Source: a virus (Duplodnaviria > Caudoviricetes). Taken from it: a stretch of 64,000 nucleotides of DNA. This document shows, one piece after another, positions 1 to 64,000 of the stretch. The DNA is taken from positions 6,372 through 70,371 of the IMG/VR virus record IMGVR_UViG_3300037453_000316; one strand, 5' to 3'. The notes beneath the pieces are model-generated. The model was given only the letters and a program-made list of their open reading frames with translations, did no database searches and had not been told where the DNA came from. Numbering within the stretch: the first letter of the stretch is position 1; every line of letters starts with the position of its first letter. The position numbers and the translations under genes were made by a program.

Positions 1-248
1 AATTTATTATGCCAGAACTTATATACAAGACGATGATATGAAACCCAAGTGGTGTAGTCACAGCATTTGCAAGTCCATCCTTCACCACCCTGTGAATCGG
101 TGTCAAACTGCTTCATTTCCTTTCCACACACCGGACATATTCCGTTGTTCCACCTCTTGTATTCATAATAGGAAGCGATGTATGAGATTGCTATCATAAT
201 CACAAGTACGATGAGCACCATCGCTAAAAAAATCAAAAATTTAGTCAT
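1..248 (-). CDS. Membrane-anchored zinc-ribbon protein (3' end runs off the window)
   Basis: Hand translation from ATG at 248: MTKFLIFLAMVLIVLVIMIAISYIASYYEYKRWNNGICPVCGKEMKQFDTDSQGGEGWTCKCCDY...; N-terminal TM helix plus CxxC..CxxC; no stop before base 1. Confidence 0.75.
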   Translation of the reverse strand, partial: MTKFLIFLAMVLIVLVIMIAISYIASYYEYKRWNNGICPVCGKEMKQFDTDSQGGEGWTCKCCDYTTWVSYHRLVYKFWHNK

Positions 249-274
249 ATTAACTACTTTTACGATGTTAAAAA

Positions 275-721
275 CTATAATAAAACCGTATATCCCATAC
301 TTGTAAGAAATTCAATGGATTCTTCTATCTTATCCATTTCTTTCTTTTCTTCTATTCTTTTCTCTCTTTCTATTTTCGAATCTATCTTTTTCTTCTCCGT
401 CTCTATTCTCCATTCACGTTCTTCGTCGGATTCCATTTCATCCCACACCACATTGATGTCCATCCATCCCGATGTATTCTGCTCCGGATAATCATCGTTA
501 TAGTACGGTTCACAAGAATCAAATTCTATGGCGAAATTCTTGCATGAATCCTCCCTCCTGTAAAGTTTTTCCTGAAATTCCTTTTCATACACCTTTACTC
601 TCTCACGAAGTTCATCCAAAAAGGATGTGGACATATATGTCGGGTTGTTTTCAAGATGAAAAAGATTTCTTCTTATGTTGTTAAATACAACATCCGGTAT
701 TACATTGCCTTTATACTCCAT
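275..721 (-). CDS. Hypothetical acidic protein
   Basis: ORF track 275..769; ATG at 721 (MEYKGN) preferred because a TATCTTTG promoter element lies at 737-756. Confidence 0.7.
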   Translation of the reverse strand: MEYKGNVIPDVVFNNIRRNLFHLENNPTYMSTSFLDELRERVKVYEKEFQEKLYRREDSCKNFAIEFDSCEPYYNDDYPEQNTSGWMDINVVWDEMESDEEREWRIETEKKKIDSKIEREKRIEEKKEMDKIEESIEFLTSMGYTVLL

Positions 722-736
722 TGCTATCTTGTTTTT

Positions 737-756
737 TTTTACAAAGATACTATTTT
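737..756 (-). promoter_or_regulatory. Bacteroidota sigma-A-type -7 promoter element (AAAATAGTATCTTTGTAAAA)
   Basis: Matches TAnnTTTG; the same 20-mer recurs at 24300-24319 (+) and 35759-35778 (-), each upstream of a gene start. Confidence 0.75.
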
Positions 757-1061
757 TTTTCCAAAACATCCATATCAGTATAAAGAGTCGGCATTTTTTT
801 CATTTCATATTTTTCAATCACATCGGAATCCACAAACTCTATTTCATTCGTGGTAATCCTATCCACACCCATATTCATCGGTCCTTTGTCGATAAGTCTT
901 CCGAAATACAATGAATTTTCACAATCTGCATCAAAGCGGTTTCCCACTTTGACCTCTACCGTTCCGGAAAATTTCACATACCTCTGTAAGTCGATTGAAA
1001 AGTATGCCTTGTCCGGATTTAAGGAGTAACATTCTCCCGTCTTTATTTCTTTCCTGTCCAT
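750..1061 (-). CDS. Hypothetical protein
   Basis: 103-aa ORF tightly packed in a minus-strand operon. Confidence 0.7.
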   Translation of the reverse strand: MDRKEIKTGECYSLNPDKAYFSIDLQRYVKFSGTVEVKVGNRFDADCENSLYFGRLIDKGPMNMGVDRITTNEIEFVDSDVIEKYEMKKMPTLYTDMDVLEKK

Positions 1062-1417
1062 TATAAATTAAGTTTAGTTTCAAGTTCATCATACAAGGCG
1101 TTCTCCATCATCTTGAACATTTTCGTCCTTGAATCTAGAATACGCCTGTCCACAACCATATTGTTATTGTTATAAAGTTCCTTGCAGTCGTCACAGACGA
1201 AATTCTCAACATCGTTCCGTCTCTTGTCTGTGAATATCTTCTTACCGCAGATGGCACACTCCCATTCTATTATGCCTTTGTTCCTCTCATATGTAACACG
1301 GTCACATATACAGTTGAACAGAGGGTCAAGAACCAAGTCAAGTTCTTGGTTCTCAATCCTCTGTATTATAGTTTTCTTGAACTTGTTCAGTTCGAGGTCA
1401 TCTATTATACCAGACAT
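1061..1417 (-). CDS. Hypothetical zinc-ribbon protein
   Basis: CAICGKK...CDDC motif; stop overlaps the next start. Confidence 0.7.
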   Translation of the reverse strand: MSGIIDDLELNKFKKTIIQRIENQELDLVLDPLFNCICDRVTYERNKGIIEWECAICGKKIFTDKRRNDVENFVCDDCKELYNNNNMVVDRRILDSRTKMFKMMENALYDELETKLNL

Positions 1418-1836
1418 TTCAGAACTAAAGTTATAATTCCACCTATCAGTCCGAGTGTCAGGAACGACAATACCAATACACTCTTCACAGTTAAATACTG
1501 CTTATCAAGTCTATACGCCGGTGTGAATACTATAAGATAACCGTGTTCGTAGGTTTCACCGTCATCTTCTTCAAGGGGCTTGAGTTCATAGGCGAGTAGG
1601 TCGATTATATTGTGCTTTACCAGCAGCTCTTGTATCTCGTCGAGTTCCTTTCTCAAAAGAACTTCGTCCTCATATGTACCGAGTTCAACCTTTACATCCC
1701 TGTTTATGACCTTGTACATACGACCAATCCAGTCCATCTTCAAACCCACCTTCTTGAAATCTTCGGTGTTTTTCTTATAGACCTTCTTTATTTCACGCCA
1801 TACTTTGCACTCCCTTATGAAATTTGCTATCCACAT
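1405..1836 (-). CDS. Hypothetical protein with C-terminal TM helix
   Basis: C-terminal hydrophobic stretch VLVLSFLTLGLIGGIITLVL. Confidence 0.7.
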   Translation of the reverse strand: MWIANFIRECKVWREIKKVYKKNTEDFKKVGLKMDWIGRMYKVINRDVKVELGTYEDEVLLRKELDEIQELLVKHNIIDLLAYELKPLEEDDGETYEHGYLIVFTPAYRLDKQYLTVKSVLVLSFLTLGLIGGIITLVLKCLV

Positions 1837-1855
1837 ATACCGTAAATCTTTTTAT

Positions 1856-2479
1856 TTATTTATCGAAGTCGTCAAAGATTATCGGAATCCTTCTCTGGAA
1901 CTCCTTCAAGAGAGGAACTGCGATTTCCCTCATCTGCGGGTGGGCTGCCGAAGATGTCCTCATAGAGAAGAAATGTCTCCACTCCCTCAGGTTCATCGTC
2001 ATAACTATTTCAGTCTTCAGTGAGTTCGGAAGTACGCTTCTCGCTTCCTGTGGTGTTGCACCGAGTTCAATCAGTCTGTTGTAGCAGATTTCACTGTGCT
2101 TCATAGCGGCTCTCCACACTTTGTACTTTTCATCGTCCTTGTCCCAGAAGCAAGGTTCTATCACGGTGATTTCATTTCCGAACTTTCCTTTCGAATAGTT
2201 GCAGTATCTTGTCGACTCCTGTGTGTATGCTGCCAAACGGTGTCTGACGATTTCGTGTGAAACACCCCTGTCACATATTACACGGACAGTCACCGACTGG
2301 TGCTCGATTACCGAAAGGTGTCCCCTTTTGAGTATCATACCCACGAAATCCTTTGCAGAATCTTCGGTTATCTTGTCTTCACTCTTGTATGCCGTTCTGC
2401 CGGCGAGTTCAATCTGTTTCAGAATATAGTCCTGGTCTATATTCGACTCAATTACGAAATAAGGTTTTATTATATTCAT
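1856..2479 (-). CDS. thyX: Flavin-dependent thymidylate synthase
   Basis: ThyX signature RHRLAAYTQESTRY, plus HLSVIEH, EARSVLP and NLREWRHF. Confidence 0.95.
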   Translation of the reverse strand: MNIIKPYFVIESNIDQDYILKQIELAGRTAYKSEDKITEDSAKDFVGMILKRGHLSVIEHQSVTVRVICDRGVSHEIVRHRLAAYTQESTRYCNYSKGKFGNEITVIEPCFWDKDDEKYKVWRAAMKHSEICYNRLIELGATPQEARSVLPNSLKTEIVMTMNLREWRHFFSMRTSSAAHPQMREIAVPLLKEFQRRIPIIFDDFDK

Positions 2480-2494
2480 ATCTAAAAAATTAAA

Positions 2495-3583
2495 TTACTT
2501 CTTTATTTTACTCAACCACTGCTCCCAGATATTGCTTGCTATATGTGCCATCATAACCGGAGGAACCGACATCCCGCAGACATAGCACACACTCTGGTCA
2601 AGGAAGTTGTAGTCCGAAGGGAATGTTGAAATCTTTATCAGTTCACTGTCACTGTAAAGACAAGGATGTTCGAAATGCACATTGGTATGAATGGCGGCCG
2701 TTATGGTTTTCGACACTCTATCCTTGTAGTTCAGTCTTTCGGAGAAATGTGCCCATTTCCCGTTGATACGGTAGTTTATTTCACCGAGACTGTGGTCTCC
2801 ATACACCCTCTCCTTCCATAACTTATATCTGGACGTACCTTCCTTGAGTATTTTCCCCTTATAGTCGGACACTTCTCCGAGAGTTATGGGCTTTTCGTTG
2901 AAATTCATAGACAGCAGAGGTTCCTTTCCAAACATCATATCCATATTCGGAACACATTCTACAAGGTCTTTCCTTATGCACACGAAGAAAACACGCTTCC
3001 TTATCTGCGGGACACCCATATCCTCACCGTTCAGAAGAAACTCCGTGACGGCATATCCGGCGTCATCGAAGGAATCGTAAATCCTATTCACATATTTTTT
3101 CGCCTTGCCTATCAGGATACCTTCAACATTCTCCGCCACCACAACCTTCGGTTGCAACCTTTTGGCGAGGGCAATAAAATCAAAGAACAAGGTGTCAAGA
3201 ATTTGCTCCTTCTGTCCTTCCCTGAATTTCTTGGTCTTCCCCCACTCTTCTTCCCGTTTACCAAATATGGAGAACGAACTACAAGGAGGACTTCCGTCAA
3301 GGATGTCAAGTGAATAAAGTTCCTCCGGAAGATTATCCATATCCACCATTTCTCTGATGTCACACACATAGTTGTATCTCGGATGGTTATTCTCCACATA
3401 CAACCTGTTCATTCTATCATCCACCTCATTGCAACCGATGACATCGAATCCGGCGAGCTTGTATCCCATTGTACTGCCACCACCACAAGCAAAACAAGAG
3501 AACACTTTTCCTTTGTCCTTCTTGAACTGGGTGTTTGCAAAACTCCAATCATAAGGAAATTTATGAGTTTTATCGTTTTCCAT
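2495..3583 (-). CDS. C5-cytosine DNA methyltransferase
   Basis: Motif I FACGGG, catalytic GSPPC, ENV, QIRKRVF. Confidence 0.92.
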   Translation of the reverse strand: MENDKTHKFPYDWSFANTQFKKDKGKVFSCFACGGGSTMGYKLAGFDVIGCNEVDDRMNRLYVENNHPRYNYVCDIREMVDMDNLPEELYSLDILDGSPPCSSFSIFGKREEEWGKTKKFREGQKEQILDTLFFDFIALAKRLQPKVVVAENVEGILIGKAKKYVNRIYDSFDDAGYAVTEFLLNGEDMGVPQIRKRVFFVCIRKDLVECVPNMDMMFGKEPLLSMNFNEKPITLGEVSDYKGKILKEGTSRYKLWKERVYGDHSLGEINYRINGKWAHFSERLNYKDRVSKTITAAIHTNVHFEHPCLYSDSELIKISTFPSDYNFLDQSVCYVCGMSVPPVMMAHIASNIWEQWLSKIKK

Positions 3584-3587
3584 ACTC

Positions 3588-3600
3588 TAAATATAACAAA
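3588..3600 (-). promoter_or_regulatory. Recurrent early/middle promoter-like motif TTTGTTATATTT(A/G/T)
   Basis: About 11 copies shortly upstream of replication/MTase gene starts: 3588, 7897, 9794, 41887, 43180, 52894, 53870, 55412, 56200, 63677 (minus) and 34072 (plus). TATATTT(A/G) resembles the TAnnTTTG -7 box. Confidence 0.75.
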
Positions 3601-3605
3601 AATAT

Positions 3606-3613
3606 CATAAATA
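3606..3613 (+). promoter_or_regulatory. Late promoter CATAAATA (T4 TATAAATA-like)
   Basis: Found upstream of structural and cargo genes. Plus strand: 3606, 4449, 12388, 18056, 21300, 43196, 46333, 48204. Minus strand: 12379, 16951, 18024, 27179, 29061, 29128, 31963, 33724, 34061, 37908, 49786, 58494, 59724. Confidence 0.85.
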
Positions 3614-3631
3614 TAATATATCAATTTTTAT

Positions 3632-4198
3632 ATGATACAGAAATTCGATGAATATATCAAATCAAAGACCTGGAAAGACTTCGAGAAGGAACTTGTCACG
3701 ATAACGGTAAGATATATAGATTTTGACGACAACGAGAAAACGGGTGAAATAATCTGCAACAAATCCATAAAGAACGATTTGGAGGAAATCTTTGAAGAAC
3801 TATATCAGGAAAGATACCAGATATATAATATTTCACCGATTTCTGAATATGGAAACGATGACAAGCTCTCGATGGCCTCTAACAACACATACTGCTACTG
3901 CAAGAGGATAGTTGCAAACTCAAACAGATTGTCAAAGCACGGTATGGGGCTCGCCATAGACATAAACCCCGTCAACAACCCGTGTCTTTACATCGGTGAG
4001 GACGGCAATATAGACCGTGTTTGCCCGAACACAAGTGACGCCAAGAAAAACATAGAGAGGAAACAGAGTTCCGAACATCAGATAAACAAGTCCAGCATAA
4101 TATACAAACTCTTCATAGAACACGGATTCAGATGGGGAGGTGAGTTCAAGAACAAAAAGGACTACCATCATTTTGAAAAGATAACAAAAAACGAATAG
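3632..4198 (+). CDS. M15-family zinc peptidoglycan peptidase with capsid-targeting-like N-terminus
   Basis: SKHGMGLAIDINP and KDYHHFE zinc-ligand motifs; N-terminus MIQKFDEYIKS; late promoter at 3606. Confidence 0.85.
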   Translation: MIQKFDEYIKSKTWKDFEKELVTITVRYIDFDDNEKTGEIICNKSIKNDLEEIFEELYQERYQIYNISPISEYGNDDKLSMASNNTYCYCKRIVANSNRLSKHGMGLAIDINPVNNPCLYIGEDGNIDRVCPNTSDAKKNIERKQSSEHQINKSSIIYKLFIEHGFRWGGEFKNKKDYHHFEKITKNE

Positions 4199-4200
4199 AA

Positions 4201-4467
4201 ATGAAAAACATATTAGATTTTGACGATTATACGAAATCAAATAATTGTGATTGCTGTAACTCCGGCGAAGACAAAATGTGTGACATAAACGAACTTGCCG
4301 ACGGGATATACAAGGCGAGGTTCTACGACTGGATTTTCGAATTGGAAGACGGAAGGAAGTACAAGACACACTATGGTGTAAGGTGCAGTAGAAAATGTTC
4401 CAAGCTCACACAATATGAAGTAAAGGGAGGTGAGTTCACAGAAACGGACATAAATACAAATATATAA
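4201..4467 (+). CDS. Putative internal head protein
   Basis: N-terminus MKNILDFDDY; Cys-rich. Confidence 0.6.
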   Translation: MKNILDFDDYTKSNNCDCCNSGEDKMCDINELADGIYKARFYDWIFELEDGRKYKTHYGVRCSRKCSKLTQYEVKGGEFTETDINTNI

Positions 4468-4482
4468 GAACATATTCATATT

Positions 4483-5070
4483 ATGATAAAGAATTTTGAT
4501 GAATTTATAATTGAATCCGAAGGAAACAAACAAGTTGTAAAATATCGCTGGCTCGATTATTTCAATAATAGATGGTATGAGACAAAATGTGAAATCGTTT
4601 CACATACGGACAAAACCGCCCAGATAAAACTGCTTGAATTTGGTCCAAAGGGTTCAAGACCCGGAAGAGTGATGAGAGTACATCTGAATTCCCTGATAGG
4701 TTTCGATGATGGAAAACCAAAACCGGAACCGAATTTATCTTGGAGAAGATATACCGACCCCGATTTGTTCGGTGACAAAGATGATGACGATGATGTCAAT
4801 GAAAGTAAAAATCCGGTCGAAAGACAGACCGAAGCAAAGAACCTCGCCGAGATAGCGAAGAAATATTTCAAGAATAAAGACTTGGAGAATGCCGGAAAAG
4901 CCTGGTGTGAGATTTACGACCTGTACGATGATATGTACGACGAGGACACTCACAATGAGGAGGAACGGTTAAAACTGTTTTCAGATTTCCAGAAGATTAT
5001 GAGACTGTTCACCGACGATGAGGTCTTTGGAATAACGGACTACTTGAAAGAAAAGCATTTCAATAAATAA
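4483..5070 (+). CDS. Putative internal head protein (two modules)
   Basis: MIKNFDEFIIES N-terminus, internal VNES site, own late promoter at 4449. Confidence 0.65.
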   Translation: MIKNFDEFIIESEGNKQVVKYRWLDYFNNRWYETKCEIVSHTDKTAQIKLLEFGPKGSRPGRVMRVHLNSLIGFDDGKPKPEPNLSWRRYTDPDLFGDKDDDDDVNESKNPVERQTEAKNLAEIAKKYFKNKDLENAGKAWCEIYDLYDDMYDEDTHNEEERLKLFSDFQKIMRLFTDDEVFGITDYLKEKHFNK

Positions 5071-5097
5071 AAAAGGAGAGTTTTAAACTCTCCTTTT
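5071..5097. terminator. Bidirectional intrinsic terminator
   Basis: AAAAGGAGAGT-TTTA-AACTCTCCTTTT hairpin between convergent genes. Confidence 0.85.
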
Positions 5098-5117
5098 TAT
5101 ATTTTATATGATATTTA

Positions 5118-6467
5118 TCATTTTATTTTCCTTTTTAGTTCATAAAGGTCTTCGAGATACATTTCCTTCGTATCTTTCCTCGAATACTCGTCTATCTGCT
5201 CCTTTTTCGCCTTCGTCTTGTTCAGCAGTTCATCATACTTCTCCTTTGTAAGAGAATGGATGGGCATATTCAGAAGATAACCGTAACTACCGTCTATTTT
5301 GTCGAACTTGTTTTCGTCCAGCCAAGATACGATTTCATCCTTCGGTACATTGTTCACCACAAGTTTCCTGCTTATTATCGCCTTTATGAACTTCGCCCTC
5401 ATAATCATCTCGTTGAGTTCTTCCGTCCATTTTCCAATCAGATAATCCTTCCTCTTCTGGTAGTATTCCATCCTGAAATCCACGAAATAGACAAGCATAT
5501 CCTCCACACAGTCGAACACTTTCAGTTTCTCGTTCTCGTCTATCGTGGTAAGGTTTTCCGTAACGGAATCGTTTATCTTCAAAAGTTTTTCAAGTTTCTC
5601 CTTGTCCGAAATGATTTTATTGAACTCCTCCTTCTTGAACTTCAACAGATAGTCGATATTTGACGATGAATTGTTGTCATAGTCACGGAGTATCTTTCCA
5701 TCTACAAGAGAGTCAAGATACGCCTCATATTTTTCAAAAGTCATATCCGGCGGAAGTTCCGTGATATGGATTTCCGGTTTTGTGTTTGAAATCTCATATT
5801 TTCCGTGAATATACCATTTCTTCTTGTTGTCTGCATCACGAACCCATTCACCGGAAAATTCCGACAACCAAGGTTTCAGTTCCTTCACCTTCTTCCCCTC
5901 GATGTGGTTGATACAGTTGTCGATGACATCCTTCGGATTACGGTTGAGAATATTTGAGGCGAAACCAACAGCGATACCGGAAGAACCGTTCAGTATGATT
6001 GTTGGTACTATCGGAAGAAAATATTTCGGTTCAATCTCTACACCCTCGTCTATCTGATTTTCAAGCAATTCGAAATCCTTGTAAAGGTTCCTGAAATTCT
6101 GTGAAAGTTTTGTTGATATGTAACGGGGAGCACCGGCGGTTGTTGAACGTAAAGTACCATACTGGCCGATACCTTCGAGAAGCGGGAGTGAGTTCTTGAA
6201 TGTCTGTCCCATTCCTGTCACGACATCGTTTGCAGAAGAATCACCGTGATGGTAGTAGGCATCGGCAGCCATCTTACCGACAAACTGGAACACCTTCATC
6301 GGTTTCTCGCTTCCAGTCTTCCATATCTTGTCCGCCACATATACGACTTTTCTGGCGGTCGGTTTCAGACCGTCTATCACCGAAGGGATTGCACGGTTCT
6401 CGATGACATCCATTGCATATTCCTTCACCTCCGTATTGAGGAAATCTGTTATGTTTTTAGTGTACAC
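5118..6467 (-). CDS. gp52: DNA topoisomerase II medium subunit (GyrA/ParC-like)
   Basis: RAIPSVIDGLKP, YHHGDSS, GAPRY (catalytic Tyr). Confidence 0.95.
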   Translation of the reverse strand: MYTKNITDFLNTEVKEYAMDVIENRAIPSVIDGLKPTARKVVYVADKIWKTGSEKPMKVFQFVGKMAADAYYHHGDSSANDVVTGMGQTFKNSLPLLEGIGQYGTLRSTTAGAPRYISTKLSQNFRNLYKDFELLENQIDEGVEIEPKYFLPIVPTIILNGSSGIAVGFASNILNRNPKDVIDNCINHIEGKKVKELKPWLSEFSGEWVRDADNKKKWYIHGKYEISNTKPEIHITELPPDMTFEKYEAYLDSLVDGKILRDYDNNSSSNIDYLLKFKKEEFNKIISDKEKLEKLLKINDSVTENLTTIDENEKLKVFDCVEDMLVYFVDFRMEYYQKRKDYLIGKWTEELNEMIMRAKFIKAIISRKLVVNNVPKDEIVSWLDENKFDKIDGSYGYLLNMPIHSLTKEKYDELLNKTKAKKEQIDEYSRKDTKEMYLEDLYELKRKIK

Positions 6468-6469
6468 AA

Positions 6470-7234
6470 TTAAAATAATTTATTTTTATTTTCATTGTAC
6501 GAATCATATATTCGTTTTTTTGATATTTCAAAATAATTATAATCTTTTTCTATACCTATAAAATTTCTACCAACATTCATACAAGCAACACCACAACTAC
6601 CACTACCCATTGTATTATCCAATACAACATCATCCTCATTTGAATATGTTAGTATTAAATATTCAAGAAGTTTTATTGGTTTTTGTGTCGGATGCTCAGT
6701 TTTACCAAGAGGTTCTCTATTAAATTCTAAAATATCACAAGGGTATCTATACCCATCATCTTTATATGGTTTTATTTGTGTATTTGACTGTGCCGTTACT
6801 ATGGAATCAAACACTTTTCCTTTTTTTGGACTATTTGTTCTCAATGGGCCATTATGTTTTCTTTTTTGTGGATTATATGTACACTGTTTATCATAAAACA
6901 CAATAATATTCTCTGTAAGTTTTCCAGGTCTTTTTTTAAGAAGCATAAAATTAGTGGGTTTTTCTTTCACCCAATACAAATCATACTTATACCATTCAAA
7001 GTTAGATAATCTTAATTTTGATGAGAATGGTTCTGTTCCAAACAATAGAATTACACCATTTTCTTTTATTATTCTATTATAATGTTCCCACAATTTATCA
7101 AATGGTATAATAATATCCCAACTACATTTTGTTGTTCCATATGGAAGGTCACATAATATTAAATCTATTGAATGTTCTTTTATATCATTCATTATATCAA
7201 TACAGTCACCATTATATATATTATATTCTACCAT
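6470..7234 (-). CDS. Beta-class N4/N6 DNA methyltransferase (AT-rich insert)
   Basis: DLPYG, HPTQKP, LDNTMGSGS. Confidence 0.92.
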   Translation of the reverse strand: MVEYNIYNGDCIDIMNDIKEHSIDLILCDLPYGTTKCSWDIIIPFDKLWEHYNRIIKENGVILLFGTEPFSSKLRLSNFEWYKYDLYWVKEKPTNFMLLKKRPGKLTENIIVFYDKQCTYNPQKRKHNGPLRTNSPKKGKVFDSIVTAQSNTQIKPYKDDGYRYPCDILEFNREPLGKTEHPTQKPIKLLEYLILTYSNEDDVVLDNTMGSGSCGVACMNVGRNFIGIEKDYNYFEISKKRIYDSYNENKNKLF

Positions 7235-7893
7235 AGTGCTTCATTATTTCTTTTGTATTTTTCGTTATTTGAAATTTTATTTTCAATATCGTCAATCTCA
7301 CATTCATACCTTTTGAATTTATTTGGTATGATGTTTACTTGTCCTTCGGTATTGTCTCCACCCCTGTGTTGTCTGTTAAAAAGTTCTTCTACAACTTCGT
7401 TTTCGATGACCCAACACCTTACTCTATCATAATAAACGGCGATAAAAACAAAATAATCACACAATTTTGGTTTTATTTGTTGAAAATTTATTGTTTCGTC
7501 ACCCGTACAATCGGAAAAATATAGTAATCTGTCCGCCGTTTGTTTATCTTTTTTATCACCCTTTTTAAAAATCCTTGACGATTTGACTTCAATTTTATAC
7601 CCGTTTATGGAATCAACATCATATTCTAAAGAATGTGTATTTTTTAACAAATATTTTTTATTTTTTTCAATAATAAATTCTTCAAAATATTCACCAAACG
7701 ACCTGGGTGTCATATCAACGACAAACTCATAACTGTCTTCTCTCCTCTTATTGTATTCAGTCCACATCTTTTTGCAAACATCATAGGGTATCTTTTCGTT
7801 AAATATACTATCCAACAAAATTTCTTTAATGTCTTTTTTTTCATCTGACAATATTATACCATATTTTGACAATTCTTCCCTAATGATTTTCAT
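7228..7893 (-). CDS. Putative PD-(D/E)XK restriction endonuclease
   Basis: YDVDSINGYKIEVKSS motif; translationally coupled to the MTase; AT-rich. Confidence 0.6.
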   Translation of the reverse strand: MKIIREELSKYGIILSDEKKDIKEILLDSIFNEKIPYDVCKKMWTEYNKRREDSYEFVVDMTPRSFGEYFEEFIIEKNKKYLLKNTHSLEYDVDSINGYKIEVKSSRIFKKGDKKDKQTADRLLYFSDCTGDETINFQQIKPKLCDYFVFIAVYYDRVRCWVIENEVVEELFNRQHRGGDNTEGQVNIIPNKFKRYECEIDDIENKISNNEKYKRNNEALW

Positions 7894-7911
7894 ATCTAAA
7901 ATATAACAAAA

Positions 7912-9789
7912 CTATTTCAACAATTTTTCTTTTCTTTTATCAGCATCCTTTCCGAACCATATTTCAAGTTCATCCAGTGCCACATCATCCAATTCGTAGT
8001 AATATATCCTCGGGTTCTGGATGAGTTCCTTGTACTCGATATCTTCCAATGCACCAAGACCTTTATAGTATTCAATATCCCATTTCTTCGGGTCGTTTTT
8101 CTTGCACCATTCGTCAAAGTCACTCTTACAGTAGAACTTCTCCGATTTTCTTCCCTGCCTTGCTATCAAGACGGGTGTCTCGATTCTTGCAATCCTGTGT
8201 TCCTTGATGAGTTCCGGCCAGTAGTAGGCGAAGATGTTCAAGAGAAGCCCGGCGATATCCGCCCCGTCCGTATCGGCATCGGTCAATATATGCACCTCGT
8301 TTATACGGAGACTGTCATTGAACACTTTGGTACCACGATATATAAACGGACTTCTACCGAACTGCAAACCCATAGCGGACATAATACCTTTCAGTTCCTC
8401 GTTTGCACGAACCTTGTCCTTCGGTGCAGTCCTTACGTTCAATATCTTTCCCCTGATAGGGAACAACGCCTGTGTGTTCGGGTCTCTGAACTTACGGAAA
8501 CCTGCGGCGGCGGAATCACCCTCCGTGATGGAAAGTGATGTCTTGCTCTTCTTCAGGGTACCCGCCCATCTGCAATCAACAAGTTTCTCAACTTTCACTT
8601 TGGTAATCGCCTTGTTGGCTTCCCTCTCCGCCTTGCTTTCATCGGCGACTTTCTTCTTGTCGAGCCAGTCGGTGATTGAGTTGGTTATCTCGCTCTTGTA
8701 AATCTGTGAAAGGAACTTTTCCGGAAGTTCGATGTTCGTACCGAAGTTATTGACATCGGAAATCAGTTTCTCCTTTGTCTGTGATGAAAAACTCGGCCTG
8801 ATAATCGTAGAGTTCACAAAAAGGAAAATATGGTTTCTTATCTGACCGGATAGAATATCCGTCTTGTATTTCTTCGATATTTTCTCCCTCATATAAGGGA
8901 CAATCTGGTCCATTATATACCCGATATGTGTACCACCGTCATATGTATAGACGGAATTGACATAACTAACAAACTGGAAGTTGCCCGTGGAACTCAACGC
9001 AACACCGACCTGCCAGTTTTCATTCTCCGTATACATCAACGGATTGTTCTCGTCAAGGTACATATTGCAATAGTCCTTGAACGAGTTTATCATAACTCTT
9101 TTTCCCTGAAAGTATATTGTAAGTTTCGGATTACATCCGGCGATTTCATAAACCCTCTTCTCCATAATCCTTATGTCATCGTCCGAAATCTCCTTCATAC
9201 CGAAGCGTGACAGTTCGGGTTTATATGTTATTCTCGTAAAATGCTTTGAAGTGGATGTGATTTTCTCCTTCGAGTGTTTCTTCATATTATTTGTCCACTC
9301 CATTTCGAATTTCTTCTTCCCGTCGGCGGTCTCGACGAGAAAGGATGTGGAGAAAATATTCGAGATTTTACTTCCCAGACCATTCGTGCCAACCCAGCTC
9401 CTGTCCTCATCATCGTTATAGTTGGATGAACTACGGAGGTTTCCGAAAATCATCTGAGGGACATACATCTTTGTATCCTTGTGCATCTCAACGGGAATAC
9501 CTCCGTTGTCGAATACGGAAACGACACCTTTGGACTTGTCTATTTCAACCTTTATGGTATTGAGGGTTGTATTCGGTCTTTTGCTTTCATCCACCGAATT
9601 GGATATGATTTCGTCGAAGAGCTTGTGAAAACCCGGATTATACATAACATCCTTCTGTACAAACTTGCCATCTTCGAGAACATACTGGCTTGATTTCTCC
9701 GATACCACACTTCCGAGAAACGAAGAGGGTCTCAAAAGGGTGTGGTCTATGTCGGAAAGTGTTTTGTAAATTTCATTGACATCTTTCAT
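7912..9789 (-). CDS. gp39: DNA topoisomerase II large subunit (gp39+gp60 fused; GyrB-like)
   Basis: EIISNSVDE, GTNGLGSK, TEGDSA, PIRGKILN, DADTDG, YYKGLG. Confidence 0.95.
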   Translation of the reverse strand: MKDVNEIYKTLSDIDHTLLRPSSFLGSVVSEKSSQYVLEDGKFVQKDVMYNPGFHKLFDEIISNSVDESKRPNTTLNTIKVEIDKSKGVVSVFDNGGIPVEMHKDTKMYVPQMIFGNLRSSSNYNDDEDRSWVGTNGLGSKISNIFSTSFLVETADGKKKFEMEWTNNMKKHSKEKITSTSKHFTRITYKPELSRFGMKEISDDDIRIMEKRVYEIAGCNPKLTIYFQGKRVMINSFKDYCNMYLDENNPLMYTENENWQVGVALSSTGNFQFVSYVNSVYTYDGGTHIGYIMDQIVPYMREKISKKYKTDILSGQIRNHIFLFVNSTIIRPSFSSQTKEKLISDVNNFGTNIELPEKFLSQIYKSEITNSITDWLDKKKVADESKAEREANKAITKVKVEKLVDCRWAGTLKKSKTSLSITEGDSAAAGFRKFRDPNTQALFPIRGKILNVRTAPKDKVRANEELKGIMSAMGLQFGRSPFIYRGTKVFNDSLRINEVHILTDADTDGADIAGLLLNIFAYYWPELIKEHRIARIETPVLIARQGRKSEKFYCKSDFDEWCKKNDPKKWDIEYYKGLGALEDIEYKELIQNPRIYYYELDDVALDELEIWFGKDADKRKEKLLK

Positions 9790-9921
9790 AACCTAAATAT
9801 AACAAACTATTTCAATTTAGGTATAAAATATTATGGCTCATTTGTAATAATAAAATATATCTTTTCAAAAAAAAACTTTTTTTCCTTTTTGTTATTTTTA
9901 AACTATAAATATCTTTGAATT

Positions 9922-10629
9922 ATGGAAGTCATACTTGATGAACTGACACCCAAGGAGTTTTTCTCAAACGGAGGGGTGGTGAAAATTAAAATCGTACTGG
10001 AATCCTTGAAAAAGGAGTACAAGAGAACAAAATTCTTGTTTTATGAATACAGGGAATATCTTCGTTTTTTAAGGGGAGTGCATTTGAAATGCTTGAACAT
10101 TTATCCTAGTCTTGAAAGAAAAGAAATATACAAGAAGATAATCGAATCTTTGGAATTTTCCTGTTCTATCGGAACGAAAGTCTATATGATAGACCCAAAT
10201 TTTGACAATGTGCATTCCATTGAATTTTGCAAGTTCTACTACTGTTATGACAATGAACTGTTACCGATGAAGAACGATGATGGAAACAAGATTGACACAT
10301 ATGGTATAAAGAATGTCAATTTTTCATTGATAAACGTGGATGATACCAGATGGGAGAAATTCAGGGACCAGCGTCTTGAAAGAGGGTTCGATGATTCCGA
10401 ACTGTGGAATCTGTTTGAGACATTTTCAAAGTTTATCATCCCGAGACTGAAGGAATTTGAAAAGGGACATGTAAGCTGTCCCGTAAATATGACCGATGAA
10501 GAGTGGCATAAGATACTCAATTCTATGATAGAAGGATTTGAATCTATCATCAATGGATGTACGGACGATGAAAAGGTCGAGTATGGACTGAAACTTTTTT
10601 CAAAATATTTTTTATACCTATGGGATTAA
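9922..10629 (+). CDS. Hypothetical phage protein
   Basis: 235-aa ORF; TATCTTTG at 9910-9917 directly upstream. Confidence 0.7.
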   Translation: MEVILDELTPKEFFSNGGVVKIKIVLESLKKEYKRTKFLFYEYREYLRFLRGVHLKCLNIYPSLERKEIYKKIIESLEFSCSIGTKVYMIDPNFDNVHSIEFCKFYYCYDNELLPMKNDDGNKIDTYGIKNVNFSLINVDDTRWEKFRDQRLERGFDDSELWNLFETFSKFIIPRLKEFEKGHVSCPVNMTDEEWHKILNSMIEGFESIINGCTDDEKVEYGLKLFSKYFLYLWD

Positions 10630-11309
10630 ATATGAACAAGATAACATTTATATCGGATACACATACAAGAAACGGCTATTTGAAGGATTTACCCGGAGGC
10701 GACATAATCATCTTCGCCGGCGACTGTATGGGTTCGGGGTACAAGGTGAAGGAACTGTCGGAATTTTCAAAATGGTTCTCCAAACAGAACTACACATATA
10801 AGGTCTGTATCGCTGGAAACCACGACAGATACTGTGAGAATACCTCGAAGGATTTCGTCAAGGAGATGTTCTTCGACGAGAATGGTATAATCTACCTTCA
10901 AGACGAACTCGTTGAAATCAACGGACTGAAGATATATGGTACGCCATACCAGCCCTATTTCTGCAACTGGGCGTTCAATGTCAACGACAGTGACAAGCTC
11001 AAAAGCATATACAAGATGATACCGGACGGTGTGGACATACTCGTCACACATTGTCCTCCATACGGAATACTCGACAAGAGCCATATTCCGAGACCTTGGT
11101 CTGGACGGACCGGTGAGGAACCGCTGGGAAGCAAGGAACTCCTCGAAACCATAAATGAAATGGAAAACAAACCAAAGGTTTGTGTGTTCGGACATATACA
11201 CGGGGACGGAGGTAAAATGATAGAAATTGATGGTGTCAAATATATAAACGCATCCGTCTGTGACGAGGAATATGAACCGGTCAACGGTATAATTTCAATA
11301 GAGATATAA
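10620..11309 (+). CDS. Calcineurin-like metallophosphoesterase
   Basis: SDTH, AGD, GNHD, THCPP, GHIH motifs. Confidence 0.9.
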   Translation: MGLNMNKITFISDTHTRNGYLKDLPGGDIIIFAGDCMGSGYKVKELSEFSKWFSKQNYTYKVCIAGNHDRYCENTSKDFVKEMFFDENGIIYLQDELVEINGLKIYGTPYQPYFCNWAFNVNDSDKLKSIYKMIPDGVDILVTHCPPYGILDKSHIPRPWSGRTGEEPLGSKELLETINEMENKPKVCVFGHIHGDGGKMIEIDGVKYINASVCDEEYEPVNGIISIEI

Positions 11310-11312
11310 AAG

Positions 11313-11340
11313 AAAAGGTGAGGATTTCCTCACCTTTTTT
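11313..11340. terminator. Bidirectional intrinsic terminator
   Basis: AAAAGGTGAGG-ATTT-CCTCACCTTTT. Confidence 0.85.
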
Positions 11341-12353
11341 TATTCCGTTATCATCTCCTTGACTTTCTTATAACTGAATTTTACTTTTGCACCATTTTCT
11401 GCATAAATCTTGAACATATTTGTTAGAATCTCTTCAAACTTCTCTTTTCCGAACAGTTTTTCGAAACCTTCAATATTTTTTCTCAACTTCTTTATATTTT
11501 CAGAATCTAACACTTGCGGGTCGTCGTCTCCGAACAATAATGTCGGTTGATATCGCTGACCTACATGACCGAGTGATATGACACAATTTTCATTCTCGAA
11601 ATGAAGATTCATTTCCAGCATATAGTCGTCTTCATCATGCCAGAAGGTCGACTTCATAATCGGACGGCTCACATCGTTGAATCTGTCGTTACCCTTGAAT
11701 GTATCACCGACTTTGAGTACAAATTCCGTTAGTATTACGAGATTTTTCTCCTCCTTTCCATATTTATCCATTTCCTTATAAATGGACTTCATATCCACTC
11801 CACTTCTTATAATTGCATCTATGGTATTTTTTCTGGATTTCTCGGAATCTTTATCTGTTTTCCTAATAACTCTTTCCACTTTCAATACATATTCGGCAAA
11901 CGAGGCGAAATCAACTTTATCCTTGTTCTTCGTCTTCTTATAGTGGTCGAGAATTTCTTCGATGGCGGTTATTGCTTTTTTTTCACTTTCACTCTCTTCC
12001 TCATATACCTCACGGTCGTAACCGTATTTTTTTACTTTATTACCGTTATATTTCAGCATCTCCTTGTAGGTCTCTATCGCCTTATCCATATCCAGCTTGC
12101 CGAGCAATTCCTTGTCTGTAAGTATGTCGTTACGTTGTGCATAGGTTGTACCACGTTTTTGTTCACTTTTTCTTGACAGATTGTCTATCGTTGACTCGCT
12201 TGCGTTGGCATAGAGGATGTACAGAAGTGCAAATTCCAGATGACTGTACTGACCCAATCCTTTTGTAATTTTTTTAAGCGACTGGTTTATGTCTTCAAGT
12301 TTCCTGGATGAAGTCTCCAGAATAAATTGTTCAAAAAGTTTAATCTTTTCCAT
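11340..12353 (-). CDS. Putative internal head protein
   Basis: MEKIKLFEQFILET N-terminus; late promoter at 12379. Confidence 0.65.
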   Translation of the reverse strand: MEKIKLFEQFILETSSRKLEDINQSLKKITKGLGQYSHLEFALLYILYANASESTIDNLSRKSEQKRGTTYAQRNDILTDKELLGKLDMDKAIETYKEMLKYNGNKVKKYGYDREVYEEESESEKKAITAIEEILDHYKKTKNKDKVDFASFAEYVLKVERVIRKTDKDSEKSRKNTIDAIIRSGVDMKSIYKEMDKYGKEEKNLVILTEFVLKVGDTFKGNDRFNDVSRPIMKSTFWHDEDDYMLEMNLHFENENCVISLGHVGQRYQPTLLFGDDDPQVLDSENIKKLRKNIEGFEKLFGKEKFEEILTNMFKIYAENGAKVKFSYKKVKEMITE

Positions 12354-12378
12354 AATTATTTTTTTTTTTATGATATTA

Positions 12379-12395
12379 TATTTATGTCATAAATA
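12379..12395. promoter_or_regulatory. Palindromic pair of divergent late promoters
   Basis: TATTTATG-T-CATAAATA between divergent genes; a TATAAATA also lies at 12399-12406. Confidence 0.75.
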
Positions 12396-12419
12396 ATATA
12401 TAAATACAACTAAAGAAGA

Positions 12420-14105
12420 ATGGCCATTTATAATTTCGGTACCGGTGGTTTTAACGGTATGTATCCGTATAATACGGGTGTGTACAATTATAACAATGGA
12501 ACATACTCGTACTCCAATGGTAATCTATCATCAAGTACCACATTTATCAACGGTATTCCATATACACAGAACATAATGATGCTCAACGGCACCGGAGCCG
12601 GTTGCGGTGACTCACCGTGCCCACAGGGATACTCACTGTACTTTCCTTGTCTGAAAAACATAACGAGGGGTGAGGATGTGTGTTTTGAATTTTATGTGGT
12701 GAACAATGAGACGAAGGATGTTGTGGATTTGAGAACTGTGGAAGCCCTCACGATAACTTTGACTGGAAATTTCGGCTGTGTTCTCGGAACATATATGTAT
12801 CCAAGTGATGACGGATATATAAGACCACTTCAAACAGAAGAATACAAGCACCTTATAGATGAAAATTTTACAGAAAGACCTTTCCGTTACCTTTCCGTGA
12901 CACTTGTTGATGAAAATATAGACGAGATTTCCGAGAAGGGTGTGGACGGAAAGATTGGAAAATACTTTGACGGTGATACTGTGGAACTCAACGCCTATGA
13001 CACTTCATCGTATATTTTCGTAGGATGGATTGACATAGATGCAGAATATGATTCGGAATGTGATGAGTTCTATCTGTCAACCGACCGCAAACTTACTTTC
13101 GAAATAAAACGGGATATGAACATAGCCGCAGTTTACAGGAAAAGAAAGAAATTCAAGATTTCCCTCTATCAGGGAAACTCCACATTCAGTTATTTAAAGA
13201 ACGGTAAGGAGAAACCTCTGTATGACGGATATAATGTGGAGGAAGGAAAACACATTATAGTGAGAACAAAACCATTCAATGAAATGTTTTTGGATTGGGG
13301 CGCAAGTGAACTTGGAGAATCCAAATGTTCGGAAATAGAAAACATATTGTTAAAGATAGAAGTATTATCTGATATTTTCCTGAAAATAAACGGACTTTCT
13401 TTAGATGATATTGGTGAAAGTGATGAAGAATTGAGTCTTTATGATTTGAACTTTATTGAATTTTCATTTAATGACCTTTTGAATAACTTGAATATGAATA
13501 CGGATGATGATGTTTTTGAAGACCACGAACTGGTTGAAAACGACCCGTCTTATGAAATCAAATTCTTTGAAAATGTGGATATTTCCAAAGTGTTCGATGA
13601 ATGTAAACCTACAGACTATGACAAGTTATATTGCTATTATTCGGGACCTAACTGTATATTGAGGTTTGGTGATAATGAAGGAAACGGATTTGTTGAATTT
13701 ACAAATCCTGGTATAGAGACCGAAACGATATTGGAAGTATATTGTATGAAATATGGAGATAACAATAGTTCGGTTTCTGTATCATTGGATGATACAGAAT
13801 CACAAGTACAAAAAATAGAATCGAAAAATTTTGACAAGTTAATCTTTGACTTTGAAAAAATTGATTTCAACAAGATAAAAATATCGTCATTGGGAATAGG
13901 TTTTATAGACAGGTTTACCTTGTCCGATATGATTTTCATAGATAAGGGTAAGATGGCGTTATGTTTGCCGGGTTCGGAGACATCCAAATTCTACAGAGGT
14001 AAGATTACGGCGACCGGAGCGATAAGGATAAACGGCGCAAATCATGGACTTCCTTGTGCAATGGTTGGAAATGTTACAAATATTCCGATAATAAATATAA
14101 TATAA
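12420..14105 (+). CDS. Putative virion/baseplate protein with InlB B-repeat-like domain
   Basis: Late promoter; DTVELNAYDTSSYIFVGW...LTFEIKRDMNIAAVY resembles a divergent B-repeat. Confidence 0.55.
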   Translation: MAIYNFGTGGFNGMYPYNTGVYNYNNGTYSYSNGNLSSSTTFINGIPYTQNIMMLNGTGAGCGDSPCPQGYSLYFPCLKNITRGEDVCFEFYVVNNETKDVVDLRTVEALTITLTGNFGCVLGTYMYPSDDGYIRPLQTEEYKHLIDENFTERPFRYLSVTLVDENIDEISEKGVDGKIGKYFDGDTVELNAYDTSSYIFVGWIDIDAEYDSECDEFYLSTDRKLTFEIKRDMNIAAVYRKRKKFKISLYQGNSTFSYLKNGKEKPLYDGYNVEEGKHIIVRTKPFNEMFLDWGASELGESKCSEIENILLKIEVLSDIFLKINGLSLDDIGESDEELSLYDLNFIEFSFNDLLNNLNMNTDDDVFEDHELVENDPSYEIKFFENVDISKVFDECKPTDYDKLYCYYSGPNCILRFGDNEGNGFVEFTNPGIETETILEVYCMKYGDNNSSVSVSLDDTESQVQKIESKNFDKLIFDFEKIDFNKIKISSLGIGFIDRFTLSDMIFIDKGKMALCLPGSETSKFYRGKITATGAIRINGANHGLPCAMVGNVTNIPIINII

Positions 14106-14120
14106 TAATAAAGATAAATT

Positions 14121-15626
14121 ATGAAAAATATATTAAGTTTTGACGATTTTATTTTGAAAGAATCGATTCAACTGAATGAAGGTCTTTTGCAAAATCTTTT
14201 TGGCGCTCTATTCGGACATGATATGTGGAGTACTGTAAAAGGTGAAAATATCATAAAGGATGAGTTCAAAAAGATTGACGATAAATTGAACGGATTCAAT
14301 CTAACAAAGATAAAGAATCCGAATGCTTCACAGGATGTACGCCAGACTCTGGTCGACTGGGCTGATGAGATATATAAGGCCAAGAAAAAATTAAAGGAAG
14401 AAACGGATAAAGATAAGGAAGGTGATGATAAAGAAAAAGATAAGAAAGAAGATGGAAACAATATTCTTCCGGTATTGATTGGTTCGTTTAAATTTGAAGG
14501 TGATACAGAAGAGGCTATAAAAAAAGAAATAGAAAATAACGAAGAACTTAAAAAATTGTCGGAGAAAACCAAAGATGAAATTCTGACCGCTTGGAAAAAG
14601 GTTCAAGACGACAAGGAACTCTCAAAGAAACTCGATGAACTCAAGTCCGAAGTTGAAAAAATAGACAAGAAATATCAGAAAACCCTCGATGATGTGACTG
14701 GCAGTTCCGCCGACTTGAAGAGATGGGCGAATATTTTGAAGGACAGAATGAACGACATTATCGATAAGATTCTTTGTGGTAAATATGATGAAGACAGTGA
14801 ACTCGCAAAAGACCTTGAAAAGATACAAGGTGAGAAGGAGAAGAAACTCAAGGAGGAAAATGAAGAAGAAATAAAGATTGTCAATGAAAAAGCAAAAGTA
14901 ATTGATAAACAAAGAAAAGAATTATTTTCAAAATGTAACATAAAACCGACAGATAAGAAAACCGCACCGGAATTTCTCAATAATTTTGTGAAGGTGTTTG
15001 ATGATAAGAAACTTTATGAAAGTTTTGAGATGAAGAACTTGAAGGGTAAGAGTAAAATTTCACAAGACCATATTGATTTCTTCAAAGATTCTTTCGGAAT
15101 TGACATCAAAGATGATGCAGACAGAGAATCGGTTTTTAAAACAATGTACTGTATCAACAGAGATGTTCTTTCAGATATAGACGATAAAAATGTATTTTCA
15201 AACTTTGAAAAAATATCTGGTGAATCTATTCACGCTTTCTTTGTATCATATTGTAACTTATTGTTTTCTGCATCAAATACGGGAGACAAAGGAAAGTTGT
15301 CAAAGGAGATGACGGATTTCATAGCACACTGTGCAATGTCTTCAACAGTAGAGATAGGTTTCGGTTTACCTTTCACAAAAGAAACCGAAAATAATATACC
15401 AAAGGAAGGTGAGGAGGATGAGAGAGTTGGTATGTTGAATTATTATATCGGCAAGACACAAAAGGTTCTTGAAAAATCGAATGAGGGACAACCTATATCA
15501 AACGCATTGAGTAAACTTGTTGGTGATGTTGTGGAGGTCGCAAAGGAAATAAAAGAAAAATACGAAAAAGAACAGGAGAAAGAAGCCGACAAAGAAAAAC
15601 AAGAAGAAGAAAAGGAGGACAAATAA
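14121..15626 (+). CDS. Putative internal head protein, charged and helical
   Basis: MKNILSFDDFILKESIQLNEG; internal LYES. Confidence 0.65.
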   Translation: MKNILSFDDFILKESIQLNEGLLQNLFGALFGHDMWSTVKGENIIKDEFKKIDDKLNGFNLTKIKNPNASQDVRQTLVDWADEIYKAKKKLKEETDKDKEGDDKEKDKKEDGNNILPVLIGSFKFEGDTEEAIKKEIENNEELKKLSEKTKDEILTAWKKVQDDKELSKKLDELKSEVEKIDKKYQKTLDDVTGSSADLKRWANILKDRMNDIIDKILCGKYDEDSELAKDLEKIQGEKEKKLKEENEEEIKIVNEKAKVIDKQRKELFSKCNIKPTDKKTAPEFLNNFVKVFDDKKLYESFEMKNLKGKSKISQDHIDFFKDSFGIDIKDDADRESVFKTMYCINRDVLSDIDDKNVFSNFEKISGESIHAFFVSYCNLLFSASNTGDKGKLSKEMTDFIAHCAMSSTVEIGFGLPFTKETENNIPKEGEEDERVGMLNYYIGKTQKVLEKSNEGQPISNALSKLVGDVVEVAKEIKEKYEKEQEKEADKEKQEEEKEDK

Positions 15627-15627
15627 T

Positions 15628-16248
15628 ATGGATACGATTTTAAAATTTGAAGAATTTCTTCTGAATGAGAATAGGAAAAGACATATTCCGAAAGACATAC
15701 GAAAAAAAGTAATGGCGTTTCTCAAAAAGATAGACACCGACAAAATTAAAGGTCTAGTCAAAAATATTTTGAAAAATAAGGATAATTCGGTGTCTGAAAG
15801 TAAGAAAACACCGAAACTCGATATAAAGAAAGTAACGAAGTTCTTTTTTGATAGGATTGATTTTTCTATGGATGACAAATATCTTGACGATATAAATGAC
15901 GCTATTATTTCATTCACGAAATTTGCAAGAGATGAATTTAAAAAGTTGAAATCTGATGAAACGATATTCATTACATTCGCATCCATGATATATTGGGCGT
16001 ATTTCTGTTACTCGGGGGATGAGAAGTTCTTGAAGAGAAACGATATACTTGAATATTTGTTTTATGCGGCTCTTCCCGCCAAATATAATGACTTGCCCGT
16101 AGTTGATGATGACGAGGATAAGGACGAAGAGAAACAAAGGGGGTTATTCAGTTATTTCACCGATTATTTTGAAGAAGAGCTTTCAACGAGCGAGATACTT
16201 CCAAATATCAAGAAACTGGAAAAGAAGGTAGATGAAATGGGAAAATAA
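15628..16248 (+). CDS. Putative internal head protein
   Basis: MDTILKFEEFLLNEN. Confidence 0.65.
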   Translation: MDTILKFEEFLLNENRKRHIPKDIRKKVMAFLKKIDTDKIKGLVKNILKNKDNSVSESKKTPKLDIKKVTKFFFDRIDFSMDDKYLDDINDAIISFTKFARDEFKKLKSDETIFITFASMIYWAYFCYSGDEKFLKRNDILEYLFYAALPAKYNDLPVVDDDEDKDEEKQRGLFSYFTDYFEEELSTSEILPNIKKLEKKVDEMGK

Positions 16249-16250
16249 AA

Positions 16251-16283
16251 AAAAAAGGTTCCGAAATTCGGAACCTTTTTTTT
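16251..16283. terminator. Bidirectional intrinsic terminator
   Basis: AAAAAAGGTTCCG-AAATT-CGGAACCTTTTTT. Confidence 0.85.
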
Positions 16284-16294
16284 GATTGAGTCTC

Positions 16295-16897
16295 TTACAT
16301 CGGAATTGCCGGACCCATCTGTGGTGCCGGAAGACCGATTGTCTCTTCTGCCCAGTAGTCACAGTTGAATGTGATTTGAAGTTCGTTTGCTTCGTTGACG
16401 GAATCATAGTTCCTGTCACCCATACCGGTTATCTGACCTGTCGGGAAGATGTCATAGCAGGTAATTTTTCTCCAAACGGAACCGTCACGGTTGTATTCAA
16501 CTATAATCATAGTTCCACAGTAGATTACCTTCAAACCCTGTGAACCCGTTGCCGGATTGTAAATCAAGTTTGTCCAGTTACGGAGAGCCGTGTAGATGTA
16601 GTTCTCGTTGGCGTTGTTCAAGTTCAATGAGAATGTTATACCGAGTTCCAAGTGTGTCTGGTCCGGACCGCCGGCATAACTTCTTTCAGCAAATTTGAAC
16701 TTTTGTCTTGCAACACCTACCGCCGGATTCAGACCGTCGAGACCCGAAATACTACGGACATGTTCAAGAAGAAGAGCCGAATTGGCTGTCACTTGCTGCT
16801 CCAAAGGAGATAAAATCGTAACCTCGAACAACGAGGGGTTTACAACTTCCCATTTATTCGTGGCAGCATGACTGTTTCTATAATGCGATAAAGACAT
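16295..16897 (-). CDS. gp19: Tail tube protein (T4 gp19-like)
   Basis: About 200 aa; YTALRNWTNLIYNPATG, C-terminal LQITFNCDYW pattern; late promoter at 16951. Confidence 0.8.
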   Translation of the reverse strand: MSLSHYRNSHAATNKWEVVNPSLFEVTILSPLEQQVTANSALLLEHVRSISGLDGLNPAVGVARQKFKFAERSYAGGPDQTHLELGITFSLNLNNANENYIYTALRNWTNLIYNPATGSQGLKVIYCGTMIIVEYNRDGSVWRKITCYDIFPTGQITGMGDRNYDSVNEANELQITFNCDYWAEETIGLPAPQMGPAIPM

Positions 16898-16963
16898 AAT
16901 ATATTTATTTTTAGTTGTTTATGTTTCGAGAAGAAACTATCCTCTCACATTATTTATGAAATT

Positions 16964-18019
16964 TTATTTCCAGTTGTTTTCTTTTGCGATATCATCTATT
17001 AAATTTCTTTTATATAAGAAATTAAATGCGGACCTATTCATTCTTTTAAATTCACTTCTTGAACCATATTTTTTAGATTCTGTTTTTGCAGAATCTATTG
17101 TCCATTCTTTTTTACGTAATTCCAACCAAGTCATCTCCTCCAACCATCCATTCTCTCTTGCTATGCAATAAGGTCTACTGTTTCTACTGAAAGCATTTCT
17201 ATTCTTATATTTGTGTGATTCTTTAAAAACAAGTTCCTTGGTCCATTTTATTTTCGGTTCTGGTCTGTGTAACCAAGTCATTTCGTCAAGCCATCCGTTC
17301 TTCAACGCAACACAATATACAGTTTTGTGTTTTCTATAAAATTCCACCCTCGACCCATATTTCCTCGACTCCTCGAAAACCTCCTCCTTCGTCCATTCCG
17401 TCCTCACGAGTCTATTTATCCACGGCATCTTGTCGAAGAGTTTGTGTTTTCTTGCGTACTCGTATGGATAAGGCGAGTATTTCTTGAAATCCTTCCTGTT
17501 CGTGTATTTCCTCGATTCCTCGATTACAGTTTCGTCCGTCCATTTAAAATGAAGACCTATCGAACTGCACCCAACACCAACTTTCGCCTTATTTAATAGT
17601 TCATATCCATTGTTTTTATATACTTCAACCCAATATTTTTCCTTTTCTTGTGACTCTAAAATAGTTAAATTATTTTCAAGATATTTGGGTTCAGGAACGG
17701 ATTTTCCAATTGACGTGAAGTATTTATATACTGGTGAATTGGAACTTTTGTTAATAGAAAACTTTCCAGTGGAGTGTTCTTTGTGTCTTCGTTCTTTATC
17801 GATAGTCAAACCTATATATGCGATTTTATTATTATTGTCTTCATATACATACACACATCTCTTTTTATCATCATTTTTATAATTTGAAAGCCAAGTCATT
17901 TTATCCAATAGACCGAGTTTTAATGAATATTTATACGCTGAATTTGATTTTCTTGCAAATTCGGTTCTATTCTTATATTTTTTGGATTCTTCCAATAACA
18001 ATTCTTTTGTCCACTTCAT
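16964..18019 (-). mobile_element. Free-standing GIY-YIG homing endonuclease with KWTKE-type repeats
   Basis: CVYVYE...AYIGLT...RHKEH core; repeated KWTxE.V.EES.KY..R.EF units; mostly AT-rich. Confidence 0.8.
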
Positions 18020-18091
18020 ATTTTATTTATGGGTAAAACTCCAAAAACATTTTTTCATAAATAATATATATAAAAATAAAATGCAATAATT

Positions 18092-21000
18092 ATGGCTTTA
18101 GATGCAGAATTAAGTAATTTGAAATCAGCCGGTACCTATCGTTTTGAAAGAGACCTTAGTACCATTTCAAATGACACAACATCCTTCTCAAATTTGAGAC
18201 TGGTTGTCGGTTTCTCGAAGACAGGTCCGTTCAATACACCTATGCTCGTAACCAATTCGGCACAGTTTATCAAATTGTATGGTCCTATCGACCGTTCTCT
18301 CGAGAAGAGGGGTTCATACTTCCACAGAAGTTGTCTCGTGGCATTAAGTGCAGGTCCTATTCTTTGTTTAAATCTTTTAAACCTTGACCCGGACATCGAC
18401 CAGGTGCCAGAGAAAACATTCTCCGTCAATACGAAGTATTTCAACAAACCACTGATTACATTACCATTGATATCTATCTATGACACGGATAAATTCTGGT
18501 ATGCAAGTGAACAGAGTTACCTTGACGGAATAAATACATATCTAAGTTCAACAGTCTCTCCTTCTATTAAGAATTTCATTACTCCGGAGGAAAAGGCAAA
18601 ATACACAAATGATTACACTGATGACATTCTTCATTTCACGAATGTCGGAAAGAAACCTATTTCGATTCTTGTAAAAAAGGCAAGCAGTTATGCCACTATG
18701 AACTATGAATGTACATTGAATGACTGGTATGGAAAGGACAATGTTCCCGAATATCTTAACGGTACTTCATATGTAAGTGACTATATGGTTGAAGTGTATG
18801 TCATCGGTGGTGATTTTGGTCCGGCTCTTGAATCGGTCAACACAATACCTTCATTTATGGATTTGGATGATGACGGTGCTACGGAAATCTTGAAACAATA
18901 CATTGAAGTAAAGGTGACCGATGAAACAAATCCTTATGAAAGATTTACTTCAGACATTATTTTCCAGAAGTATTTCGACAAGAACGGTTTCATCCGTAAG
19001 GAAAATGACACCGATACCACAGACACGAAACTTGCAAGGTTCTTGAACCTTTCGTCTGTAAATCTTCTTGGAAAATACACGGGTTCTCTTATCCCTAACT
19101 TCGTAACAAAGTTCGGACAGAACATCTGGATACAGAAACTCGTCAACGATGATGTAAATACAACCGGACTTTTCTGTGTTGAGAATGTTGAAAAACTCGA
19201 AGATGTAACTGAAATTAACGGTGTAATCAACGAAAAGATTGACTTAATCGGTAATAACATACCCGCTATTATGAAAAGCACCGCTGAAACTAATAGTGCT
19301 GATACCGATGAAAAGATAGACCTGAACTTCTTGTCATACAAAGCGTCATACACCGCCCCAAAACAGCGTTTGATGTTCTATGCTGAAATAAACAACGACA
19401 CAAGTGAAAATGAAGACGAAAGCAGAGACGGTTATGTAGTTTATGAAAGATACCCGGTAAAAGACAGAGAGGATGAAGCGATGCCTCAGAAATACGCTTG
19501 GAAACTCACCACGCTGATTATTGAGAAAGGTAGTTTCAAGGGAGAATATGAAGTCGATGGAGATAACTGCATAGATTTACCTGGTGATTCAGATGTTGAT
19601 ATTTTTGAATTTATAAGTACACAAGGTACTGAAGACGGGGATTTGACTGACATAATCTACACTTATGAAAGCAACTTCAACGCTAGTGTTATTCCTAGTA
19701 AGATAAAGGTTTTCAATGAGAATAATGAAGAGATAACAGTTACAAAATTCTCTTATGATGAAACTCCAAACCCATTGATTACAAAAATAACTATGTTCAA
19801 CGATGATGTAGTTATATTCAATGGTCAAGAATATACTTTGGATAAACTGCACACAACATCTAAACCGGATAGTGAATTGGTAACCCTCCGTGGTAATGAA
19901 ATCCTTATACCGGTTGGTGCAAATGTAGTGGCTGGTGATTATATAATTTCCAACTATTATCGTAGTGAGAATGAGGAGATGGAGACATCAAAACTTGAAT
20001 TTTCACGTCTTACCCGCATCGTAGAGGTTCGTGGTGTATATGCAGACACTTCTGATGACAGTGATTTTGATAACATTCCTTCAAGACTTAGAAAGGTCGC
20101 TTTGAAGGTCATCTGTGCAGATGTTGTAAATAAGGATGAGAACTATATCCAGAAATTCAAAACCGTAGACCAGTTTGCAGACCGTTTCCAGTGGACCTGC
20201 TTGAAGGGTTATCAAATTCGTGAGGATTTGATGCCTGATGGTACTAACGAAAGACAGAATGAAATTCTTGATATTCTCCGTGAAAATCCAAAGTATTCGG
20301 TTATGAAGTCGAGTCTTTACAAATCACTTTGTGACAATGACTATATACAATGGAGATACCTTGTAGATACATTCGGTGGTGGTATCGAGGAGAACAGCAA
20401 GAGTGTTTATACTCTCCTTTGTCAAGGTCGTAAGAGTGCCCTTGCAATTATCAACTGTCCTTCACAAGTTGAGTTCAAGAAGTCAACCGACCCGTCATTT
20501 GTAAACAAAAGAAATTCTGTCGAGGCTGAGTTTATAGCAAAGGGTGGTGACTCTTCAAAGACCCCATCGTTCCTTTATTCACTTCCAACGGCAGAACAAG
20601 GAGCTTCATTCGGTGCATACTACTATCCTTTCTTGAAGATTTCGGATTTGAGTGCTCCAAAGAGTGTTCCACCGGCACCTTATGTATCCAACCTCTATAT
20701 GGCCAAATATAATGCAGCAAACGCTTGGTCGATAGTTGCTGGTCAGAGAAGAGGTGTTATCTCGGGCAACCAGATTATCGGTGTTGAGGCTACTCTCGTA
20801 CACGACAATCGTGACTGGTTGGAACCTATGGGTATCAACTCAATTATCTGGGAAAACGGTGTAGGTGTTGAAATCTATGCAAACAAGACTGCAAAACAGA
20901 CCCCTAAGTCTGCATTGAGTTCAATACACGTTCGTGAGTGCTGTATCTATATTCAGGACAATATCGAATCTATACTCCGTAGATACATATTCGAGATGAA

Positions 21001-21244
21001 TACGGCACAGACCCGTCTTGAAATCAAGACTCTTGTTGACAACTTCCTCGAAGGTGTCAAGACAAACGGTGGTATCTATGAATACAAGACCGTTATGGAC
21101 ACTACAAACAACACACAGGAGGTTATCGACAACAATATGGGTGTTATCGACATCTATATCGAACCTGTAAGAGGTCTTGAAATCTTGACACAGAGACTGA
21201 CGGTTATGAAGACCGGAGGTATCGCTGCCGGAGCTTTTGAATAA
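18092..21244 (+). CDS. gp18: Tail sheath protein (enlarged, 1050 aa)
   Basis: N-terminal AGTYRFERDLS/GPFNTP; C-terminal VPPAPYV..AGQRRG, IHVRE, IDIYIEPVRGLE; late promoter at 18056. Confidence 0.92.
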   Translation: MALDAELSNLKSAGTYRFERDLSTISNDTTSFSNLRLVVGFSKTGPFNTPMLVTNSAQFIKLYGPIDRSLEKRGSYFHRSCLVALSAGPILCLNLLNLDPDIDQVPEKTFSVNTKYFNKPLITLPLISIYDTDKFWYASEQSYLDGINTYLSSTVSPSIKNFITPEEKAKYTNDYTDDILHFTNVGKKPISILVKKASSYATMNYECTLNDWYGKDNVPEYLNGTSYVSDYMVEVYVIGGDFGPALESVNTIPSFMDLDDDGATEILKQYIEVKVTDETNPYERFTSDIIFQKYFDKNGFIRKENDTDTTDTKLARFLNLSSVNLLGKYTGSLIPNFVTKFGQNIWIQKLVNDDVNTTGLFCVENVEKLEDVTEINGVINEKIDLIGNNIPAIMKSTAETNSADTDEKIDLNFLSYKASYTAPKQRLMFYAEINNDTSENEDESRDGYVVYERYPVKDREDEAMPQKYAWKLTTLIIEKGSFKGEYEVDGDNCIDLPGDSDVDIFEFISTQGTEDGDLTDIIYTYESNFNASVIPSKIKVFNENNEEITVTKFSYDETPNPLITKITMFNDDVVIFNGQEYTLDKLHTTSKPDSELVTLRGNEILIPVGANVVAGDYIISNYYRSENEEMETSKLEFSRLTRIVEVRGVYADTSDDSDFDNIPSRLRKVALKVICADVVNKDENYIQKFKTVDQFADRFQWTCLKGYQIREDLMPDGTNERQNEILDILRENPKYSVMKSSLYKSLCDNDYIQWRYLVDTFGGGIEENSKSVYTLLCQGRKSALAIINCPSQVEFKKSTDPSFVNKRNSVEAEFIAKGGDSSKTPSFLYSLPTAEQGASFGAYYYPFLKISDLSAPKSVPPAPYVSNLYMAKYNAANAWSIVAGQRRGVISGNQIIGVEATLVHDNRDWLEPMGINSIIWENGVGVEIYANKTAKQTPKSALSSIHVRECCIYIQDNIESILRRYIFEMNTAQTRLEIKTLVDNFLEGVKTNGGIYEYKTVMDTTNNTQEVIDNNMGVIDIYIEPVRGLEILTQRLTVMKTGGIAAGAFE

Positions 21245-21263
21245 TCCGTTCACATTTTTTAAG

Positions 21264-21292
21264 AAAGCGGTGGTTTCCCCACCGCTTTTTTT
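21264..21292 (+). terminator. Intrinsic terminator after the sheath gene
   Basis: GCGGTGG...CCACCGC followed by a T-run. Confidence 0.85.
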
Positions 21293-21333
21293 ATTCAAAC
21301 ATAAATAATATATAATGACACGATTATATAACT

Positions 21334-21639
21334 ATGAAGAAATTTTCTGACGATATGGTCATATTGACCGAAGAAGAGATGAAAACTGTCGATGTACTTT
21401 CCGAAAAAATCGTTGAACTGTTAAAGGAAGGAAAATCAACGGATGACATATTAAACGGAAATATCGACGAAGGTATTCTCGGCGGTATAGTCGGAGGTAT
21501 AGCGGGTGCCACCATAGGTCCGGCACTCGGAAGGGCTATATGCAGGGCTCTCGGTATAGAACACGGAATACTATACAATTTCTTGAACAGTAGAGTATTT
21601 CTCGCCGCAGTATGCAGTTATGCAGGATTGAAGTATTAA
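21334..21639 (+). CDS. Small late protein with glycine-zipper-like segment
   Basis: GILGGIVGGIAGATIGPALG; late promoter at 21300; IDEG site. Confidence 0.65.
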   Translation: MKKFSDDMVILTEEEMKTVDVLSEKIVELLKEGKSTDDILNGNIDEGILGGIVGGIAGATIGPALGRAICRALGIEHGILYNFLNSRVFLAAVCSYAGLKY

Positions 21640-21656
21640 AAATAATTTTTATATAT

Positions 21657-24221
21657 ATGGATAACATTTTGATTAAAATAGGTCCGGAGACAAGTATAGG
21701 GGCACGATTTCCTATTGTTTATAATGACAACAACCAGAAGATAATAGACGCCATAAATGGTATAGAAACTCATATTGAAAATATTAGAACAGTACAAACC
21801 AAAAGGATTCTTCCTGTTCTACAATACAATGAGACTAAATATCAACAGATGAAGGTGAGTTATGATGACTTAAAAGACAATTATGACGAACTCCTTTCTA
21901 AATATAATGAGTTTTCACAAAAATATGATGCTCTTTTGAATGCCTTCAATCAAATAGATGATAGAATAGAAGAAATTATAGAAACTGGTCTCGTTGTCCC
22001 GACCAATATTTCTGCATTTGAAAACGATGCGGGGTACATTACATCTACTGAAGTTCCCACCGCACAGGTAAACGCCGACTGGGAAGCCACAAGCGGTGCA
22101 GGACAAATTTTACACAAACCGACACTTTTTAGTGGTAACTACAACGACTTGGAAAACAAGCCGACAATCCCAACCGTTCCGACCAACGTTTCTGCATTCA
22201 CCAACGATGCAAACTACATAACTTCTGCTGATGTTCCGGCACAAGTAAATGCCGACTGGAACGCAACTAGTGGTGCAGGACAAATCTTGAACAAGCCTGA
22301 ACTTTTCAGCGGAAACTACAACGACTTGGAAAACAAGCCGACAATCCCAACCGTTCCGACCGCAGTTTCAGCATTTGAGAACGATGTCAACTATTTGACC
22401 TCGGAGACCGACCCAACGGTTCCCGACTGGGCAAAAGCAGAAAACAAACCCACATACAGCTATTCGGAGATTGCAAATAGGCCGACAAATGTTTCATCAT
22501 TCACAAACGATGCAAATTATATTACAAATACCGTCAATGACCTTCTTTATTATTATAAGAAAACGGATACATACAGTACTTCAGAAATAAATGCTTTGGT
22601 AGGTTCAATAACTCATTTTAGTTGGGAGATATATGCAAATATATCAAGTATTACAAATCCTTCTCAAAATGTGTTGTATCTCATAGGTCCAACTGGTACT
22701 GGAACAGATAAATATGAGGAGTTTGTTTATACAACAAATAATGAATTTATAAAGATAGGTGATACTACGATAGATTTATCAAATTATGTTCAAAAAGACG
22801 GTAATAAACAACTTTCCACCGAAGATTTCACCACTGCACTCCTCAATAAACTTAATGGTATAGAAACTGGGGCACAAGTAAATATAAAACCGGATTGGAA
22901 TGCTGTAACAGGAGATAGTTCAGAAATACTTAATAAACCAACAATTCCGACCAATGTTTCCGACCTCACCAACGATATTGGATACATCACATCTGCTGAT
23001 ATTCCCGCTCAGGTAAACGCAGACTGGAATGCTGTAAGTGGTGCAGGACAGATTTTGAACAAACCTAATATATCCGATGAATTTGTGATAGAATTGATTG
23101 GTAGTTATGTTAATAATAATCCTGTAATCTCTTCCAATATAACATTTGAAGAAATGATGGAGGCGTATAATAACGATAAACAACTCATATTGAAGTTTAA
23201 TTTTACCAATTCATTCTTTGGTGTGGGTAGTGAATCGACCGTTTATTTAAAGAATTTTGAATACTTTGAACTTGAAGTGGAAGATACTCCTCCACCAGAT
23301 TATACTTATCATATGGTTATCGGTGTTAAATTTTTTGCACACGTTGGAGCAAGTTTATTACCAAATATTTTTGAAAATATTGTCCTCACGGAAGGAAATC
23401 TTATTCCTAATACAGAGACACATTCTTTAAATGTGTCTATTGATAACATAGTATTCGCCACATCATTCATATTGGATACACCAAAAAACGCAACAAACGG
23501 AAATGTTGGAATAAATGTAATGAATTATAATAGTCAGACATCTGACTATGATATTAATAATGGTGGTATAATCATATCCGGAAATAATGCTACCAGTGTA
23601 ATTACCAATTCTAATGGTGATATAATTGTCGATACACCCGTAGGTGATGGACTTGAAATAACACAAAATGGTCTTCAACCAAAAGTAGATGGTACAACCA
23701 TTGAAATCAATTCAAATGGAGAATTAAGTGTTATTGGAGGTGGAAGTGGTGGAAGTGGTGAAGGTATGGTTCTTGAACTGTGGGGTTCTTCTCCAAATTA
23801 CGGTAATGTTGGGCAAAACCTTAGTATAGTCGTACTTAGAACTAGAGATGATGTATATCAGTGGAACGAATCTAGTGATTATGGTAGTAATACAACAGAT
23901 TCAAGAATAAGAGATTCGATATTATCAAAAGTACTTGATATAGTATATGGTAAAAATCTTCCAGTAGGTACAGCAAGACCAGAAATATTAGTAAAACTTG
24001 GTTATACCTATTACCGTGGTAGGACTGATGTAGAACCTATAGAATATGTAACAAATATAATTAGTGGAAGACATATAACTTATGCATCATCTTATTTATA
24101 TATAATATATCAAGTTGAAAATTTTACTTCATCGAGTGCAAATAATCTAAGGGGTGTTAGTAGAGCGATAACATTCAGTTACACCAAAGAAGAAGATAGA
24201 ATATGGGTTAATCCTACCTAA
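21657..24221 (+). CDS. Tail fibre / receptor-binding protein
   Basis: Coiled-coil N-terminus, repeated NADW..SGAGQILNKP and NKPTIPTVPT..SAF.ND units, AT-rich C-terminal part; start moved to the in-frame ATG at 21657. Confidence 0.75.
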   Translation: MDNILIKIGPETSIGARFPIVYNDNNQKIIDAINGIETHIENIRTVQTKRILPVLQYNETKYQQMKVSYDDLKDNYDELLSKYNEFSQKYDALLNAFNQIDDRIEEIIETGLVVPTNISAFENDAGYITSTEVPTAQVNADWEATSGAGQILHKPTLFSGNYNDLENKPTIPTVPTNVSAFTNDANYITSADVPAQVNADWNATSGAGQILNKPELFSGNYNDLENKPTIPTVPTAVSAFENDVNYLTSETDPTVPDWAKAENKPTYSYSEIANRPTNVSSFTNDANYITNTVNDLLYYYKKTDTYSTSEINALVGSITHFSWEIYANISSITNPSQNVLYLIGPTGTGTDKYEEFVYTTNNEFIKIGDTTIDLSNYVQKDGNKQLSTEDFTTALLNKLNGIETGAQVNIKPDWNAVTGDSSEILNKPTIPTNVSDLTNDIGYITSADIPAQVNADWNAVSGAGQILNKPNISDEFVIELIGSYVNNNPVISSNITFEEMMEAYNNDKQLILKFNFTNSFFGVGSESTVYLKNFEYFELEVEDTPPPDYTYHMVIGVKFFAHVGASLLPNIFENIVLTEGNLIPNTETHSLNVSIDNIVFATSFILDTPKNATNGNVGINVMNYNSQTSDYDINNGGIIISGNNATSVITNSNGDIIVDTPVGDGLEITQNGLQPKVDGTTIEINSNGELSVIGGGSGGSGEGMVLELWGSSPNYGNVGQNLSIVVLRTRDDVYQWNESSDYGSNTTDSRIRDSILSKVLDIVYGKNLPVGTARPEILVKLGYTYYRGRTDVEPIEYVTNIISGRHITYASSYLYIIYQVENFTSSSANNLRGVSRAITFSYTKEEDRIWVNPT
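22000..22400 (+). repeat. 177-bp (59-aa) tandem repeat in the tail fibre
   Basis: GACTTGGAAAACAAGCCGACAATCCCAACCGTTCCGACC at 22146 and 22323; a further partial copy near 22940-23070. Confidence 0.85.
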
Positions 24222-24243
24222 TCCTAATTCACAATAATCACAG

Positions 24244-24288
24244 ATTAAAAAAGCTCTAACTTAATTTGAAAGTTAGAGCTTTTTTAAT
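24244..24288. terminator. Intrinsic terminator
   Basis: 18-bp inverted repeat ATTAAAAAAGCTCTAACT...AGTTAGAGCTTTTTTAAT. Confidence 0.85.
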
Positions 24289-24299
24289 TGTTATGTGAA

Positions 24300-24319
24300 A
24301 AAATAGTATCTTTGTAAAA
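24300..24319 (+). promoter_or_regulatory. Host-type -7 promoter element
   Basis: AAAATAGTATCTTTGTAAAA. Confidence 0.75.
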
Positions 24320-24330
24320 AATGATTGGTT

Positions 24331-24660
24331 ATGTTACTTCAATATCAAAAATTCCCATTGTGTCAGATGACCGGATATGAGGAGAAAACGACTTTCTGGA
24401 ATGACTTTACGATAGCGGATGCTTTCGGAAAGTCCGCCATACAAGATACTTTCAACCGTGCTTTCAGTGAATGGAAGACAAGTCTGGAATATGTCACCGA
24501 ACTTGTACTCGTCTTGAACTGGAAGATGTGGCAACACTCCGACAACGGAAACGTAGAGTTCGGAAGACTGTATGAAAAACTGTGGAGAAAAACCGACAAC
24601 TGGTGCATGAAGAACCTTAAAGGTGATGAATTGAGTTATTATTTAAGAACAATAGACTGA
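24331..24660 (+). CDS. Conserved hypothetical phage protein
   Basis: TTFWNDFTIADAFG..DTFNRAF.EWK...YVTELVLVLNWK pattern; the track starts it at TTG 24325, the first ATG is at 24331. Confidence 0.7.
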   Translation: MLLQYQKFPLCQMTGYEEKTTFWNDFTIADAFGKSAIQDTFNRAFSEWKTSLEYVTELVLVLNWKMWQHSDNGNVEFGRLYEKLWRKTDNWCMKNLKGDELSYYLRTID

Positions 24661-24668
24661 TTGCTGCT

Positions 24669-24836
24669 ATGTCCGATAAAGAAAAAAGAATTAAAGAACT
24701 TGAAGAACGGATTGAGAAGTTTGACAAGATAATTTATGACCTTTACAGTATCCAGAACGATACGGAGACTGCAAGTCTATTTCTTACGAAGCTTGAAGAA
24801 ATGGAGGAAGAATTAAAGAAATTAAAAGGTGAATAA
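24669..24836 (+). CDS. Small coiled-coil protein (55 aa, below the track cut-off)
   Basis: Hand translation MSDKEKRIKELEERIEKFDK...; stop abuts the next ATG. Confidence 0.7.
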   Translation: MSDKEKRIKELEERIEKFDKIIYDLYSIQNDTETASLFLTKLEEMEEELKKLKGE

Positions 24837-25592
24837 ATGAAAAACATAGTATTTTTTGACTTGGAGACTACGGGAGCTCCAAAGAATCCGGCGTTGACGA
24901 GAATCATTGAGATTTCCGGTATCAAGGTGAATGAGAACCTTGAAATCATAGACAAGATTTATTTCAAGTGTAATAACGACGGTGTTCCCATTGAACCGGA
25001 CGCTTTCGAAAGACACGGTATTCCGGAATCCGATTTGGTGGATTGTCCGACATTTAATGAAGTTGCACCAGCCGTATTCAAGTTCTTTGAAGGATGTGAC
25101 ATCGGAGGACACTACTGCACCTTCTATGACGCACCTATTCTCTACGAAAGTTTCCTGAGAGCAGGTCTGACTTGGAATTTCCGTGACTTGAAGGTGTATG
25201 ACACATATAGCATATACAAGAAGTTCAATTCGGGCAAACTCGGTGAACTCTATAAGAAATATACGGGGGAAGACCTTGAGAACGCACACAGTGCCGATGC
25301 AGACACGTTGGCGACACTCGAAGTGTTCAAATACCAGTCGAAACACGGTGAGACACTCGATGAAACCGAACTCTCTGCGTATTCTGACCGCCTCGACATT
25401 ATGGGTAACTTCAAGGTCGGCCATAAACCGGACGGAACAAGATATGTGTATCTTCCTTTCGGAAAATACAAGGATAAGCCGGTGGATGAGATTGACCCGA
25501 GTTATCTTGAATGGATGGCGAACAACGATGAAGGTTTTCCGACCGACACGAGACTTTATGCCCGTAAACTTGCAGACAAACTTAAAAGATAA
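24837..25592 (+). CDS. DEDDh 3'-5' exonuclease (DnaQ/ExoX-like) with C-terminal PFGKY domain
   Basis: FFDLETTG, FYDAPIL, HSADAD; LPFGKYKD...YLEWM. Confidence 0.88.
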   Translation: MKNIVFFDLETTGAPKNPALTRIIEISGIKVNENLEIIDKIYFKCNNDGVPIEPDAFERHGIPESDLVDCPTFNEVAPAVFKFFEGCDIGGHYCTFYDAPILYESFLRAGLTWNFRDLKVYDTYSIYKKFNSGKLGELYKKYTGEDLENAHSADADTLATLEVFKYQSKHGETLDETELSAYSDRLDIMGNFKVGHKPDGTRYVYLPFGKYKDKPVDEIDPSYLEWMANNDEGFPTDTRLYARKLADKLKR

Positions 25593-25595
25593 GAT

Positions 25596-26336
25596 ATGAA
25601 AAGAAAATTTACAGACAAATACACGGGAAGATTAAAGAAAGACAAGAGTGTGTTCTTTGAACCGATACCCGAAAACAATCGTATCGGAGGTGGACTTTCA
25701 AGAACCACTAAATTCTACGCTATAATCGAGTCGATGACATACTATAAGACGGAGGATGATAACTACGCCAATTTTGAAGATTTATTCGAAAGAACTCCGG
25801 AGTTTAAAAGTATGGATGAACTCAAAGAATATATGAACACCAATAACATCCGTATCGGTTCGGAAATGACCAGAGTCGTTCCCATAAACGACGGTGAACA
25901 CAAGGTGTATAAAAGAGAGGTGAAAGTGCCTATAACAGACATATCGTACCGTATGAAGTATTCCATCAACATAGACGCCTTTGTAAATCTTTCACACGAA
26001 TCGGATGAAATGCCGGGTATCGAAATTCCGGAGTATATCGGAGATTTGGAGACAGCGGAATGTGACGCACATTCATATGCTATGCAAAGTCTTTATTCGG
26101 TCATAAAGAGTGAAAATGCAAAAAGAAATCATCTTGAAGAATGTAAGGTTGATGTGAACGAGATGTTAAGTGTCAGAGACGCTATGAGACTTGAACTTTC
26201 ACCCGAAACACTCGACAACACCATAGAATTTCTGGAAACGAAAAAGGCGAACATAAATGAAAAGTTTGTAGCGAAATATGACAATATGATAAACAAACTC
26301 AAAATGATAAAGGAAATAAAGGCGAAGGGGTTATAA
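25596..26336 (+). CDS. Hypothetical protein
   Basis: 246-aa ORF in the same operon. Confidence 0.7.
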   Translation: MKRKFTDKYTGRLKKDKSVFFEPIPENNRIGGGLSRTTKFYAIIESMTYYKTEDDNYANFEDLFERTPEFKSMDELKEYMNTNNIRIGSEMTRVVPINDGEHKVYKREVKVPITDISYRMKYSINIDAFVNLSHESDEMPGIEIPEYIGDLETAECDAHSYAMQSLYSVIKSENAKRNHLEECKVDVNEMLSVRDAMRLELSPETLDNTIEFLETKKANINEKFVAKYDNMINKLKMIKEIKAKGL

Positions 26337-26364
26337 AAAAAGGAGTGAAGTTCACTCCTTTTTT
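26336..26364. terminator. Bidirectional intrinsic terminator
   Basis: AAAAAAGGAGTGAA-G-TTCACTCCTTTTTT. Confidence 0.8.
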
Positions 26365-26368
26365 GATA

Positions 26369-27157
26369 TTAAATAAAATCTCTGATGTCCACTCCGTTGT
26401 ATGCGTAATAGTCTGTTACTGCGTCATATTTGATTTCAAACTCACTTTTACCGTTATATAAAATGTCATCATCAAATTCATATTCCTTGTCATCGAAATA
26501 GAACGACATTTCTTCCAAATATCCACCCACAGTAACTTCTTCGTATCCACCTCTTCTTGGGTATGAATCATAAGATACTCCCAATTTCACATAACAAGTT
26601 ATCTTTTCACCGGATACTTCCATATTGATTTCGAATTCCACATCATTCTGGTCGTAATATTCGGCAAGATTTTCTTCTATGTAATCTTCTACATTTCTTG
26701 TTATTTCCCTTATGTTTTCCTTTGTGGCGAATCCTCTTAAAAATTTCCTTTTTTCCTGTTCATCATAAACGGTGTTTTCTGGTTTCGGGTGCAATACACC
26801 TTGGTTATACTTCCTTCTCTCCTTCTTCAATATTTTAAGTCTTTGCTTTAATGTTTCCCTGTCCATAGACTCGACTGAATCCTTCAGTGTATCGAAATTT
26901 TTCAATACGAGAAGTTTTCCGTTTTCAAGTTCAATATAGAATGTGGGTTCATCGTCGCCAAATCCGGAGTTCTTATATTTTTCCTTATATTCATCCCTGT
27001 CTCCCACCAAACCCAGTATATCACTGTCTTGTGTGTCATATAATATCCTCTTATCCCAATCATATTTCGGATAACCGTTCTGTTTTATGATTGTACGGAG
27101 TCTATTACTCTGGAAAGCCTCATTTATGAACTCTTCATATTTTTTTATGTATCCCAT
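26369..27157 (-). CDS. Putative internal head protein
   Basis: MGYIKKYEEFINEA; late promoter at 27179. Confidence 0.7.
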   Translation of the reverse strand: MGYIKKYEEFINEAFQSNRLRTIIKQNGYPKYDWDKRILYDTQDSDILGLVGDRDEYKEKYKNSGFGDDEPTFYIELENGKLLVLKNFDTLKDSVESMDRETLKQRLKILKKERRKYNQGVLHPKPENTVYDEQEKRKFLRGFATKENIREITRNVEDYIEENLAEYYDQNDVEFEINMEVSGEKITCYVKLGVSYDSYPRRGGYEEVTVGGYLEEMSFYFDDKEYEFDDDILYNGKSEFEIKYDAVTDYYAYNGVDIRDFI

Positions 27158-27211
27158 ATATGTTATTTTTATTTACATTATTTATGAATATTTTTCAATA
27201 TAGAATATAAA

Positions 27212-27242
27212 AAAAGAGAAACTCTTTTGGAGTTTCTCTTTT
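27212..27242 (-). terminator. Terminator after the major capsid gene
   Basis: AAAAGAGAAACTC-TTTTG-GAGTTTCTCTTTT. Confidence 0.85.
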
Positions 27243-27267
27243 ATTTAATTTACTATTAAACTACTGT

Positions 27268-28974
27268 TTAGTAGAGATTTACACCCTTACCACACATTAC
27301 TTCAAAAGCATAGTAGTAAAGTTGTGGGTGATGTCCTGCACGAACAATAGCATAACGTGACTTCAATGAAGTTACAGGAGCACCTTCCATACCTTCTGCC
27401 GGATAAGAGAGCTTATCAGCCATCAAGTAAGGCATGAAAACGATACCTGGTTCATTGTCCTTACCCTTACGACCTACTACGATGTGACCATCTGTATAAG
27501 GCATATTCGGGTCAACATAGATGCTTACACCTGAAATTGCACCGATTGGGTAGAGAGAACCAGCGGTCTGGTTGATGGTGTTAGAAAGTGGATAAGCTGT
27601 GAAACCAGCACAATCCTGGATAGCGGCTGCGATACCTGCTGCACATACAGCGAAGGTACCAGCACCTCTACGACCTCTTTGAGCGATGAGTGTAGAAGCA
27701 GCGAGAATCTTCGAGTACAGTCTTCTCTGGATTGTACCGAGAGTTTCAGCACCACCTGCTACGAATACAGTTTCGTATCCTTCTGGCTTATCTTCATTCG
27801 GGTCAACGAAGAAGAATGTGTTAAGGTTGATACCTTCAAATGCAAGAGCTTCCTCGTGGTTCTTCCAACCAAGTTCGAAGATATTGTTCAACAACTCACG
27901 GTTGATGTGCTGTGTCAACTCGTTTACGAGTTCTGCTTCAACCTGTGCGAGAGCGTCAATACCGTAAGCCTTGAGGTCCTGAATCTGTTCACGAGTGATA
28001 GCACCCTTAACCTGAATGGTCTTGGCTTCTACCTTCTCGGTGAATACGTTCAATGACATCATATTACTTGGTGTTGATTCACCAGTTGCTCTGTCATAAG
28101 ACTGTGCTGACATAGGTTTGCCGTTCTTGAATCCAGCACCTGTGAAACCAGGGATGAAATCTTCGAGAGCCTTTACAGTGTCGATGTCGATAACATAGTA
28201 CTTTTCAGCAATCATTTTAGCATCGTCACCCATAAGAGTTTCTGCGAGAGTTATTGATGCACCTTCACCACCGTTCCACTTCTTTTCGTGCAATATCGTC
28301 TTTTCTTTTACTTGGAAGATAGGACGACCATCGATACGACCGAGAGCAACGAAAGTGAGTTCGTAATCACCAACTGTTATTGGAGCCATACCAGGTTGGA
28401 AAGTAGCTTGAAGGTCTTTAAAACTTGCGGCGTGATTTACAGCGTCATAGTCTGAATCAGAATCACTACCATCTGCTGTTGCAAGTGTCAACTTAACCAT
28501 AAGAGGAGCAGTTGTTGATTCATTACCTTCTGGCCATTTACCTTCAAAACGTGGGTTGATGTTAGTCTTACCACCTTCATAAACATAGTCCATATACTGA
28601 AGGATTCCGAGAGGACCTTGCATTGGAACTACTGGAACCAAGTCCAAAGCGATAGTCTGTGCAGCTACCTGTACAGCGAGAGGGAGAAGTGAGAATGGAT
28701 TATCACCACTACCACGTTGTCCGTCGTAACCGTTGTTAGGGTTAGCACCTGGGAAGAACATATCACCCATACCACCAACATTCATTCCTGGGTTAAGGTG
28801 AGCATATCCCATTACTGACTCATTAAGTTGTTTCTTTTCGTACATATCGTGATAAGCACAATATTTACTCATCCAAGTCAACTTGCTTCTATCAGTAATG
28901 CCAGTTGACTCGGTAATAAAACCTGACCAAGCCTTCATTGTTTCGGCTTCGTTCAAAATAACATTTTGTAACAT
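27268..28974 (-). CDS. gp23: Major capsid protein
   Basis: LVPVVPMQGPLG, EKVEAKTIQVK..TREQIQDLKA, ELTQHINRE, YMADK..LKSRYAI; two late promoters upstream. Confidence 0.95.
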   Translation of the reverse strand: MLQNVILNEAETMKAWSGFITESTGITDRSKLTWMSKYCAYHDMYEKKQLNESVMGYAHLNPGMNVGGMGDMFFPGANPNNGYDGQRGSGDNPFSLLPLAVQVAAQTIALDLVPVVPMQGPLGILQYMDYVYEGGKTNINPRFEGKWPEGNESTTAPLMVKLTLATADGSDSDSDYDAVNHAASFKDLQATFQPGMAPITVGDYELTFVALGRIDGRPIFQVKEKTILHEKKWNGGEGASITLAETLMGDDAKMIAEKYYVIDIDTVKALEDFIPGFTGAGFKNGKPMSAQSYDRATGESTPSNMMSLNVFTEKVEAKTIQVKGAITREQIQDLKAYGIDALAQVEAELVNELTQHINRELLNNIFELGWKNHEEALAFEGINLNTFFFVDPNEDKPEGYETVFVAGGAETLGTIQRRLYSKILAASTLIAQRGRRGAGTFAVCAAGIAAAIQDCAGFTAYPLSNTINQTAGSLYPIGAISGVSIYVDPNMPYTDGHIVVGRKGKDNEPGIVFMPYLMADKLSYPAEGMEGAPVTSLKSRYAIVRAGHHPQLYYYAFEVMCGKGVNLY

Positions 28975-29150
28975 AATTTTATTCCTTTTTTTATTTTATA
29001 TATAGTCAACTGAAGTACATTGCTTCTATTTACTTCAAGTTTCTTTTTTTTTTCTTACGGTATTTATGTAAATTTATTTTACACAAATCCTTTCGCAAAA
29101 AGTGTGGTAATTTGAGTTACCACACATTATTTATGAAAATTTATTTTCAT

Positions 29151-29855
29151 TTATTCCTGAGTGTTGAAAATATTTTCAAGTTCGTGCATACAATTTATGA
29201 ATTTCTTGATATTCAATTCTTTATATGACAAAACCATTACAGCACCCAAAAGTTTTCCTTCATAATACAGGTTGAATGTATATACCCACTTAACAAATGT
29301 GTTATGAGACATCATATGATAAAGTTTCGTATCAACCTTCTCGAACTCCTCCCTTGAACAGTATGCGAACTGCTGCTGGGTGAACTCCGGATTGTCAAAA
29401 ATGTCATACTTGGTGACATGCTCGTCCTTCAAGGGTGATGTATCTATATAAGGTTCACCCTCCTTGCAAATGTCGATTGTTACATCAAACTTTCTAAACG
29501 GAAACGAAGTCGCTATATTTGTGGAACCGTTGTGGTATTCTATAAGATAGATATACTCACAACCGGTTTCCTTCATAGTCGCACGCAATTTTTTCTTGAC
29601 ATCTGTATAGACTTCTTGTGACTTCACCAGTTTTTCTTGATGTACATCATTCTGTTCCTTTATGGATTTGTCTATTGCATTTTCGACTGTTTCGGGAACT
29701 ACCTCCTTAATCTTATAGTCAACAAAGTAACCTATTCCAAATATGGTCATACCGATGAGAAGCACAATCAAGACGGTTTTTATACCATATGTCTTGATGA
29801 GCCCCAACAGTAATGTTCCATATTCTTTTATCCAAGCAAATATTGATGAAAACAT
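29151..29855 (-). CDS. Single-TM membrane protein with GAF-like soluble domain, possibly a T4 gpT-type holin
   Basis: TM helix VLIVLLIGMTIFGIGYFV followed by an alpha/beta domain (IYLIEYHNG...LLGAVMVLSY). Confidence 0.5.
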   Translation of the reverse strand: MFSSIFAWIKEYGTLLLGLIKTYGIKTVLIVLLIGMTIFGIGYFVDYKIKEVVPETVENAIDKSIKEQNDVHQEKLVKSQEVYTDVKKKLRATMKETGCEYIYLIEYHNGSTNIATSFPFRKFDVTIDICKEGEPYIDTSPLKDEHVTKYDIFDNPEFTQQQFAYCSREEFEKVDTKLYHMMSHNTFVKWVYTFNLYYEGKLLGAVMVLSYKELNIKKFINCMHELENIFNTQE

Positions 29856-29867
29856 TTTTTATTCGAT

Positions 29868-31934
29868 TTAGTTCTTTCTCATACGGTATTTAATCTGTTC
29901 TGACATTGCAACGAGTCTGTCCGACATACCTTCGTTAACCTTGCCATCACTCTTGTTTGCGGTAACTGCTTCATTTATCTTCTTCATCGGAACTTGTTTC
30001 TCCCTCATATCACGAGTGTTCCAGAAATAAGCTGCCGTTTCGGCGTTATTTATAATGAACATCTTTGATTCTGAAAGGATTTCCTGCTTTCTTTCATCTG
30101 AAAGGTTAGCCCATTTTTCTTTGAGTCTTGCCGGTATGAAGTTTACAAGTTTGAACTCGTTTGAATTTTGAAGAGCCCTTCTCGATTCTTCAATCTGTTC
30201 AGCTTCCTTCTGCTTCAATTCAGCATACTGTGTCTTTACGGTTGAAATGAGATTTCCAAGTTTTTCAGTAAGTTCGGTCTGGTATTTCTTAGCGTCAAAT
30301 TGAGATTTCTTAACAGCGGTTTCTCTCTTATTTACCGTATTAACTTTATTAAATGAATTGTTGCTTTCGTTTATCTTTTCAGCACCTTCCATATTGTTGA
30401 TACTTTCAACTATATAGTTGTTGTGTGAAACGATGTTGTTCATACCTTCAGAAATATAGTTGCTGTATGACTTCAACTGTTCAAATTTCTCATTCAATGA
30501 ATTTGTTTCATCAATCATCTTGTTGCAGTTCTCTGCGATGTAGTCTTGATGTTCAATTGCCTGGTTCAATTTTTCAACGAGATAATTCGAATGTGCTATA
30601 TTCTTGTTCTGCTCTTCTGCAAGCATATTCGAGTAGTCTATCGACTTGTCGAGCATTTCAGAGATGTAGTTCTGATAACCGATTGTGTCATTCAAGTTTT
30701 CAACTATGTAGTCTTGATGTTCAATCATCTTGTTGCAGTTCTCAACTATATAGTCTTGATGGTTAATCATCTTGTTGCAGTTCTCTGCGATGTAGTCCTG
30801 ATGTTCAATCATCTTGTTGCAGTTCTCTGCAATGTAGTCCTGGTGAGAAATTGCATTGTCGAGTTGTTCTGCAAGATAAACAGTGTATTTTTTAAGGTTG
30901 TTGTATCTTTCTTCAACCTCGCCCATCTTTGCATCAACACTATTTGCCACCAAGTTTGAAATAAGTTTGTTATCTGTCTTTCCATCCTCGAAGGCTTCAG
31001 TTGGTTTCAAACCTTCCTTTTCCTTCTTGAATGAATCCAATTCCGTCTTATAATTGGTGATAGCGGATTGCAAATCGGCTATAATTTCCGAAAGATTTTC
31101 TGTATATCTCTGGAAATCTTCAAAAGAAATGTAATTTGCATTATCCATATTATTTGTATTGTTTGTATCGTCTATTGTACCGTTAGAAGCCCTGTTGTTT
31201 GTGTTCTTGTACTGCTGGGTTGCTCCAAACCTATCAGTCTTGTATCCTTCTGAACCCGGTTCAGGAAGAAGTTCAGTATTTGTCTCATAGATTTCAAAGT
31301 TATCCGAACTTGAAATGAGTTTCATACCTTCGTTGACTTTGTTGTAACTTTCATTCAATTCACTGAGGGCTTTTCTTGAAGTTTCTGAAATCAATGATGA
31401 ACCATATCCTTCGTTTACTCTTGATAGAACAGCGTTGGCGAAACCTGGGTCAGCAACCAAATCGTATGTGAAGAGTTGTTGAAGTCTTACTCGTCCTGTT
31501 GATTCGTCAACGGTTCCAGCGGCTCTTGAACTGATATGTAAAGGAATACCGTCCTTTACAAGCGCTTGTGCCTCCTTACCCTTCGTAGTATTCAGAAGAC
31601 GAATCTTTCCAACGATGGCGTTTTTTTGCGGGTCGTATTCAAGACTCTCTATCACATGTGAAGCGTTTGTCAATGAAATCTCATATCCGTGAGGATGGTC
31701 CAGTTCACCGAGAAGGGCGTGATTCTTTATCGTTTCCTTCAATGCTTCTATATGTGGAAGAAAGTCTGCACTTTCATAAATTCTACCATTACGGTTTTTC
31801 TGGTTGAAAGTTGTAAAAATACCGGTAAGAACTATTGAATTTTCGGGTGTTCCGAGATTGTTGACAACAGTCTCGTTGGTATATTTTATATCGGAACCCG
31901 AGCGTTCTACCACTAATACTCTTTTGTCCTTCAT
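29868..31934 (-). CDS. gp21: Prohead protease fused to scaffold/core protein
   Basis: KNRNGRIY, ALLGELDHP, ISSRAAG, YDLVADPG, then a long coiled coil with many [LIV]NE sites. Confidence 0.9.
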   Translation of the reverse strand: MKDKRVLVVERSGSDIKYTNETVVNNLGTPENSIVLTGIFTTFNQKNRNGRIYESADFLPHIEALKETIKNHALLGELDHPHGYEISLTNASHVIESLEYDPQKNAIVGKIRLLNTTKGKEAQALVKDGIPLHISSRAAGTVDESTGRVRLQQLFTYDLVADPGFANAVLSRVNEGYGSSLISETSRKALSELNESYNKVNEGMKLISSSDNFEIYETNTELLPEPGSEGYKTDRFGATQQYKNTNNRASNGTIDDTNNTNNMDNANYISFEDFQRYTENLSEIIADLQSAITNYKTELDSFKKEKEGLKPTEAFEDGKTDNKLISNLVANSVDAKMGEVEERYNNLKKYTVYLAEQLDNAISHQDYIAENCNKMIEHQDYIAENCNKMINHQDYIVENCNKMIEHQDYIVENLNDTIGYQNYISEMLDKSIDYSNMLAEEQNKNIAHSNYLVEKLNQAIEHQDYIAENCNKMIDETNSLNEKFEQLKSYSNYISEGMNNIVSHNNYIVESINNMEGAEKINESNNSFNKVNTVNKRETAVKKSQFDAKKYQTELTEKLGNLISTVKTQYAELKQKEAEQIEESRRALQNSNEFKLVNFIPARLKEKWANLSDERKQEILSESKMFIINNAETAAYFWNTRDMREKQVPMKKINEAVTANKSDGKVNEGMSDRLVAMSEQIKYRMRKN
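30511..30846 (-). repeat. 42-nt (14-aa HQDYIAENCNKMIE) repeat in the scaffold
   Basis: Near-identical copies at 30511, 30721, 30763 and 30805, all in 42-nt register. Confidence 0.85.
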
Positions 31935-31988
31935 TTTAAAAAAATTGTTTTTTATCTATCTTTATTTATGCAAATGTATTTTCAATCA

Positions 31989-33695
31989 TTATAGACCTCC
32001 GAAACCTCCGCCGCCTTCATCTTCGTCTTCGTCTTCTTTCTTTTTCTTCTTTTTTGATGGCTTGAAGTTTTCCTTTGGTTCACCTTCTATTATCTTTGCG
32101 ATATCCTCTTCCTTATATCCTTCTTCACGAAGTTCCTTCTCCTCCTTGAACCTCTTGTTTTCCTTGAGTTCCTCATCGGTAAGTCCGAACCATTTACGAA
32201 CCGCCCACTCGAAATCGAAGTAAGGTATCTGGTTACCTTCCTTGTCGGTTTCCACCATAGAACTCATAAGAGAACTTATGAAGTCAGACTGTTTCTGCAA
32301 GAACTCCATCTCCTTGTTCTTTTCAAACAATGAATCCGAATACCAATCCAGACCCATATTTACACGGAAATTTATATCCGTAGTAATTTCCGGATGTTTC
32401 AGACACATCTGAATATATAACGGCTTTATAAGGATTTCGGAGAAAATTGCACGAAGTCTCTTTACGAACTTCGAGAACCTTATCTCTTCACGGTTTATAC
32501 CTTCGGCGGAAAGTGTGAATGTTCCCTCACCCTGTTCTTTTTCGAAACGGGTGAAAGGTATCTTTGACGCCTGTCTTAACTTGTCACGGAAATACCTCAA
32601 AGTTTCGGTATCCGATATTTCAGGACCGTCACCTCCGATATTCTGTATCTGCGGGGTCTCACCACCTTCGGATGCCATAAAGATGTCCTTGTAGAACTGC
32701 AACATAGGACGACCGTTGGTTCTTATCTCACCGGAATCCCAGTCGAAGTCCACAAGTTCTTTGTAGTTCGACATCGCCTGTGCAAGTGTCTGACGACCTC
32801 TCGGTGACTGTACCGAACCGACCGGTATTATATATTGTGTCTTGTAGCTTGCGTTTGTAACCGCCCATATTATACGGGTGGCCTCCATAGTCCTCAATAT
32901 GTTGAATGAACGGATAAGTCTTTCCACATAGGATATTCTTGAAACGGCATCCGCCTTTGCATAGGCGAGGTATATAATCTGTGAGTCGTAAAGTATTCTG
33001 TCCTGTGTAACCGTTCCGTTTGGAGAGAACTGCTGGTTGACGAACCATATCTTTTCATTGGTGTTCGGGTCTATGCCCGGTGTGAGCATTGCTGGGTCAA
33101 GTTCAACGAAACCTATGATTTCGGTCTGTTCTTTGTTGTAAACTATTTCAAATGCAAGGAAACCGTCTATCAACCATTTACGGAAATAATCTGTGGCTTG
33201 AACAGTATCATAGAATCCGAAATAGTTATAGAGCTTATTATACTCTTCGTTCATTTCGTCGATTATACTCTGTTCAACCTTGTAGTTTAGTTTTGAAGAT
33301 GCAAATTTGTTCGCCCCGTCAAAGCATACACACTCCTCACATATTATATCAAGTATCTCCTCGATTTCATCCTGTAGTGCATATCGTCTCAACTGCTCCT
33401 TTTTCTTGGCGTAGTTTTCTTCCGATAGGTTGAAATACCCCTTTGATAACGAAGGGTCGGTCGATGACATTCTTGCAAACAATACTTGAACCGCTTCATC
33501 GTTTAACGAACCTACTTGTGAAGAAGTGGGGTTCGATGTCATAACTTGCCTTTGCAAATCCAAATCCTGAGAACGGACATTCTTTATAATGTCATCCTTA
33601 TAGTTCATACCGAAAGATGAGAGTTTCCTCAACATCCTTCTTACCGGATTCGGATTTATGGTATTGTTTCTATTATTTCCAGTAAAACCTGACAT
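31989..33695 (-). CDS. gp20: Portal protein
   Basis: RRYALQDEIEEILDII, WLIDG, SYVERL, IIWAV, REEIRFSKFVKRLR. Confidence 0.92.
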   Translation of the reverse strand: MSGFTGNNRNNTINPNPVRRMLRKLSSFGMNYKDDIIKNVRSQDLDLQRQVMTSNPTSSQVGSLNDEAVQVLFARMSSTDPSLSKGYFNLSEENYAKKKEQLRRYALQDEIEEILDIICEECVCFDGANKFASSKLNYKVEQSIIDEMNEEYNKLYNYFGFYDTVQATDYFRKWLIDGFLAFEIVYNKEQTEIIGFVELDPAMLTPGIDPNTNEKIWFVNQQFSPNGTVTQDRILYDSQIIYLAYAKADAVSRISYVERLIRSFNILRTMEATRIIWAVTNASYKTQYIIPVGSVQSPRGRQTLAQAMSNYKELVDFDWDSGEIRTNGRPMLQFYKDIFMASEGGETPQIQNIGGDGPEISDTETLRYFRDKLRQASKIPFTRFEKEQGEGTFTLSAEGINREEIRFSKFVKRLRAIFSEILIKPLYIQMCLKHPEITTDINFRVNMGLDWYSDSLFEKNKEMEFLQKQSDFISSLMSSMVETDKEGNQIPYFDFEWAVRKWFGLTDEELKENKRFKEEKELREEGYKEEDIAKIIEGEPKENFKPSKKKKKKEDEDEDEGGGGFGGL

Positions 33696-33741
33696 AAAGT
33701 ATGTAATTTAAAAACTAATAAGATATTTATGATTAAAATTA

Positions 33742-34020
33742 TTATTCATCCACATATTTTGAATCACTTGGGTCCACTCCGGTTTCAAACTGACCGGTTA
33801 TCTCGGGACTTGACTGTTTGACCATCCTGTCCGGTTTCAGAAGTTCGGAAATAAATTTAAACTCACCCTTTGATATTTCATATTTTCTTTTCATATGGTT
33901 TCCTTCTTCAAACTCCTTCGCTTCCTTTTCATCTTTCAGAAAATCTAGTTCGTGTCCCCTTCTGACATAATCTCTCTTATCATACTCGTAGTTTTCAAGT
34001 TCTTTCTTGTAGTCTTTCAT
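33742..34020 (-). CDS. Small late protein
   Basis: 92 aa; late promoter at 34061. Confidence 0.65.
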   Translation of the reverse strand: MKDYKKELENYEYDKRDYVRRGHELDFLKDEKEAKEFEEGNHMKRKYEISKGEFKFISELLKPDRMVKQSSPEITGQFETGVDPSDSKYVDE

Positions 34021-34116
34021 ATTGTTGTTTTTTTATTTTTATCTTGAGTTACTCATTATATATTTATGATTTTTGTTATATTTAATAAGATGGAAATATA
34101 ATATAAACTTATAAAA

Positions 34117-34470
34117 ATGAATATAAACGAAAGATTTAATGTTTTAGTACAAGGTGTTATGCTTGCACAGAAGAACGGAGTGCTCTCATTGGATGAAGCA
34201 GTTGAAGCAAAATCATACATCGATGGTTTCCAAGAGGGAAAAAATATCAAAGACTCTCTCGACTATTTTATTAAGATTTGTGGACTTGCACAGAGAAAAG
34301 GTGTATTTTCGATACAAGATTCACATTTTCTCTACCTTGCAATAGATGGAATAGAAAAGGAAATTGACAATTTTCTCAAAGAAAGAGAAAAGACCACCGA
34401 GACACCACTGGTCGATAACGGAGATGGTAAAAACACCGATGACAAACAGAACAAGAAGAAGGGAAAATAA
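34117..34470 (+). CDS. Hypothetical protein with internal tandem helical repeat
   Basis: VQGVMLAQKNGVLSLDEA / IKICGLAQRKGVFSIQDS; early-type motif at 34072. Confidence 0.7.
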   Translation: MNINERFNVLVQGVMLAQKNGVLSLDEAVEAKSYIDGFQEGKNIKDSLDYFIKICGLAQRKGVFSIQDSHFLYLAIDGIEKEIDNFLKEREKTTETPLVDNGDGKNTDDKQNKKKGK

Positions 34471-34489
34471 TAAACCCTCACAGAAACAA

Positions 34490-34575
34490 AAAAGGAGGTC
34501 TTTTCGACCTCCTTTTTTGTTTTATGGTAATTCTATCACAAAAAGAAAAAGAGGTCAAAATTGACCTCTTTTTTG
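34490..34575. terminator. Two adjacent terminator hairpins between convergent genes
   Basis: AAAAGGAGGTC-TTTTC-GACCTCCTTTT and AAAAGAGGTCAA-AA-TTGACCTCTTTT. Confidence 0.8.
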
Positions 34576-34576
34576 T

Positions 34577-35107
34577 TTAAGCGATTGTGGCTATTGCCCC
34601 GAGAATATTTCTCGTGTGTGTCATCATCTCGACATCATTATTGACGAGATTGACCTCCACTTCGTAATCCGTTGCAAGTGATGTCTGAACATCCACATCC
34701 TTCCATCTACGGAAACCCTTCTCACAAGTCACCACTATCCTCTCGTTCCAGTCTTCCGGGAATTTCGCTTTCATCCTCTCTATGTTCCTTCCGAGTTCGT
34801 AGAAACATATAGGTTGGTCGGATTCAAGTGTGTTGGCGAAATACATTGAAAAGATGTCACATTTTTCAAGCATTTCAAATTCCCATTCAATCTGTTCATT
34901 GGTGGCATTTGGGTCGTTTATGGGAAAATTGTCCCTTCTCGGATTGATGAGATATATGTCAACATCCGACTCCATCGGTGACTTCTTGAAATTCTCTATG
35001 ACCCTTTTCTGCCACAACGGACATTTCTGAATACCTCCTGCGAGAAACACTTTGATGGAGTTCGGTGTAAAATCCACTTTCTCCACCGCTGTTACAATTT
35101 TAAGCAT
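34577..35107 (-). CDS. Nucleoside 2-deoxyribosyltransferase-like protein
   Basis: KVFLAGGI..WQ..NPRRD..QIEWE...CDI...YELG. Confidence 0.8.
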   Translation of the reverse strand: MLKIVTAVEKVDFTPNSIKVFLAGGIQKCPLWQKRVIENFKKSPMESDVDIYLINPRRDNFPINDPNATNEQIEWEFEMLEKCDIFSMYFANTLESDQPICFYELGRNIERMKAKFPEDWNERIVVTCEKGFRRWKDVDVQTSLATDYEVEVNLVNNDVEMMTHTRNILGAIATIA

Positions 35108-35108
35108 A

Positions 35109-35534
35109 TTACTTGAAATTTAATATAAGTCTGTTCCCATTCTTTCTTTTCGTGAATTTTCTAATATTCTGTTCCTTGAAGATTACCGGAATGTTCTCAC
35201 ACATCTCTGTGAAATACGGTTCCTCATAAGTCTCACTAACCTGATATTCTTCGATTTTGTTTCTGTATCCGACTATCTCTATGGTCTTCTTTTCAGTATC
35301 GAAGATTATTTTCGAAAGTTTGTCCATAGGTCTGTTGATGATGGACTCCTTATCTTTGGCGTAAATCGCAAATGTACCGGTTGCCGAGATTGAAACACGA
35401 ATATCAGCGTCTATCTTATCCCACTCCTCTGGGTAAAGACCGTTTAAAACATAGGCCACATTGTTTTTAATCACATAGGAATTTTCAAGAATATCATCAA
35501 AAATGTAAAATTCCTTTTTAGCACTCTTACTCAT
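35109..35534 (-). CDS. Hypothetical protein
   Basis: 141-aa ORF in the operon. Confidence 0.65.
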   Translation of the reverse strand: MSKSAKKEFYIFDDILENSYVIKNNVAYVLNGLYPEEWDKIDADIRVSISATGTFAIYAKDKESIINRPMDKLSKIIFDTEKKTIEIVGYRNKIEEYQVSETYEEPYFTEMCENIPVIFKEQNIRKFTKRKNGNRLILNFK

Positions 35535-35545
35535 CTTTAATATTT

Positions 35546-35758
35546 TTAAACACTTTTCAATCTTGAATAATATTCTTCAAAACTTTCGGTCAACAGTAAT
35601 GCCGGAAGTCCAGCAGGCCATAACATAATTGTTATGAATGCCGGCCAGATGAATGTTCTGTCAACAAGTTTCAAACTCTTCCAAAAATATCTGTATACAA
35701 TCGGCTTGAAATATGAAGCTATCATTGCATACACAAATCCTATTAAGAAATATTCCAT
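35546..35758 (-). CDS. Small membrane protein
   Basis: Hydrophobic 70-aa ORF directly behind the -7 element at 35759-35778. Confidence 0.65.
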   Translation of the reverse strand: MEYFLIGFVYAMIASYFKPIVYRYFWKSLKLVDRTFIWPAFITIMLWPAGLPALLLTESFEEYYSRLKSV

Positions 35759-35803
35759 TTTTACAAAGATACTATTTTATTTATAAAAAAAGCAAATGTT
35801 TGA

Positions 35804-35949
35804 AATTGCTATATAATTGGTTAGGAATTGCTATATAATTTTGGGCGGGGATGGGGTCAAAGGGTTTAAGGGTTCAAAGTTTAAAGTTTAAGGTTCAAGG
35901 TTTAAAGTTGTTTCTAGGTTTGAGGATTTGAGAATTTGAGGATTTGAGG
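35804..35949 (+). repeat. Non-coding repeat block: 2x15-bp direct repeat, G-tracts, heptamer and octamer microrepeats
   Basis: AATTGCTATATAATT at 35804 and 35826; GGG-C-GGGG-AT-GGGG-TCAAA-GGG; TT(C/T)AA(A/G)G runs; TTTGAG(G/A)A x4. Confidence 0.85.
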
Positions 35950-36017
35950 CTTAAATCTAGCCTTCGGGAGTACAAATTTCGAATAACAAAGAAACAAAAT
36001 AAATAAACTCTTCTTCA

Positions 36018-36482
36018 TCATTTTATCCGTTCATAATAAACATTTTTAACAACATTTAAACACGTATTGTCCCAAAAGTTATAGAACATAATTCCATTGG
36101 GGGGATAATATGTGAATTTCTTATAGTATCCTCCGTTAGGTCCTTCAATTCTTATAATAGTATCATTTAATATAGAATACGAATAGCCTGACAATAAAGA
36201 ATGTTTTTCTATTATGCCATTGGTAGCAAACACAAGTGTGTCAGTATAATTATTATATACACATTCCGACATAGACGCATTTACAGCCCATTTACCTATC
36301 AGAAACGAAGCAGGATTTACTGCCGTATCTTGGCATTCTTCCCCTTGCTGTTTTATTAGCTTTTCTGTTCTTTGTTGTGGCTGACCCTCTGTTGGAAATA
36401 TTGGCTCCGGCTTTTCACAGCCTACAAATGCTATCATCCCCATCATCCCGATAAGTAGTGATATTAAAATTGACTTTTTCAT
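36018..36482 (-). CDS. Bacteroidota-type lipoprotein (lipocalin-like)
   Basis: Signal peptide II MKKSILISLLIGMMGMIAFVG-C; LIGKW motif. Confidence 0.75.
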   Translation of the reverse strand: MKKSILISLLIGMMGMIAFVGCEKPEPIFPTEGQPQQRTEKLIKQQGEECQDTAVNPASFLIGKWAVNASMSECVYNNYTDTLVFATNGIIEKHSLLSGYSYSILNDTIIRIEGPNGGYYKKFTYYPPNGIMFYNFWDNTCLNVVKNVYYERIK

Positions 36483-36699
36483 ATTAAAAATTTAAAAGTT
36501 ACTAAATTTATATTTTCCCTTTATAACAACTTGATTTTATATTCCTTAACAAAAACTCCGCAGCCTTCTTTATAGTCCCCCTGCGGATTGGGGACAGATA
36601 AAAATGCCTTGTTTACGATATGTAAGAATAACTGTCATAATGTTTTTTCGGCAAAGTAAATAAAAATTTTTTGTTAAAAATTATATTTTTTTTCAAAGT

Positions 36700-37884
36700 C
36701 TAATATTTATAGACGTGATTATCTACACTGTCAAGAATATCCCAAATGTATGCTTCAAGCGTTTCTTCAACACTATCAACAAGGTCAAACAAATTACTTG
36801 TCGAAACAGCACCACTCCTATTGTTGTGCCATTTTACTAAAATAATATTTTCTGCCTTGTCATAACACAACGATGTGGCTACTTCATATTCTTTACTCCG
36901 GAAGAGGGAAACGTCTCTATCCTCGATAGTACCATCTAGTTGTATTTCACCATCCTTTGTAAATCCACACCCATCTATCGTAGATATGATTTTCCACACT
37001 TCTTGTGGTTCATCTTCCAATTCCAGCAGATTGATTTCTTCATCATTTTCAAAATGAACCATCAAATAATTATAGCTATTTATTTCTATATAGTCCGCCG
37101 AAGACCCGTTTTTTGTATATTTTCCATTCAATTCTATAATACTGTCTTCCCAGTCTTCATTGATTTGTTTGGTGTATCTGAAATTTCTTGACTCCTCAAA
37201 ATAATATCCTATTGTTCCATCCGGCTGAATCGGATATATTTCAAAAGAAGGGTCTGTGGGTTTTTTCTGTTTAAGGAGTTCTGCAAAGTAACGTCCGGTA
37301 GGTATTTTACTAGTTACATCACCCACTTCAAAGAACTCGTGCCATTCTTTACTCAAAGGTCTCCTATCGTTCTCGTCCCTGCAAGTATTGTATCTTACTT
37401 TTCCTCTTTCCGTCCTTTTCATCAGACACACACCGTCCTCTGCGTTGTATATATAGTTTTTAAGAGGTTCGAGTTCCACCTTGTTATATCTATTGTTCGC
37501 CCAGTTTATTTTGTCGAGTTCATCCTGGTCAATTTCCTGTGCTATATTATTGAGATTCGGTCTCTTTATTTCCCATCTATCCCAAGGTGCCTTCTTTATA
37601 AAAGTATCGTCACCAGTCTCGAGATATTCCAATAATAACATTTTCTTTGCAAATTCTATGTTCTTCGGGTCAATATCCTTTTCGTGAAAATGTGAAGTTA
37701 TTATAAGAGTCATATCAGAACCATCCTTCTTTGTAATTATCTTGTTAAACTGATGTCCTTTGCCTCTGTCGTCTATATAAGTCCATCCGAGTTTCTTCAT
37801 ATCCCTTATGAAATCCGATGTCGGATAGTTTCTCTTCGCTTCGTTTAACGATATAAATTCGTCAAAGTTAAGTATGTTTCCCAT
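36700..37884 (-). CDS. Putative internal head polyprotein with N-terminal HicA-like domain
   Basis: MGNILNFDEFISLNEA; DFIRDMKKLGW..RGKGHQF..SHFHEKDI; internal FEES/INED; late promoter at 37908. Confidence 0.55.
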   Translation of the reverse strand: MGNILNFDEFISLNEAKRNYPTSDFIRDMKKLGWTYIDDRGKGHQFNKIITKKDGSDMTLIITSHFHEKDIDPKNIEFAKKMLLLEYLETGDDTFIKKAPWDRWEIKRPNLNNIAQEIDQDELDKINWANNRYNKVELEPLKNYIYNAEDGVCLMKRTERGKVRYNTCRDENDRRPLSKEWHEFFEVGDVTSKIPTGRYFAELLKQKKPTDPSFEIYPIQPDGTIGYYFEESRNFRYTKQINEDWEDSIIELNGKYTKNGSSADYIEINSYNYLMVHFENDEEINLLELEDEPQEVWKIISTIDGCGFTKDGEIQLDGTIEDRDVSLFRSKEYEVATSLCYDKAENIILVKWHNNRSGAVSTSNLFDLVDSVEETLEAYIWDILDSVDNHVYKY

Positions 37885-37918
37885 TTTTTTTCAAATATAT
37901 TTTTATATATTTATGACA

Positions 37919-38758
37919 TCAATTCCAATACAGACTTTCGTATACATCACTGTTGGTTCTTCCTTCGAGAGTTCTCCTGAATGAACCGGGACGACTGTCT
38001 ATATAGACCTTGTTCTCATAGCAGTCGGAAGGTATCAGATTGTCATCGTCACCCTTTCCGTCATAACTTAAAACGAACTTTATATTCCTTGAATCCAATA
38101 TTCTCAACTGGTTGAAGAAATCCTCATATCTGACCTTTCCGAAATACCTTCCGCTTCTGGTATTATCATAGGGAGGGTCGAGATAGAGGAGGTCGTCCTC
38201 CACCGCCTCATCCATTATCTCATAATAGTCACAACACCTGAATGTCACCTCGTTTTCATTGAGAAGTTCACTCCAGTTCATAATGACCGGTTTGAGTATC
38301 TTCGGCTTTATTCCGTCACGAGTAAGATGGAATGAAGCGTTGAAGTCAAGACGCTTGTTGTATCTCGGCATTCCGTTGGTACAAGTTCTCGTCAGAAAGA
38401 AAAAGAGAACGGGGTCCCTGCTTTCGTTGAACTCCTTTCTCACTTCCTCGAAATAACTTCTTTTGGACAACCTGTCCTTTATGGAATACATTTCCTTCCA
38501 CATCCTCACATATTCGTTAAACAGACCATCGGGGTCTTCCTTAATTAACTCCCACAAGTGAATAAGGTCCGGATTGGTATCCGAACACACGAAATCCCGA
38601 GCGAATTTCTCTTCGGATACCATCAGTTGATACAGGACGGAACATCCCCCACAGAACGGTTCGTAGTATGTACGGATGTATTCGGGGAAATACGAGACTA
38701 TCTGTTCACTCTGTATCCTCTTACTTCCTGCCCATTTTACGATTGCTTGGAAATCCAT
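37919..38758 (-). CDS. Dam/D12-class N6-adenine methyltransferase
   Basis: KWAGSK, YYEPFCGG, SDTN, YLDPPY. Confidence 0.9.
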   Translation of the reverse strand: MDFQAIVKWAGSKRIQSEQIVSYFPEYIRTYYEPFCGGCSVLYQLMVSEEKFARDFVCSDTNPDLIHLWELIKEDPDGLFNEYVRMWKEMYSIKDRLSKRSYFEEVRKEFNESRDPVLFFFLTRTCTNGMPRYNKRLDFNASFHLTRDGIKPKILKPVIMNWSELLNENEVTFRCCDYYEIMDEAVEDDLLYLDPPYDNTRSGRYFGKVRYEDFFNQLRILDSRNIKFVLSYDGKGDDDNLIPSDCYENKVYIDSRPGSFRRTLEGRTNSDVYESLYWN

Positions 38759-38963
38759 TCTTCAAGACACTTTTCAATATACGAGTGTTTATCTCATCCG
38801 TTATGGATTCGACTTCCCTTTCAATCAACTGGTTGCACACCCTTTCGGTTTCTTCTATTTCTTTTTCTGTCAAAGGGCGGTTTCCTATGATATGATAGAA
38901 ACCTTCTTCGCCATCAATTTCTCCGAACACATAGTGATACGGATTTGTACCTTTTACTATCAT
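38721..38963 (-). CDS. Hypothetical protein
   Basis: 80-aa ORF in the operon. Confidence 0.6.
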   Translation of the reverse strand: MIVKGTNPYHYVFGEIDGEEGFYHIIGNRPLTEKEIEETERVCNQLIEREVESITDEINTRILKSVLKNGFPSNRKMGRK

Positions 38964-39133
38964 TTCATTGATTTTAAATATTTAACATAAATGAAAATCC
39001 AGAATATTGAAAAGACGGTACTCTGGATTATATTGAACATCCATACCGATGAGTATTCGTTATAGATATTTACTATCGACCACACTAGCATCAATAAGTT
39101 AAAAACTATCAAGGAAATATTCAACACTTTCAT
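38960..39133 (-). CDS. Small two-TM membrane protein (57 aa, below the track cut-off)
   Basis: Hand translation MKVLNISLIVFNLLMLVWSIV...SIFWIFIYVKYLKSMK; start and stop overlap both neighbours. Confidence 0.7.
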   Translation of the reverse strand: MKVLNISLIVFNLLMLVWSIVNIYNEYSSVWMFNIIQSTVFSIFWIFIYVKYLKSMK

Positions 39134-40248
39134 TAGAAACCCATTTTTCTTTTTTCTTCTACAAATTTTTTGTCACCACCAAAAAGTTCGGCCAGAGTAA
39201 TATCATTTTCAGGAACCGGAAGATTATATTTCTCGGCCACCTTTACCGCCTTATCTTTCTTCAGTTTTCCGAAGTCGTATCTCATACGGCATCTTCCGGG
39301 ACGGAGAAGCGCCTCATCTATATTCTTCTCGTTGGTATTGAAAGTACAGATGAATTTGATTTTTAAGGCGTCCGCCAGAATACCATCCGTCATATTCAAC
39401 ATATCGGCGACCGCTGAACTCCTTGTATTGTTCTTTGTGACAACAAGATTTTCACAGTCCTCTATGATAAATACACTATTCTTATTACCAAGAAGAAACG
39501 TAACAAAACTCGGATTTGTTATGTCGTTGATAAGGTTTGACGGAATGTAAACGAACTTCTTGTCCTTTCTCATACATTTTATAAGATGTCTTATGTATGT
39601 GGTTTTTCCCGTTCCCGCTATTCCGTGAAGAATATACAGTCCGTTATCATCATCCTTTATGCTTCTCACTATTTCCTTATGGATATCGGAGAACCCGTCG
39701 TTATAGAGGTCGAAGTCCATATCGTTCTTGATTTTTATATCGAACTCCTCGAGATAGAAACCGTTATCACGGGCGATAATACTGCATTTGACCTTATCAT
39801 CCTTGTCCATATAATCGGAAAAATACTTGTTGATTACATCCTTTATCAACTCAATACCCTTATGTGAATGTAACACAATGGCGTTTTGCCACGAACAACC
39901 GTATGATAAGAGAATACCATCTTCACGGTACATTATCCAAGAAGTCATCATTATGTCACCGCCGGCCTGTTCCATAACATCGCCATTATCATCCTCATCT
40001 TCGTTATTGTTGGTATAATGTATCACAAATGTATCGAAACCATTCTTCAGAAGAATTTCATATATTTCCGAAGCCATCTTGCACCTCTCTTTAAAATCAC
40101 CCTTGCGTATTGAAAAATTACACTGGAATTTAGGATAATAACCGAAAACGGATGAATATATGTTTTCTTCATCTTCCAACGTTCTCCTCATAACCATAGT
40201 GTTTTCTATGGTAGTTTCTGTTCCGAATATTTTTATGTCTTTGCTCAT
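39133..40248 (-). CDS. AAA+ ATPase
   Basis: Walker A GIAGTGKT, Walker B IIEDCE, SRH DEALLRPGR. Confidence 0.9.
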   Translation of the reverse strand: MSKDIKIFGTETTIENTMVMRRTLEDEENIYSSVFGYYPKFQCNFSIRKGDFKERCKMASEIYEILLKNGFDTFVIHYTNNNEDEDDNGDVMEQAGGDIMMTSWIMYREDGILLSYGCSWQNAIVLHSHKGIELIKDVINKYFSDYMDKDDKVKCSIIARDNGFYLEEFDIKIKNDMDFDLYNDGFSDIHKEIVRSIKDDDNGLYILHGIAGTGKTTYIRHLIKCMRKDKKFVYIPSNLINDITNPSFVTFLLGNKNSVFIIEDCENLVVTKNNTRSSAVADMLNMTDGILADALKIKFICTFNTNEKNIDEALLRPGRCRMRYDFGKLKKDKAVKVAEKYNLPVPENDITLAELFGGDKKFVEEKRKMGF

Positions 40249-40260
40249 ATTGTTTATTTT

Positions 40261-41601
40261 TTAAGATAAATGGTCTTTTGAATTTATAACTTCACTCTTT
40301 TCAATAAGTTTCATTTTTTTGTAGATAGCGTCTATCCTGAATTTAGTATCCCTTCCTTCACCGTCACGTATCTTGAGTATTTTCAGATAGTAATACGGTA
40401 TGAACTCACCATCATCGTTCTGTTCACCCATCCTCATCGTATCGGTCTGTATGATACCGAAACAAGTATCGACGGTGTGAAGCAGACCCATAGATTCAGC
40501 GACATCCTCCATATTGATGTCGGATTTGTCGAGAGCCGAACGTCCACACTGTGTCGCTGTTATCACGGCAAGGTTGTATTTGACCGCTATGCCTCTGAGG
40601 TCTTCCGCTATCTGTTTTATTTTCAGATAAGTACTTTCACTGTTGGGAAGACGGTAGTTGCACATAATGTTTATATAGTCGATTATGATAACATCTATCT
40701 TGAACTTACATGCCTCTTCCACCTCCTTTATGTACTTTTCAACATCAAGCACCGTTCCCTGTCCGGTCGGAAATTCTTTCACAAAAAGTTTTCCAAGAGG
40801 CATCATCGACATTGTGGTGAGGCCGTTAAGTCTCTTTCTGACCTTGCTCGGGTCGGTAACCATATTGTCATACTCGTCCAGAGTGATGTCAAACAAGTTG
40901 GCTCCTATTCTTCTGTTCACTTTCGCCGGTGACATTTCACAGGTAATGTACACCACATTCCTTCCCTTGCGTACAAATTCGGCGGCATCGTTACAGAGAT
41001 ATACGGACTTACCGACATTTGTTGCACCGATATAGCAGGTAAGTGTTTTTAAATCAAGACCGCCATTTGAAATCTTGTTGAAATGTTCCCAAGTGTAAGG
41101 CATCTTGTATTCTTCCGAACTTTTATGTGAATTGACATCGAAGAAATCACTTCCCAAATCATTGTCAAAGGAAATCAATGAAGTACTTGAAACCATCTCG
41201 GTCGCCCTATGGACCACATCCACAACATTATCCAGAGATATTTCGGAAGTCTTGATGTACGAAACAGCCTTGACTATGTTGACATTCAGTGCTCTCCATT
41301 GTATCCATCCTTCGGTTGTATTTTTCAACCACTCCACATCCAACGAATTTATCTCCACATCATATATTGAACGGATTATATCGGCGGACGGGGCGTTCTC
41401 ATCCCCCTTCAACAAGGAAATCATCTGTTCACAAGAAGGCGATTCCTTGTATTCCTTGAAGAAAATCTTGGCGGTTAAAGCAACCGACTGAAGGTCTTCG
41501 TTTGTAAAAAAATCCTTACCGATTTGTAGAAGATAGTTTGGATGTTTGAGCATATACGCAAAGATGATTTTCTCTTGTTGTATGCTTGTCTTTAATCCCA
41601 T
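40261..41601 (-). CDS. gp41: Replicative DnaB-like helicase
   Basis: GATNVGKS, ITCEM, IIIDYI, TATQ, AESMGL. Confidence 0.9.
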   Translation of the reverse strand: MGLKTSIQQEKIIFAYMLKHPNYLLQIGKDFFTNEDLQSVALTAKIFFKEYKESPSCEQMISLLKGDENAPSADIIRSIYDVEINSLDVEWLKNTTEGWIQWRALNVNIVKAVSYIKTSEISLDNVVDVVHRATEMVSSTSLISFDNDLGSDFFDVNSHKSSEEYKMPYTWEHFNKISNGGLDLKTLTCYIGATNVGKSVYLCNDAAEFVRKGRNVVYITCEMSPAKVNRRIGANLFDITLDEYDNMVTDPSKVRKRLNGLTTMSMMPLGKLFVKEFPTGQGTVLDVEKYIKEVEEACKFKIDVIIIDYINIMCNYRLPNSESTYLKIKQIAEDLRGIAVKYNLAVITATQCGRSALDKSDINMEDVAESMGLLHTVDTCFGIIQTDTMRMGEQNDDGEFIPYYYLKILKIRDGEGRDTKFRIDAIYKKMKLIEKSEVINSKDHLS

Positions 41602-41882
41602 ATCGTCTTTACTATTTTATAAGAGTCCTTACCTATTTTTTCTATATATCCCTCGTTTAACAGAGTGTCTATTATCCTTTCAACCTTCTTGTCTATGAGT
41701 TCCACATTTGTTTCGTTTGCAAAATATGTATTTTCAATTTTCGCTCTGGAAAAAAGTCTGTCGTCAACGGAGTTGACACAAGAATCATACAGCACGTCAA
41801 GAGGTGTAGGATAATTGAACAGTGTCTTGTTGATACCCGTTATGTATTTTATCTGTATCTTATTCTTATCAAGTTGTCTCAT
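41592..41882 (-). CDS. Small protein, possible winged helix
   Basis: C-terminal IIDTLLNEGYIEKIGKDSYKIV. Confidence 0.55.
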   Translation of the reverse strand: MRQLDKNKIQIKYITGINKTLFNYPTPLDVLYDSCVNSVDDRLFSRAKIENTYFANETNVELIDKKVERIIDTLLNEGYIEKIGKDSYKIVKTIWD

Positions 41883-41932
41883 AAATCAAATATAACAAAA
41901 AAGATTGTGAATTTCACAATCTTTTTATATTT

Positions 41933-43153
41933 TTATTCCTCGATGAGCTGGGTTTTGATTTGCTCTTCAACATCATTCTCCGTTTCATCTTCCTCGAACA
42001 AGTCGTCAACCCTCACTCCTTCTGCATACTTGAACTCCTTTTTTATATACTCGTCGAGTCTTTCGAGTCTTTCCTTGGTGAACGTCTTTGATGTGAAGAG
42101 TTCCTTCGGAGTAATCGTCTCACCATTATCAAGACAGAAGTTTCTCGAAGTCTCACTCGGTACGAAATACACAACTTCACCATCTTTCTTCTCCACCCTT
42201 ACATATTCTTCATTCGGTGACTTGGTGTATTCCTTTTCCGTTATGAACTTTCCTTTCTGGATACCACAACGCTCAAACGAAATATACTCTTCCAGTCCGA
42301 CATATGGGTTCATACCGTTTACATAACTTATATAGAACTTGACTTTCACCGGTTTGCAGAAACGGTTCTTGTCGGGTTCGGCCGTAACGATGATACCAGT
42401 CTGTAGATTATCCGAACCCTCTTTCAATTTCGCCTTTGAAAGATTAAGGATGATACTTGCACCGTATACGAGACCCTTTCCACCAGATTGAACCCTTTGT
42501 GCAAACAAGTCCGTAGTCATATAGATGTGGTTCGAGAAAGCGAAAGTAGCACCTATCACACCCATCTTATGTGCAATAATCCTGAAAATGGCACGAATCT
42601 GTTTTGCCCTTGTCATATCCGCCTTGTCGGAAGCTGTCTTTGCATCGTCTATTTCTTTCTGTGTCGCCAAGTTACCGACAGAATCGAGAACGAAAAATAC
42701 ACTCGGAATCTGGTTTCCAGCTTCTTTCTGTTCAATAAGAATATCAAGAGTCTGTGTAATTGAAGTCTTGAAATCCTGTACCGTACCGACCGGTTCATAA
42801 CGGAATTTCTCCGGGTCTACACCGAACTGCACAAGCTGTGAGCGTTCAATGGCGTTTTCACTGTCATACCATATAACGAAATGTCCTTTCTTCTGTGCCT
42901 CACGAGCCATATTCATAAGAAGATATGTCTTGCCTGTACCGCTTTCCCCCGAAAGACAGAGGATTCTGTTATTAGGAGCTCCTCCGAAAACACTTCCCGT
43001 CAAGCATGCATTACAAATGTAATTACCGGTAGAAATATAATCTGTAATTTCCGATACTCCGGCACCGTCCGACATCAAACCACCCCATTTGGAATTTTTT
43101 GACATTTCCTTGTTCAAATCATTAAAACTAAATACTCCACTCTGCTTAGCCAT
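41933..43153 (-). CDS. uvsX: RecA-like recombinase
   Basis: ISTGNY, GESGTGKT, YDSE, LDSVGNL, SGGKG. Confidence 0.92.
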   Translation of the reverse strand: MAKQSGVFSFNDLNKEMSKNSKWGGLMSDGAGVSEITDYISTGNYICNACLTGSVFGGAPNNRILCLSGESGTGKTYLLMNMAREAQKKGHFVIWYDSENAIERSQLVQFGVDPEKFRYEPVGTVQDFKTSITQTLDILIEQKEAGNQIPSVFFVLDSVGNLATQKEIDDAKTASDKADMTRAKQIRAIFRIIAHKMGVIGATFAFSNHIYMTTDLFAQRVQSGGKGLVYGASIILNLSKAKLKEGSDNLQTGIIVTAEPDKNRFCKPVKVKFYISYVNGMNPYVGLEEYISFERCGIQKGKFITEKEYTKSPNEEYVRVEKKDGEVVYFVPSETSRNFCLDNGETITPKELFTSKTFTKERLERLDEYIKKEFKYAEGVRVDDLFEEDETENDVEEQIKTQLIEE

Positions 43154-43221
43154 ATACTAAAAATTATTTTATTATACTCTAAATATAACAAAATTCATAA
43201 ATAAAAAAAAGACATTTTTAT

Positions 43222-44694
43222 ATGAGGAACATACTCAATATAGACCAGTTTCTTCTGCTTGAATCGAAGGAGGATAAGACGAGGAGGATGCTAAAGTCAA
43301 GGGGATACGAAAACACTACGGAAATAATAAACGCTGTAAAACACGATTTCTCCGAACTGGAACATTCCGATAGACCGGCCTATAAGTTCCTTTATGCTAT
43401 ATGCCGTATGTATGTCGATGGTGAATTTCGTGACGCCAATGATATATCCACTATGAATTCTATGTTGAAGACCATATCGGTTGAACCTCACTTGTCTGAG
43501 TACGACCATAACCTCAACGGATTAAGTAAAGATGAGATTATCAGAAGATTCACTCCCATACAACAGAAGGAGAATGAGGATGAGATAAACTTCGTTAAAA
43601 GGATGAAGTTCGAGGGGGGTAGCGACTACGAGATAGTAAAGATAGACTCATACAGTCAAGCTGCTAAATATAAAAGGTTTGCTCCTTGGTGTGTTGCCGA
43701 TGAGCAAAGACATTTCGATTCATACTCCTGTGATGGAATAAACCAGTTTTATTTCTGTCTGAAAAGGGGGTTTGAAAGTGTTAAAAGGAATGATACTAAC
43801 GCACCCCTCAACGAGTATGGTCTCTCTATGATTTCAGTCTGTGTCGACTATAATGGAATGCCCCTTTTTGTAACCACTAGATACAACCACGATTTCGACG
43901 GAGAAAACAACGAAGAGTTGTGTAAACCTAGACAAGTCAGCGAAGTGATAAATATGAACTTCTTTGAAGTCTTTAAACCTTCACCGTTGGGTTTGAGATT
44001 GAACAAATATGAAATTAATTCAAAACTTGAAAAAGGCATCGATATCAATTCATTGTTTGACAAAACCTATAAAATAACAGATGGTTTTTATGCAGTCAGT
44101 GTCAAGAAAAAACAATCTCTCGTTTATAAGAACAAACTGATTACAGATTGGTTTGACAAAAATTTATTAGATGTCAAAAAAATAAAACTCATAGGTGAAA
44201 AAGACAACAAACCAATCATTGAATATGACGATGACATATATTTAACAGACAAAAACTTAAGAACAATACCGATTTATTTCAGTGTTGTAAAAGGTAATTT
44301 TGGATGTTCAGTCAATCAACTCGAATCGCTGGAAGGTTGTCCGGAAGAGGTCGGTGGTACTTTTGATTGCAGTGACAATAACTTAAAGTCATTAAAAGGA
44401 GCCCCGAGAAAAGTCGGTGGTAGTTTTATTTGCAATACGAATGACTATCTTACATTACTGGAAGGTTGTCCGGAAGAGGTCGGCAAAAATTTTGACTGTA
44501 GTGGTAATTCATTGGAGTCATTAAAAGGAGCCCCGAGAAAAGTCGGTGGTTATTTTGATTGTTCAATGAACCAACTTAAATCACTGGAAGGTTGTCCGGA
44601 AGAGGTCGGCGGTGATTTTAATTGTAGTTATAACAATTTGACATCACTTGAAGGTGCTCCGAGAGTGGGTGGTAGAATTATAAATAACATATAA
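43222..44694 (+). CDS. Putative internal head protein with C-terminal LRR-like (SLEGCP) repeats
   Basis: MRNILNIDQFLLLES; about 6 repeats of L.SL.G.P..VGG.F.CS.N; late promoter at 43196. Confidence 0.75.
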   Translation: MRNILNIDQFLLLESKEDKTRRMLKSRGYENTTEIINAVKHDFSELEHSDRPAYKFLYAICRMYVDGEFRDANDISTMNSMLKTISVEPHLSEYDHNLNGLSKDEIIRRFTPIQQKENEDEINFVKRMKFEGGSDYEIVKIDSYSQAAKYKRFAPWCVADEQRHFDSYSCDGINQFYFCLKRGFESVKRNDTNAPLNEYGLSMISVCVDYNGMPLFVTTRYNHDFDGENNEELCKPRQVSEVINMNFFEVFKPSPLGLRLNKYEINSKLEKGIDINSLFDKTYKITDGFYAVSVKKKQSLVYKNKLITDWFDKNLLDVKKIKLIGEKDNKPIIEYDDDIYLTDKNLRTIPIYFSVVKGNFGCSVNQLESLEGCPEEVGGTFDCSDNNLKSLKGAPRKVGGSFICNTNDYLTLLEGCPEEVGKNFDCSGNSLESLKGAPRKVGGYFDCSMNQLKSLEGCPEEVGGDFNCSYNNLTSLEGAPRVGGRIINNI

Positions 44695-44733
44695 AAACTT
44701 GACTATGAAAAATATAATCAAATTGAAACAACA

Positions 44734-45042
44734 ATGATTAATAAAGATATAAACGAATGTGACGGAGTGTCCGGTGGTGCAACACCAATGAATGTAGGTG
44801 GAATGGGTGACATAATGTTACCGGGTTCCGGTTCACCGGGTTCCGGTGATATTCCATTACCTGGTCCGACGGGAGGAGTTTATCTGCAAGTACAACCCTT
44901 CGACCAGTTCATCAAGAAATCAAAATGGAAGAAAAGGAAGAAAAGATTCAAGGGAAAAACCACACCAAACTCTGACATATATTCCTATGTGGATGATTTC
45001 AAGACTTATGCAAAAAGAACAGAAAAAAATCTAAATGCTTGA
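44734..45042 (+). CDS. Small protein containing a copy of the major-capsid N-terminal motif
   Basis: INE then PMNVGGMGDIMLPG..GSGDIP, versus MCP LNE then PGMNVGGMGDMFFPG..GSGDNP; basic KKSKWKKRKKR patch. Confidence 0.7.
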   Translation: MINKDINECDGVSGGATPMNVGGMGDIMLPGSGSPGSGDIPLPGPTGGVYLQVQPFDQFIKKSKWKKRKKRFKGKTTPNSDIYSYVDDFKTYAKRTEKNLNA

Positions 45043-46337
45043 TTATGGGAGTATTACTTAATTTGACACAAGAGTATTTCGGAAAGAAAACTAGAACGGA
45101 AGATATGGTTATACATATGGATGGTGTTGAAACGATAGAACACGAATTCATAGACAAATGCGGTAAAAAACAGTATGCTTCATATATCATTAAAGACGGC
45201 GGTTCATATATACTGCCATCCGAACCATTAAGGGAACTGGTAAAAATTATAATCAAAAGAGACGGAAATAAATGCGACTTGAATATCATTGATGTTTCCA
45301 ATGTGGTATGTATGAAAAGTTTGTTTGAAGACTCCGATTTCGATGGAGATATATCGGAGTGGGATGTGAGAAATGTGGAAAATATGGAGGCGATGTTCAA
45401 AAAATCCCATTTCAACGGAGACATTTCAAAATGGGAAACCGTCAAACTGCAAAACATTTGTGAAATATTCTGTGAATCTTCTTTCACGGGTGACATAAGC
45501 GGATGGGATGTATCAAAAGTAACCGTTATGAGTGGCGCTTTTCAAAAATGTCCCTTCGACGGTGATATTTCAAAATGGAAGACTGGTAGTGTAAGATTTA
45601 CATCCTATATGTTTGAGGAATCTTCTTTCACAGGTGACATAAGTGAATGGGATGTAAGCAATGTGGAAAGAATGTCGGGGATGTTCAAAAAATCTCCTTT
45701 CAACGGTGATATTTCAAGATGGAAAGTCGGAAAAGTGGAAACTATGTCGAATATGTTTGAGGAATCTTCTTTCACAGGTGACATAAGCGAATGGGATGTA
45801 AGCAACGTAAACGATATGTCGGATATGTTTAGAGAGTCTTCTTTTAACGGAGACATTTCAAAATGGAAAGTCGGAAAAGTCAAGAGCATGGCCAATATGT
45901 TTCGGAAATCCCATTTCACGGGTGACATAAGCGACTGGAATGTAAGCAGTGTGGAGAAAATGTTATTTATGTTTTCTGATTCTCCTTTCAACGGTGATAT
46001 TTCAAGATGGAATGTCGAAAATGTGAAAGATATGGCATTTATGTTCGCAAATTCCGACTTCAAGGGAGATATAAGTCAATGGAAGACATATAGCCTGACT
46101 GATGCGGGTGGTATGTTTGACGGTTCTTCATTTAATGGAGATATAAGTGGCTGGTATGTAAAGAAACTAAAAAACGTGAAAGTTATGTTCCTTTTTGACA
46201 AAGAGTTTGACCAAGACCTTTCCGGATGGGAGTTTGAAAATCTAGAAGAACTTGAAATTGACGATTTAGTATTTTCCGGTACACCGCTTGAAAAAAATCC
46301 ACCACAATGGTATTTGAAAAGAAAGGCAATCTCATAA
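45039..46337 (+). CDS. BspA/DUF285-type repeat protein
   Basis: About 14 copies of a 22-aa unit F.GDIS.W.V..V..M..MF..S. Confidence 0.85.
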   Translation: MIMGVLLNLTQEYFGKKTRTEDMVIHMDGVETIEHEFIDKCGKKQYASYIIKDGGSYILPSEPLRELVKIIIKRDGNKCDLNIIDVSNVVCMKSLFEDSDFDGDISEWDVRNVENMEAMFKKSHFNGDISKWETVKLQNICEIFCESSFTGDISGWDVSKVTVMSGAFQKCPFDGDISKWKTGSVRFTSYMFEESSFTGDISEWDVSNVERMSGMFKKSPFNGDISRWKVGKVETMSNMFEESSFTGDISEWDVSNVNDMSDMFRESSFNGDISKWKVGKVKSMANMFRKSHFTGDISDWNVSSVEKMLFMFSDSPFNGDISRWNVENVKDMAFMFANSDFKGDISQWKTYSLTDAGGMFDGSSFNGDISGWYVKKLKNVKVMFLFDKEFDQDLSGWEFENLEELEIDDLVFSGTPLEKNPPQWYLKRKAIS

Positions 46338-46364
46338 ATAACTTATCAACAAACACAATTTATT

Positions 46365-48143
46365 ATGAACTATTACAATAAAGGATATATGCCATTGAAC
46401 GAAAGCAAGAAGGCTGTTGATATACAAGTGGTTTTTCTTAGTTCGAGGGCAGAAAAGACAACAAAGAGTTCAAACTCTATGTTTTTCTTCGAGGATGCCG
46501 CAAAGAAAGCGGGTCTCAAAATGGTGACGATAGACCCGAGTTCATCCTCAATAAGAAAGAACAGTGAAGATTCGTACAGCGTCATCGAAGAAAACGGTGG
46601 AAGTAAGAAGACATATGTCTTGAAACCATCGAACACGATAGTTGTTCCGAGAAGAACGGTTTTAAAAAACAGCGAATCGAAAGAGTTTATGCAGGACTTA
46701 CAAACTTACGGGTTCTTCTGTCTGAATACATTGGATTCAATTGAAACCTGTGAGGACAAATTCTTGACATACAAGAAACTCAAAAATTCGGGAGTTCCAA
46801 CTCCAAAGACTACCGTTATAACATCGTCTTCAATGAACAAACTTGAAGACAAGGTTCAGACCATCGGAGGCAAATTCCCGATAGTATGTAAGATACTGAA
46901 CGGAACACAAGGTGTCGGTGTGTTTATCATCGACTCTATGATGAGTCTCCGTTCAACACTTCAGACCATGTTCAAGATTTCACCGAAATCTGATATCATC
47001 CTTCAGGAGAAGATTGACTCCGACTATGATTTGAGAATACACGTTATGTACAATGGTTTTGAAAGAATGACTTCCGGTCTTGACGGTTTCGAAATAATCG
47101 GATGTATGAAGAGAAACCAGCTCGCCGGCGATTTCAGAAGCAACTATTCTCTCGGTTCAACTGCCGAAAAGGGAACATTGACACCGGAACAGGAGAAAAT
47201 CGCAAAGATGGCCGCAAAGGCTACGGGTTGTCGTTGGTGTGGTGTAGACTTGATTGTATCAGGAACAACAAAGCAGCCTTATGTAATAGAGGTTAACTCA
47301 TCACCAGGCACAAAAGGTATCACTACCGCCGCCGGTGATGATGTCGTAGGAACTCTGTTCAATATGTTCAAGGACTTCAAGTACACGAAATATGAATCCG
47401 AACAGATTGGAAGTTACGAAACAATCACCATAAAGGATATAACGAAGGAAAATCCTAACCTCGATGTTGCAATAAGATTTGATTCCGACAAGATGTTTAC
47501 AGAACTCGAATGTTCATCGGTAAATGCAAAGGATGAAGATGTTTCATTTGTATTCAACGGAGTAACATATAACAGAGAACTTGTGGGTTTGAAGAAAAAC
47601 GAACCTATGGTCGAGTTGAACCTCAAATTCAACGGAACAATATACAAGAACGAACTTGTGATATTGAAACAGATAAACGACAATATCAACAAGAACCATA
47701 TGGTCGGAGGTTCAAAGCTCATCAACCGTATAGCCAACAACGCCGTCATCATAGACCAGCCGTTCTATCTGACCGACAACACAACGGGTTTTGATGTTCC
47801 GAAGAAACCGATAGACGAATCGCTTCTTTTCGAAAGCAAACTGGATATGGCGTTTAAGGTGAGCAAGAACGAAGTGAATCTTATGAACCTCAAAACTATA
47901 TTAAACACATTCGTAAGCGGTACGAGAAACGAATATGTGAAGGGAAAGTTCGGAATAGACGCAACGGATTCAAACAACTGGGAAATCAAGTATAACAACC
48001 AGCCTTTCCTTGAGTGTAAAAACACAGACATCAAGTTTATGCACAATTCGTTCCCATATGAAATCGCTTGCAAAATCGCCGGTGTAATAGAATCCATACT
48101 TCCTACGGAAGTCGATATGTCGGTATATCCGGAAAACGAATAA
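46365..48143 (+). CDS. rimK: RimK-family ATP-grasp ligase fused to a degenerate retropepsin-like domain
   Basis: CEDKFLT, FPIVCKILNGTQGVGV, LQEKID, DFRSNYSLG, GVDLI..EVNSSPG; C-terminal domain aligns with the N-terminal half of 48384..49328. Confidence 0.88.
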   Translation: MNYYNKGYMPLNESKKAVDIQVVFLSSRAEKTTKSSNSMFFFEDAAKKAGLKMVTIDPSSSSIRKNSEDSYSVIEENGGSKKTYVLKPSNTIVVPRRTVLKNSESKEFMQDLQTYGFFCLNTLDSIETCEDKFLTYKKLKNSGVPTPKTTVITSSSMNKLEDKVQTIGGKFPIVCKILNGTQGVGVFIIDSMMSLRSTLQTMFKISPKSDIILQEKIDSDYDLRIHVMYNGFERMTSGLDGFEIIGCMKRNQLAGDFRSNYSLGSTAEKGTLTPEQEKIAKMAAKATGCRWCGVDLIVSGTTKQPYVIEVNSSPGTKGITTAAGDDVVGTLFNMFKDFKYTKYESEQIGSYETITIKDITKENPNLDVAIRFDSDKMFTELECSSVNAKDEDVSFVFNGVTYNRELVGLKKNEPMVELNLKFNGTIYKNELVILKQINDNINKNHMVGGSKLINRIANNAVIIDQPFYLTDNTTGFDVPKKPIDESLLFESKLDMAFKVSKNEVNLMNLKTILNTFVSGTRNEYVKGKFGIDATDSNNWEIKYNNQPFLECKNTDIKFMHNSFPYEIACKIAGVIESILPTEVDMSVYPENE

Positions 48144-48216
48144 CAACAATACCAAATAGAGACTCGAACAAATGAAAATGGACCGGAGACGCCGGTCCAT
48201 TTTCATAAATAATGAT

Positions 48217-48387
48217 ATGGGATGTAACTGTAATAAAAACGATTCAATTCCTCTTTCTGTAAAAAAGGAAAAGAGGAGAGGCCTTAAAGAGAAGATAAAT
48301 GAAATAAAGAAACTCTGGAAGGAAAGTAAAACTGTTGAAACATCGGGAAGCGTCACTGTAAACAAAGATGAACTTGGATTCAAATGA
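48217..48387 (+). CDS. Small basic late protein (MGCNC...)
   Basis: In-frame ATG at 48217 just after the late promoter 48204-48211; INE site. Confidence 0.6.
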   Translation: MGCNCNKNDSIPLSVKKEKRRGLKEKINEIKKLWKESKTVETSGSVTVNKDELGFK

Positions 48388-49328
48388 AGAGAATAAAGAC
48401 ATATGAGGAATTTATAAACGACAATCTAACAGAATCATCAAAGAGGAACGGTAAGGAAGTTATTGGTTTCAAGGAAGTGGTGGAAATTGTCGGTATCGGA
48501 AATATGAAGGCGAAATTCGACACCGGTAATACGGCCTATTCGGCAATCATAGTACAGGATTATTATGAAAAGGACGGCAAGGTGAAGTTTGAAATCAACA
48601 AAAAGGAATACGAATATCCCGTTGAAAAGCATGTCAGAATATGGCATCACGGAAAATCTACGGAGAGACCCGTGATAAAGGTTGATTTGATTTTCAACGG
48701 AACGACATACAAGGATGAACTTGTTGACTTGAAAATTTCGGATTTGACCGGAACGAAAAATTACAGAAGCAGAATGCTCATTTGCAAGAAGTTTATGGAA
48801 AAGGCCAATGTTCTCATTGACCCGAGCAAGGACTTCAAGCTCACCGATAAGAAAGATATTGACAAACCGAAAAAGAAAAAGAAGAAAATAAACGAAGGTC
48901 TTGAGGAAAACCCCGTATCTATGACCACAAAAGGTACGAGTGACGCCATAGACATAGATTTCAAGATTGGAAGCGATATAATCGGAGGAGCGATTATAAC
49001 ATTCCAGTATATTGACGGTATTATAGATGAATATTTGGAATCCGTAGATGATTTCGATGAAAGCGTTTTCAGAAAATTCGATAGTAACCAGAAACTATAC
49101 AACCTTGAAGACTTCTGGATAAACAAGGATTTCAGGGGAAAAGGTTATTCAAAACTCTGTCTTGAAAGAATGATGGAGAAATACGGAGACAAACAAATGG
49201 TACTCCGTGCCTTTCCGGATGGAGGGGTAGATGAAGACACCCTTGTAAGAATATATAGTAGACACGGTTTTGTTGTGTTGCAACCCACAATGAACGATGG
49301 AACAATAATGGGAAAATTTATAAAATAA
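48384..49328 (+). CDS. RimB-like retropepsin protease fused to a GNAT acetyltransferase; capsid-targeting-like N-terminus
   Basis: MKRIKTYEEFIND..LTES; KAKFDTGN..SAI; linker KKINEG; GNAT motif A FRGKGYS and YSRHGF. Confidence 0.8.
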   Translation: MKRIKTYEEFINDNLTESSKRNGKEVIGFKEVVEIVGIGNMKAKFDTGNTAYSAIIVQDYYEKDGKVKFEINKKEYEYPVEKHVRIWHHGKSTERPVIKVDLIFNGTTYKDELVDLKISDLTGTKNYRSRMLICKKFMEKANVLIDPSKDFKLTDKKDIDKPKKKKKKINEGLEENPVSMTTKGTSDAIDIDFKIGSDIIGGAIITFQYIDGIIDEYLESVDDFDESVFRKFDSNQKLYNLEDFWINKDFRGKGYSKLCLERMMEKYGDKQMVLRAFPDGGVDEDTLVRIYSRHGFVVLQPTMNDGTIMGKFIK

Positions 49329-49340
49329 CAAATAACTATA

Positions 49341-49370
49341 AAAAAGAGTGAGGTTTTCCTCACTCTTTTT
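49341..49370. terminator. Bidirectional intrinsic terminator
   Basis: AAAAAGAGTGAGG-TTTT-CCTCACTCTTTTT. Confidence 0.85.
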
Positions 49371-49764
49371 ATTCTTCCTCATCACAATCCTCTTCATCAT
49401 AACAGTAATCAAGTGCTTCACTGATTAAAGAAAATTCTTCAAAACCAAGAACTCTATTTTCAGAAACAGAAGCTGGTGTGTATATGGCATGTTCCTCGAT
49501 AACACCCATAAACCTTTCTTCTGCAAAACATCTGAAAGATTCCTTTTCCATATCGAAATATGTAACAAAACCTTCTCTTGGTGGTCTCTTTGTACCCGAC
49601 TTTGCGTCAACCGTGCCTATGATAGCGGCGATGATTTTTGGATTTCTCGTTCCGAAAGCGATTCTTGTTGAACCGTCCTTTTTTTCGAAAACAAACTTAA
49701 CTATATCATCACGTAACATTGTTATAAAACTCGATATCGAGACCATTCTTCCTGTTTCTTCCAT
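49369..49764 (-). CDS. DUF2693/WYL-like SH3-fold phage protein
   Basis: VKFVFEKKDGSTRIAFGTRN...VTYFDMEKESFRCF. Confidence 0.75.
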   Translation of the reverse strand: MEETGRMVSISSFITMLRDDIVKFVFEKKDGSTRIAFGTRNPKIIAAIIGTVDAKSGTKRPPREGFVTYFDMEKESFRCFAEERFMGVIEEHAIYTPASVSENRVLGFEEFSLISEALDYCYDEEDCDEEE

Positions 49765-49793
49765 ACTTTAAATTTTATTATATATTATTTATG

Positions 49794-50537
49794 TTAGAAC
49801 AAACCTGATGGTTCAATGTTATCTGAAACTTCCATTATTCTTTTTTTCGCCACTTCAAAATAATTCTCGTCAATTTCACATCCGATGAAACTTCTACCGT
49901 TTTTGACGGCAGCGACACCCGTTGTACCGCTTCCCATAAAACAGTCGAAAACGACATCACCGGTTTTGGTTGAATTTTTAATCATCCTCTCTATAATCGG
50001 TAATGGCTTTATTGTAGGGTGTCCGTATTTTTTCTTATCATCGGAATTGATTGGTGCCATATAGTAAGTCTTTGCGTTTTCATAACGTTCTTTCTCACCG
50101 GTCTGTGACGGGTCACAATAGCCGTTCTTACGAAAATACAGACAATATTCGGTATCGGAAAGGTATTTGTTTTTATATGTCGGTAACGCATTAGGCTTAT
50201 GCCAGCATATTATTTCAAACTTACATCCTAGTTTATTGACATAATAGTTGAAATAATCGGGGATTTGTTTCTTGTTGCACCAGAAATACACATTGATGTT
50301 CTTCATTATCCGCACAATCTCATCACCGATGGTTTCAATATCATACCCGTTGTCTATTTTCAAATCAACGAGGTCAACATTACTTTTGGTGAAGTTCTTT
50401 ACCGCATAAAGTTTACCACCATCGTGGTTCACATCCACATCATAAGGAGGGTCTGTGATTATCAAGTCGATGCTTTTATTCGACATCGACTTCATATATT
50501 TAAGACAGTCTCCTTTATATAGTTCAACACCTTTCAT
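49794..50537 (-). CDS. Beta-class DNA methyltransferase
   Basis: DPPY, HPTIKP, DCFMGSGTT; start moved to MKGVELYKGDCL at 50537. Confidence 0.92.
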   Translation of the reverse strand: MKGVELYKGDCLKYMKSMSNKSIDLIITDPPYDVDVNHDGGKLYAVKNFTKSNVDLVDLKIDNGYDIETIGDEIVRIMKNINVYFWCNKKQIPDYFNYYVNKLGCKFEIICWHKPNALPTYKNKYLSDTEYCLYFRKNGYCDPSQTGEKERYENAKTYYMAPINSDDKKKYGHPTIKPLPIIERMIKNSTKTGDVVFDCFMGSGTTGVAAVKNGRSFIGCEIDENYFEVAKKRIMEVSDNIEPSGLF

Positions 50538-50541
50538 ATTC

Positions 50542-51366
50542 TTATTTTTTAAGAACATAATCCATAATCTTATCGTCAAGTTTAGGTATGTACCTCACTT
50601 CGTATGAACCATCGTCCTTCAACCAGATAAGTCTTCTGTCGATAATTTTCAGACCGACACTTTCAAACATTTTCTGGTATAAGTTAAATTGAAGTGTATA
50701 ATGTGACAAAGCGGTGTCTTTAAAGTCACCCATAGGCGGTTTCATCCTGATGTCGTTCTTCACGGTATATTCCTTTTCAAGTTCCCTGTTGGTTTTCCAG
50801 TCACCTATTACAAAACCACTGTCTTCGGGAAACATCAAGTTCTCCTCATAGAACAGAATGTCAGCCGTTCCACAGATAGGATTTACACCTTCCATATATT
50901 TCGTCGAGAGTTTGAACTCTGCTCCCACTACATACAGTCTCTTGCTCGGGTCGAAGTTCATCTCCGTATAGAACTTCACGATTGCATCTTCTTTCGGATA
51001 TGTGGGAACCAATGTCTTATATTCCTCAATCCACTGTTTCTTGTTCGCTTCACAGATGAGTTCGGGATGACCCGCCATAACATTCGTATAACTTTCTCCA
51101 AACTCGTGTGTCCTTGAACCGGAAATCGTTGACTTCAAGTTTATAAGACGCCAGTTTTTTAATACTTCGTCCTGTGTAAGACCTATCTTTTCTGCATACG
51201 CCTTTGACTTTCCATATTCATCGAAAGGTTGTTCGTATTTCTTGATGATATGTGAAACGGGAGTGTATTCTTTTTCACCAATGAAATATTGATGACCCTC
51301 TTCAATAAAATTGATGTCACCAAATTTCTCGTTCAACATATGTCTCGTTTCTTCTATTATCTTCAT
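50542..51366 (-). CDS. PD-(D/E)XK exonuclease (RecB/Cas4-like fold)
   Basis: GSRTHEF, ICGTADIL, IGDWKTN, YTLQFNLYQ. Confidence 0.85.
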   Translation of the reverse strand: MKIIEETRHMLNEKFGDINFIEEGHQYFIGEKEYTPVSHIIKKYEQPFDEYGKSKAYAEKIGLTQDEVLKNWRLINLKSTISGSRTHEFGESYTNVMAGHPELICEANKKQWIEEYKTLVPTYPKEDAIVKFYTEMNFDPSKRLYVVGAEFKLSTKYMEGVNPICGTADILFYEENLMFPEDSGFVIGDWKTNRELEKEYTVKNDIRMKPPMGDFKDTALSHYTLQFNLYQKMFESVGLKIIDRRLIWLKDDGSYEVRYIPKLDDKIMDYVLKK

Positions 51367-51367
51367 T

Positions 51368-51544
51368 CTATTTTAATTTTATACCGATACCTTTATCCAA
51401 AAAATTCTTTATCTCACGTGCCGTCAACGACATCGGCTGATAGTCGTGGGAATAGTCGGCTCTTCTGCTTCTTTCCTCTTTAATTCCGAACACTTCACAA
51501 TACTTGACCATATCCACATCTACGGCAATCTTTCTTTCACTCAT
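51368..51544 (-). CDS. Small hypothetical protein (58 aa, below the track cut-off)
   Basis: Hand translation MSERKIAVDVDMVKYCEVF...; ATGA overlap with the GroES stop. Confidence 0.65.
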   Translation of the reverse strand: MSERKIAVDVDMVKYCEVFGIKEERSRRADYSHDYQPMSLTAREIKNFLDKGIGIKLK

Positions 51545-51819
51545 ATCTTTCCTATTATCATTTCTTTGTTTATAACTACATATTCAACATCATCCACCTT
51601 GATATACAAACCACCGGTATCACAGAAAGCAATTCTCTCCCCGACATTGTATTCACCATCGGGAACACCTATACTGTCAATCACCCCCGTGTACGGTGCC
51701 GGTATTTCCATTATATTGTCCGACCTTAACGGTTCTGGTAGAATAATACCACCGGTCGATTTATACTCACCGTGGTCTTTGATGACCATAATAACATCAT
51801 TTACAGCGACAAGTCTCAT
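51541..51819 (-). CDS. groES: GroES-like co-chaperonin
   Basis: AVNDVIMV, STGGIILP, GVIDSIG, YNVGERI, 92 aa. Confidence 0.8.
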   Translation of the reverse strand: MRLVAVNDVIMVIKDHGEYKSTGGIILPEPLRSDNIMEIPAPYTGVIDSIGVPDGEYNVGERIAFCDTGGLYIKVDDVEYVVINKEMIIGKI

Positions 51820-52871
51820 TTCTTTTCCTTGTATTTCGTATATAATTCCATCATTCTTTCAAGTCTCTTTCCTTCAATGTCATTGTCCTTGAACCATTCC
51901 TTGACATATTCGTCCGCCGACTTCCTTTCAACCGAGTTCATTTCGTCTTCAGTTCGTTCAATCATTATATCATCATCTACGGTATGGATGGTAAATTCCC
52001 TGAAATAACCGTTAAGTTCATCGGTAATGGTGTTGAATTTACATTGAATCACATCACTCCTCTTGACTGTAAGGTCGATATGGCAGTTGTTCCACTCATC
52101 CTTCAGGTCACCGATAGTCTTGTCGAGAATTTCATATATTGAAAAATCCTTGTATTTCGGAGAATATGTGTTCTCATAGAAGGTTGTCTTTCCACTCTTT
52201 ATATCAAGGATGGTGATACCGCAAGCGTCACCTATCTCACCACGCTTCAACTGATACGGAGAACCGACATAATGGACATTCTTATAGTCTTGTTTCTTGT
52301 GTATATGTCCGGCGAAAACCACAGACTCCTTGAAATTCTTACTGTCTATCGAATTGGCGGACATAGACCTCGAACCCTTCGTATTCAACAGACAACCGTT
52401 GACATCAAGATGACCGAAGATATAATCCACATCCACCGAAGAAAGAAGCTTGTTCTCGTCTTCAAGACTGTTCACCCAAGGGTTAAACAATATTTTCTTT
52501 CCGTCTATGACATCGACTTCGGGCTTCCCGTATACTTTTATGTTAGGTATCCTCTCTATTATCCTTATGGATGTTATGTCATTGGACGACTTGTTGTATA
52601 TGTCGTGGTTTCCTACGATTATGCGTATGTCTTTAAAAATCTCCGAAAGTTTCTCGAATATGTTGATTGTCCTGCATAACGTATTCAATCCCACAGTACT
52701 TCTGTTGTCAAAGACATCACCAAGATGGACGAGTATGTCACCATCCTTGTACTCTTTCTTCATCAAAGGTATTACGACATTTTCGAAATATCCACCCAAA
52801 TCGTCGAGCCATATTTCATCATCGTTCTTATAACCGAAATGGGTATCCGCTAAAAACCAAATTCTACTCAT
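51816..52871 (-). CDS. gp47: Mre11/SbcD-like recombination nuclease
   Basis: ADTHFG, LGDVFD, GNHD, GHL, GHIH, GSPYQ; start moved to MSRIWF at 52871. Confidence 0.9.
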   Translation of the reverse strand: MSRIWFLADTHFGYKNDDEIWLDDLGGYFENVVIPLMKKEYKDGDILVHLGDVFDNRSTVGLNTLCRTINIFEKLSEIFKDIRIIVGNHDIYNKSSNDITSIRIIERIPNIKVYGKPEVDVIDGKKILFNPWVNSLEDENKLLSSVDVDYIFGHLDVNGCLLNTKGSRSMSANSIDSKNFKESVVFAGHIHKKQDYKNVHYVGSPYQLKRGEIGDACGITILDIKSGKTTFYENTYSPKYKDFSIYEILDKTIGDLKDEWNNCHIDLTVKRSDVIQCKFNTITDELNGYFREFTIHTVDDDIMIERTEDEMNSVERKSADEYVKEWFKDNDIEGKRLERMMELYTKYKEKK

Positions 52872-52955
52872 ACAAATAAGTGTAGTCTCATTTAAAATAT
52901 AACAAAAATAAAGGGTGAGAGAATATCTCACCCCTTTTTTTGTACTTCGGTTCTA

Positions 52956-53837
52956 TTATCCGAAAGATACTGGTGAAATGGCAAGTGTTGTCTTTATGCA
53001 ACTCTCTTCATCGAAAGATGAGATTACCATTCTGTTCGGATAGAACTCAATCGTGTAGGATTTGTCGGTATCAACCCATCCGAAGAACTGCTTGTTGAAG
53101 CAAGACAGATAGTCGTCCTTTCCACCGAAGTTTTCATAATCGGAGATGTTGAGTTTCTTACAGTACATCTTTTCACAATTTGAAAATGCCTTGAAAGCGT
53201 TTTCATCATCCTCACGAGCATTCTTGAGGATGTCATTGAGTTCAAGACGTACATTCTCATCGGTTGATTCAACTTCCGACATATACACATCGTCACCATT
53301 CTTCTGGAAGAAGACACGGCAAGATTCACCATTCAGACCAAAGAGGCTCTTCATATACTTGAACTCGTTCTCACTGATACCGAAAGAGAACTGAATGTTG
53401 GTTGTATTGTTGAAGATAGCATTCTTCTTGTCTTCATCGAGAGTAAGGAAGTCGACTGCTTCGGGGTCTGCACAAGGTACATTTACATAACCTTCTCCGG
53501 TATGGATGCAAATCTTTCTTGCAAAGTTGTTATCCTCTATGTCAAATGTTATGTTGACACTTTCACCACCGACAAACTGAAGTACCGACAACAGCTTACT
53601 GGCATCACTGAACTGAATCTTAACAGACTCGTCACCACATTCATTGACATACTCTTCACAGATTTTAGCCAAATCGGATTCAACCGCCTTCAAGCCACTT
53701 CTCTGCTTGTTGTATGCGATTGATTCAAACTCACTACCCTTCACAGTTGTGAAAATCATTTTGTCCATACTTGAACTTCTCTTGATGAGATTTGTGAAAC
53801 CCTTGGTCTCAACATTCTTCAAACTTATTTTTCTCAT
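52956..53837 (-). CDS. Probable DNA sliding clamp (gp45-like)
   Basis: Size, alternating alpha/beta pattern, acidic composition and position next to gp47; no decisive motif. Confidence 0.55.
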   Translation of the reverse strand: MRKISLKNVETKGFTNLIKRSSSMDKMIFTTVKGSEFESIAYNKQRSGLKAVESDLAKICEEYVNECGDESVKIQFSDASKLLSVLQFVGGESVNITFDIEDNNFARKICIHTGEGYVNVPCADPEAVDFLTLDEDKKNAIFNNTTNIQFSFGISENEFKYMKSLFGLNGESCRVFFQKNGDDVYMSEVESTDENVRLELNDILKNAREDDENAFKAFSNCEKMYCKKLNISDYENFGGKDDYLSCFNKQFFGWVDTDKSYTIEFYPNRMVISSFDEESCIKTTLAISPVSFG

Positions 53838-53885
53838 ATAACTAAAATTAAAAATTATTTCTTCTGAATTAAATATAACAAAAAA

Positions 53886-54644
53886 TTACCATAATTGATA
53901 TGATTTATCACTTTTTGTTTTGAATATTCTTGAATTTGCAAGTTTGAAATACTTTTCCGAAATCTCAAACCCAACAAAATTGCAGTTATTTTCTATGGTG
54001 ACAACAGCCGTCGTTCCACTTCCCATAAACGGGTCAAGAACCAAATCACCTTCGTTACAACAACACTTTATGCAGTTGTCAACTATCTTCTCCGGAAACG
54101 GTGCCGGATGATTCTTATCACTCTTCGGAAGTATTGTCCAAATCTCCTTCTGAAACTCCTTATCCAATTTCGACTTGTTGAACTTCGGTTTTCCCTTTGT
54201 TATCCAATATATTCTTTCCGTATTCGGAAGAAATACATCGTTACGGATATTCGGTGAGTTTGTCCTGTCCCATATCAACTCTTGGTACAAGTCAAGACCC
54301 GACTTCAATATCAACCTCATCGGATGATAAACCTTGTTGTCATACCTTATTGGTTTGTGATTGAAGAATATAGAACCACCTTTCTTCAAAACACGGTAAC
54401 ATTCTTTCAATACATTTGATATGAACTCCTCATAGTCTTCTATCGACATATTGTCGTCACACACATCATAGTCTATCGTATATCCTTTCCAGATTGAATT
54501 ACCCGTATTCTCAACTCTTTTTCCACCGTTGAAGAATGTCTTATTGTATGGTGGTGATGTAACTATACAATCGACAGTTTCATCATCAATCATTTTCATA
54601 CCTTCAAGACAATCTTGACGATATATCTTATTGACTTCTACCAT
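53886..54644 (-). CDS. Beta-class N4-cytosine-type methyltransferase
   Basis: TSPPY, HPAPFP, DPFMGSGTT. Confidence 0.92.
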   Translation of the reverse strand: MVEVNKIYRQDCLEGMKMIDDETVDCIVTSPPYNKTFFNGGKRVENTGNSIWKGYTIDYDVCDDNMSIEDYEEFISNVLKECYRVLKKGGSIFFNHKPIRYDNKVYHPMRLILKSGLDLYQELIWDRTNSPNIRNDVFLPNTERIYWITKGKPKFNKSKLDKEFQKEIWTILPKSDKNHPAPFPEKIVDNCIKCCCNEGDLVLDPFMGSGTTAVVTIENNCNFVGFEISEKYFKLANSRIFKTKSDKSYQLW

Positions 54645-55405
54645 AACCGAAATATTTTTTCACTCTTTAATTTATCCAACCTTTTGTTTGCTATCTTGCA
54701 GTACTCCTCACTTATTTCAGTACCGATATATCTCCTGTCAAAGTTTTCACAGACATAACAAGTTGTACCAGCACCCGAAAAAGGGTCGAAGACAATATCG
54801 TTCTTGTATGTGAAAAGTTTCAATATCCTTTCGACAAGTTCCTCGGGAAACATCGCCGGATGACCGAAATCACTCATCCTGTTTTCTGGAGCAATACTCC
54901 ATTTAGCGGTGGTCCATTTCTTGAACTCGTCACCGGTTATGTCTATATTCTCCTTTTCACCTTCGTGTTTCGGATTGCTCTTATAGAAATACTCCACATA
55001 TTCCCAGGTGTATTTCAGATATGGTTTCGATGGACTTTTCCAACTTCCCCAAGCGGTGTATGCACAGTTGTAATTGTTCTTCTCCCACAATATTTCACCA
55101 CCCCAGATAAGACCGAGTTCCATCAAAACTTGTGAAACTATGTGGTGTGTAGGATAGTTCTCAGAGAAAACCGGCTGGACATTCACAAACATTCTTCCAC
55201 CATCCTTTAAAATTCTCACACACTCCTTGAAAATATCGGTAAGAAACTCACGGTATTTCACCGGTTCGAACTTATCATCATAAGTGTCGTAATTTTTTTG
55301 AAACATATAAGGGGGACTTGTTATTATACAGTCGATGGACGAATCATCGATTCTTTTCATAAGCGACAGACAGTCCTCGTTATAAATCTTGTTTAATTCA
55401 ACCAT
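54638..55405 (-). CDS. Beta-class N4-cytosine-type methyltransferase
   Basis: TSPPY, HPAMFP, DPFSGAGTT; start moved to MVELNK at 55405, behind the promoter motif at 55412. Confidence 0.92.
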   Translation of the reverse strand: MVELNKIYNEDCLSLMKRIDDSSIDCIITSPPYMFQKNYDTYDDKFEPVKYREFLTDIFKECVRILKDGGRMFVNVQPVFSENYPTHHIVSQVLMELGLIWGGEILWEKNNYNCAYTAWGSWKSPSKPYLKYTWEYVEYFYKSNPKHEGEKENIDITGDEFKKWTTAKWSIAPENRMSDFGHPAMFPEELVERILKLFTYKNDIVFDPFSGAGTTCYVCENFDRRYIGTEISEEYCKIANKRLDKLKSEKIFRLW

Positions 55406-55424
55406 ATACAGTAAATATAACAAA

Positions 55425-56195
55425 TCAAAACAAACTGACGACAGATTTTTCATCATCTATCCTTCTTGTCGCTTTCTCGAAGTATTCCCTTTCAAGTTCA
55501 AACCCGATGAAATTCCTTTTCTCCCTTATGCAAGCGACTGCGGTTGTACCGCTACCCATACAGTTGTCGAGAACCAAATCACCTTCGTTTGTATATGTCC
55601 TTACTAGATATGATATAAGTTCGACGGGTTTCTGTGTGGGGTGGAATGTCCTGCAATGCTCCTTTTCAACATCTATTATGCTTGTCGGATATTTCATTCC
55701 GGACAAATCGTCTTCTGCAAGCGAAGCGTCAAATTTACCGTAGCACTGGTTTTTCTGTTCACTCTTGACATTTCCACGAGAATGGTTCTTTGCACCCTTC
55801 ACCTTCTGTGGATTGTATGTGGGAAGTTTCTTGTAGAAAACAGCGATGTCCTCGTGGTTACGAAGAGGCATCCTGTTTGAATTTAAGAAACCGGTTGCAC
55901 GGTTTCCTTTTTTCCAGATAAGGTTATACCTCCACATCGAGGGGTTGCTCATCATAAGTTGTGCGGTGAACATACCTTGGCAAAACAATACTATTGCACC
56001 ATTGTCCTTTATAATCCTGTTATATTGTTCCCACAACTTGTCAAACGGTATTATCGTGTCCCATCTTGCACTTTCGTTTGTTTTGTTTAAAACATTATAG
56101 GGCAAATCACAGATGATACAGTCTATCGAACCGTCATCTATTCCTTTCATACCTTCAAGACAATCTTCGTTATATATTCTATTAAGTTCCAACAT
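55425..56195 (-). CDS. Beta-class DNA methyltransferase
   Basis: DLPY, HPTQKP, DNCMGSGTT. Confidence 0.92.
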   Translation of the reverse strand: MLELNRIYNEDCLEGMKGIDDGSIDCIICDLPYNVLNKTNESARWDTIIPFDKLWEQYNRIIKDNGAIVLFCQGMFTAQLMMSNPSMWRYNLIWKKGNRATGFLNSNRMPLRNHEDIAVFYKKLPTYNPQKVKGAKNHSRGNVKSEQKNQCYGKFDASLAEDDLSGMKYPTSIIDVEKEHCRTFHPTQKPVELISYLVRTYTNEGDLVLDNCMGSGTTAVACIREKRNFIGFELEREYFEKATRRIDDEKSVVSLF

Positions 56196-56259
56196 ACTCT
56201 AAATATAACAAAAAAGGGAAGATTTTTTCTTCCCTTTCTTTTTTTACCTTTATCTTTTT

Positions 56260-58467
56260 TTAACTCTGCTCTCTTTCTGAATCCTGAAGCATATCGTCAA
56301 GAATAAGTTCTTTCCAGTCTTGTTCCGTATTTTCACTCGAAGATATGTAATCTCTCAATGATGTAATTGTGGCGAATGATATTTTACCATACTTTTCCGT
56401 ATCTGTGTCATATTTACCCGCCATAACTTCCTCCATATATTGCATTACATTTTCAATATTGGAATTTTCCGCCTTTCCTTCTTTTGGAAGAACCCTGCAA
56501 TCATCGGATAGACTTTCATTTTCAATATCCCTCTTGATTCTTATCTTCAACCATTCCCATACAACATTTGGTCTAGGACTGATATCAATTATCGATATAC
56601 GTCTTGAAAGACCGCCCCAGTGAGGACCGACAATTCTACTGTTCATAAAATTCGAAATCGTTTCGTTTGTGAGAAAAACTATGAAACCATTAAATGTGAA
56701 ACGGTTCGGGAAATGTTCCTGTTGTCTCTCTTCTGCATATTCTTCAAACTGTTTTGCGGCCAGAGAACGAAGTTCACTTTCAGACCTAGGTATATAGTCT
56801 GCGTATCTCGCTTTCTTGGCGGACTCGTTTCTACCCATCTCTCTCACCTTATTGTCTATCCACACCTTTCTCTCATAGTCCGATATCGAACCGACTTCAA
56901 GATAATATCTCTGGTGTCTGTCAACCTTTCCACCGATTACATTATAATACTCGCTTCCGAGTGAACCACTAGTACTTCCGGCAGTCAAACCCTTAGCACT
57001 CGGGGTGTCTATCTGTCTTGATGATTCATCCGAACTGGTCGCTTGTTTAAGTAAACTTACCTTATCTTGGTCTTCCCATAATGAATTTGTATCATCATAT
57101 ATGATTACCATATCATTATATTTGTAAAGATTCTTATAAACTGTCTGTGCCGTACCGACGGAGTTTAATTTTATATAGTCTATATTTTCACGAGCGTTGG
57201 TTTCCGCTATGGCTTGGTTTACAGCGACAGTCTTACCGATACCACCCATACCTGTTACCATAAGGCCTCTATGTGATGACATAATACCTCTCAATTTTTC
57301 AGCGGTACCACCTTCACCACCTTCCTTCACATAATTCAACATGGCCTTCATAAACTTCTTCTCACGTTCAAGCCTGCTGTCAAGTTTCTTAACCTCAAGT
57401 TCAATCTTACTTTCACTTTCCATAACTTTCCAGAGATGGTCTCTCGAATCGAGATAAACACTGAGTTTTCCGGATTTACCACCTTCCCAGAACCAACAGT
57501 CCCTCATAATCTTTCTACTTGCCATATTGAAACCTTCGTCAAAACCACATAGTATGCAGTGTACAACACCCGTTACCCTTCCGGCGTTTGTCGGGTCAAG
57601 TTCACCCTTCGAGGTATAGTATATGGCGTCTTGAACGGTTTTAAAAGGACTACCCTCTTCAAAAGGTTCGGATGTCATATATTTTGAAATGCTTGAATCA
57701 TCATATTTTTCAAAAAGTTCCAAATATTTAACAACATCTTCCCTGTTAAGTTCATATGATTCATCTCTCCTTCCGCTGCTACCAATTTCCGGACCCATAA
57801 TCTTTCCCACAATTACTTTAGGGGAACCGTCCGTTCTTATGGACACTTCACCGGGCATCAATATGGATTTTGTCGGTCTTGCTTTAAGCCCCTTTGTTCC
57901 GGATGCTTCCTCACCCTCTTCCGCTGGAGCGGGTTCTTTCGCTTCAATGATTATATCGGATTTACCATCCATCAATTTGATTGTATTGACAAGTGTATAA
58001 ATCATAGAAAGGAAACCTAGTTTATTTGTCGATACGGAGAATGTCGGTTTTATTGAGATATTCAAAGGATTCTCTGTAAATAAACCTATTTTCTTTTCCA
58101 TACCAATCTTCGTCAGTACAAGATAAATATCGTTTTTCTTATTGTAAACCATTGTTGCGTCATTCCCATCAGTGTTAAAGATATAAGGATATACAGTCCA
58201 ATCCGCTTCGAAATTCTTTCTGATGTGCTTTATGACAATGTTGGTGATTTTAACGAGGTATTTATCATCTGAAATAAATCTCGGTTTTTTAAAATCCGTA
58301 TTTTCGTCTTCATAATAGTTGTCCCAGAATTCCTTATCAAGAGAACCTCCCGTTTCGATACTTTCCGTAGGAATATACTTCGGGTCAAGCTGACCTTCCG
58401 CTTCATTACTCTCAAAAAGGTTTCTGCTATCTGATTTCTTCAAAAATTCACTGAAACTTTCAATCAT
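56260..58467 (-). CDS. Large P-loop ATPase-domain protein with capsid-targeting-like N-terminus
   Basis: MIESFSEFLKK..LFES; Walker A TGMGGIGKT, Walker B VIIYDD; late promoter at 58494. Confidence 0.7.
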   Translation of the reverse strand: MIESFSEFLKKSDSRNLFESNEAEGQLDPKYIPTESIETGGSLDKEFWDNYYEDENTDFKKPRFISDDKYLVKITNIVIKHIRKNFEADWTVYPYIFNTDGNDATMVYNKKNDIYLVLTKIGMEKKIGLFTENPLNISIKPTFSVSTNKLGFLSMIYTLVNTIKLMDGKSDIIIEAKEPAPAEEGEEASGTKGLKARPTKSILMPGEVSIRTDGSPKVIVGKIMGPEIGSSGRRDESYELNREDVVKYLELFEKYDDSSISKYMTSEPFEEGSPFKTVQDAIYYTSKGELDPTNAGRVTGVVHCILCGFDEGFNMASRKIMRDCWFWEGGKSGKLSVYLDSRDHLWKVMESESKIELEVKKLDSRLEREKKFMKAMLNYVKEGGEGGTAEKLRGIMSSHRGLMVTGMGGIGKTVAVNQAIAETNARENIDYIKLNSVGTAQTVYKNLYKYNDMVIIYDDTNSLWEDQDKVSLLKQATSSDESSRQIDTPSAKGLTAGSTSGSLGSEYYNVIGGKVDRHQRYYLEVGSISDYERKVWIDNKVREMGRNESAKKARYADYIPRSESELRSLAAKQFEEYAEERQQEHFPNRFTFNGFIVFLTNETISNFMNSRIVGPHWGGLSRRISIIDISPRPNVVWEWLKIRIKRDIENESLSDDCRVLPKEGKAENSNIENVMQYMEEVMAGKYDTDTEKYGKISFATITSLRDYISSSENTEQDWKELILDDMLQDSEREQS

Positions 58468-58533
58468 AATATTTCTATTTTTATTATTTAATGTATTTAT
58501 GCAAATAAAAAAGGAGACTTAAAAGTCTCCTCA

Positions 58534-59709
58534 TTACCACAACGAACTATCGTTTTCCGGCATATAACTTAGATACAAACTCTCATATACAATGGCGTTT
58601 ATTTTAAAATCGTCAATCAAGTTTTTTAATTCTCTTATATTATGACAACACAATTTATCTTTATAAAAACCACAATAATCAAACTGTAGAAAATATTTAG
58701 GAAAATAATATATTATTTCAATATTATTACTTTTACATAAATCATACTTTACTCTATCTTTTAATATATTATTTTCAAGGTTTTTATATATACCTCTATT
58801 TAAAAAATGTTGTTCTCCCTGACACTCTATTGCAATATTCAATTCATTATCAAAAAAATCTAATCTTAAATTTCTCTTATATTTCAACCAATCGAACTTT
58901 TTTTCTCTTTCAAATTTTGGAAATTCTTTATAAACTTCATTTTCAAGTTTTGATGAATTACATTTAGGGCAACCACATCCATTCAAATGTAAATTTGAAG
59001 TCTGCCAAAACTCACCGTGTTCAGGACAAATTATACAAACCTTTTCCCTTGCTGTTATATATTCAACCTTTGAATAATCATATCTATTGTTGTGAATTTT
59101 ATTTGCTTCATTTATCCAATCTTCCGTTGATTTATTCTTACCAACACACTTTGGGCAACCACACCCGTGAAGATGTTCATTTGGAGTCTGCCAAAACTCA
59201 CCATGTTCAGGACAAATTATACAAACTTTTGTTTGTGAATTTATATACTCAACTTTTGAATAATCATATTTACCGTTATGAATAGAATTGGATTTTGTTA
59301 TAAAATCAAAATTTGTAACATTTTTACCAACACATTTTGGACAGTTACACTTAATATGAACATTTGGAGTCTGCCAAAACTCACCGTGTTCAGGACAAAT
59401 TATACAAACTTTTGTGGTTATGTTTTTATAAGTGTTTTTTACTTTCGAATAATCATATTTATCACCATGTTTTTTCTTTGCTAATTCTATAAAATCAGCA
59501 TAAGTTTTCTTTTTCTTTGGGTTACATTCCGGACAACCTTGATGTTTATTAATATGTTTATAGGGTGTTTGCCAAAACTCACCGTGTTCAGGACAAATTA
59601 TACAAACTTTAGATTCACAATTTTTATATTCTACTTTCGAATAATCATATTTGTCTCCGTGTACATTTTTTGCATTCTTTATAAATGTTAAAGTTTTATC
59701 CATAAACAA
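58534..59709 (-). mobile_element. Free-standing homing-type endonuclease: zinc-ribbon repeats plus Vsr/DUF559-like nuclease
   Basis: Four KYDYSKV.Y....KVCIICPEHGEFWQTP..H...CP.C units; LRLDFF...IAIECQGEQH; AT-rich. Confidence 0.8.
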
Positions 59710-59764
59710 TAATTCTTTTATATTATTTATGAAAAATATTTATTTCAATATGGTGGTATTGTTA

Positions 59765-60643
59765 TTACCATAATGAATTTTCATTTTTAGGTATGTAATC
59801 CAAATATAAGCTTTCATATACAATGGCATTTTTATTTTTCCCTATTGTCCTCTTAAATGATGAATTACCACTCTTTATATACATATGCATAGTATAACAA
59901 TCAGATGAAATATTATATGTATTATCAACATCACCAGATTTTCCATCAAATGATAATGCAAATTTTATATTTTTATTTTTTAATAATTTTAAAAAATCAA
60001 AAAAATCATAAAAATTAATTGTATTTCTCATATACATTTGATTGGCAGATATATATGGTGGGTCCATATAGATGAAGTCACCTTCCTTCACTTCACCGAT
60101 TATCTCTTCGTATGAACGATGTATGAACTCGACATTGTGCTTTCTCAACTTTTCACTCCATTCATACAATACCGGTTTCAGTATTTCGGGTTTTATTCCG
60201 TCCCTCGTTATGTGAAAACCGTTGTTAAACTCACCCTTTCTGTTATATCTGGGCATACCGTTTGTGGTCGTCCTCATTATAAAGAAGAAAACGAGAGGGT
60301 CGTGTGTCCTGTTGTATATTTCCCGCTGCTCCTCGAAGAACCTCCTCTTCCTGTCTATGTCGTCATCTCTGTTCAGTTCCTTCCACAGAGTCTCGTATGT
60401 CTCGTATATCTCGTCCGGAAAATCCTTCACTTTGTTCCACAGTGATATGAGGTCTCCGTTTATATCCGAACAGACATACCTTTTAACCGGAATGCTTGAG
60501 TTTATAAGTCCCATAAGCATAGAGCAACCTCCACAAAAAGGTTCATAATATGTGTCTATGTGCTGTGGGAAATATTCAAGTATCTCATCACACTGACTTC
60601 TTTTGGAACCACTCCATTTTATTACGGGTTGAAACTTTACCAT
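59765..60643 (-). CDS. Dam/D12-class N6-adenine methyltransferase
   Basis: KWSGSK, YYEPFCGG, SDIN, YMDPPY; paralogue of 37919..38758. Confidence 0.9.
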   Translation of the reverse strand: MVKFQPVIKWSGSKRSQCDEILEYFPQHIDTYYEPFCGGCSMLMGLINSSIPVKRYVCSDINGDLISLWNKVKDFPDEIYETYETLWKELNRDDDIDRKRRFFEEQREIYNRTHDPLVFFFIMRTTTNGMPRYNRKGEFNNGFHITRDGIKPEILKPVLYEWSEKLRKHNVEFIHRSYEEIIGEVKEGDFIYMDPPYISANQMYMRNTINFYDFFDFLKLLKNKNIKFALSFDGKSGDVDNTYNISSDCYTMHMYIKSGNSSFKRTIGKNKNAIVYESLYLDYIPKNENSLW

Positions 60644-61368
60644 AGTGTAATTCTATCTTTAACTTCATTTATTCTTTTGGTGGCGATTTCAAAATATGAC
60701 TTATCAAGTTCAATACCGATGAAATTCCTGTTCGTATTCACACAAGCGACACCCGTGCTTCCGCTACCCATAGTGTTGTCGAGTACAGTATCGCCTTCAT
60801 CGGTATATGTCTTTATGAGATATTCAAGAAGTTCAACAGGTTTCTCGTTGGGATGTTTCTTATGATAGTTGTCAACACAGTCAAATTCAAGGAGATTATT
60901 TGGAAATCTCGTTGTGTCACCACCTTCATAATTCCTTTTGTTCCCACCATAATATATCTTTCCGTTTGAACATCCTTTCGCCGAGCAAGTCGGAATATGA
61001 CCGTCGGTTTTCTGCGGGTTATACTCGTTTTTATAAAACACACATATCTCCTCTATTTTCCTCAACGGCATCCGTTTGGCATGAAAGAAATTGGTTGTCT
61101 GATTTTTAGACCAGTACCAGCAATACTTGAAATTTGACATATTGGATGAAATCAACAAAGTTGTAAACGGTTGTGACGAAAACAGTACGACAGGACAGTT
61201 TTCCTTCCTTATCCTTTCATACTGTTTCCATAATTCATCGAATTTTATAATTTTGTCCCATTCCTGTGCCGTACATCCATAAGGAAGGTCACAAAGAACC
61301 ATATCAACACTTTCATCGGGCATCGACATCATTATGTCAAGACAGTCACCGTTATACAGTTCTACCAT
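60637..61368 (-). CDS. Beta-class DNA methyltransferase
   Basis: DLPYG, HPNEKP, DNTMGSGST. Confidence 0.92.
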   Translation of the reverse strand: MVELYNGDCLDIMMSMPDESVDMVLCDLPYGCTAQEWDKIIKFDELWKQYERIRKENCPVVLFSSQPFTTLLISSNMSNFKYCWYWSKNQTTNFFHAKRMPLRKIEEICVFYKNEYNPQKTDGHIPTCSAKGCSNGKIYYGGNKRNYEGGDTTRFPNNLLEFDCVDNYHKKHPNEKPVELLEYLIKTYTDEGDTVLDNTMGSGSTGVACVNTNRNFIGIELDKSYFEIATKRINEVKDRITLW

Positions 61369-62108
61369 AATGAAACATTGTTTTGGAGTTTCAAAATCCT
61401 GTCATTTGCCACCTTGAAATATTCTTCTTCTATCTCGAACCCGATAAAGTCCCTCTTTGTGTTGATACACGCTACGGCGGTGGTTCCGCTTCCGATACAA
61501 TTATCAAGAACGAGACCTCCCTCCGGACAATACGACTTTACAAGAAACTCCATCAGTTCGACTGGTTTCTGTGTCGGATGTATCTGGTCCTGTCTTCTCC
61601 ACTTCTGCGGGAAGTCGAGAACCGTCGATGGATGACGGGTTCCGTTGTTGATATGTTCAGTTCCCTTTATCCCGAAACCGAGATTGTTTCTCTTGTTCAG
61701 AGTATATTTCCTTTTGTAAGGGGTACCCTTCAGCATCTGCGGTTCATAATACGCCGCCGGATGACCGAACACAAGTATCATCTCGTGTTTCTTCATCGGC
61801 ATAAACTTGGCGGTGAAAGGTGAACCGCACTTCGATTTCTTCCACACCATATCGTATCTGAATAATTTCTCATTCGACAAGGCGAGACGAAAGGCAAACA
61901 TACCGGTACCGAAGAGGATTATGTTACCCTTCGGCTTTATTATCCTCTCATACTGTTCCCACAGTTTATCCACCGGAAGATTCTTATCCCATTCGAGCGA
62001 TGTCGTTTGATATGGGAGGTCACAGATGATGCAGTCCACCGAACTGTCATCAATCCGTTTCATACCATCCATACAATTCTCGTTGTAAATTTTGTTTATA
62101 TCCAACAT
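61362..62108 (-). CDS. Beta-class DNA methyltransferase
   Basis: DLPY, HPTQKP, DNCIGSGTT. Confidence 0.92.
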   Translation of the reverse strand: MLDINKIYNENCMDGMKRIDDSSVDCIICDLPYQTTSLEWDKNLPVDKLWEQYERIIKPKGNIILFGTGMFAFRLALSNEKLFRYDMVWKKSKCGSPFTAKFMPMKKHEMILVFGHPAAYYEPQMLKGTPYKRKYTLNKRNNLGFGIKGTEHINNGTRHPSTVLDFPQKWRRQDQIHPTQKPVELMEFLVKSYCPEGGLVLDNCIGSGTTAVACINTKRDFIGFEIEEEYFKVANDRILKLQNNVSLW

Positions 62109-62767
62109 TACCAGACAAAAATAAAAAGGTTAGTAAAACATATTATCTCCATAAAGAAAATCCAAGCCTTGTTGTCCACATCAGCGGAGTAGTCTTTATT
62201 GTAAACACCGTCAACCTTCATTCCTATGAGTATGAAGATGATATAAGGTATTATGGTACCCGTCACCCCGTGAATACCGGCGGTGGAACAGATATAAATG
62301 GTCGTGAGTATAATTGCTATAAGTGAATTTGCATAGTGTATCAACCTCGCCGGTCCGTATTTGAAGAACTCCTTTTTCGAAAATTTTTCCTTCAGTTCCC
62401 TCAAAAATTCCATAAAACTTTTACGTTCGACGAACTTACCACTTTCACCCTTGCATATATCCGCCCTATAACCGGAAATCTGCTTCGGCCCCGATTTATA
62501 ACAGCAGGCCGCACCGACCATAAGCAACGAGATGACTACGACGACCGGTATCCATTTCAGGCCGTCCGGAGCCTTCTCGAACCACCATATTCCGAAAGGG
62601 ACACTCGTCATTATAGACCATGCCGCAAACAACCAGTCCCACTTGGAAGGAAGTATATAATAGGTTTCGCTCACTGAAACCGGCACACCATACTTGAACA
62701 GTATGAAAATAATGTATGCAAAGCAACATACGATTGAAATAATCGGTAATGAAATCATAATATTCAC
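62108..62767 (-). CDS. Multi-pass membrane protein
   Basis: Five to six hydrophobic helices. Confidence 0.75.
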   Translation of the reverse strand: MNIMISLPIISIVCCFAYIIFILFKYGVPVSVSETYYILPSKWDWLFAAWSIMTSVPFGIWWFEKAPDGLKWIPVVVVISLLMVGAACCYKSGPKQISGYRADICKGESGKFVERKSFMEFLRELKEKFSKKEFFKYGPARLIHYANSLIAIILTTIYICSTAGIHGVTGTIIPYIIFILIGMKVDGVYNKDYSADVDNKAWIFFMEIICFTNLFIFVW

Positions 62768-62931
62768 TTTTTATTTTTTCTTATCAACTTGTTTGTAAAT
62801 ATGGTTACACAGACAGCAATCACACAGGCGAGAAAACATACCAGTCCTGCAATCCAAGTTCCCATTAAAAGATATACTATCAGTCCGAATATGACCGAAA
62901 GAAACAACAATACTATAATTAAAGCTATCAT
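62764..62931 (-). CDS. Small two-TM membrane protein (55 aa, below the track cut-off)
   Basis: Hand translation MIALIIVLLFLSVIFGLIVYLLMGTWIAGLVCFLACVIAVCVTIFTNKLIRKNKK; overlaps both neighbours. Confidence 0.7.
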   Translation of the reverse strand: MIALIIVLLFLSVIFGLIVYLLMGTWIAGLVCFLACVIAVCVTIFTNKLIRKNKK

Positions 62932-63671
62932 CAGAAAAGTTTTATTTCATTATTTATATGATGTATTCTGTCCTCCGCTATCCGGAAATATTTCCCATCG
63001 ACTTCAAAACCGATAAAATTACGGTTCAAGTTAAGGCAAGCGACACCGGTACTTCCACTACCCATACAACCGTCAAGAACGGTATCACCTTCATTGGAAG
63101 ACATTTCTATTATCCGTTCCATCAGCTTTACGGGTTTCTGTGTCGGATGTTCGGTCTTTTCCTTCGAGTTGTGGGGAAGGGCGGATATGTCGGTCCACAC
63201 GTCGGACAGACTGACACCTTCCTTCAACATACCTTCCGTATACTCCTTCCGTTTCGTGTCGGGTTTTATCTTGATGTTGTTGAAGACCGGTTCATCACCA
63301 CCTTTGACATAATATGCTATCGGTTCATAACCGGAAGCCAAGGCGTGACCCCTCGTATTGTTGAAACCCCTTTTTCTCGCCCAGATGATTATTCTTTTTT
63401 CCATAAGATACCTGTCGAGTATATTGCAGATTTTCCTGTTCAGTTGTCTTGATGTAAACAGGAAAACACTCCCACCGGGTTTCAAAACCCTTACATATTG
63501 GATGACAAGGGATTCTACCCATTTAAGATAGTCATCCTCGTTCTCCCACTTGTTGTCAAAGTCGGCATCCACCACACCGAAGTAAGGTAAATCACAGACA
63601 ACACAATCTATTGAATTGTCTTTCAACCTGTTTCTTATTCCGGTTATACAGTCTTCGTTATACAGTTCCAT
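62931..63671 (-). CDS. Beta-class DNA methyltransferase
   Basis: DLPY, HPTQKP, DGCMGSGST. Confidence 0.92.
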   Translation of the reverse strand: MELYNEDCITGIRNRLKDNSIDCVVCDLPYFGVVDADFDNKWENEDDYLKWVESLVIQYVRVLKPGGSVFLFTSRQLNRKICNILDRYLMEKRIIIWARKRGFNNTRGHALASGYEPIAYYVKGGDEPVFNNIKIKPDTKRKEYTEGMLKEGVSLSDVWTDISALPHNSKEKTEHPTQKPVKLMERIIEMSSNEGDTVLDGCMGSGSTGVACLNLNRNFIGFEVDGKYFRIAEDRIHHINNEIKLF

Positions 63672-63729
63672 ACAATTAAATATAACAAAAACGAGTTTCC
63701 ATCAAAAAAGAGGTCAATTTAACCTCTTT

Positions 63730-64000
63730 TTACCACAACGAAATCTCTTCACATCTTCCGTCGAACCTCTCGGTCTGACCGGTCTCCCAGTTCATCACGA
63801 TGACCGGAATTTCCGTTTCCGGCAGACACATCGTCACACCGTCCATCCTGAAAATGTTCCAGGATATGATTTCCGCCCATTTCTCCACATCTGTGGGTTC
63901 TTTACCGAACTTGGCGATAAAACTCTCTATAACGGCGGACAATACATTTCTACGGGCGAGGAACAAGGAATCTTCCTGCCATTCGTATCCGTATGTTGAC
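63730..64000 (-). CDS. 3' end of an N6-adenine methyltransferase (R-M M-subunit-like), truncated by the window edge
   Basis: Frame open from 63999: STYGYEWQEDSLFLARRNVL...IISWNIFRMDG. Confidence 0.7.
   Translation of the reverse strand, partial: STYGYEWQEDSLFLARRNVLSAVIESFIAKFGKEPTDVEKWAEIISWNIFRMDGVTMCLPETEIPVIVMNWETGQTERFDGRCEEISLW

Follow-up and report, generated by a model that had tools for sequence, protein, structure and literature searches.

Phage T4 loads proteins into its head by means of a short tag, and its internal proteins IPII and IPIII share the N-terminus MKTYQEFIAE, as the initial annotation of the present sequence had correctly stated. In T4, mutagenesis assigned targeting to residues 4 and 7 of this sequence and processing to residues 8 and 10 (PMC9026906). 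The variable internal-protein genes of T-even phages have only the targeting sequence in common, and a role in an arms race has been proposed for them (PMC3012670, PMC9026906). Packaging of processed head proteins in similar numbers has already been described for the phiKZ-like giant phages (PMC9026906). In phiKZ, 201phi2-1 and SPN3US, a protease related to gp21 cleaves many head-internal proteins behind a Glu, much as we propose here. However, most of their propeptides exceed 100 residues and have no short tag in common, whereas the leaders reported here have 11–19 residues, and their cleavage motif is S/A-x-E instead of I/L-x-E.

We analyzed a window of 64,000 nucleotides from an uncultured phage contig, in which 11 late proteins begin with a common leader. 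This N-terminus is probably a capsid targeting sequence of the T4 type. The 11 proteins are most likely packaged in the head, because their N-termini closely copy the T4 head-loading tag, and by analogy they are probably injected. What is new is not the loading mechanism but how large the cargo set is in this lineage.

The Leader and Its Presumed Cleavage Site

All 11 N-termini listed in the initial annotation were found at their coordinates and strands. They follow the pattern I-x-x-[FY]-[DE]-[DEQ]-[FY]-[IL], with 1–3 residues ahead of the Ile. The first aromatic position is occupied in 10 of the 11 leaders and the second in all of them, in a register that matches T4; the conserved positions equivalent to the T4 determinants are an aromatic, an aromatic, I/L, then Glu. 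As in T4, the tag is short, N-terminal and carried by unrelated proteins, with two aromatics three residues apart followed by I/L-x-E. Unlike in T4, this core comes only after 1–3 additional residues and a conserved Ile. The leader is amphipathic, with hydrophobic residues at i, i+3, i+6 and i+7 in an acidic background.

A 9-column scoring matrix was made from the 11 leaders (leave-one-out scores of 8.9–21.4 bits). When it was run over all called proteins (~21,000 positions), exactly the 11 N-termini took the first 11 places, against ~0.1 N-terminal matches expected by chance. Only two internal positions exceeded 10 bits, one in a helix of the DNA methylase at 53886-54644 and one in the small protein at 44734-45042; the former was read as a chance match, as it lies in the gene body, 70 codons past the start. 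A scan of every ATG, GTG and TTG of the 70-kb contig revealed no additional credible leader gene. The computational checks proposed in the initial annotation favour its interpretation: in the contig the motif is specific to N-termini, and in relatives the leader is conserved on different cargo. The proteins had also been described as otherwise unrelated, and this was borne out past the leader: once the first 25 residues were removed, BLASTP gave E > 0.4 for all pairs, that is, no similarity, and the detected domains differ.

In nine of the 11 proteins, the leader closes with [IL]-x-E, and the next residue is small. With a cleavage-type site defined as [ILVF]-x-E-[SATGN] within residues 7–26, such sites were present in 9/11 leader proteins vs. 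7/71 other proteins of the contig (p = 1.8e-6), in 12/17 vs. 54/450 in the 363-kb relative G001, and in 18/27 vs. 64/656 in the 462-kb phage LR756500. No canonical or obvious site was found after the leader in the proteins encoded at 3632 and 4201. Proteins that a head protease would be expected to cut carry this motif too, namely the capsid protein, in its N-terminal region, and the protease-scaffold protein. If exposed to the protease, cargo bodies should avoid such sites. Seen and expected numbers were 7 and 20.7 in LR756500, 7 and 12.7 in the contig, and 23 and 19.8 in G001; we did not count this as support since the depletion is inconsistent across genomes.

The Phage and Its Head Module

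By its sequence, the phage is a giant T4-like phage, member of the T4 superfamily. Profile searches of the head module gave Pfam matches to Gp23 for the major capsid protein (27268..28974, minus strand), which has three cleavage-type sites up to residue 52, to Portal_T4 for a T4-type portal protein (31989..33695, minus strand), and to Peptidase_S77. The latter corresponds to a prohead protease of the gp21 family, which forms one polypeptide with a repeat-rich scaffold (29868..31934, minus strand). The scaffold part contains 14-residue tandem repeats (30426..30845, minus strand) with cleavage-type sites in each repeat, and the whole protein has 17 such sites vs. 3.6 expected. The protease aligned with T4 gp21 (BLASTP, E = 5e-7) with conservation of the His and Ser motifs, which we take to be the catalytic ones; it had no direct sequence match among solved structures. 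This fusion is presumed to be both the candidate enzyme for leader removal and the candidate docking core. The S77 protease and the Gp23-type head are shared with T4, and late expression would be as well, judging from the promoter motif; the fusion of protease and scaffold differs from T4.

The capsid protein is too distant from that of T4 for a tblastn search to reach any Escherichia phage at E ≤ 1e-5. The lineage consists of uncultured phages of 345–460 kb, and its nearest isolates infect Bacteroidota. A megablast search with the tail region gave no match among isolated phages, and Rfam and tRNA scans of the 64-kb window found nothing. The seemingly ORF-poor 5′ end of the contig proved to be no anomaly, as it corresponds to one giant open-ended late gene.

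Late-Type Promoters

The motif CATAAATA lies 26–34 nt upstream of the start codon in 7 of the 11 leader genes. It occupies 3606..3613 (plus strand) ahead of gene 3632, at 26 nt, and 4449-4456 ahead of gene 4483; the other copies precede 12353(-), 27157(-), 37884(-), 43222 and 58467(-). Gene 14121 is preceded by the variant AATAAATA, and genes 4201, 15628 and 48384 each overlap or directly follow a late gene, in line with the initial annotation, which placed each member behind a late promoter or inside such an operon. The same CATAAATA motif is found ahead of the sheath, tube, capsid, protease and portal genes. The association of the leader with the late promoter was significant in the contig (Fisher p = 0.001) and in G001 (7.6e-5). 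In the contig, the leader was absent from all genes behind the other promoter motif, the early-type TTGTTATATTT, among which are topoisomerase II, a RecA-like protein, a phosphoesterase and DNA methylases. The earlier statement that early genes do not start this way is therefore upheld, early and late labels being assigned to promoters from gene content.

The Tagged Proteins

The tagged proteins range from 88 to 735 aa. On the plus strand, the first encodes 188 aa (3632..4198) with a Peptidase_M15_4 domain of cell-wall peptidase type at residues 96–183. It is followed by a Cys-rich protein of 88 aa (4201..4467) and by a 195-aa protein (4483..5070) with its own promoter and leader. The 337-aa protein (11340..12353, minus strand) has no known domain and a cleavage-type site after residue 13. 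The 501-aa protein (14121..15626, plus strand) also has no known domain, with sites after residues 14 and 20; the second gene of its operon encodes 206 aa (15628..16248, plus strand) and has no orthologue in G001.

The 262-aa protein (26369..27157, minus strand) adjoins the capsid gene. Its leader and site are invariant in all six known homologues, so that 7/7 sequences keep the leader. In its predicted AlphaFold model (pLDDT 68), the leader lies in a short helix (residues 7–14), and Foldseek gave no match to this model in the PDB. The 394-aa protein (36700..37884, minus strand) has a weak, sub-threshold HicA-like match only, and a protein atlas search gave no match. The 490-aa protein (43222..44694, plus strand) contains leucine-rich repeats at about residues 361–456.

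The 314-aa protein (48384..49328, plus strand) is retropepsin-like (PF05618), with GNAT acetyltransferase matches below the Pfam cut-off, and its leader is kept in 108 of 120 homologue clusters; here, as in the 262-aa family, the protein bodies diverge under a constant tag. It is the last gene of an operon that starts with a RimK-type ATP-grasp ligase (46365..48143, plus strand), which has no leader and has a cleavage-type site near its N-terminus. The 735-aa protein (56260..58467, minus strand) is a P-loop NTPase: Walker A lies at residue 406, and a run resembling Walker B at about residues 456–460. Sequence searches against solved structures gave no match for 14121, 36700 and 56260. Most of the tagged proteins have no known fold or family.

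T4 IPI–III are small, basic, abundant and associated with DNA. In contrast, the mature cargo here has a pI of 4.7–8.2 (acidic to neutral), is larger (up to 716 aa) and includes some enzymes. Judged from these sequences, the tag is what is shared with the T4 internal proteins proper; the protein family is not.

The Same Tag on Changing Cargo in Relatives

G001, which is 96% complete, has ~17 leader genes; the 345-kb relative G002 has ~13 and LR756500 ~24. As a near-complete relative totals ~17, the window already holds most leader genes. With 11 tagged genes in the window and ~17 per genome in G001 vs. 3–4 in T4, the initial estimate that cargo exceeds the three internal proteins of T4 agrees with our counts.

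The tagged set differs between close relatives. Cargo turnover with a constant tag also characterizes the T-even internal proteins, but these belong to close T4 relatives infecting enterobacteria, whereas here it concerns a lineage of giant phages around Bacteroidota-infecting isolates. In G001, one tagged 199-aa protein is composed of two modules joined by an in-frame linker; the contig has two genes instead (4201 and 4483), with the promoter and leader of 4483 exactly at the point of the module junction. The comparison indicates that the second module gained its own promoter and leader, and that the tag is portable.

A variant leader was found in phage PAU (a Sphingomonas (Sphingobacterium) phage), which belongs to the same broad group and has a capsid protein 28% identical. 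At least 10 PAU genes begin M-K-T-[IL]-x-x-L-Y-E, vs. 0 for a control pattern, and these include the annotated scaffold and the GenBank "internal capsid protein" (gp154); in gp153 and gp154 the leader is followed by an L-N-E site. Our literature search found no publication describing the PAU leader. Its wording differs from that of the contig leader, as does that of T4, and each was recovered with its own pattern; the strict DNA pattern of the leader was not enriched in Lak-A1, PTm1, PAU or T4. Nor was any similar leader enriched in PTm1, of the same broad group (11 loose matches vs. 6.8 expected).

Proposed Mechanism and Alternatives

We propose, from the T4 model, that the tagged proteins would be made late in infection along with the head proteins. 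The leader would dock each of them onto the core formed by protease and scaffold, and the capsid shell would assemble around this core. The S77 protease would then cut after the Glu of [IL]-x-E, freeing the mature protein in the head, and would chop the scaffold. The freed proteins would remain beside the DNA and most likely exit with it at the next infection. Docking, cutting, head retention and injection are all inferred from T4.

It is improbable, although worth weighing, that the leader instead labels components needed to assemble the prohead core, comparable to gp22, gp67 and gp68 of T4. The tagged proteins would then be scaffolding that is degraded and expelled at maturation, and not delivered cargo. 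The annotated scaffold of PAU itself bears the PAU version of the leader, and more distant relatives encode, near the head genes, a leader protein of 97 aa that contains several cleavage-type sites and resembles the T4 core proteins. However, the tagged set contains enzymes and large folded proteins (the M15 peptidase, the retropepsin-like protein with GNAT-like matches, the P-loop NTPase and the leucine-rich repeat protein). Tagged proteins have 0–3 internal cleavage-type sites each, against 17 in the scaffold, and variation of the set among close relatives suits accessory cargo better than essential core parts. Head packaging thus remains our preferred reading, while some tagged members may be prohead-core parts, degraded instead of delivered.

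That the leader serves another partner, for example a RiPP-like radical-SAM modifying enzyme, or another location in the cell, is very unlikely. No Radical_SAM (PF04055) match was found in the contig or in G001, while the control genomes were all positive. Also, an acidic, amphipathic leader is not a secretion or lipoprotein signal, and it fits the T4 determinants followed by the protease motif.

Least likely of all is that the resemblance stems from the mRNA of late genes, for instance from a translation start context suited to a host that lacks Shine-Dalgarno sites. In favour of this, AT-rich sequence prevails in the 5′ coding regions, and upstream of them no Shine-Dalgarno can be seen. However, the conserved positions vary by synonymous and conservative codons (TTT/TTC/TAT, GAT/GAC/GAA/GAG, ATA/ATT/CTT/TTG), which indicates selection on the peptide rather than on RNA, and the sheath, tube, capsid and portal genes with the same promoter do not have the motif.

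Significance of the Probable Capsid Targeting Tag

If the leader is a capsid targeting tag, it offers a route, from sequence only, to candidate head-packaged or injected proteins in giant, uncultured phages of the Bacteroidota of gut and rumen. Any such protein would rank high as a potential factor of counter-defence or host takeover. The core of the T4 tag outlasted recognizable similarity of the capsid protein itself, which points to strong conservation of the site at which it would dock on the prohead core. The tag is also a ready candidate for protein-delivery experiments in Bacteroidota phages.

More tentatively, and with rather less than even confidence, we suggest that late promoter and leader form a small portable cassette able to make any gene virion cargo. 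If this were true, one address label would be common to the T4 superfamily, coliphages as well as giant Bacteroidota phages of the gut and rumen, and the full injected-protein set of huge uncultured phages could be deduced from nothing but their sequences. The cargo, among which the cell-wall peptidase, the retropepsin-like protein of the RimK operon, the P-loop NTPase and the leucine-rich repeat protein, would then act on the host ahead of the transcription of any phage gene.

Leader Sequence and Promoters

The leader that the initial annotation had attributed to 11 N-termini was present on all of them: after one to three residues, each of the 11 proteins reads I-x-x-[FY]-[DE]-[DEQ]-[FY]-[IL]. 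When a position-specific scoring matrix was derived from the same 11 sequences, leave-one-out scores ranged between 8.9 and 21.4 bits, and precisely these N-termini were the top 11 matches among ~21,000 positions across all called proteins. Scanning the contig at all potential start codons revealed no further credible leader gene. The bodies had been described as unrelated; indeed, no pairwise similarity was left among the 11 once the first 25 residues were removed. In an AlphaFold model (pLDDT 68), the leader of protein 26369 formed a short helix (residues 7–14) preceding the body. A good leader match (17.2 bits) also followed an internal methionine 70 codons into the DNA methylase gene 53886–54644 (−), which we read as chance, an internal start being also possible.

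The motif CATAAATA was found 26–36 nt upstream of seven leader genes and of the sheath, protease and portal genes, 61 nt upstream of the tube gene, and 94 and 161 nt upstream of the capsid gene. The claimed link of leader genes to putative late promoters was upheld, the remaining leader genes having a variant motif or lying within such operons, and the association was significant both in the contig (p = 0.001) and in its relative G001 (p = 7.6e-5). A separate motif, TTGTTATATTT, preceded the topoisomerase, RecA-like, phosphoesterase and methylase genes, none of which carried the leader, as had been proposed for early genes. Gene content, together with the likeness of CATAAATA to the T4 late promoter TATAAATA, is our basis for calling the two motifs "late" and "early". 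In six genes, all on the minus strand (3583, 7893, 9789, 41882, 56195, 63671), TTGTTATATTT started precisely 16–17 nt before the start codon, which would leave almost no 5′ untranslated region; these mRNAs may be completely or almost leaderless. Upstream of the window, contig bases 1–5187 (−) were taken up by a single gene, ≥1729 codons long, that lay behind a CATAAATA motif, had no leader and was left open-ended by truncation at the contig end.

Head Module and Cleavage-Type Sites

The 70-kb contig, of which the window covers bases 6372–70371, was rated 19% complete, so the genome would be ~360 kb. The window encodes a Gp23-type major capsid protein (27268–28974), a T4-type portal (31989–33695), a tail sheath (18092–21244), a tail tube (16295–16897), and a 688-aa protein (29868–31934) with an S77 (gp21) protease as its N-terminal part. 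The protease part aligned with T4 gp21 (E = 5e-7) and kept the two motifs containing His and Ser, the catalytic residues. The C-terminal part of the 688-aa protein was a repeat-rich scaffold with 17 [IL]-x-E-[SATGN] sites vs. 3.6 predicted from composition, and the capsid protein had three such sites within its first 52 residues; the assumed cutting rule therefore suits the expected substrates of the phage. Judged from these genes, the maturation machinery is T4-style. Within the scaffold, 30426–30845 (−) comprised eight 14-residue tandem repeats, most with a cleavage-type site, so that the scaffold is apparently designed for cutting into very short peptides. A 102-aa protein (44734–45042, +) presented a cleavage-type site at its start, then a stretch resembling the N-terminal arm of the mature capsid protein; it also had a very basic patch and, scoring 13.7 bits, an internal leader-like motif.

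The quoted T4 sequence was correct, IPII and IPIII both starting with MKTYQEFIAE, and IPI starts with a related version of 19 residues. The first 10 residues are enough for loading in T4, residues 4 and 7 being chiefly responsible for targeting and residues 8 and 10 for processing (PMC9026906). The positions conserved here correspond in register to these residues of the T4 tag, with two aromatics three apart, then I/L, and a Glu two residues on; 26369 and 48384 have six or seven core residues in common with it. A site [ILVF]-x-E with a small residue after it occurred within residues 7–26 in 9/11 leader proteins vs. 7/71 others (p = 1.8e-6). The first seven residues of T4 gp61.1 (18966–19130), a 54-aa hypothetical protein adjoining the DNA primase gene, were identical to those of IPI.

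Recognizable domains were an M15 peptidase in 3632, a retropepsin-like domain (PF05618) with GNAT matches under Pfam's cut-off in 48384, the last gene of an operon headed by a RimK-type ligase, leucine-rich repeats in 43222, and a P-loop NTPase in 56260; none was found in the remaining 7 of the 11. The mature cargo forms were acidic to neutral, unlike the basic internal proteins of T4.

The Leader in Related Phages

Among sequenced phages, the capsid protein was closest to that of the uncultured phage LR756500 (462 kb, 45% identity), followed by Lak megaphages of Prevotella (34%), Tenacibaculum phage PTm1 (29%) and phage PAU (28%), whose true host is a Sphingobacterium (PMC3738902). The T4 capsid protein was too distant to be found by tblastn. 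IMG/VR contained 20 related contigs. The scan of relatives suggested by the initial annotation revealed the leader in G001 (363 kb, 96% complete, capsid protein 89% identical) on 17/467 genes after correction of three mis-called starts, in G002 (345 kb, 78%) on ~13 genes, mostly different small proteins, and in LR756500 on ~24 genes, as M-K-[YF]-I-x-x-Y-[ED]-[ED]-F-[IL]-x-E, with many of these genes arranged in tandem. T4 itself has it on 4 genes. A variant, M-K-T-[IL]-x-x-L-Y-E, starts at least 10 genes of the isolated phage PAU vs. 0 in the control, including the annotated scaffold and "internal capsid protein"; no such leader was found in PTm1, also an isolated phage.

In the LR756500 tandem genes (L046, bases 1–20000, and pieces L055 and L061), the upstream gene often had the same C-terminal wording, D-D-F-G-F-[LF]-D-N, and these paralogues may be alike at both ends. 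Two Lak-A1 proteins near the capsid gene, 3527–4690 (+) and 28460–29509 (−), had a common N-terminus, M-N-K-x-I-K-x-L-[IL]-E-[SN]-L-F-D-D, which may be the Lak form of the tag.

Homologues of the retropepsin cargo occurred on many contigs of 250–400 kb, and the leader was kept in 108/120 clusters with body identity down to 57%. Leader and site were kept in 7/7 sequences of the 26369 family (window copy and six homologues). Protein 15628 had no counterpart in G001, 4483, 14121 and 56260 were strongly diverged from theirs, and some tagged genes of G001 were missing here. G001 encodes a single tagged 199-aa protein of two modules, with a cleavage-type site in the linker; the window has the same modules as separate genes, 4201 and 4483, with a stop codon, a CATAAATA promoter and a new leader at the junction. 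An own tag on a module parted from its tagged carrier is expected if the leader is a loading signal.

It is plausible that some tagged members are core or scaffold parts, as the PAU scaffold bears the tag, but this role is at odds with the tagged enzymes, whose internal sites are few. An mRNA-level element is excluded by synonymous codon variation at conserved leader positions, which points to selection on the peptide, and a radical-SAM-linked tag by the absence of such an enzyme from the contig and G001.

That a portable tag directs diverse cargo to the capsid is already established for T4 and T-even phages, and such tagging was proposed as a general protein-loading route of T4-like phages (PMC3012670; PMC9026906). 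We found no paper on such a tag in giant phages of Bacteroidota; neither the Jug-phage paper (PMC12880540) nor a jumbo-phage overview (PMC7824862) mentions one. Packaging, cleavage and injection of the tagged proteins are predictions from sequence. The new feature reported here is a larger, enzyme-rich set of predicted head cargo under a T4-type tag.

Follow-up and report, generated by a model that had tools for sequence, protein, structure and literature searches.

The window, that is, the whole 64-kb stretch of DNA that was analysed, comes from an uncultured T4-like jumbo phage, and 74 ORFs were counted in it. Eight of these ORFs encode beta-class DNA methyltransferases (MTases, PF01555) that end in a leucine followed by a terminal tryptophan or phenylalanine, L-[WF]-COOH. 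They are found at 6470..7234 (DLPY, ending in KNKLF, E 2e-27), 49794..50579 (DPPY, PSGLF, E 2e-34), 53886..54644 (an N4/N6 MTase, SPPY, SYQLW, E 6e-47), 54638..55456 (SPPY, IFRLW, E 3e-47), 55425..56195 (DLPY, VVSLF, E 1e-34), 60637..61368 (DLPY, RITLW, E 9e-26), 61362..62108 (DLPY, NVSLW, E 2e-34) and 62931..63671 (DLPY, EIKLF, E 7e-52), on the minus strand like all the tailed window genes described below. Scores against PF01555 were 92-177 bits (E 9e-26 to 7e-52) for a gathering cut-off of 26.7, and all eight proteins display motif IV, [DS][PL]PY, near the N-terminus together with a full-length profile match. The 6470..7234 gene is wedged between those of topoisomerase II subunits (gyrase A-like and gyrase B-like flanks).

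The same ending is borne by enzymes of other folds. A Dam-class (alpha) N6A MTase, Dam1 (59765..60643, PF02086 E 2e-35), ends in ENSLW and extends 11 residues past the point where a second Dam-class enzyme, Dam2, stops, the alignment of the two ending at YESLY. A further case, at the window edge (63730..63999, EISLW), is a partial gene for the C-terminal 89 aa of a gamma-class MTase-like protein, identified from an orthologue alignment (A4) and a structural model. This is a core protein family, 227-254 aa long in relatives, and in distant relatives its gene lies between those of the polymerase and the clamp and its product ends in SLF or ALF. The AF2 model of a full-length orthologue (pLDDT 70 overall, with the final 13 residues under 50, in line with a flexible linker) gave a VIA Z of 10.0 to the MmeI MTase domain, with LlaBIII, PglX and type I M subunits ranking next, and Foldseek E values above 0.1. 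No Pfam match was obtained for the family, nor was a canonical NPPY motif IV found in alignment A4, and "MTase" is here a fold-level call, gamma-class-like. Three unrelated MTase folds bear the tail, namely beta (PF01555), alpha (Dam) and gamma-like, the last at the level of fold. Two MTases of the window are devoid of the tail: Dam2 (37919..38758, minus strand, PF02086 E 1e-33), which ends in YESLYWN in the window and in the relative G001 and in YESLYVN in the relative G005, and a C5 cytosine MTase (2495..3583, minus strand, PF00145 E 1e-42), which ends in SKIKK in the window and in G001. Ten of the 12 genes for MTases or MTase-like proteins hence carry the tail, as had been claimed, and the tail must be dispensable for methylation, since Dam2, the C5 MTase and 7-8 PF01555 MTases of the clade lack it.

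Two other bearers are not MTases. An HNH/DUF723 homing endonuclease (58534..59709, phrog_559 E 4e-85) ends in DSSLW, an ending missing from the earlier list. Over its final 22 residues it matches exactly the C-terminus of the uninterrupted Dam found in another relative, L001, and its gene is absent from L001 and L002; it is an in-frame fusion to the old Dam 3' end, with DSSLW as a relic of the Dam tail. The other is an orphan ORF of 221 aa (7228..7893, NEALW), with a nuclease-like D...EVK motif read from its translation. It had no match in Pfam, PHROG or NCBIfam, and a search of 5.8 billion proteins yielded a single homologue, at 91% identity. Its LW-stop and the start of the adjacent MTase gene overlap, and the LW of this putative nuclease is inseparable from the overlap effect. 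All 11 C-termini listed in the first-pass annotation, including NEALW, were indeed recovered.

The L-[WF] ending is strongly enriched. It terminates 11 of the 74 window ORFs, for 0.34 expected (binomial P 6e-14), and is commoner among MTases than among other window ORFs (Fisher P 3e-8); these 11 are the eight beta-class MTases, Dam1, the homing endonuclease and the orphan ORF, the gamma-like gene being case number 12. Half of the window tails (6/12) follow the pattern x-[ST]-L-[FW]. The motif amounts to two residues, with a slight bias in residue choice at -3 and -4, and with a motif so short, specificity must come partly from the position of the free carboxyl. Enrichment was also observed genome-wide in relatives, with 16 of 434 ORFs in G001 and 14 of 451 in G005 (2.1 expected in each). 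Among PF01555 proteins, the tail was found on 30 of 38 distinct ORFs of the clade (79%) versus 9 of 102 single-domain homologues (9%) taken from across the protein universe (Fisher P 2e-15).

The tail has the features of an add-on: the Pfam domain of tailed MTases stops 10-15 residues short of the C-terminus, 10-13 residues follow the last helix in tailed clade MTases versus 2-7 in tailless ones, and Dam1 is extended relative to Dam2. The linkers (10-13 residues) vary among orthologues and paralogues, and L-[WF] is kept while those of orthologues diverge (DRITLW versus ENENKLW, NNVSLW versus NNETLF). The G001 orthologue of the 60637 MTase thus has a divergent linker and a conserved NKLW end, and orthologues of the 55425 MTase end in VIKLF and IIKLF; an ORF of L032 related to the 60637 MTase (MFELYNGD start) is without tail. 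Four families other than beta-class MTases keep the ending in both G001 and G005, whose clamps are respectively 90% and about 49% identical to that of the window: the DNA polymerase, the 254-aa gamma-MTase-like protein, a 194/199-aa protein encoded beside the polymerase gene and a 159/175-aa protein. It is also present on a phrog_757 MTase in G001. None of the L-[WF]-ending ORFs of G001 matched ligase or RNase H families, the corresponding genes being unlocated in that genome, nor was a late sigma factor recognised.

The MTase cluster abuts a gene (52956..53837, minus strand, 293 aa) that the first-pass annotation had considered a probable clamp gene. Both the position and the assignment were confirmed, the latter through structure prediction. 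The AF2 monomer, built from 36 homologues (pLDDT 89.3, pTM 0.87), was matched by Foldseek over its full length to archaeal and eukaryotic PCNAs (probability 1.0, E 3e-14 to 2e-12), with target-normalised TM scores of 0.73-0.77 to many PCNAs, and it fits the two repeated beta-alpha-beta-beta-beta domains of known clamps end to end. The product is therefore predicted to fold as a sliding clamp of the PCNA/gp45 type. It had no match in Pfam, PHROG or NCBIfam, including PF00705, PF02747, PF09116 and PF02916, and the Atlas search went no further than leads pointing to gp45 and PCNA clusters. Its gene adjoins that of a gp47/SbcD-like Metallophos protein, like gene 45 in T4, and a gp44-like clamp loader is encoded in both G001 (E 5e-63) and G005 (E 5e-62).

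As the family-B DNA polymerase gene lies just past the window end, the C-terminus of this enzyme was read in relatives. In G001, a 363-kb relative, the PolB gene (Pfam) adjoins the MTase cluster and its product ends in EGLW; a GLW end was found at 8/8 related loci (G001 and seven other relatives). Among 120 polymerase homologues, 118 end in L-[WF] (108 GLW, 6 PLF, 3 SLF and 1 TLW), so that W and F are interchangeable there, as in the MTases. This ending occupies the site of the clamp-binding peptide of T4 gp43. T4 gp43 ends in SLDFLFG and gp55 in SLDFLYEAND, and these C-termini are interchangeable gp45-binding epitopes on divergent linkers (PMC2988020).

We thus propose that L-[WF]-COOH, carried on a variable linker, is probably the docking peptide of this clade for its own PCNA/gp45-like clamp, the 52956 product being the proposed platform, and that the MTases methylate DNA at replication. 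All parts of this clamp-tether interpretation that lend themselves to in silico testing gave favourable results, and it is supported to that extent. The replicative family-B polymerase bears the ending where T4 gp43 has SLDFLFG, and the same ending would have been added repeatedly to accessory MTases of three unrelated folds. The MTases may then be recruited by clamps that have been loaded at the fork or that stay behind on new DNA, and nascent phage DNA may acquire methyl groups at many different sites simultaneously, ahead of host restriction enzymes.

The LW endings might instead be by-products of gene junctions, TTATGGTAR holding the ATG of the next gene, in which case they would stem from translational coupling between tandem cassettes, not from a protein motif. 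The ATGGTAR overlaps previously noted at 7234, 54644, 60643 and 61368 are real: besides that of the orphan ORF, the LW-stops of the 54638 and 61362 MTases overlap the next start and that of the 60637 MTase overlaps the Dam start. Several such overlaps occur in G001 and G005, and three G005 ORFs of unassigned identity end in LW at ATGGTAR junctions. Overlap nevertheless accounts for only 4/11, 2/16 and 4/14 L-[WF] cases in the window, G001 and G005, respectively. The other seven window ends have no overlapping downstream start, as the first-pass annotation had indicated, and overlap is irrelevant to all LF ends and to the LW of the polymerase, Dam1, the gamma-like protein and the 53886 MTase, at whose stop context, TTATGGTAA, no ORF begins. 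Nor is the motif limited to homologues with a start-codon overlap: the 54638 orthologues of G001 and L001 end in FQLW without overlap, and the aromatic end outlives loss of the overlap when NVSLW of the 61362 MTase becomes NNETLF in L031. Downstream starts encode M-V only at overlaps and M-L or M-I elsewhere, which suggests that the start codon adapted to a pre-existing LW-stop. As a full account, the junction by-product is largely refuted and hardly credible; for single cases such as 7228, it is possible. Shared ancestry, i.e., an LF-ending PF01555 ancestor duplicated inside the phage, with an ending of no special function, is in line with the nine general PF01555 homologues that end in LF, the seven more that have LF within the last ten residues, and the alignment of the eight window paralogues over their whole length. 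We consider it very improbable. An LW end was found in none of the 102 general homologues, where tails are, moreover, far rarer than in the clade; identity among the window paralogues is just 26-50%, but all of them keep L-[WF] while the linker varies; and unrelated folds share the ending, i.e., the Dam-class and gamma-class-like proteins, the phrog_757 MTase and the polymerase.

Another possibility is that the tail binds a different hub (host beta-clamp, phage SSB, helicase or clamp loader), or that it constitutes a degradation, localisation or packaging signal common to the polymerase and the MTases. In this respect, xSL[FW] is similar to the three final residues of the bacterial beta-clamp motif QL[SD]LF, Q..[ST]LF is frequent in general PF01555 homologues, either at the C-terminus or close to it, and contacts of the SSB-tail type also use terminal aromatics, as in the DnaB of the phage contig L071, which ends in DDDSDRPF. 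We nevertheless regard this explanation as unlikely. QL[SD]LF was rejected as a description of the window tails, Q at -5 being present in none; the phage encodes its own clamp, with a gp44-like loader in relatives; and a degron or packaging tag is hard to rationalise on a replicative polymerase. The bearer conserved throughout is indeed a T4-type family-B polymerase, and in T4 and RB69 the C-terminus of this enzyme is the clamp-binding element (PMC2988020). The beta-clamp is a DnaN-type dimer, unlike the PCNA-like clamp proposed here, and the phage clamp is the most likely cognate partner, rather than that of the host.

Docking of L-[WF] on the phage clamp would have its closest relatives in the gp43, gp55 and gp33 epitopes of T4 and RB69, where a short hydrophobic peptide at or near a free C-terminus, on a divergent flexible linker, is likewise found both on the polymerase and on other clients of a clamp of the trimeric type encoded by the phage. 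The window tails are, as in T4-type clamp clients, short hydrophobic or aromatic peptides at a free C-terminus, and the polymerase-clamp-gp47 gene neighbourhood of T4 is similar to that of this clade. The T4 motif is, however, SLDFL[FY] with extra residues, whereas L-[WF] stands at the very end, often after S, T or G; the non-polymerase clients are transcription factors in T4 and would here be DNA MTases, about ten per genome; and the clamp, of 293 aa, is closer to PCNA by fold search. In DNMT1, the PIP box, Qxx[LIM]xx[FY][FY], lies internally, on the N-terminal side. The window tails, with one aromatic only and no conserved Q, do not correspond to it. DNMT1 is recruited to newly replicated DNA by a PCNA-binding peptide (reviewed in PMC9690074), as proposed here for phage MTases, but it ensures maintenance methylation, whereas the phage enzymes would protect against restriction. 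T4 alpha-glucosyltransferase co-purifies with gp45 (PMC13216743), a binding described by Sommer et al. (2004) and re-tested in the former study, and it similarly places a phage DNA modifier on the phage clamp, with a proposed coupling of protective modification to replication. It is, however, a single glucosyltransferase ending in ...FDIITK, without the terminal clamp-type peptide of the MTases, and not a whole armoury with one tag. As modification levels in T4 were found to depend mainly on something other than clamp binding by this enzyme (PMC13216743), the tether proposed here, even if real, may have a modest effect.

Clamp-docking tails may represent a general, so far undescribed phage way to couple protective DNA modification to replication, which we regard as plausible, if a little short of probable. 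If so, unrelated phages would have grafted the peptide of their own clamp onto orphan MTases of several folds, L-[WF] serving for a PCNA-like clamp here, and QxxLF where the clamp is a beta-clamp of the phage or its host; one would then be able to tell the clamp partner of a phage MTase from its C-terminus, and an entire armoury could be tethered together. In the unrelated contig L071, two PF01555 MTases ending in QQKLF and SQPTLF are encoded directly upstream of a beta-clamp gene, and a C5 MTase piece ends in QLNLFG, the canonical beta-clamp motif.

The window covers 64 kb of a viral contig 70 kb long and belongs to a T4-like jumbo myovirus, with a gp23-type capsid, a tail sheath, a split topoisomerase II, a DnaB-like helicase and a UvsX/RecA-like protein. 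A megablast search of 24 kb found no match among isolate phages; IMG/VR holds both close and distant relatives, including G001 (363 kb, 96% complete, with a clamp 90% identical to that of the window) and G005 (345 kb, clamp about 48-49% identical). Genome-wide C-terminus counts refer to the complete sequences of these two genomes, and gene sets were greedy ORF calls, in which C-termini are determined by stop codons alone. The first-pass annotation had listed a series of proteins ending in Leu followed by Trp or Phe (L-[WF]), ten of them methyltransferases (MTases), and this observation is confirmed: every listed C-terminus was found in the window translation, and the ten MTases correspond to eight beta-class enzymes (PF01555), one Dam-class enzyme (PF02086, 59765-60643) and the partial ORF 63730-63999, which is an MTase at fold level only. 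The tail is absent from the other Dam (37919-38758) and from the C5 enzyme (2495-3583). L-[WF] ends were found in 11 of the 74 window ORFs versus 0.34 expected (P 6e-14), and they were associated with MTase identity (Fisher P 3e-8). An additional tail, absent from the earlier list, ends a homing endonuclease (58534-59709, DSSLW).

The gene at 52956-53837 had been proposed as a probable sliding clamp, in line with the predicted fold of its product. The AF2 model, built from 36 homologues (pLDDT 89), matched PCNAs over its full length in Foldseek, with a probability of 1.0 and E-values down to 3e-14. Pfam, PHROGs and NCBIfam gave no match, and the sole phmmer match against the PDB, an aminopeptidase, was judged spurious. 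The clamp gene adjoins a gp47/SbcD-like phosphoesterase gene, as does gene 45 in T4, and a gp44-like clamp loader was found in both G001 and G005.

The polymerase gene lies just beyond the end of the window, and its ending was therefore read in relatives. In G001, the family-B polymerase (Pfam; 981 aa) lies immediately past the MTase cluster and has EGLW as its C-terminus. In eight related loci, whose clamps are 44-98% identical to that of the window, all polymerases end GLW, including two split ones, and 118 of 120 polymerase homologues end L-[WF] (108 GLW, 6 PLF, 3 SLF and 1 TLW), so that the polymerase, like the MTases, tolerates either Trp or Phe. In T4, gp43 ends SLDFLFG and gp55 ends SLDFLYEAND, and these C-termini are interchangeable gp45-binding epitopes carried on divergent linkers (PMC2988020). 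By position and by this analogy, we infer that L-[WF]-COOH is the polymerase-clamp peptide of the clade. Distant relatives present the gene order polymerase, 254-aa gamma-like gene, clamp; the MTase cluster of the window lineage is an insertion into this replication module.

Such a shared ending could merely reflect the ancestry of the MTase fold, or arise where a stop codon overlaps the next start codon. Regarding ancestry, the PF01555 Pfam domain ends 10-15 residues short of the C-terminus, and clade MTases extend 10-13 residues past the last helix when tailed versus 2-7 when tailless; we rejected the reading of the tail as a part of the fold, since the Pfam domain ends earlier and tailless members terminate just past the last helix. 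The tailed Dam is likewise 11 residues longer than the point where the second Dam ends, and linkers vary among orthologues while L-[WF] is retained. The ending was present in 30 of 38 distinct PF01555 ORFs of the clade, whereas LF ends 9, and LW none, of the 102 best single-domain PF01555 homologues drawn from 1.8 billion representatives (Fisher P 2e-15). It is moreover carried by three unrelated MTase folds and, in G001, by a further MTase (phrog_757) encoded at a distance from the cluster. The caveat of start-codon overlap, raised by the first-pass annotation, stands in part: overlap explains 4 of 11 L-[WF] ends in the window, 2 of 16 in G001 and 4 of 14 in G005, but no LF end. Downstream genes start with M-V only at overlaps, and with M-L or M-I elsewhere, so the start codon seemingly exploited a pre-existing LW-stop. 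In G005, some ORFs of no assigned family do owe their LW ends to overlap, and no meaning can therefore be read into the LW that ends the orphan ORF 7228. Judged from these sequence comparisons, the tail is an addition on which selection acts, rather than a product of ancestry or an overlap artefact.

The tail of the homing endonuclease is a separate matter. This HNH/DUF723 enzyme has invaded the Dam gene at its 3' end and is fused to the old Dam tail (58534-60643); its last 22 residues are the same as those that close the uninterrupted Dam of a related locus (L001:4752-5627). The tail was thus inherited from the old Dam 3' end during homing, and we do not count it as an independent case. Identity between the window Dam and that of L001, about 98%, falls sharply to about 70% past residue 180, which looks like a co-conversion tract. 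The polymerase gene is itself split into pieces in some relatives, and several polymerase homologues of 539-540 aa have an intein-type Pfam match, PF14890 (splits and intein-type homologues: L033:914-2389; L038:1678-6507; P0307, P0404-P0407); mobile elements thus appear to target the polymerase.

The partial ORF 63730-63999 has no family match. Its full-length orthologues, encoded by a core gene (227-254 aa) which adjoins the polymerase gene and lies directly between the polymerase and clamp genes in distant relatives, were modelled as a gamma-class MTase-like domain. VIA-align placed this model closest to the MTase domain of MmeI (Z 10.0), followed by LlaBIII, PglX and type I M subunits; the match comes from VIA-align only, Foldseek returning none at E <= 0.001 for the 254-aa model. 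In the alignment of orthologues, the canonical NPPY is lacking, and EVFTP and TCGEAPY replace the usual motifs X and I. As modelled, the protein could be either a DNA-modifying enzyme of a non-canonical kind or an adaptor without activity.

At the scale of complete genomes, L-[WF] ends 16 of 434 ORFs in G001 and 14 of 451 in G005, about 2 being expected in each. Beside the beta-class MTases, the ending is kept in both genomes in the polymerase, the gamma-like protein and two further proteins, which are candidates for unrecognised clamp clients. One, of 194/199 aa (L018:12476-13075 in G001; L039:5103-5687 in G005), is encoded next to the polymerase gene in divergent orientation, and its C-terminus is invariably [QK]LF; an Atlas search (score 0.85) gave a lead to RteC only, a PDB profile search found nothing, and Pfam and NCBIfam nothing credible. 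The other, of 159/175 aa, belongs to phrog_35599. A 240-aa ORF of G001 (G001:130900-131622; L017:16900-17622) aligns with PF01555 over the last 60% of the profile alone (positions 89-221), with an unrelated N-terminus and the FELF ending kept; it is possibly a truncated MTase or a chimera. Distant relatives encode, a few genes from the clamp, an S-adenosylmethionine synthetase-like protein of 269-270 aa (L039:14752-15561, PF00438 E 5e-10; L033:13154-13966, E 2e-10), which could supply S-adenosylmethionine for heavy methylation. Its C-terminus is GLW in L033 and GLI in the other copies.

Outside the clade, terminal LF is itself enriched among the general PF01555 homologues, with 9 of 102 against 0.8 expected. 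These often carry Q..[ST]LF at the end or a few residues from it, which resembles the bacterial QL[SD]LF beta-clamp motif; a cluster look-up of the LF-tailed ones returned almost no names. On a phage contig unrelated to the clade (L071:4343-12127; ENA ERZ12302813 NODE_397, 74 kb), one such MTase, ending SQPTLF, is encoded immediately upstream of the phage's own beta-clamp gene. This locus comprises DnaB, two MTases and a C5 piece, then the clamp gene; the second PF01555 MTase ends QQKLF, the C5 piece QLNLFG, and the DnaB helicase DDDSDRPF, which is SSB-tail-like. The locus thus shows motif-bearing MTases beside a second clamp type; although a single example, it points to a wider habit.

Phage sliding-clamp clients known so far include the polymerase, late transcription factors, ligase and one glucosyltransferase. 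As far as sequence analysis reaches, it supports docking of the MTase tails on a clamp, which appears reasonably probable to us, and analogy with the polymerase suggests that the partner would be the phage PCNA-like clamp, not the host beta. If so, each MTase would be delivered to nascent DNA by the two-residue tag of the polymerase, and a phage with about ten MTases could outpace host restriction enzymes. These enzymes would then form a new client class for phage sliding clamps, a prokaryotic-virus counterpart of DNMT1, which binds PCNA (PMC9690074). A clamp-bound DNA modifier has a precedent in T4, where alpha-glucosyltransferase co-purifies with gp45, although in that work modification levels depended more on expression level than on binding (PMC13216743). 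Our literature search, which covered few subscription journals, found no paper on clamp-tethered phage MTases. The tag offers a sequence rule for finding clamp clients in uncultured jumbo phages, and suggests transplantable tags for clamp-directed enzymes.

Away from the main cluster, a cassette (6470-7893) comprising a PF01555 MTase (6470) and an orphan D...EVK ORF (7228) lies between two topoisomerase II subunit genes. The latter, a putative nuclease, has no family match in Pfam, PHROGs or NCBIfam and no relative among viral contigs, and a single homologue, 91% identical, was found in 5.8 billion proteins. It has no counterpart in G001, where the best match of the cassette MTase is only 47% identical and located in the main cluster; since it is not found in G001, the cassette looks recently acquired.

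Follow-up and report, generated by a model that had tools for sequence, protein, structure and literature searches.

A small basic protein of a huge phage that copies the post-cleavage arm of its major capsid protein, a probable head-assembly or cargo-anchoring peptide

The window, by which we mean the whole stretch of 64,000 nucleotides analysed here, belongs to a viral record of 70 kb and comes from a huge phage whose head genes are of the T4 type. It contains a small open reading frame (ORF) with an ATG start, coding for a protein of 102 residues, in which the segment that the major capsid protein (MCP) of the same phage is predicted to keep at its N-terminus after maturation cleavage is found a second time. 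The small protein is probably an unrecognised head-assembly or cargo-anchoring peptide. A second protein with the phage's own version of the MCP arm is present beside the MCP in seven deeply diverged lineages, and full-text literature searches turned up no description of an MCP-arm copy.

The capsid arm and its copy

The nearest named relatives of the window MCP are those of the uncultured huge phage LR756500.1 (45% identity), of the Prevotella Lak megaphages (about 34%) and of Tenacibaculum, Chryseobacterium and Flavobacterium jumbo phages, and public metagenomes hold more than 2100 MCP clusters of the window's clade. In G001, a relative of 363 kb rated 96% complete, a single full MCP gene is seen. 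The tripeptide L50-N51-E52 of the window MCP (Table 1) would be the site of its maturation cut, in parallel to the cleavage of T4 gp23 at E65, and N51, E52 and the following S53 are invariant in 45 MCPs; the serine protease/scaffold protein encoded nearby is the presumed processing enzyme. Variation of the arm among related MCPs is found in the four residues after GMG. In a profile alignment with the solved gp23*, residue 106 of the window MCP is matched to residue 40 of the mature chain of T4, taken here to be gp23 residue 105, and by position MCP residues 53-95 lie within the segment that matches T4 gp23* 66-105 (N-fist and arm). In T4 these residues are disordered inside the unexpanded head and lie on the outer surface after expansion, when the arm makes intra- and inter-capsomer contacts (PMC9546572).

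To judge from its sequence, the small ORF is a real gene under selection. Its family comprises 10 protein clusters of 54-98% identity with many invariant columns, among them E8, C9, the VGGMG core, GS.DIP, PTG.VY.Q and PFD.F.K, besides the Lys patch and the C-terminal Y.YVDDF..Y. The protein has a calculated pI of 9.5, and an AlphaFold2 monomer model predicts disorder except for a helix at residues 84-100 (mean pLDDT 55.7), as would be expected of a carrier of motifs. It thus appears to be a disordered, basic and motif-built protein, made up of a protease site, the MCP-arm copy, a targeting-like motif, a poly-Lys patch and a short helix. Searches of Pfam and PHROGs (PHROG E up to 1) and a profile search of the PDB gave no match to the small protein, and neither did a tblastn search of 50,697 phage records with it and with the polyprotein P0018, so that this collection contains no isolate of the clade; in the ESM Atlas only unnamed viral clusters were matched. 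Its identity as a lipoprotein was rejected, the Cys being preceded by neither a signal peptide nor a lipobox.

The likeness between the two proteins spans residues 19-42 of the small protein and 64-94 of the MCP, which are identical at 16 of 31 positions with one 7-residue gap (BLASTP E 7e-6), and a family-versus-family comparison by hhalign yields a probability of 95.6% (E 1.2e-8, 30 columns). These values bear out the earlier note, which had proposed that the small protein copies the post-cleavage arm of the MCP from a gene about 16 kb away (15.8 kb as measured). Both proteins carry the exact 8-mer MNVGGMGD, followed by PG and then by GSGD.P, and in both the shared stretch begins 10-11 residues past an aliphatic-N-E tripeptide (residues I6-N7-E8 of the small protein and L50-N51-E52 of the MCP). 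Of the 24 bases that code for the 8-mer, 21 are shared, and the differences are confined to third-codon positions, which indicates that the likeness is maintained at the protein level. A six-frame scan of G001 found no carrier of the motif other than the MCP and the small protein. Chance or low complexity was rejected as an explanation in view of the E-values, of the motif being unique to these two proteins in a genome of 363 kb, and of the co-variation described below. In the long form P0012, compared with the MCP N-terminus by BLAST, the likeness does not reach into the propeptide.

Within the close clade, the residues after GMG match those of the MCP, D-type copies occurring with D-type MCPs and AAYF copies with AAYF MCPs. 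Four variants of the family (P0053, P0057, P0061 and P0068) retain the linker of the MCP in full (NPNNGYDG, then a single residue and RGSGD), and in this linker stretch P0061 and the MCP share about 75% DNA identity with many silent differences. Two further sequences depart from the pattern: the MCP cluster P0089 (on a 2.3-kb contig) is without the first half of the arm, its cut site running straight into NGYDG, and the variant P0063 is without arm copy and linker. These could be natural deletions or assembly errors and, if real, would question a strict need for the arm stretch.

Table 1. Coordinates, in the window, of the small ORF, the head genes and the associated sequence elements
Feature	Position	Strand	Remarks
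Small ORF	44734-45042	+	
N-terminal piece MINKDINE	44734-44757	+	Ends in I-N-E (I6-N7-E8), a prohead-protease-type site; putative cleavage
MCP-arm copy, residues 9-42	44758-44859	+	Cys, Gly-rich lead-in, NVGGMGD, PG, GSGD.P
Internal motif PFDQFIKK	44896-44919	+	T4 capsid-targeting-like; P55, F56, D57, F59, K61 invariant
Lys/Arg-rich patch, residues 61-75	44914-44958	+	Poly-Lys patch in nearly all family members
C-terminal helix, residues 84-100	44983-45033	+	Y.YVDDF..Y; Y83, Y85, D88, F89, T91, Y92 nearly invariant
TATAAATA box	44679-44686	+	55 nt upstream of small ORF; putative promoter
CATAAATA box	43196-43203	+	Precedes upstream ORF at 43222, same direction as small ORF
CATAAATA, example sites	33731(-), 31970(-), 27186(-), 43196(+), 46333(+)		
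Starts of leader-bearing genes	3632, 4483, 11340(-), 26369(-), 36700(-), 43222, 48384, 56260(-)		
UvsX-like gene	41933-43153		Adjoins small ORF
DnaB/gp41-like gene	40261-41601		Adjoins small ORF
Major capsid protein, gp23 type, 568 aa	27268-28974	-	PF07068, E 5.7e-35; phrog_138; matches T4 gp23* chain 8gmo
MCP post-cleavage arm, residues 53-95 (original of the copy)	28690-28818	-	Conserved in 119/120 related MCPs
MCP L50-N51-E52, predicted maturation cleavage site	28819-28827	-	Fits L/I-x-E rule
Prohead serine protease (S77, gp21-like) with scaffold-like C-terminal part	29868-31934	-	PF03420, phrog_207
Portal protein, gp20-like	31989-33695	-	PF07230, E 1.9e-68

Beyond the arm copy, the earlier note had singled out the leader-like PFDQFIKK and the basic patch, and both proved to be conserved in the family; together with the protease-type site, the patch and the F..FI motif (targeting residues 4, 7 and 8) fit T4 biology. 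In PFDQFIKK, the residues found at positions 4 and 7 are aromatic and that at position 8 is Ile, with Lys and not Glu at position 10. In the T4 targeting sequence, a residue other than Glu at position 10 stops cutting and leaves targeting unaffected (PMC9026906). Since Lys replaces Glu at this position, PFDQFIKK is probably not cut, and a targeting role for a motif placed internally would be a guess.

Co-variation across lineages and T4 gene 61.1

The seven lineages in which a second protein carries the arm are the window clade, its sister clade (L042/L054), LR756500.1, LR756501.1, LR756502.1, PTm1 (ORF-299) and Lak-B5. A profile of the small-protein family retrieves, along with the MCP arms, the one copy in each of the distant genomes LR756500.1 (E 2.6e-8), LR756501.1 (E 4.1e-5) and PTm1 (E 9.7e-5), as well as that of LR756502.1 with an E-value of 0.054, a match that is weak by itself. 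The Lak-B5 copy (Prevotella phage Lak) was found using Lak's own arm (E 4e-4), and the Lak pair is biased by that search. When the seven copies and the seven MCP arms were aligned locally in all combinations, the own-genome pair topped every row and every column of the 7 x 7 matrix, with scores of 72-105 within genomes and 22-68 between them, and in a permutation test only the true pairing, one out of 5040, reached the observed sum. For five of the seven copies, the profile that retrieved them did not include their own MCP, so that the result is not circular in these cases. Copy and MCP also have lineage-specific residues and linker lengths in common, such as G.GDPVPAG in Lak and NVNG.G...PGDP in LR756500. 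Hence co-conservation with the MCP arm among homologues, the check put forward in the earlier note, is strongly upheld, the copy tracking the arm in all seven lineages, few as these are, across the T4 superfamily. A second arm copy was searched for and not found in PAU, MA9V-1 and pT24, which counts against a head peptide.

The protein might have nothing to do with heads and instead serve some replication or early-cluster function, its likeness to the arm being a by-product of occasional gene conversion between Gly-rich stretches, and its location is congruent with such a role: the small ORF adjoins UvsX-like and DnaB/gp41-like genes (Table 1), with no recognised primase neighbour, and in T4-like phages the corresponding gene lies in the replication cluster beside the primase gene, which itself counts against a head peptide. 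However, synonymous sites are not homogenised. Residues identical between copy and MCP use the same codon in 35-60% of cases (75% in Lak), and this low codon identity is better explained by protein-level selection than by recent gene conversion, which was rejected as unlikely. Moreover, the copy always begins at a protease-type site, often after a targeting-type leader, and the copy gene of PTm1 stands among head genes. A role apart from heads is thus very improbable. In PTm1 the gene coding for ORF-299 is placed between the portal and the protease/scaffold genes, where T4 has the core genes 67 and 68. ORF-299 itself (AP019524.1 216794-217627; L074) has an N-terminal domain of about 175 residues with a DGHH motif which, by eye, recalls ParB/sulfiredoxin-type domains and has no Pfam match at E up to 0.01.

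In the T4 genome, gene 61.1 is matched when gp23 residues 60-105 serve as the query (E 3e-5). Residues 2-38 of gp61.1 align with gp23 57-93 with a score of 82, compared with 25.8 +/- 4.9 (maximum 61) for 2000 shuffles, and the alignment extends across the cut site into gp23*, of which it covers the initial ~28 residues. This protein of 54 residues consists of a textbook capsid-targeting leader ending in I-K-E, the arm copy and a Lys/Glu tail, and its sole PDB match is gp23. Homologues of gene 61.1 were matched in 1432 of the 50,697 phage records. A few of them are auto-annotated as 'major capsid protein'; among KM236237.1, PQ657793.1, KF925357.1 and NC_048798.1 the homologue is labelled in some as 'major capsid protein' or 'major capsid domain-containing protein', and such labels are an annotation artefact of the arm copy. 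In T4, gene 61.1 has been recorded just as a conserved ORF of unassigned function adjoining the primase gene (PMC1524935). Inside the Straboviridae 108 of 120 permutations reach the observed sum, the gp23 arms being nearly identical and the co-variation test thus without power.

Like the window protein, gp61.1 (phrog_1823) has an aliphatic-x-E site, a copy of its own MCP's arm and then a Lys-rich tail, and the two genes may share a replication neighbourhood, that of T4 being the 41-61 block. Some relatives of gp61.1 are longer, with an added N-terminal domain (phrog_2086; Miller, CC2, QD01, KARL-1). On the other hand, gp61.1 has the N-terminal targeting sequence, whereas the window ORF is without it and has instead F..FI after the copy; the window family further adds the PTG.VY.Q linker and the C-terminal helix, and can end proteins of up to 1159 residues. 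Direct comparison of the window family with gp61.1/phrog_1823 by hhalign gives a probability of 0.7%, with no PHROG match at E up to 1. Direct homology is not seen, each copy following the MCP of its own phage. The small protein would be termed a T4 gp61.1-type protein by architecture, and perhaps by neighbourhood, not by sequence homology.

Fused forms, promoter-like boxes and gene neighbourhood

A profile search of 1.84 billion representative proteins with the window family returned 62 matches, most of which carry a unit of ~100 residues at the C-terminus of proteins of 130-1159 residues. The large proteins are composed of tandem units of roughly 100-200 residues, each opening with aliphatic-N-E-S and a conserved acidic lead-in, and one of them opens with a GNAT domain. 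In P0016, P0018, P0020, P0022, P0033 and P0039 the acidic motif of the repeats ends in RKEDD, and these proteins resemble a protease-cut polyprotein. A related lead-in, E-Y-F-G ... R.ED, opens the DUF285 gene of the window (45039-46337) and its L011 homologues. At 52 module boundaries, for which the search pattern used fixed P1 as E, P3 is I, L, V or M in 48 and T in 4, P2 is free, and E is followed immediately by Cys in 44, with one or two residues in between in the other 8. The cleavage consensus of T4 gp21 is L/I-x-E (PMC9026906), and the boundaries fit a cut-site pattern of the gp21 type. The region before the site is variable, ranging from 8 residues in the window through about 80 in L011 to more than 1000 in P0020, and in P0011, LR756501 and LR756502 a T4-targeting-like leader stands directly before it. 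The window ORF would then be the stand-alone, cargo-less form of the module. Upstream of it, a 490-residue repeat protein (43222-44694) lies in the same frame, separated by a single TAA and 13 sense codons, an arrangement that could be due to chance or read-through, or to a fused form having been split recently; in the close relative G001 several stops lie between the two.

The earlier note had placed the small ORF in a cargo operon. The sequence lends only partial backing to this putative operon, in the form of late-promoter-like boxes and T4-like leaders. The box upstream of the small ORF is TATAAATA, which we take to be the T4 late-promoter consensus. A related box, CATAAATA, precedes the portal, the protease and many other genes, those at 43222 and 46365 among them, at a distance of 26-36 nt, and in L011 it stands close upstream of the ATG of the module gene; we consider it a candidate late promoter related to TATAAATA of T4. 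It occurs at 22 sites in the window, compared with roughly 7 expected from base composition (our own estimate), and 15 of the 22, those of portal and protease included, lie 26-36 nt upstream of start codons. At least eight genes of the window have leaders that fit the T4 targeting rules (aromatics at positions 4 and 7, I/L, aliphatic-x-E), with KYEEFINE, NFDEFIIE and LFEQFILE as examples, which suggests a large set of head-packaged proteins in this phage.

Neighbouring genes raise the prospect that the small protein is a substrate or partner in peptide modification by a RimK-type ATP-grasp ligase and a RimB-like protease/GNAT. Across the close clade the RimK-type gene is 1-2 genes from the module gene, namely in the window, L003, L004, L011 and L040, and the linkage persists even in genomes that differ in gene order with respect to the RecA-type gene. 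In the window, L011 and L040 the RimK gene is followed by a RimB-like protease gene, and a GNAT domain is found in the window and L011; the loci concerned in the window are 46365-48143 and 48384-49328. The linked phages are, however, close kin, their paired MCPs being about 78-97% identical to that of the window, so that shared gene order says little. There is no ATP-grasp neighbour in PTm1, LR756500, LR756501, LR756502, the P0064 contig or T4, and the C-terminus of the small protein is not Glu-rich, nor are its last residues conserved. With the ligase linkage absent from the deep lineages, a role as RiPP or RimK substrate is scarcely credible and was rejected. A dUTPase is encoded just downstream of the arm-copy gene in two distant lineages, in L068 (the P0064 contig) and, with one intervening ORF, in LR756500.1 (L073), a linkage that is probably an old synteny of a replication/nucleotide block.

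Possible roles of the arm copy in the head

The internal proteins IPI, IPII and IPIII of T4 are small and basic, with leaders in which positions 4 and 7 are aromatic and position 8 is Ile; gp21 processes them at L/I-x-E, and they are packed with the DNA, a conserved tag being followed by hypervariable cargo (PMC9026906, PMC3012670). They are without an MCP-arm copy, and their tag is N-terminal and removed, whereas in the window family the conserved unit lies C-terminal to the cut and would be retained. The N-terminus of the window protein, MINKDINE, also lacks their ten-residue N-terminal targeting sequence with its aromatics at 4 and 7, which counts against a head peptide. The small core proteins gp67 and gp68 are likewise cut by gp21, and it is at their map position that PTm1 has its copy gene, but no similarity was found between them and the window protein. 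T4 gp67 resembles the gp23 propeptide, a weak match from a four-sequence search (35% identity over 48 residues, E 0.004), and offers a precedent for a core protein that imitates the MCP N-terminus; of the two, the acidic gp67 resembles what precedes the cut, whereas the basic window protein resembles what follows it.

The small protein might also be no head component at all. It would then be a soluble decoy or timer that competes for the protease or for MCP-MCP or MCP-scaffold contacts and thereby holds back premature assembly or cleavage or tunes head size. Both the cut site and its P' side are present in the copy, spaced as in the MCP, gp67 with its likeness to the gp23 propeptide is a parallel, and gp67 and gp68 are thought to be involved in head-size determination (PMC9026906). 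T4 61.1 is listed as early in one transcriptome table (PMC9697503 supplement), which agrees with a timer and counts against a head peptide, and no TATAAATA box lies within 90 nt upstream of it. In the window clade, by contrast, late-promoter-like boxes stand ahead of the gene, and a decoy would have no need of a poly-Lys patch that is conserved, of the C-terminal helix or of being attached to large cargo, which makes this explanation distinctly unlikely.

A different role within the head, in line with the earlier note, would be that of a permanent structural plug, the copy filling empty MCP-arm sites at the portal or the pentons after expansion while its basic tail tethers the DNA to the shell. 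Co-variation with the MCP arm is what would be expected of a peptide docking into the lattice, the T4 arm does make contacts within and between capsomers of the expanded head (PMC9546572), and the PTm1 copy gene adjoins the portal gene; since G001 shows a single full MCP gene, arms would be missing from the portal vertex alone. Nevertheless, the T4 segment moves to the outer surface (PMC9546572), whereas the Lys-rich tail points to the DNA-filled interior, and a unit attached to 300-1100 residues of cargo fits a loading tag better than a lattice part. Nor was any structure with extra density assigned to gp61.1 found, gp23 being its only match in the PDB. We regard the plug as unlikely, and it fits less well than a prohead peptide and cargo anchor, because the T4 arm ends outside the shell and the module would serve as a cargo tag.

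Cargo tags of comparable design exist in encapsulins, the loading peptides of which are short, Gly-rich, disordered and C-terminal on diverse cargo, and dock inside an HK97-fold shell. They are not copies of the shell protein's own arm, and no protease is involved, so that the comparison with the module is one of working principle only and not of homology. A terminal position on diverse cargo is also found in the module family, the form in the window being cargo-less. Another parallel is CpmB of the SaPIs, which shares the capsid-binding C-terminal motif of the scaffolding protein of the helper phage. Like the window protein, CpmB copies a short capsid-assembly motif of another head protein; it copies a scaffold, however, and belongs to a phage parasite, whereas here the phage copies its own MCP.

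Taken together, we give about even credence to the small protein being a prohead-targeted, protease-trimmed and basic head peptide as well as a cargo anchor, of which binding, cleavage and packaging are the steps that we infer. The protein would be synthesised late, and the arm copy, perhaps with the targeting-like motif, would bind the partner of the MCP N-terminal region, whether that is the scaffolding core or, where core and shell meet, an adjacent MCP subunit, and so enter the assembling prohead. As the T4 arm lies inside the unexpanded head and outside after expansion, a basic internal peptide is likelier to use its copy during prohead assembly. The gp21-like protease would then cut after E8, and a basic product of ~10 kDa would remain in the head with the DNA. 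In the sister lineages the C-terminal unit would act as a loading or anchoring tag on large repeat proteins, and in these fused forms a cut at its front edge would release the cargo. More tentatively, it is possible that gp23-type phages, from T4 to megaphages of 0.5-0.7 Mb, use a general loading or anchoring peptide derived from the MCP post-cleavage arm and co-evolving with its docking site in the prohead, which would let megaphages load long, protease-cut polyproteins of repeat cargo.

The findings extend the pattern of capsid-arm mimicry to megaphages and identify, in sister lineages, the ~100-residue unit as the C-terminal module of repeat proteins of up to 1159 residues. With regard to how internal proteins are selected for and retained in large phage heads, detailed knowledge is at hand just for the ten-residue targeting sequence of T4. 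If the proposed role is true, a second, MCP-derived targeting signal would exist beside this classical sequence, and it is open to direct test in T4, for which genetics, mass spectrometry and cryo-EM exist. Such a signal would be the phage equivalent of the peptides that load cargo into encapsulins, and would offer a new means of placing foreign proteins in capsids of the T4 type. It would also give a function to T4 ORF 61.1, which has been 'hypothetical' for decades, and would explain how megaphages may load polyprotein cargo.

Follow-up and report, generated by a model that had tools for sequence, protein, structure and literature searches.

A conserved late operon of T4-related megaphages combines a RimK-type ligase with RimB-like peptidase domains as candidate head cargo

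Why should a phage carry, among its late genes, a glutamate ligase of the RimK type together with RimB-like peptidase domains, and in which cell would these enzymes act? The locus lies in a 64,000-nucleotide stretch of phage DNA, here called the window, and comprises gene A (46365–48143, + strand, 592 aa), encoding a ligase, a RimB-like retropepsin domain and a third domain, a small open reading frame (ORF), and gene B (48384–49328, + strand, 314 aa), encoding a RimB-like peptidase and a GNAT joined by a Lys-rich linker. This order is kept in 13 of 14 related megaphage loci; in the divergent relative L018, gene B is not found nearby. Homologues fall into more than 200 clusters for gene A and 178 for gene B, on contigs of up to ~400 kb, and the genome carries a gp23/gp20 head module of the T4 type. 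The three genes form a conserved late operon of T4-related megaphages, made up of a ligase with a motif-less RimB-like domain, a 56-aa protein and an intact peptidase. Two elements flank it:

46333–46340, + strand: late-promoter-like motif CATAAATA of gene A (enriched in the window, conserved in relatives)
49341–49370, no strand assigned: bidirectional terminator hairpin ending the + strand late block (13-bp stem, T runs on both strands)

The window contains 32 copies of CATAAATA, where 9.5 are expected, and the motif precedes the genes for sheath, portal, protease and capsid; as in T4, the late promoter motif is of the TATAAATA type. A reading of the locus from sequence only had given gene A a late promoter of its own, and this is borne out by the relatives, in which [CT]ATAAATA starts 30–35 nt ahead of the gene A ATG in all 14 main-clade loci. 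We note that the convergent neighbour at 49369–49764 has a WYL_2 fold, a late motif and a strongly acidic tail ending in EEE.

Gene A is divided as follows (arrows mark putative cut positions):

46365–46403, + strand: 13-aa N-terminal extension, a candidate propeptide ending LNE↓S (conserved in relatives)
46404–47369, + strand: RimK-type ATP-grasp alpha-L-glutamate ligase domain (PF08443 and PDB RimK matches; TIGR00768 under its cut-off)
47382–47774, + strand: degenerate RimB-like (PF05618-fold) retropepsin domain (hhalign, AF2 model)
47775–47855, + strand: predicted disordered linker (pLDDT <50) with two conserved [LIV]-x-E↓[SG] motifs, IDE↓S and LFE↓S
47856–48140, + strand: C-terminal domain (aa ~498–592), fold family unassigned (confident model, pLDDT ~90)

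The identification of gene A as a RimK ATP-grasp ligase holds. Residues 130–331 match Pfam RimK (PF08443, E 1e-30), and the closest solved structures are the Pseudomonas and E. coli RimK proteins (PDB 7qyr and 4iwx, E 2.6e-24 and 1.9e-22). The TIGR00768 score of 133.8 bits, against a cut-off of 143.4, lies just under the RimK-family threshold, and the S6-ligase equivalog score (87 versus a cut-off of 331) lies far below, a point of difference from the bacterial RimK/RimB systems. Because gene A scores under both cut-offs, its substrate may not be S6.

Behind the ligase, the degraded retropepsin copy proposed in the sequence-only reading is recovered by three approaches. Residues ~340–470 match the gene B protease domain by BLASTP (E 4e-5, across the FNGT.YK.ELV block), profile-profile comparison with the gene B family by hhalign gives a probability of 96.3% (E 1.6e-9, 116 columns), and the AF2 model matches the PF05618 structures 9g58, 9g59 and 2pma in Foldseek (E 2e-6), with VIA Z scores of 11.9 and 11.3 to 9g59 and 2pma; no direct Pfam match was obtained for this domain. 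It also aligns with the corresponding domain of the RimK-RimB fusions of phages YerA41 and Mosig, where FDTGN is intact. Its own motif is F-D-S-D-K (D373, codon 47481–47483), and among relatives the aspartate is retained in at least 90%, whereas the T/S-G is missing in 20 of 20 aligned sequences. That copy does not end the protein, as the earlier account, which left the third domain unmentioned, had it. This domain is modelled as a helix, four to five strands and a helix; its best structural matches have Z <5, the ESM Atlas gave no lead, phrog_36749 matches it weakly, and the L018 protein lacks it. The two linker motifs that precede it are well kept, with E485 in 60 and E490 in 53 of 63 sequences.

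Gene B carries the intact counterpart:

48384–48434, + strand: leader MKRIKTYEEFINDNLTE↓S of the T4 capsid-targeting type (likeness to T4 ip proteins)
48453–48833, + strand: RimB-like retropepsin-fold aspartic peptidase domain (PF05618, fold, D-T-G)
48834–48914, + strand: predicted Lys-rich disordered linker (pLDDT <50) with an INE↓G junction motif
48915–49325, + strand: GNAT-fold acyltransferase domain (fold match)

The proposed fusion of a KFDTGN retropepsin to a GNAT is correct. PF05618 is matched at 30.2 bits (cut-off 27), D46-T47-G48 is encoded at 48519–48527, and all relatives have D-T/S-G-N, with D46, G48 and N49 invariant and T or S at position 47. By Foldseek the peptidase fold is that of RloA, RloA2 and Lpg0085 (9g59, 9g58 and 2pma; E 4e-7 to 5e-6, TM 0.62–0.69). 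These retropepsin-like peptidases, of which RloA and RloA2 are periplasmic, are the closest solved folds of both phage domains; the Rlo proteins carry signal peptides and work beyond the cytoplasm, whereas the phage domains, coupled to a RimK-type ligase, lack a signal peptide. The GNAT is recognized by fold, with spermidine acetyltransferase and Naa60 at E ~5e-5 and RimL at E ~1e-3, and the Pfam GNAT families stay under their cut-offs (20.7 versus 27 and 17.9 versus 20.7). It is present in only ~16 of the 178 gene B homologue clusters, restricted to the nearest relatives; most homologues are ~180 aa long without a GNAT, or have other C-terminal domains. The protein-modification "kit" suggested earlier thus stands as a RimK/RimB-type ligase-peptidase pair accompanied here by a GNAT, but not as a fixed set.

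The bacterial RimK/RimB systems (Pseudomonas RimABK and the Desulfotalea DP2392 RimBK hybrid) likewise join an ATP-grasp ligase to a PF05618 D-T-G peptidase, and the two can be fused. Poly-Glu is cleaved by both RimB and RloA; RimB also binds to RimK, whose ATPase activity and poly-Glu synthesis it stimulates, and bacterial RimB-RimK hybrids exist (PMC11957791, PMC11957051). In contrast to the bacterial systems, the module described here is phage-encoded and late-expressed, places RimK before RimB in the fusion instead of RimB before RimK, and has a motif-less fused copy beside a second, free and intact one. It has no RimA, adds a C-terminal domain, a 56-aa basic protein and a GNAT, and its proteins bear a T4-type leader and cut-site motifs.

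The stretch between the two genes, as first described, overlooked three elements:

48172–48206, + strand: 15-bp hairpin 3′ of gene A, a terminator or processing site (free energy −24.5 kcal/mol, z −7.3)
48204–48211, + strand: second CATAAATA, ending 5 nt before the small ORF ATG
48217–48387, + strand: conserved 56-aa basic protein with an MGCNC start and a KDELGFK end, between gene A and gene B

The small ORF, whose stop overlaps the gene B ATG, is found 3′ of gene A in all related loci examined, L018 among them. It abuts gene A in most loci, is 660–903 nt distant in two, and reads through into gene B in P0110. The hairpin is found only where the ORF stands apart from gene A, and the second CATAAATA starts at −12/−13 in the seven loci with a detached ORF, the window included, and in none where the ORF abuts gene A. 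A set of ATP-grasp enzyme, small peptide, protease and GNAT resembles graspetide/microviridin-type clusters, and the constant position of the ORF would suit a RiPP-like maturation in which the MGCNC peptide is modified by the ligase, trimmed by the peptidase and acylated by the GNAT. We consider this highly improbable: the ligase has its closest counterparts in RimK-type alpha-L-glutamate ligases, with no graspetide ligase among the PDB matches, the peptidase family is specifically tied to RimK and poly-Glu, the GNAT is missing in most relatives, and the 56-aa protein, which matches no Pfam family, is conserved over its full length rather than as a conserved leader with a variable core.

Where the enzymes would act is suggested by their ends and junctions. 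The leader that the sequence-only reading had noticed on gene B, MKRIKTYEEFI...LTE↓S, is close to the capsid-targeting sequence MKTYQEFIAE↓A of T4 IPII and IPIII (ipI starts MKTFKEF...ITE↓A). Nearly all gene B relatives start with M[IL]KKF[DE][ED][YF]I followed by x-E↓S; leaders of this type are conserved in more than 40 relatives and open at least 11 other proteins of the window, all on late units. At the linker junction, every fused relative has KKKK-(I/V/M)-N-E↓S, and the unfused ones stop in the Lys run. The genome also encodes a plausible processing enzyme:

29868–31934, − strand: gp21-family prohead protease gene, predicted processor of leaders and linkers (Peptidase_S77 PF03420, E 2.4e-10; phrog_207, head maturation protease)

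Glu-ending motifs at the leaders and inter-domain linkers of both enzymes would fit a protease of this family. The x-E↓S motifs are short and common, which counts against packaging.

The N-terminus of gene A is a weaker case. The LNE↓S noted there from sequence is present, in 62 of 63 sequences at that position, and recurs at the probable maturation site of the capsid protein, where one is expected; the leader, however, is not of the T4 type: it has only this motif and lacks the amphipathic F-E-E-F-I stretch found in the T4 tag. K6, G7, Y8, L11, E13, S14, K15 and K16 are invariant among 20 relatives, a conservation that is unexceptional in a protein conserved throughout, and the L018 counterpart has a 21-aa leader, MKKF..., ending ITE↓SKK.

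From the likeness of the gene B leader to IPII/IPIII, the gp21-family protease, LNE↓S and the conserved x-E↓S/G linker motifs, we reasonably infer that the enzymes are packaged in the virion and injected, more strongly for gene B than for gene A. T4 IPI-III and Alt, with their capsid-targeting sequence, gp21 processing and ejection, are the closest parallel, and this genome shares with T4 the gp21-family protease and the head module. The parallel with Alt is that protein-modifying enzymes would be carried; in place of the ADP-ribosyltransferase or small basic proteins of T4, this phage would load a glutamate ligase, an aspartic peptidase and a GNAT, in multi-domain proteins with putative internal cut sites.

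Cultured phages bear on packaging in both directions. The YerA41_066 and Mosig_00005 proteins (Yersinia phage YerA41 and Pelagibacter phage Mosig) have a RimK domain 33–41% identical to that of gene A, followed by a PF05618 domain that, unlike the fused copy here, keeps FDTGN; both phages lack a separate peptidase gene, the third domain and the MGCNC ORF. The YerA41 fusion was detected once by LC-MS/MS in purified particles (PMC7354516), possibly as a contaminant, since polymerases, helicases and ribonucleotide reductase were also found in that preparation (PMC7354516). Leaders resembling the capsid-targeting sequence open the RimK(-RimB) proteins of the T4-like phages Mosig and Melnitz. Six polyproteins of 843–1223 aa carry RimK and PF05618, four of them with a nucleotidyltransferase-like motif as well, and three (P0245, P0249 and P0250) start with such leaders.

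It is rather unlikely that the proteins stay unpackaged, their N-terminal motifs being incidental or of other purpose, and that the pair, late in the producing cell, remodels host ribosomes, through glutamylation and trimming of S6, or pools of glutamate and poly-glutamate, favouring late translation. Bacterial RimK and RimB act on ribosomes in the cytoplasm, the homologue of YerA41, which is not T4-like, is expressed in the middle phase (PMC7354516), Mosig has its gene in the replication module, no leader is obvious in the RimK homologues of cyanophages, and gene A itself lacks a canonical tag. Yet the gene B leader is near the T4 sequence and widely conserved, every leader-bearing gene in the window is on a late unit, the conserved cut-site motifs fall exactly at domain junctions, and remodelling ribosomes when infection is all but over would bring little obvious gain.

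The enzymes might instead act on the phage's own components, adding glutamate tails to head or cargo proteins or making a packaged poly-alpha-glutamate polyanion, with a ligase that its built-in RimB-like domain keeps active and a peptidase that sets tail length. The stimulation of free poly-Glu synthesis by RimB would agree with this, as would the Lys-rich tail of the peptidase, which would complement a polyanion, and the convergent neighbour at 49369–49764, the only window protein with a strongly acidic EEE-ending tail, which stays acidic and Glu-ending in close relatives. Adjacency of that neighbour to the module, however, is confined to the nearest relatives, a search beside the module in the wider clade gave no conserved phage protein with an S6-like EE terminus, and the proposal, entirely inferential, appears to us quite unlikely.

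To the remaining account, that the enzymes of the late operon are packaged, trimmed and ejected with the DNA and act in the next host on glutamate tails or poly-glutamate, we give about an even chance. The gene A, 56-aa and gene B proteins would be made late, and at least the peptidase would be drawn into the prohead; the ligase would probably follow, either through the LNE↓S leader that it carries itself or bound to the peptidase. The prohead protease would then trim the proteins and separate their domains, and the cargo would be ejected into the next host along with the DNA. There the ligase may add alpha-linked glutamates to a protein C-terminus or make free poly-glutamate, the peptidase may trim that product, and the GNAT may acylate a target. 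Host ribosomes (S6) and defence proteins, proposed in the sequence-only reading as targets at entry, would be candidate substrates. The fused dead RimB-like domain would most likely act as a permanently attached module that binds or activates RimK, or would pair with the free peptidase in a dimer. We found no publication that describes RimK/RimB as phage head cargo. If the packaging account is true, this would be RimK/RimB-type cargo, a glutamate ligase and a peptidase delivered in the phage head.

A large myovirus related to T4 is the source of the window. Contigs of its relatives reach ~400 kb, and the T4-type head genes in the window include those for the portal (Portal_T4), the major capsid protein (Gp23) and the prohead protease (Peptidase_S77). 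The prohead protease ORF (29868-31934, - strand) encodes 688 aa, of which the Peptidase_S77 match is limited to residues 33-150; the rest could represent a scaffold or core protein fused to the protease. The ligase-peptidase module occupies the last part of a + strand block. A megablast of the module region against 50,697 phage records gave no match, and identification was therefore made through protein searches. The features of the module are as follows.

43222-49328, + strand: gene block with - strand genes on both flanks and the module at its end
46365-48143, + strand: gene A, RimK-type ligase gene
48172-48206: strong hairpin (-24.5 kcal/mol) between gene A and gene B
48204-48211: second CATAAATA motif, between gene A and gene B
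48217-48387, + strand: 56-aa basic ORF starting MGCNC, its stop overlapping the gene B start codon
48384-49328, + strand: gene B, RimB-like peptidase-GNAT gene
49341-49370, both strands: bidirectional terminator closing the + strand block

Ahead of the module, the late + strand genes at 43222-46337 also encode two repeat proteins. One has 490 aa, a leader and leucine-rich-like repeats; the other is a 432-aa DUF285 (BspA-like) protein (PF03382, E 1e-116).

The 592-aa product of gene A is predicted to be a RimK-type alpha-L-glutamate ligase and is built from four parts, namely an N-terminal extension, the RimK-type ATP-grasp, a middle domain and a C-terminal domain. Three of these are delimited here, the bar marking a predicted prohead-protease cut.

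First 13 aa: N-terminal extension, ending L-N-E|S
Residues ~340-470: middle domain, RimB-like (PF05618) fold with D-T/S-G lost
Residues ~498-592: C-terminal domain, well folded in the model, after a disordered linker

PF08443 reaches 107 bits where 21 are required (E 1e-30), TIGR00768 falls just under its cut-off (133.8 versus 143.4 bits), and the closest solved relatives of the ligase domain in the PDB are the Pseudomonas and E. coli RimK proteins. The S6--L-glutamate ligase equivalog NF007764 is not reached (87.1 bits, cut-off 331), and with a score so far under the threshold S6 is not to be assumed as the substrate. The isolated N-terminal part matches no Pfam family; for the C-terminal domain, the structural search returned nothing convincing (Z below 5) and the ESM Atlas gave no lead.

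The middle domain, in isolation, has no direct Pfam family, and its homology is drawn from profile-profile comparison and fold. Its sequence can be aligned to the intact FDTGN domains located behind RimK in the fusion proteins of phages YerA41 (Yersinia) and Mosig (Pelagibacter), and to the gene B family by hhalign (96.3% probability, E 1.6e-9, 116 columns). Its AF2 model resembles the solved PF05618 structures RloA, RloA2 and Lpg0085 (9g58, 9g59 and 2pma; Foldseek E 2e-6, VIA Z 11.9 and 11.3). The pseudo-domain is closer to gene B (28%) than to the Mosig and YerA41 domains (18-20%). D-T/S-G is absent from all 20 aligned relatives, being replaced by D-S-D here and by D-D-N, D-E-N and similar triplets elsewhere. 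The motif Asp is mostly kept, with Asn in some relatives, and many other positions are invariant, which argues for a pseudo-peptidase domain that is conserved under constraint rather than decaying.

The N-terminal domain of the 314-aa gene B product is predicted, from sequence and model alike, to be a RimB-like (PF05618) retropepsin-like aspartic peptidase. It passes the PF05618 cut-off (30.2 versus 27 bits), and in its D-T-G-N motif no relative departs from D46, G48 or N49, position 47 being Thr or Ser. The peptidase model matches the same solved peptidases as the gene A middle domain, with E about 1e-6 (Foldseek E 4e-7 and TM 0.66 for 9g59). Retropepsins act as dimers. In the C-terminal half, the Pfam GNAT families stay below their cut-offs (PF13508, 20.7 versus 27; PF00583, 17.9 versus 20.7); the GNAT fold is recovered by Foldseek (E about 5e-5 to several GNATs), and an R-G-K-G-Y-S loop of the acyl-CoA-binding type can be read at the expected place. 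About 160 of the 178 gene B homologue clusters are about 180 aa long and have no GNAT, and others carry unrelated C-terminal domains; the GNAT is thus a clade-specific add-on. Neither gene B nor the small ORF has a PHROGs family. The ligase, the leader-bearing DTG peptidase with its GNAT, and the second, motif-degraded retropepsin copy within gene A, all first described in the sequence-only reading, are confirmed.

RimB, a retropepsin-like endopeptidase in which D31 is essential, takes glutamates off polyglutamylated S6 and also cleaves internal runs of Glu (PMC11957791), and poly-glutamate endopeptidase activity is known for both RimB and RloA (PMC11957791, PMC11957051). In addition, RimB binds RimK and raises its ATPase activity about fourfold, free poly-alpha-glutamate synthesis needs RimB, and bacteria have RimB-RimK hybrids (PMC11957791). 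Given this binding and stimulation, the simplest reading of the fused dead domain is either a module that permanently binds or activates RimK or a partner of the free peptidase.

The motif [CT]ATAAATA occurs 32 times in the window, versus 9.5 expected, and the late-type motif precedes the sheath, portal, protease and other structural genes by 20-30 nt. It is found 30-35 nt upstream of gene A in 14/14 main-clade loci, the related megaphage loci compared, though the gene A proteins are only 62-84% identical. A scan for sigma-70-type promoters gave fewer sites than in shuffles, which argues that the promoters are not host-type.

Three intergenic features, the hairpin, the second CATAAATA and the 56-aa ORF, were absent from the sequence-only reading. 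Conservation of the MGCNC protein extends over its full length in all related loci, including the divergent relative L018. A small ORF that abuts gene A lacks its own promoter motif, and one that is detached has a CATAAATA ending 5 nt before its ATG. Gene B shares one operon with the RimK-type ligase gene, in the same order of gene A, small ORF and gene B, in 13 of the 14 loci. This promoter pattern, together with the fixed order, indicates that the three genes form one late unit. Here (48204-48219) and in six other loci, the motif ends so close to the ATG that the small-ORF transcript may be leaderless or nearly so. A peptide-maturation (graspetide-like) pathway, with the ligase acting on the MGCNC protein, is ranked low, since the ligase is RimK-like and the MGCNC peptide is conserved throughout. 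In L018 (5947-7570), the ligase has 489 aa; it includes the pseudo-peptidase domain, lacks the third domain and starts with a longer MKKF... leader. A 50-aa MGCNC ORF follows it directly, and an intact peptidase gene is absent within 6 kb.

This genome has both a gp21-family prohead protease and late-type CATAAATA motifs. In T4, the internal proteins ipII and ipIII start MKTYQEFIAE|A, and ipI starts MKTFKEF...ITE|A. Gene B carries a leader like these capsid-targeting sequences, with an x-E| end; it starts MKRIKTYEEFINDNLTE|S, and nearly all its relatives start M-[IL]-K-K-F-[DE]-[ED]-[YF]-I followed by x-E|S. A KKKK-(I/V/M)-N-E|S stretch marks the C-terminal-domain junction in every fused form of gene B. 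At the N-terminus of gene A, the amphipathic part of the T4-type tag is absent, with only L-N-E|S there. This L-N-E|S at residue 13, invariant in relatives, is the same as that of the capsid protein, which has Q-L-N-E|S at residue 52, the expected position of the maturation cut. Two more [LIV]-x-E|[SG] motifs occur in the disordered linker of gene A (60/63 and 53/63 sequences), and the L018 ligase has the longer leader MKKF...ITE|SKK. We note that the capsid protein Q-L-N-E|S (28816-28830, - strand) is followed, 13 residues past the cut, by M-N-V-G-G-M-G-D, and that a 102-aa protein (44734-45042, + strand) has I-N-E|C with the same octapeptide 11 residues on.

At least 11 further proteins of the window start with a leader like the T4 capsid-targeting sequence, among them MIKNFDEFIIE|S, MGYIKKYEEFINE|A and MRNILNIDQFLLLE|S, all on units with the CATAAATA motif, which suggests that the head-cargo repertoire of this phage is very large. 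Their genes start at these positions.

3632, 4201, 4483, 14121, 15628, 21334, 43222: leader-bearing genes
11340, 26369, 36700, 56260, - strand: leader-bearing genes

Outside this clade, the RimK proteins of phages Mosig and Melnitz (Methylophilales) have leaders similar to the capsid-targeting sequence. Six metagenomic polyproteins of 843-1223 aa (P0245-P0250) combine RimK with an intact DTGN PF05618 peptidase and further modules, including a nucleotidyltransferase-like motif (FGRFNPPT.GH) in four of them; leaders like the capsid-targeting sequence are present in three (MISFEEFISE|S, MIRKFSEHSTQLTE|A and MKSFNQILSE|A). LC-MS/MS of purified particles detected the YerA41 fusion ('ribosomal protein modification protein', middle class), in a list of 63 proteins that also includes polymerases and helicases (PMC7354516).

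The earlier proposal of a virion-delivered writer/eraser kit therefore stands in part. Both the writer/eraser pairing and the late, leader-bearing character stand on good grounds. Packaging in the virion can be inferred with good reason for gene B and more weakly for gene A. A fuller scheme, which we consider rather improbable, is that T4-related phages inject a ready-made poly-glutamylation system: the tagged RimB-like peptidase would carry the RimK ligase into the head via the dead RimB-like domain, the ligase would after ejection glutamylate host proteins (S6 or a defence factor) before phage gene expression, and the peptidase and, in this clade, the GNAT would tune the modification or extend it. 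Rival readings are activity within the producing cell, and action on phage proteins or the production of poly-Glu. A possible substrate of the adjoining ligase is the neighbouring WYL_2 (Sm-like SH3 barrel) protein (49369-49764, - strand), which has a late motif and a strongly acidic C-terminus ending D-E-E-E, the only such tail in the window. In close relatives the tail is likewise acidic and ends in Glu, and MFMKKVNE|S is the start of one form; however, it adjoins the module only in the nearest relatives, and is therefore kept as a minor lead.

The module is widespread: its megaphage homologues form hundreds of clusters, and marine T4-like phages have related fusions and polyproteins that bear leaders. 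No publication that treats RimK/RimB as cargo of a phage head came up in our literature search, and phage papers mention RimK only as an annotation. The catalytically dead RimB domain, permanently fused to RimK, is a natural experiment on RimK regulation. The injection scheme, if true, would be the first case of a glutamylation writer/eraser delivered by virions, with a pseudo-protease put to a new use as packaging adaptor. The protein-modifying activity classically brought in by T4-type phages together with their DNA is Alt-type ADP-ribosylation; should RimK/RimB be head cargo, poly-glutamylation would be a further injected chemistry of host takeover. In addition, the module suggests that conservation of the T4 capsid-targeting tag reaches well outside Tevenvirinae, which would help to predict injected proteins in uncultured phages.
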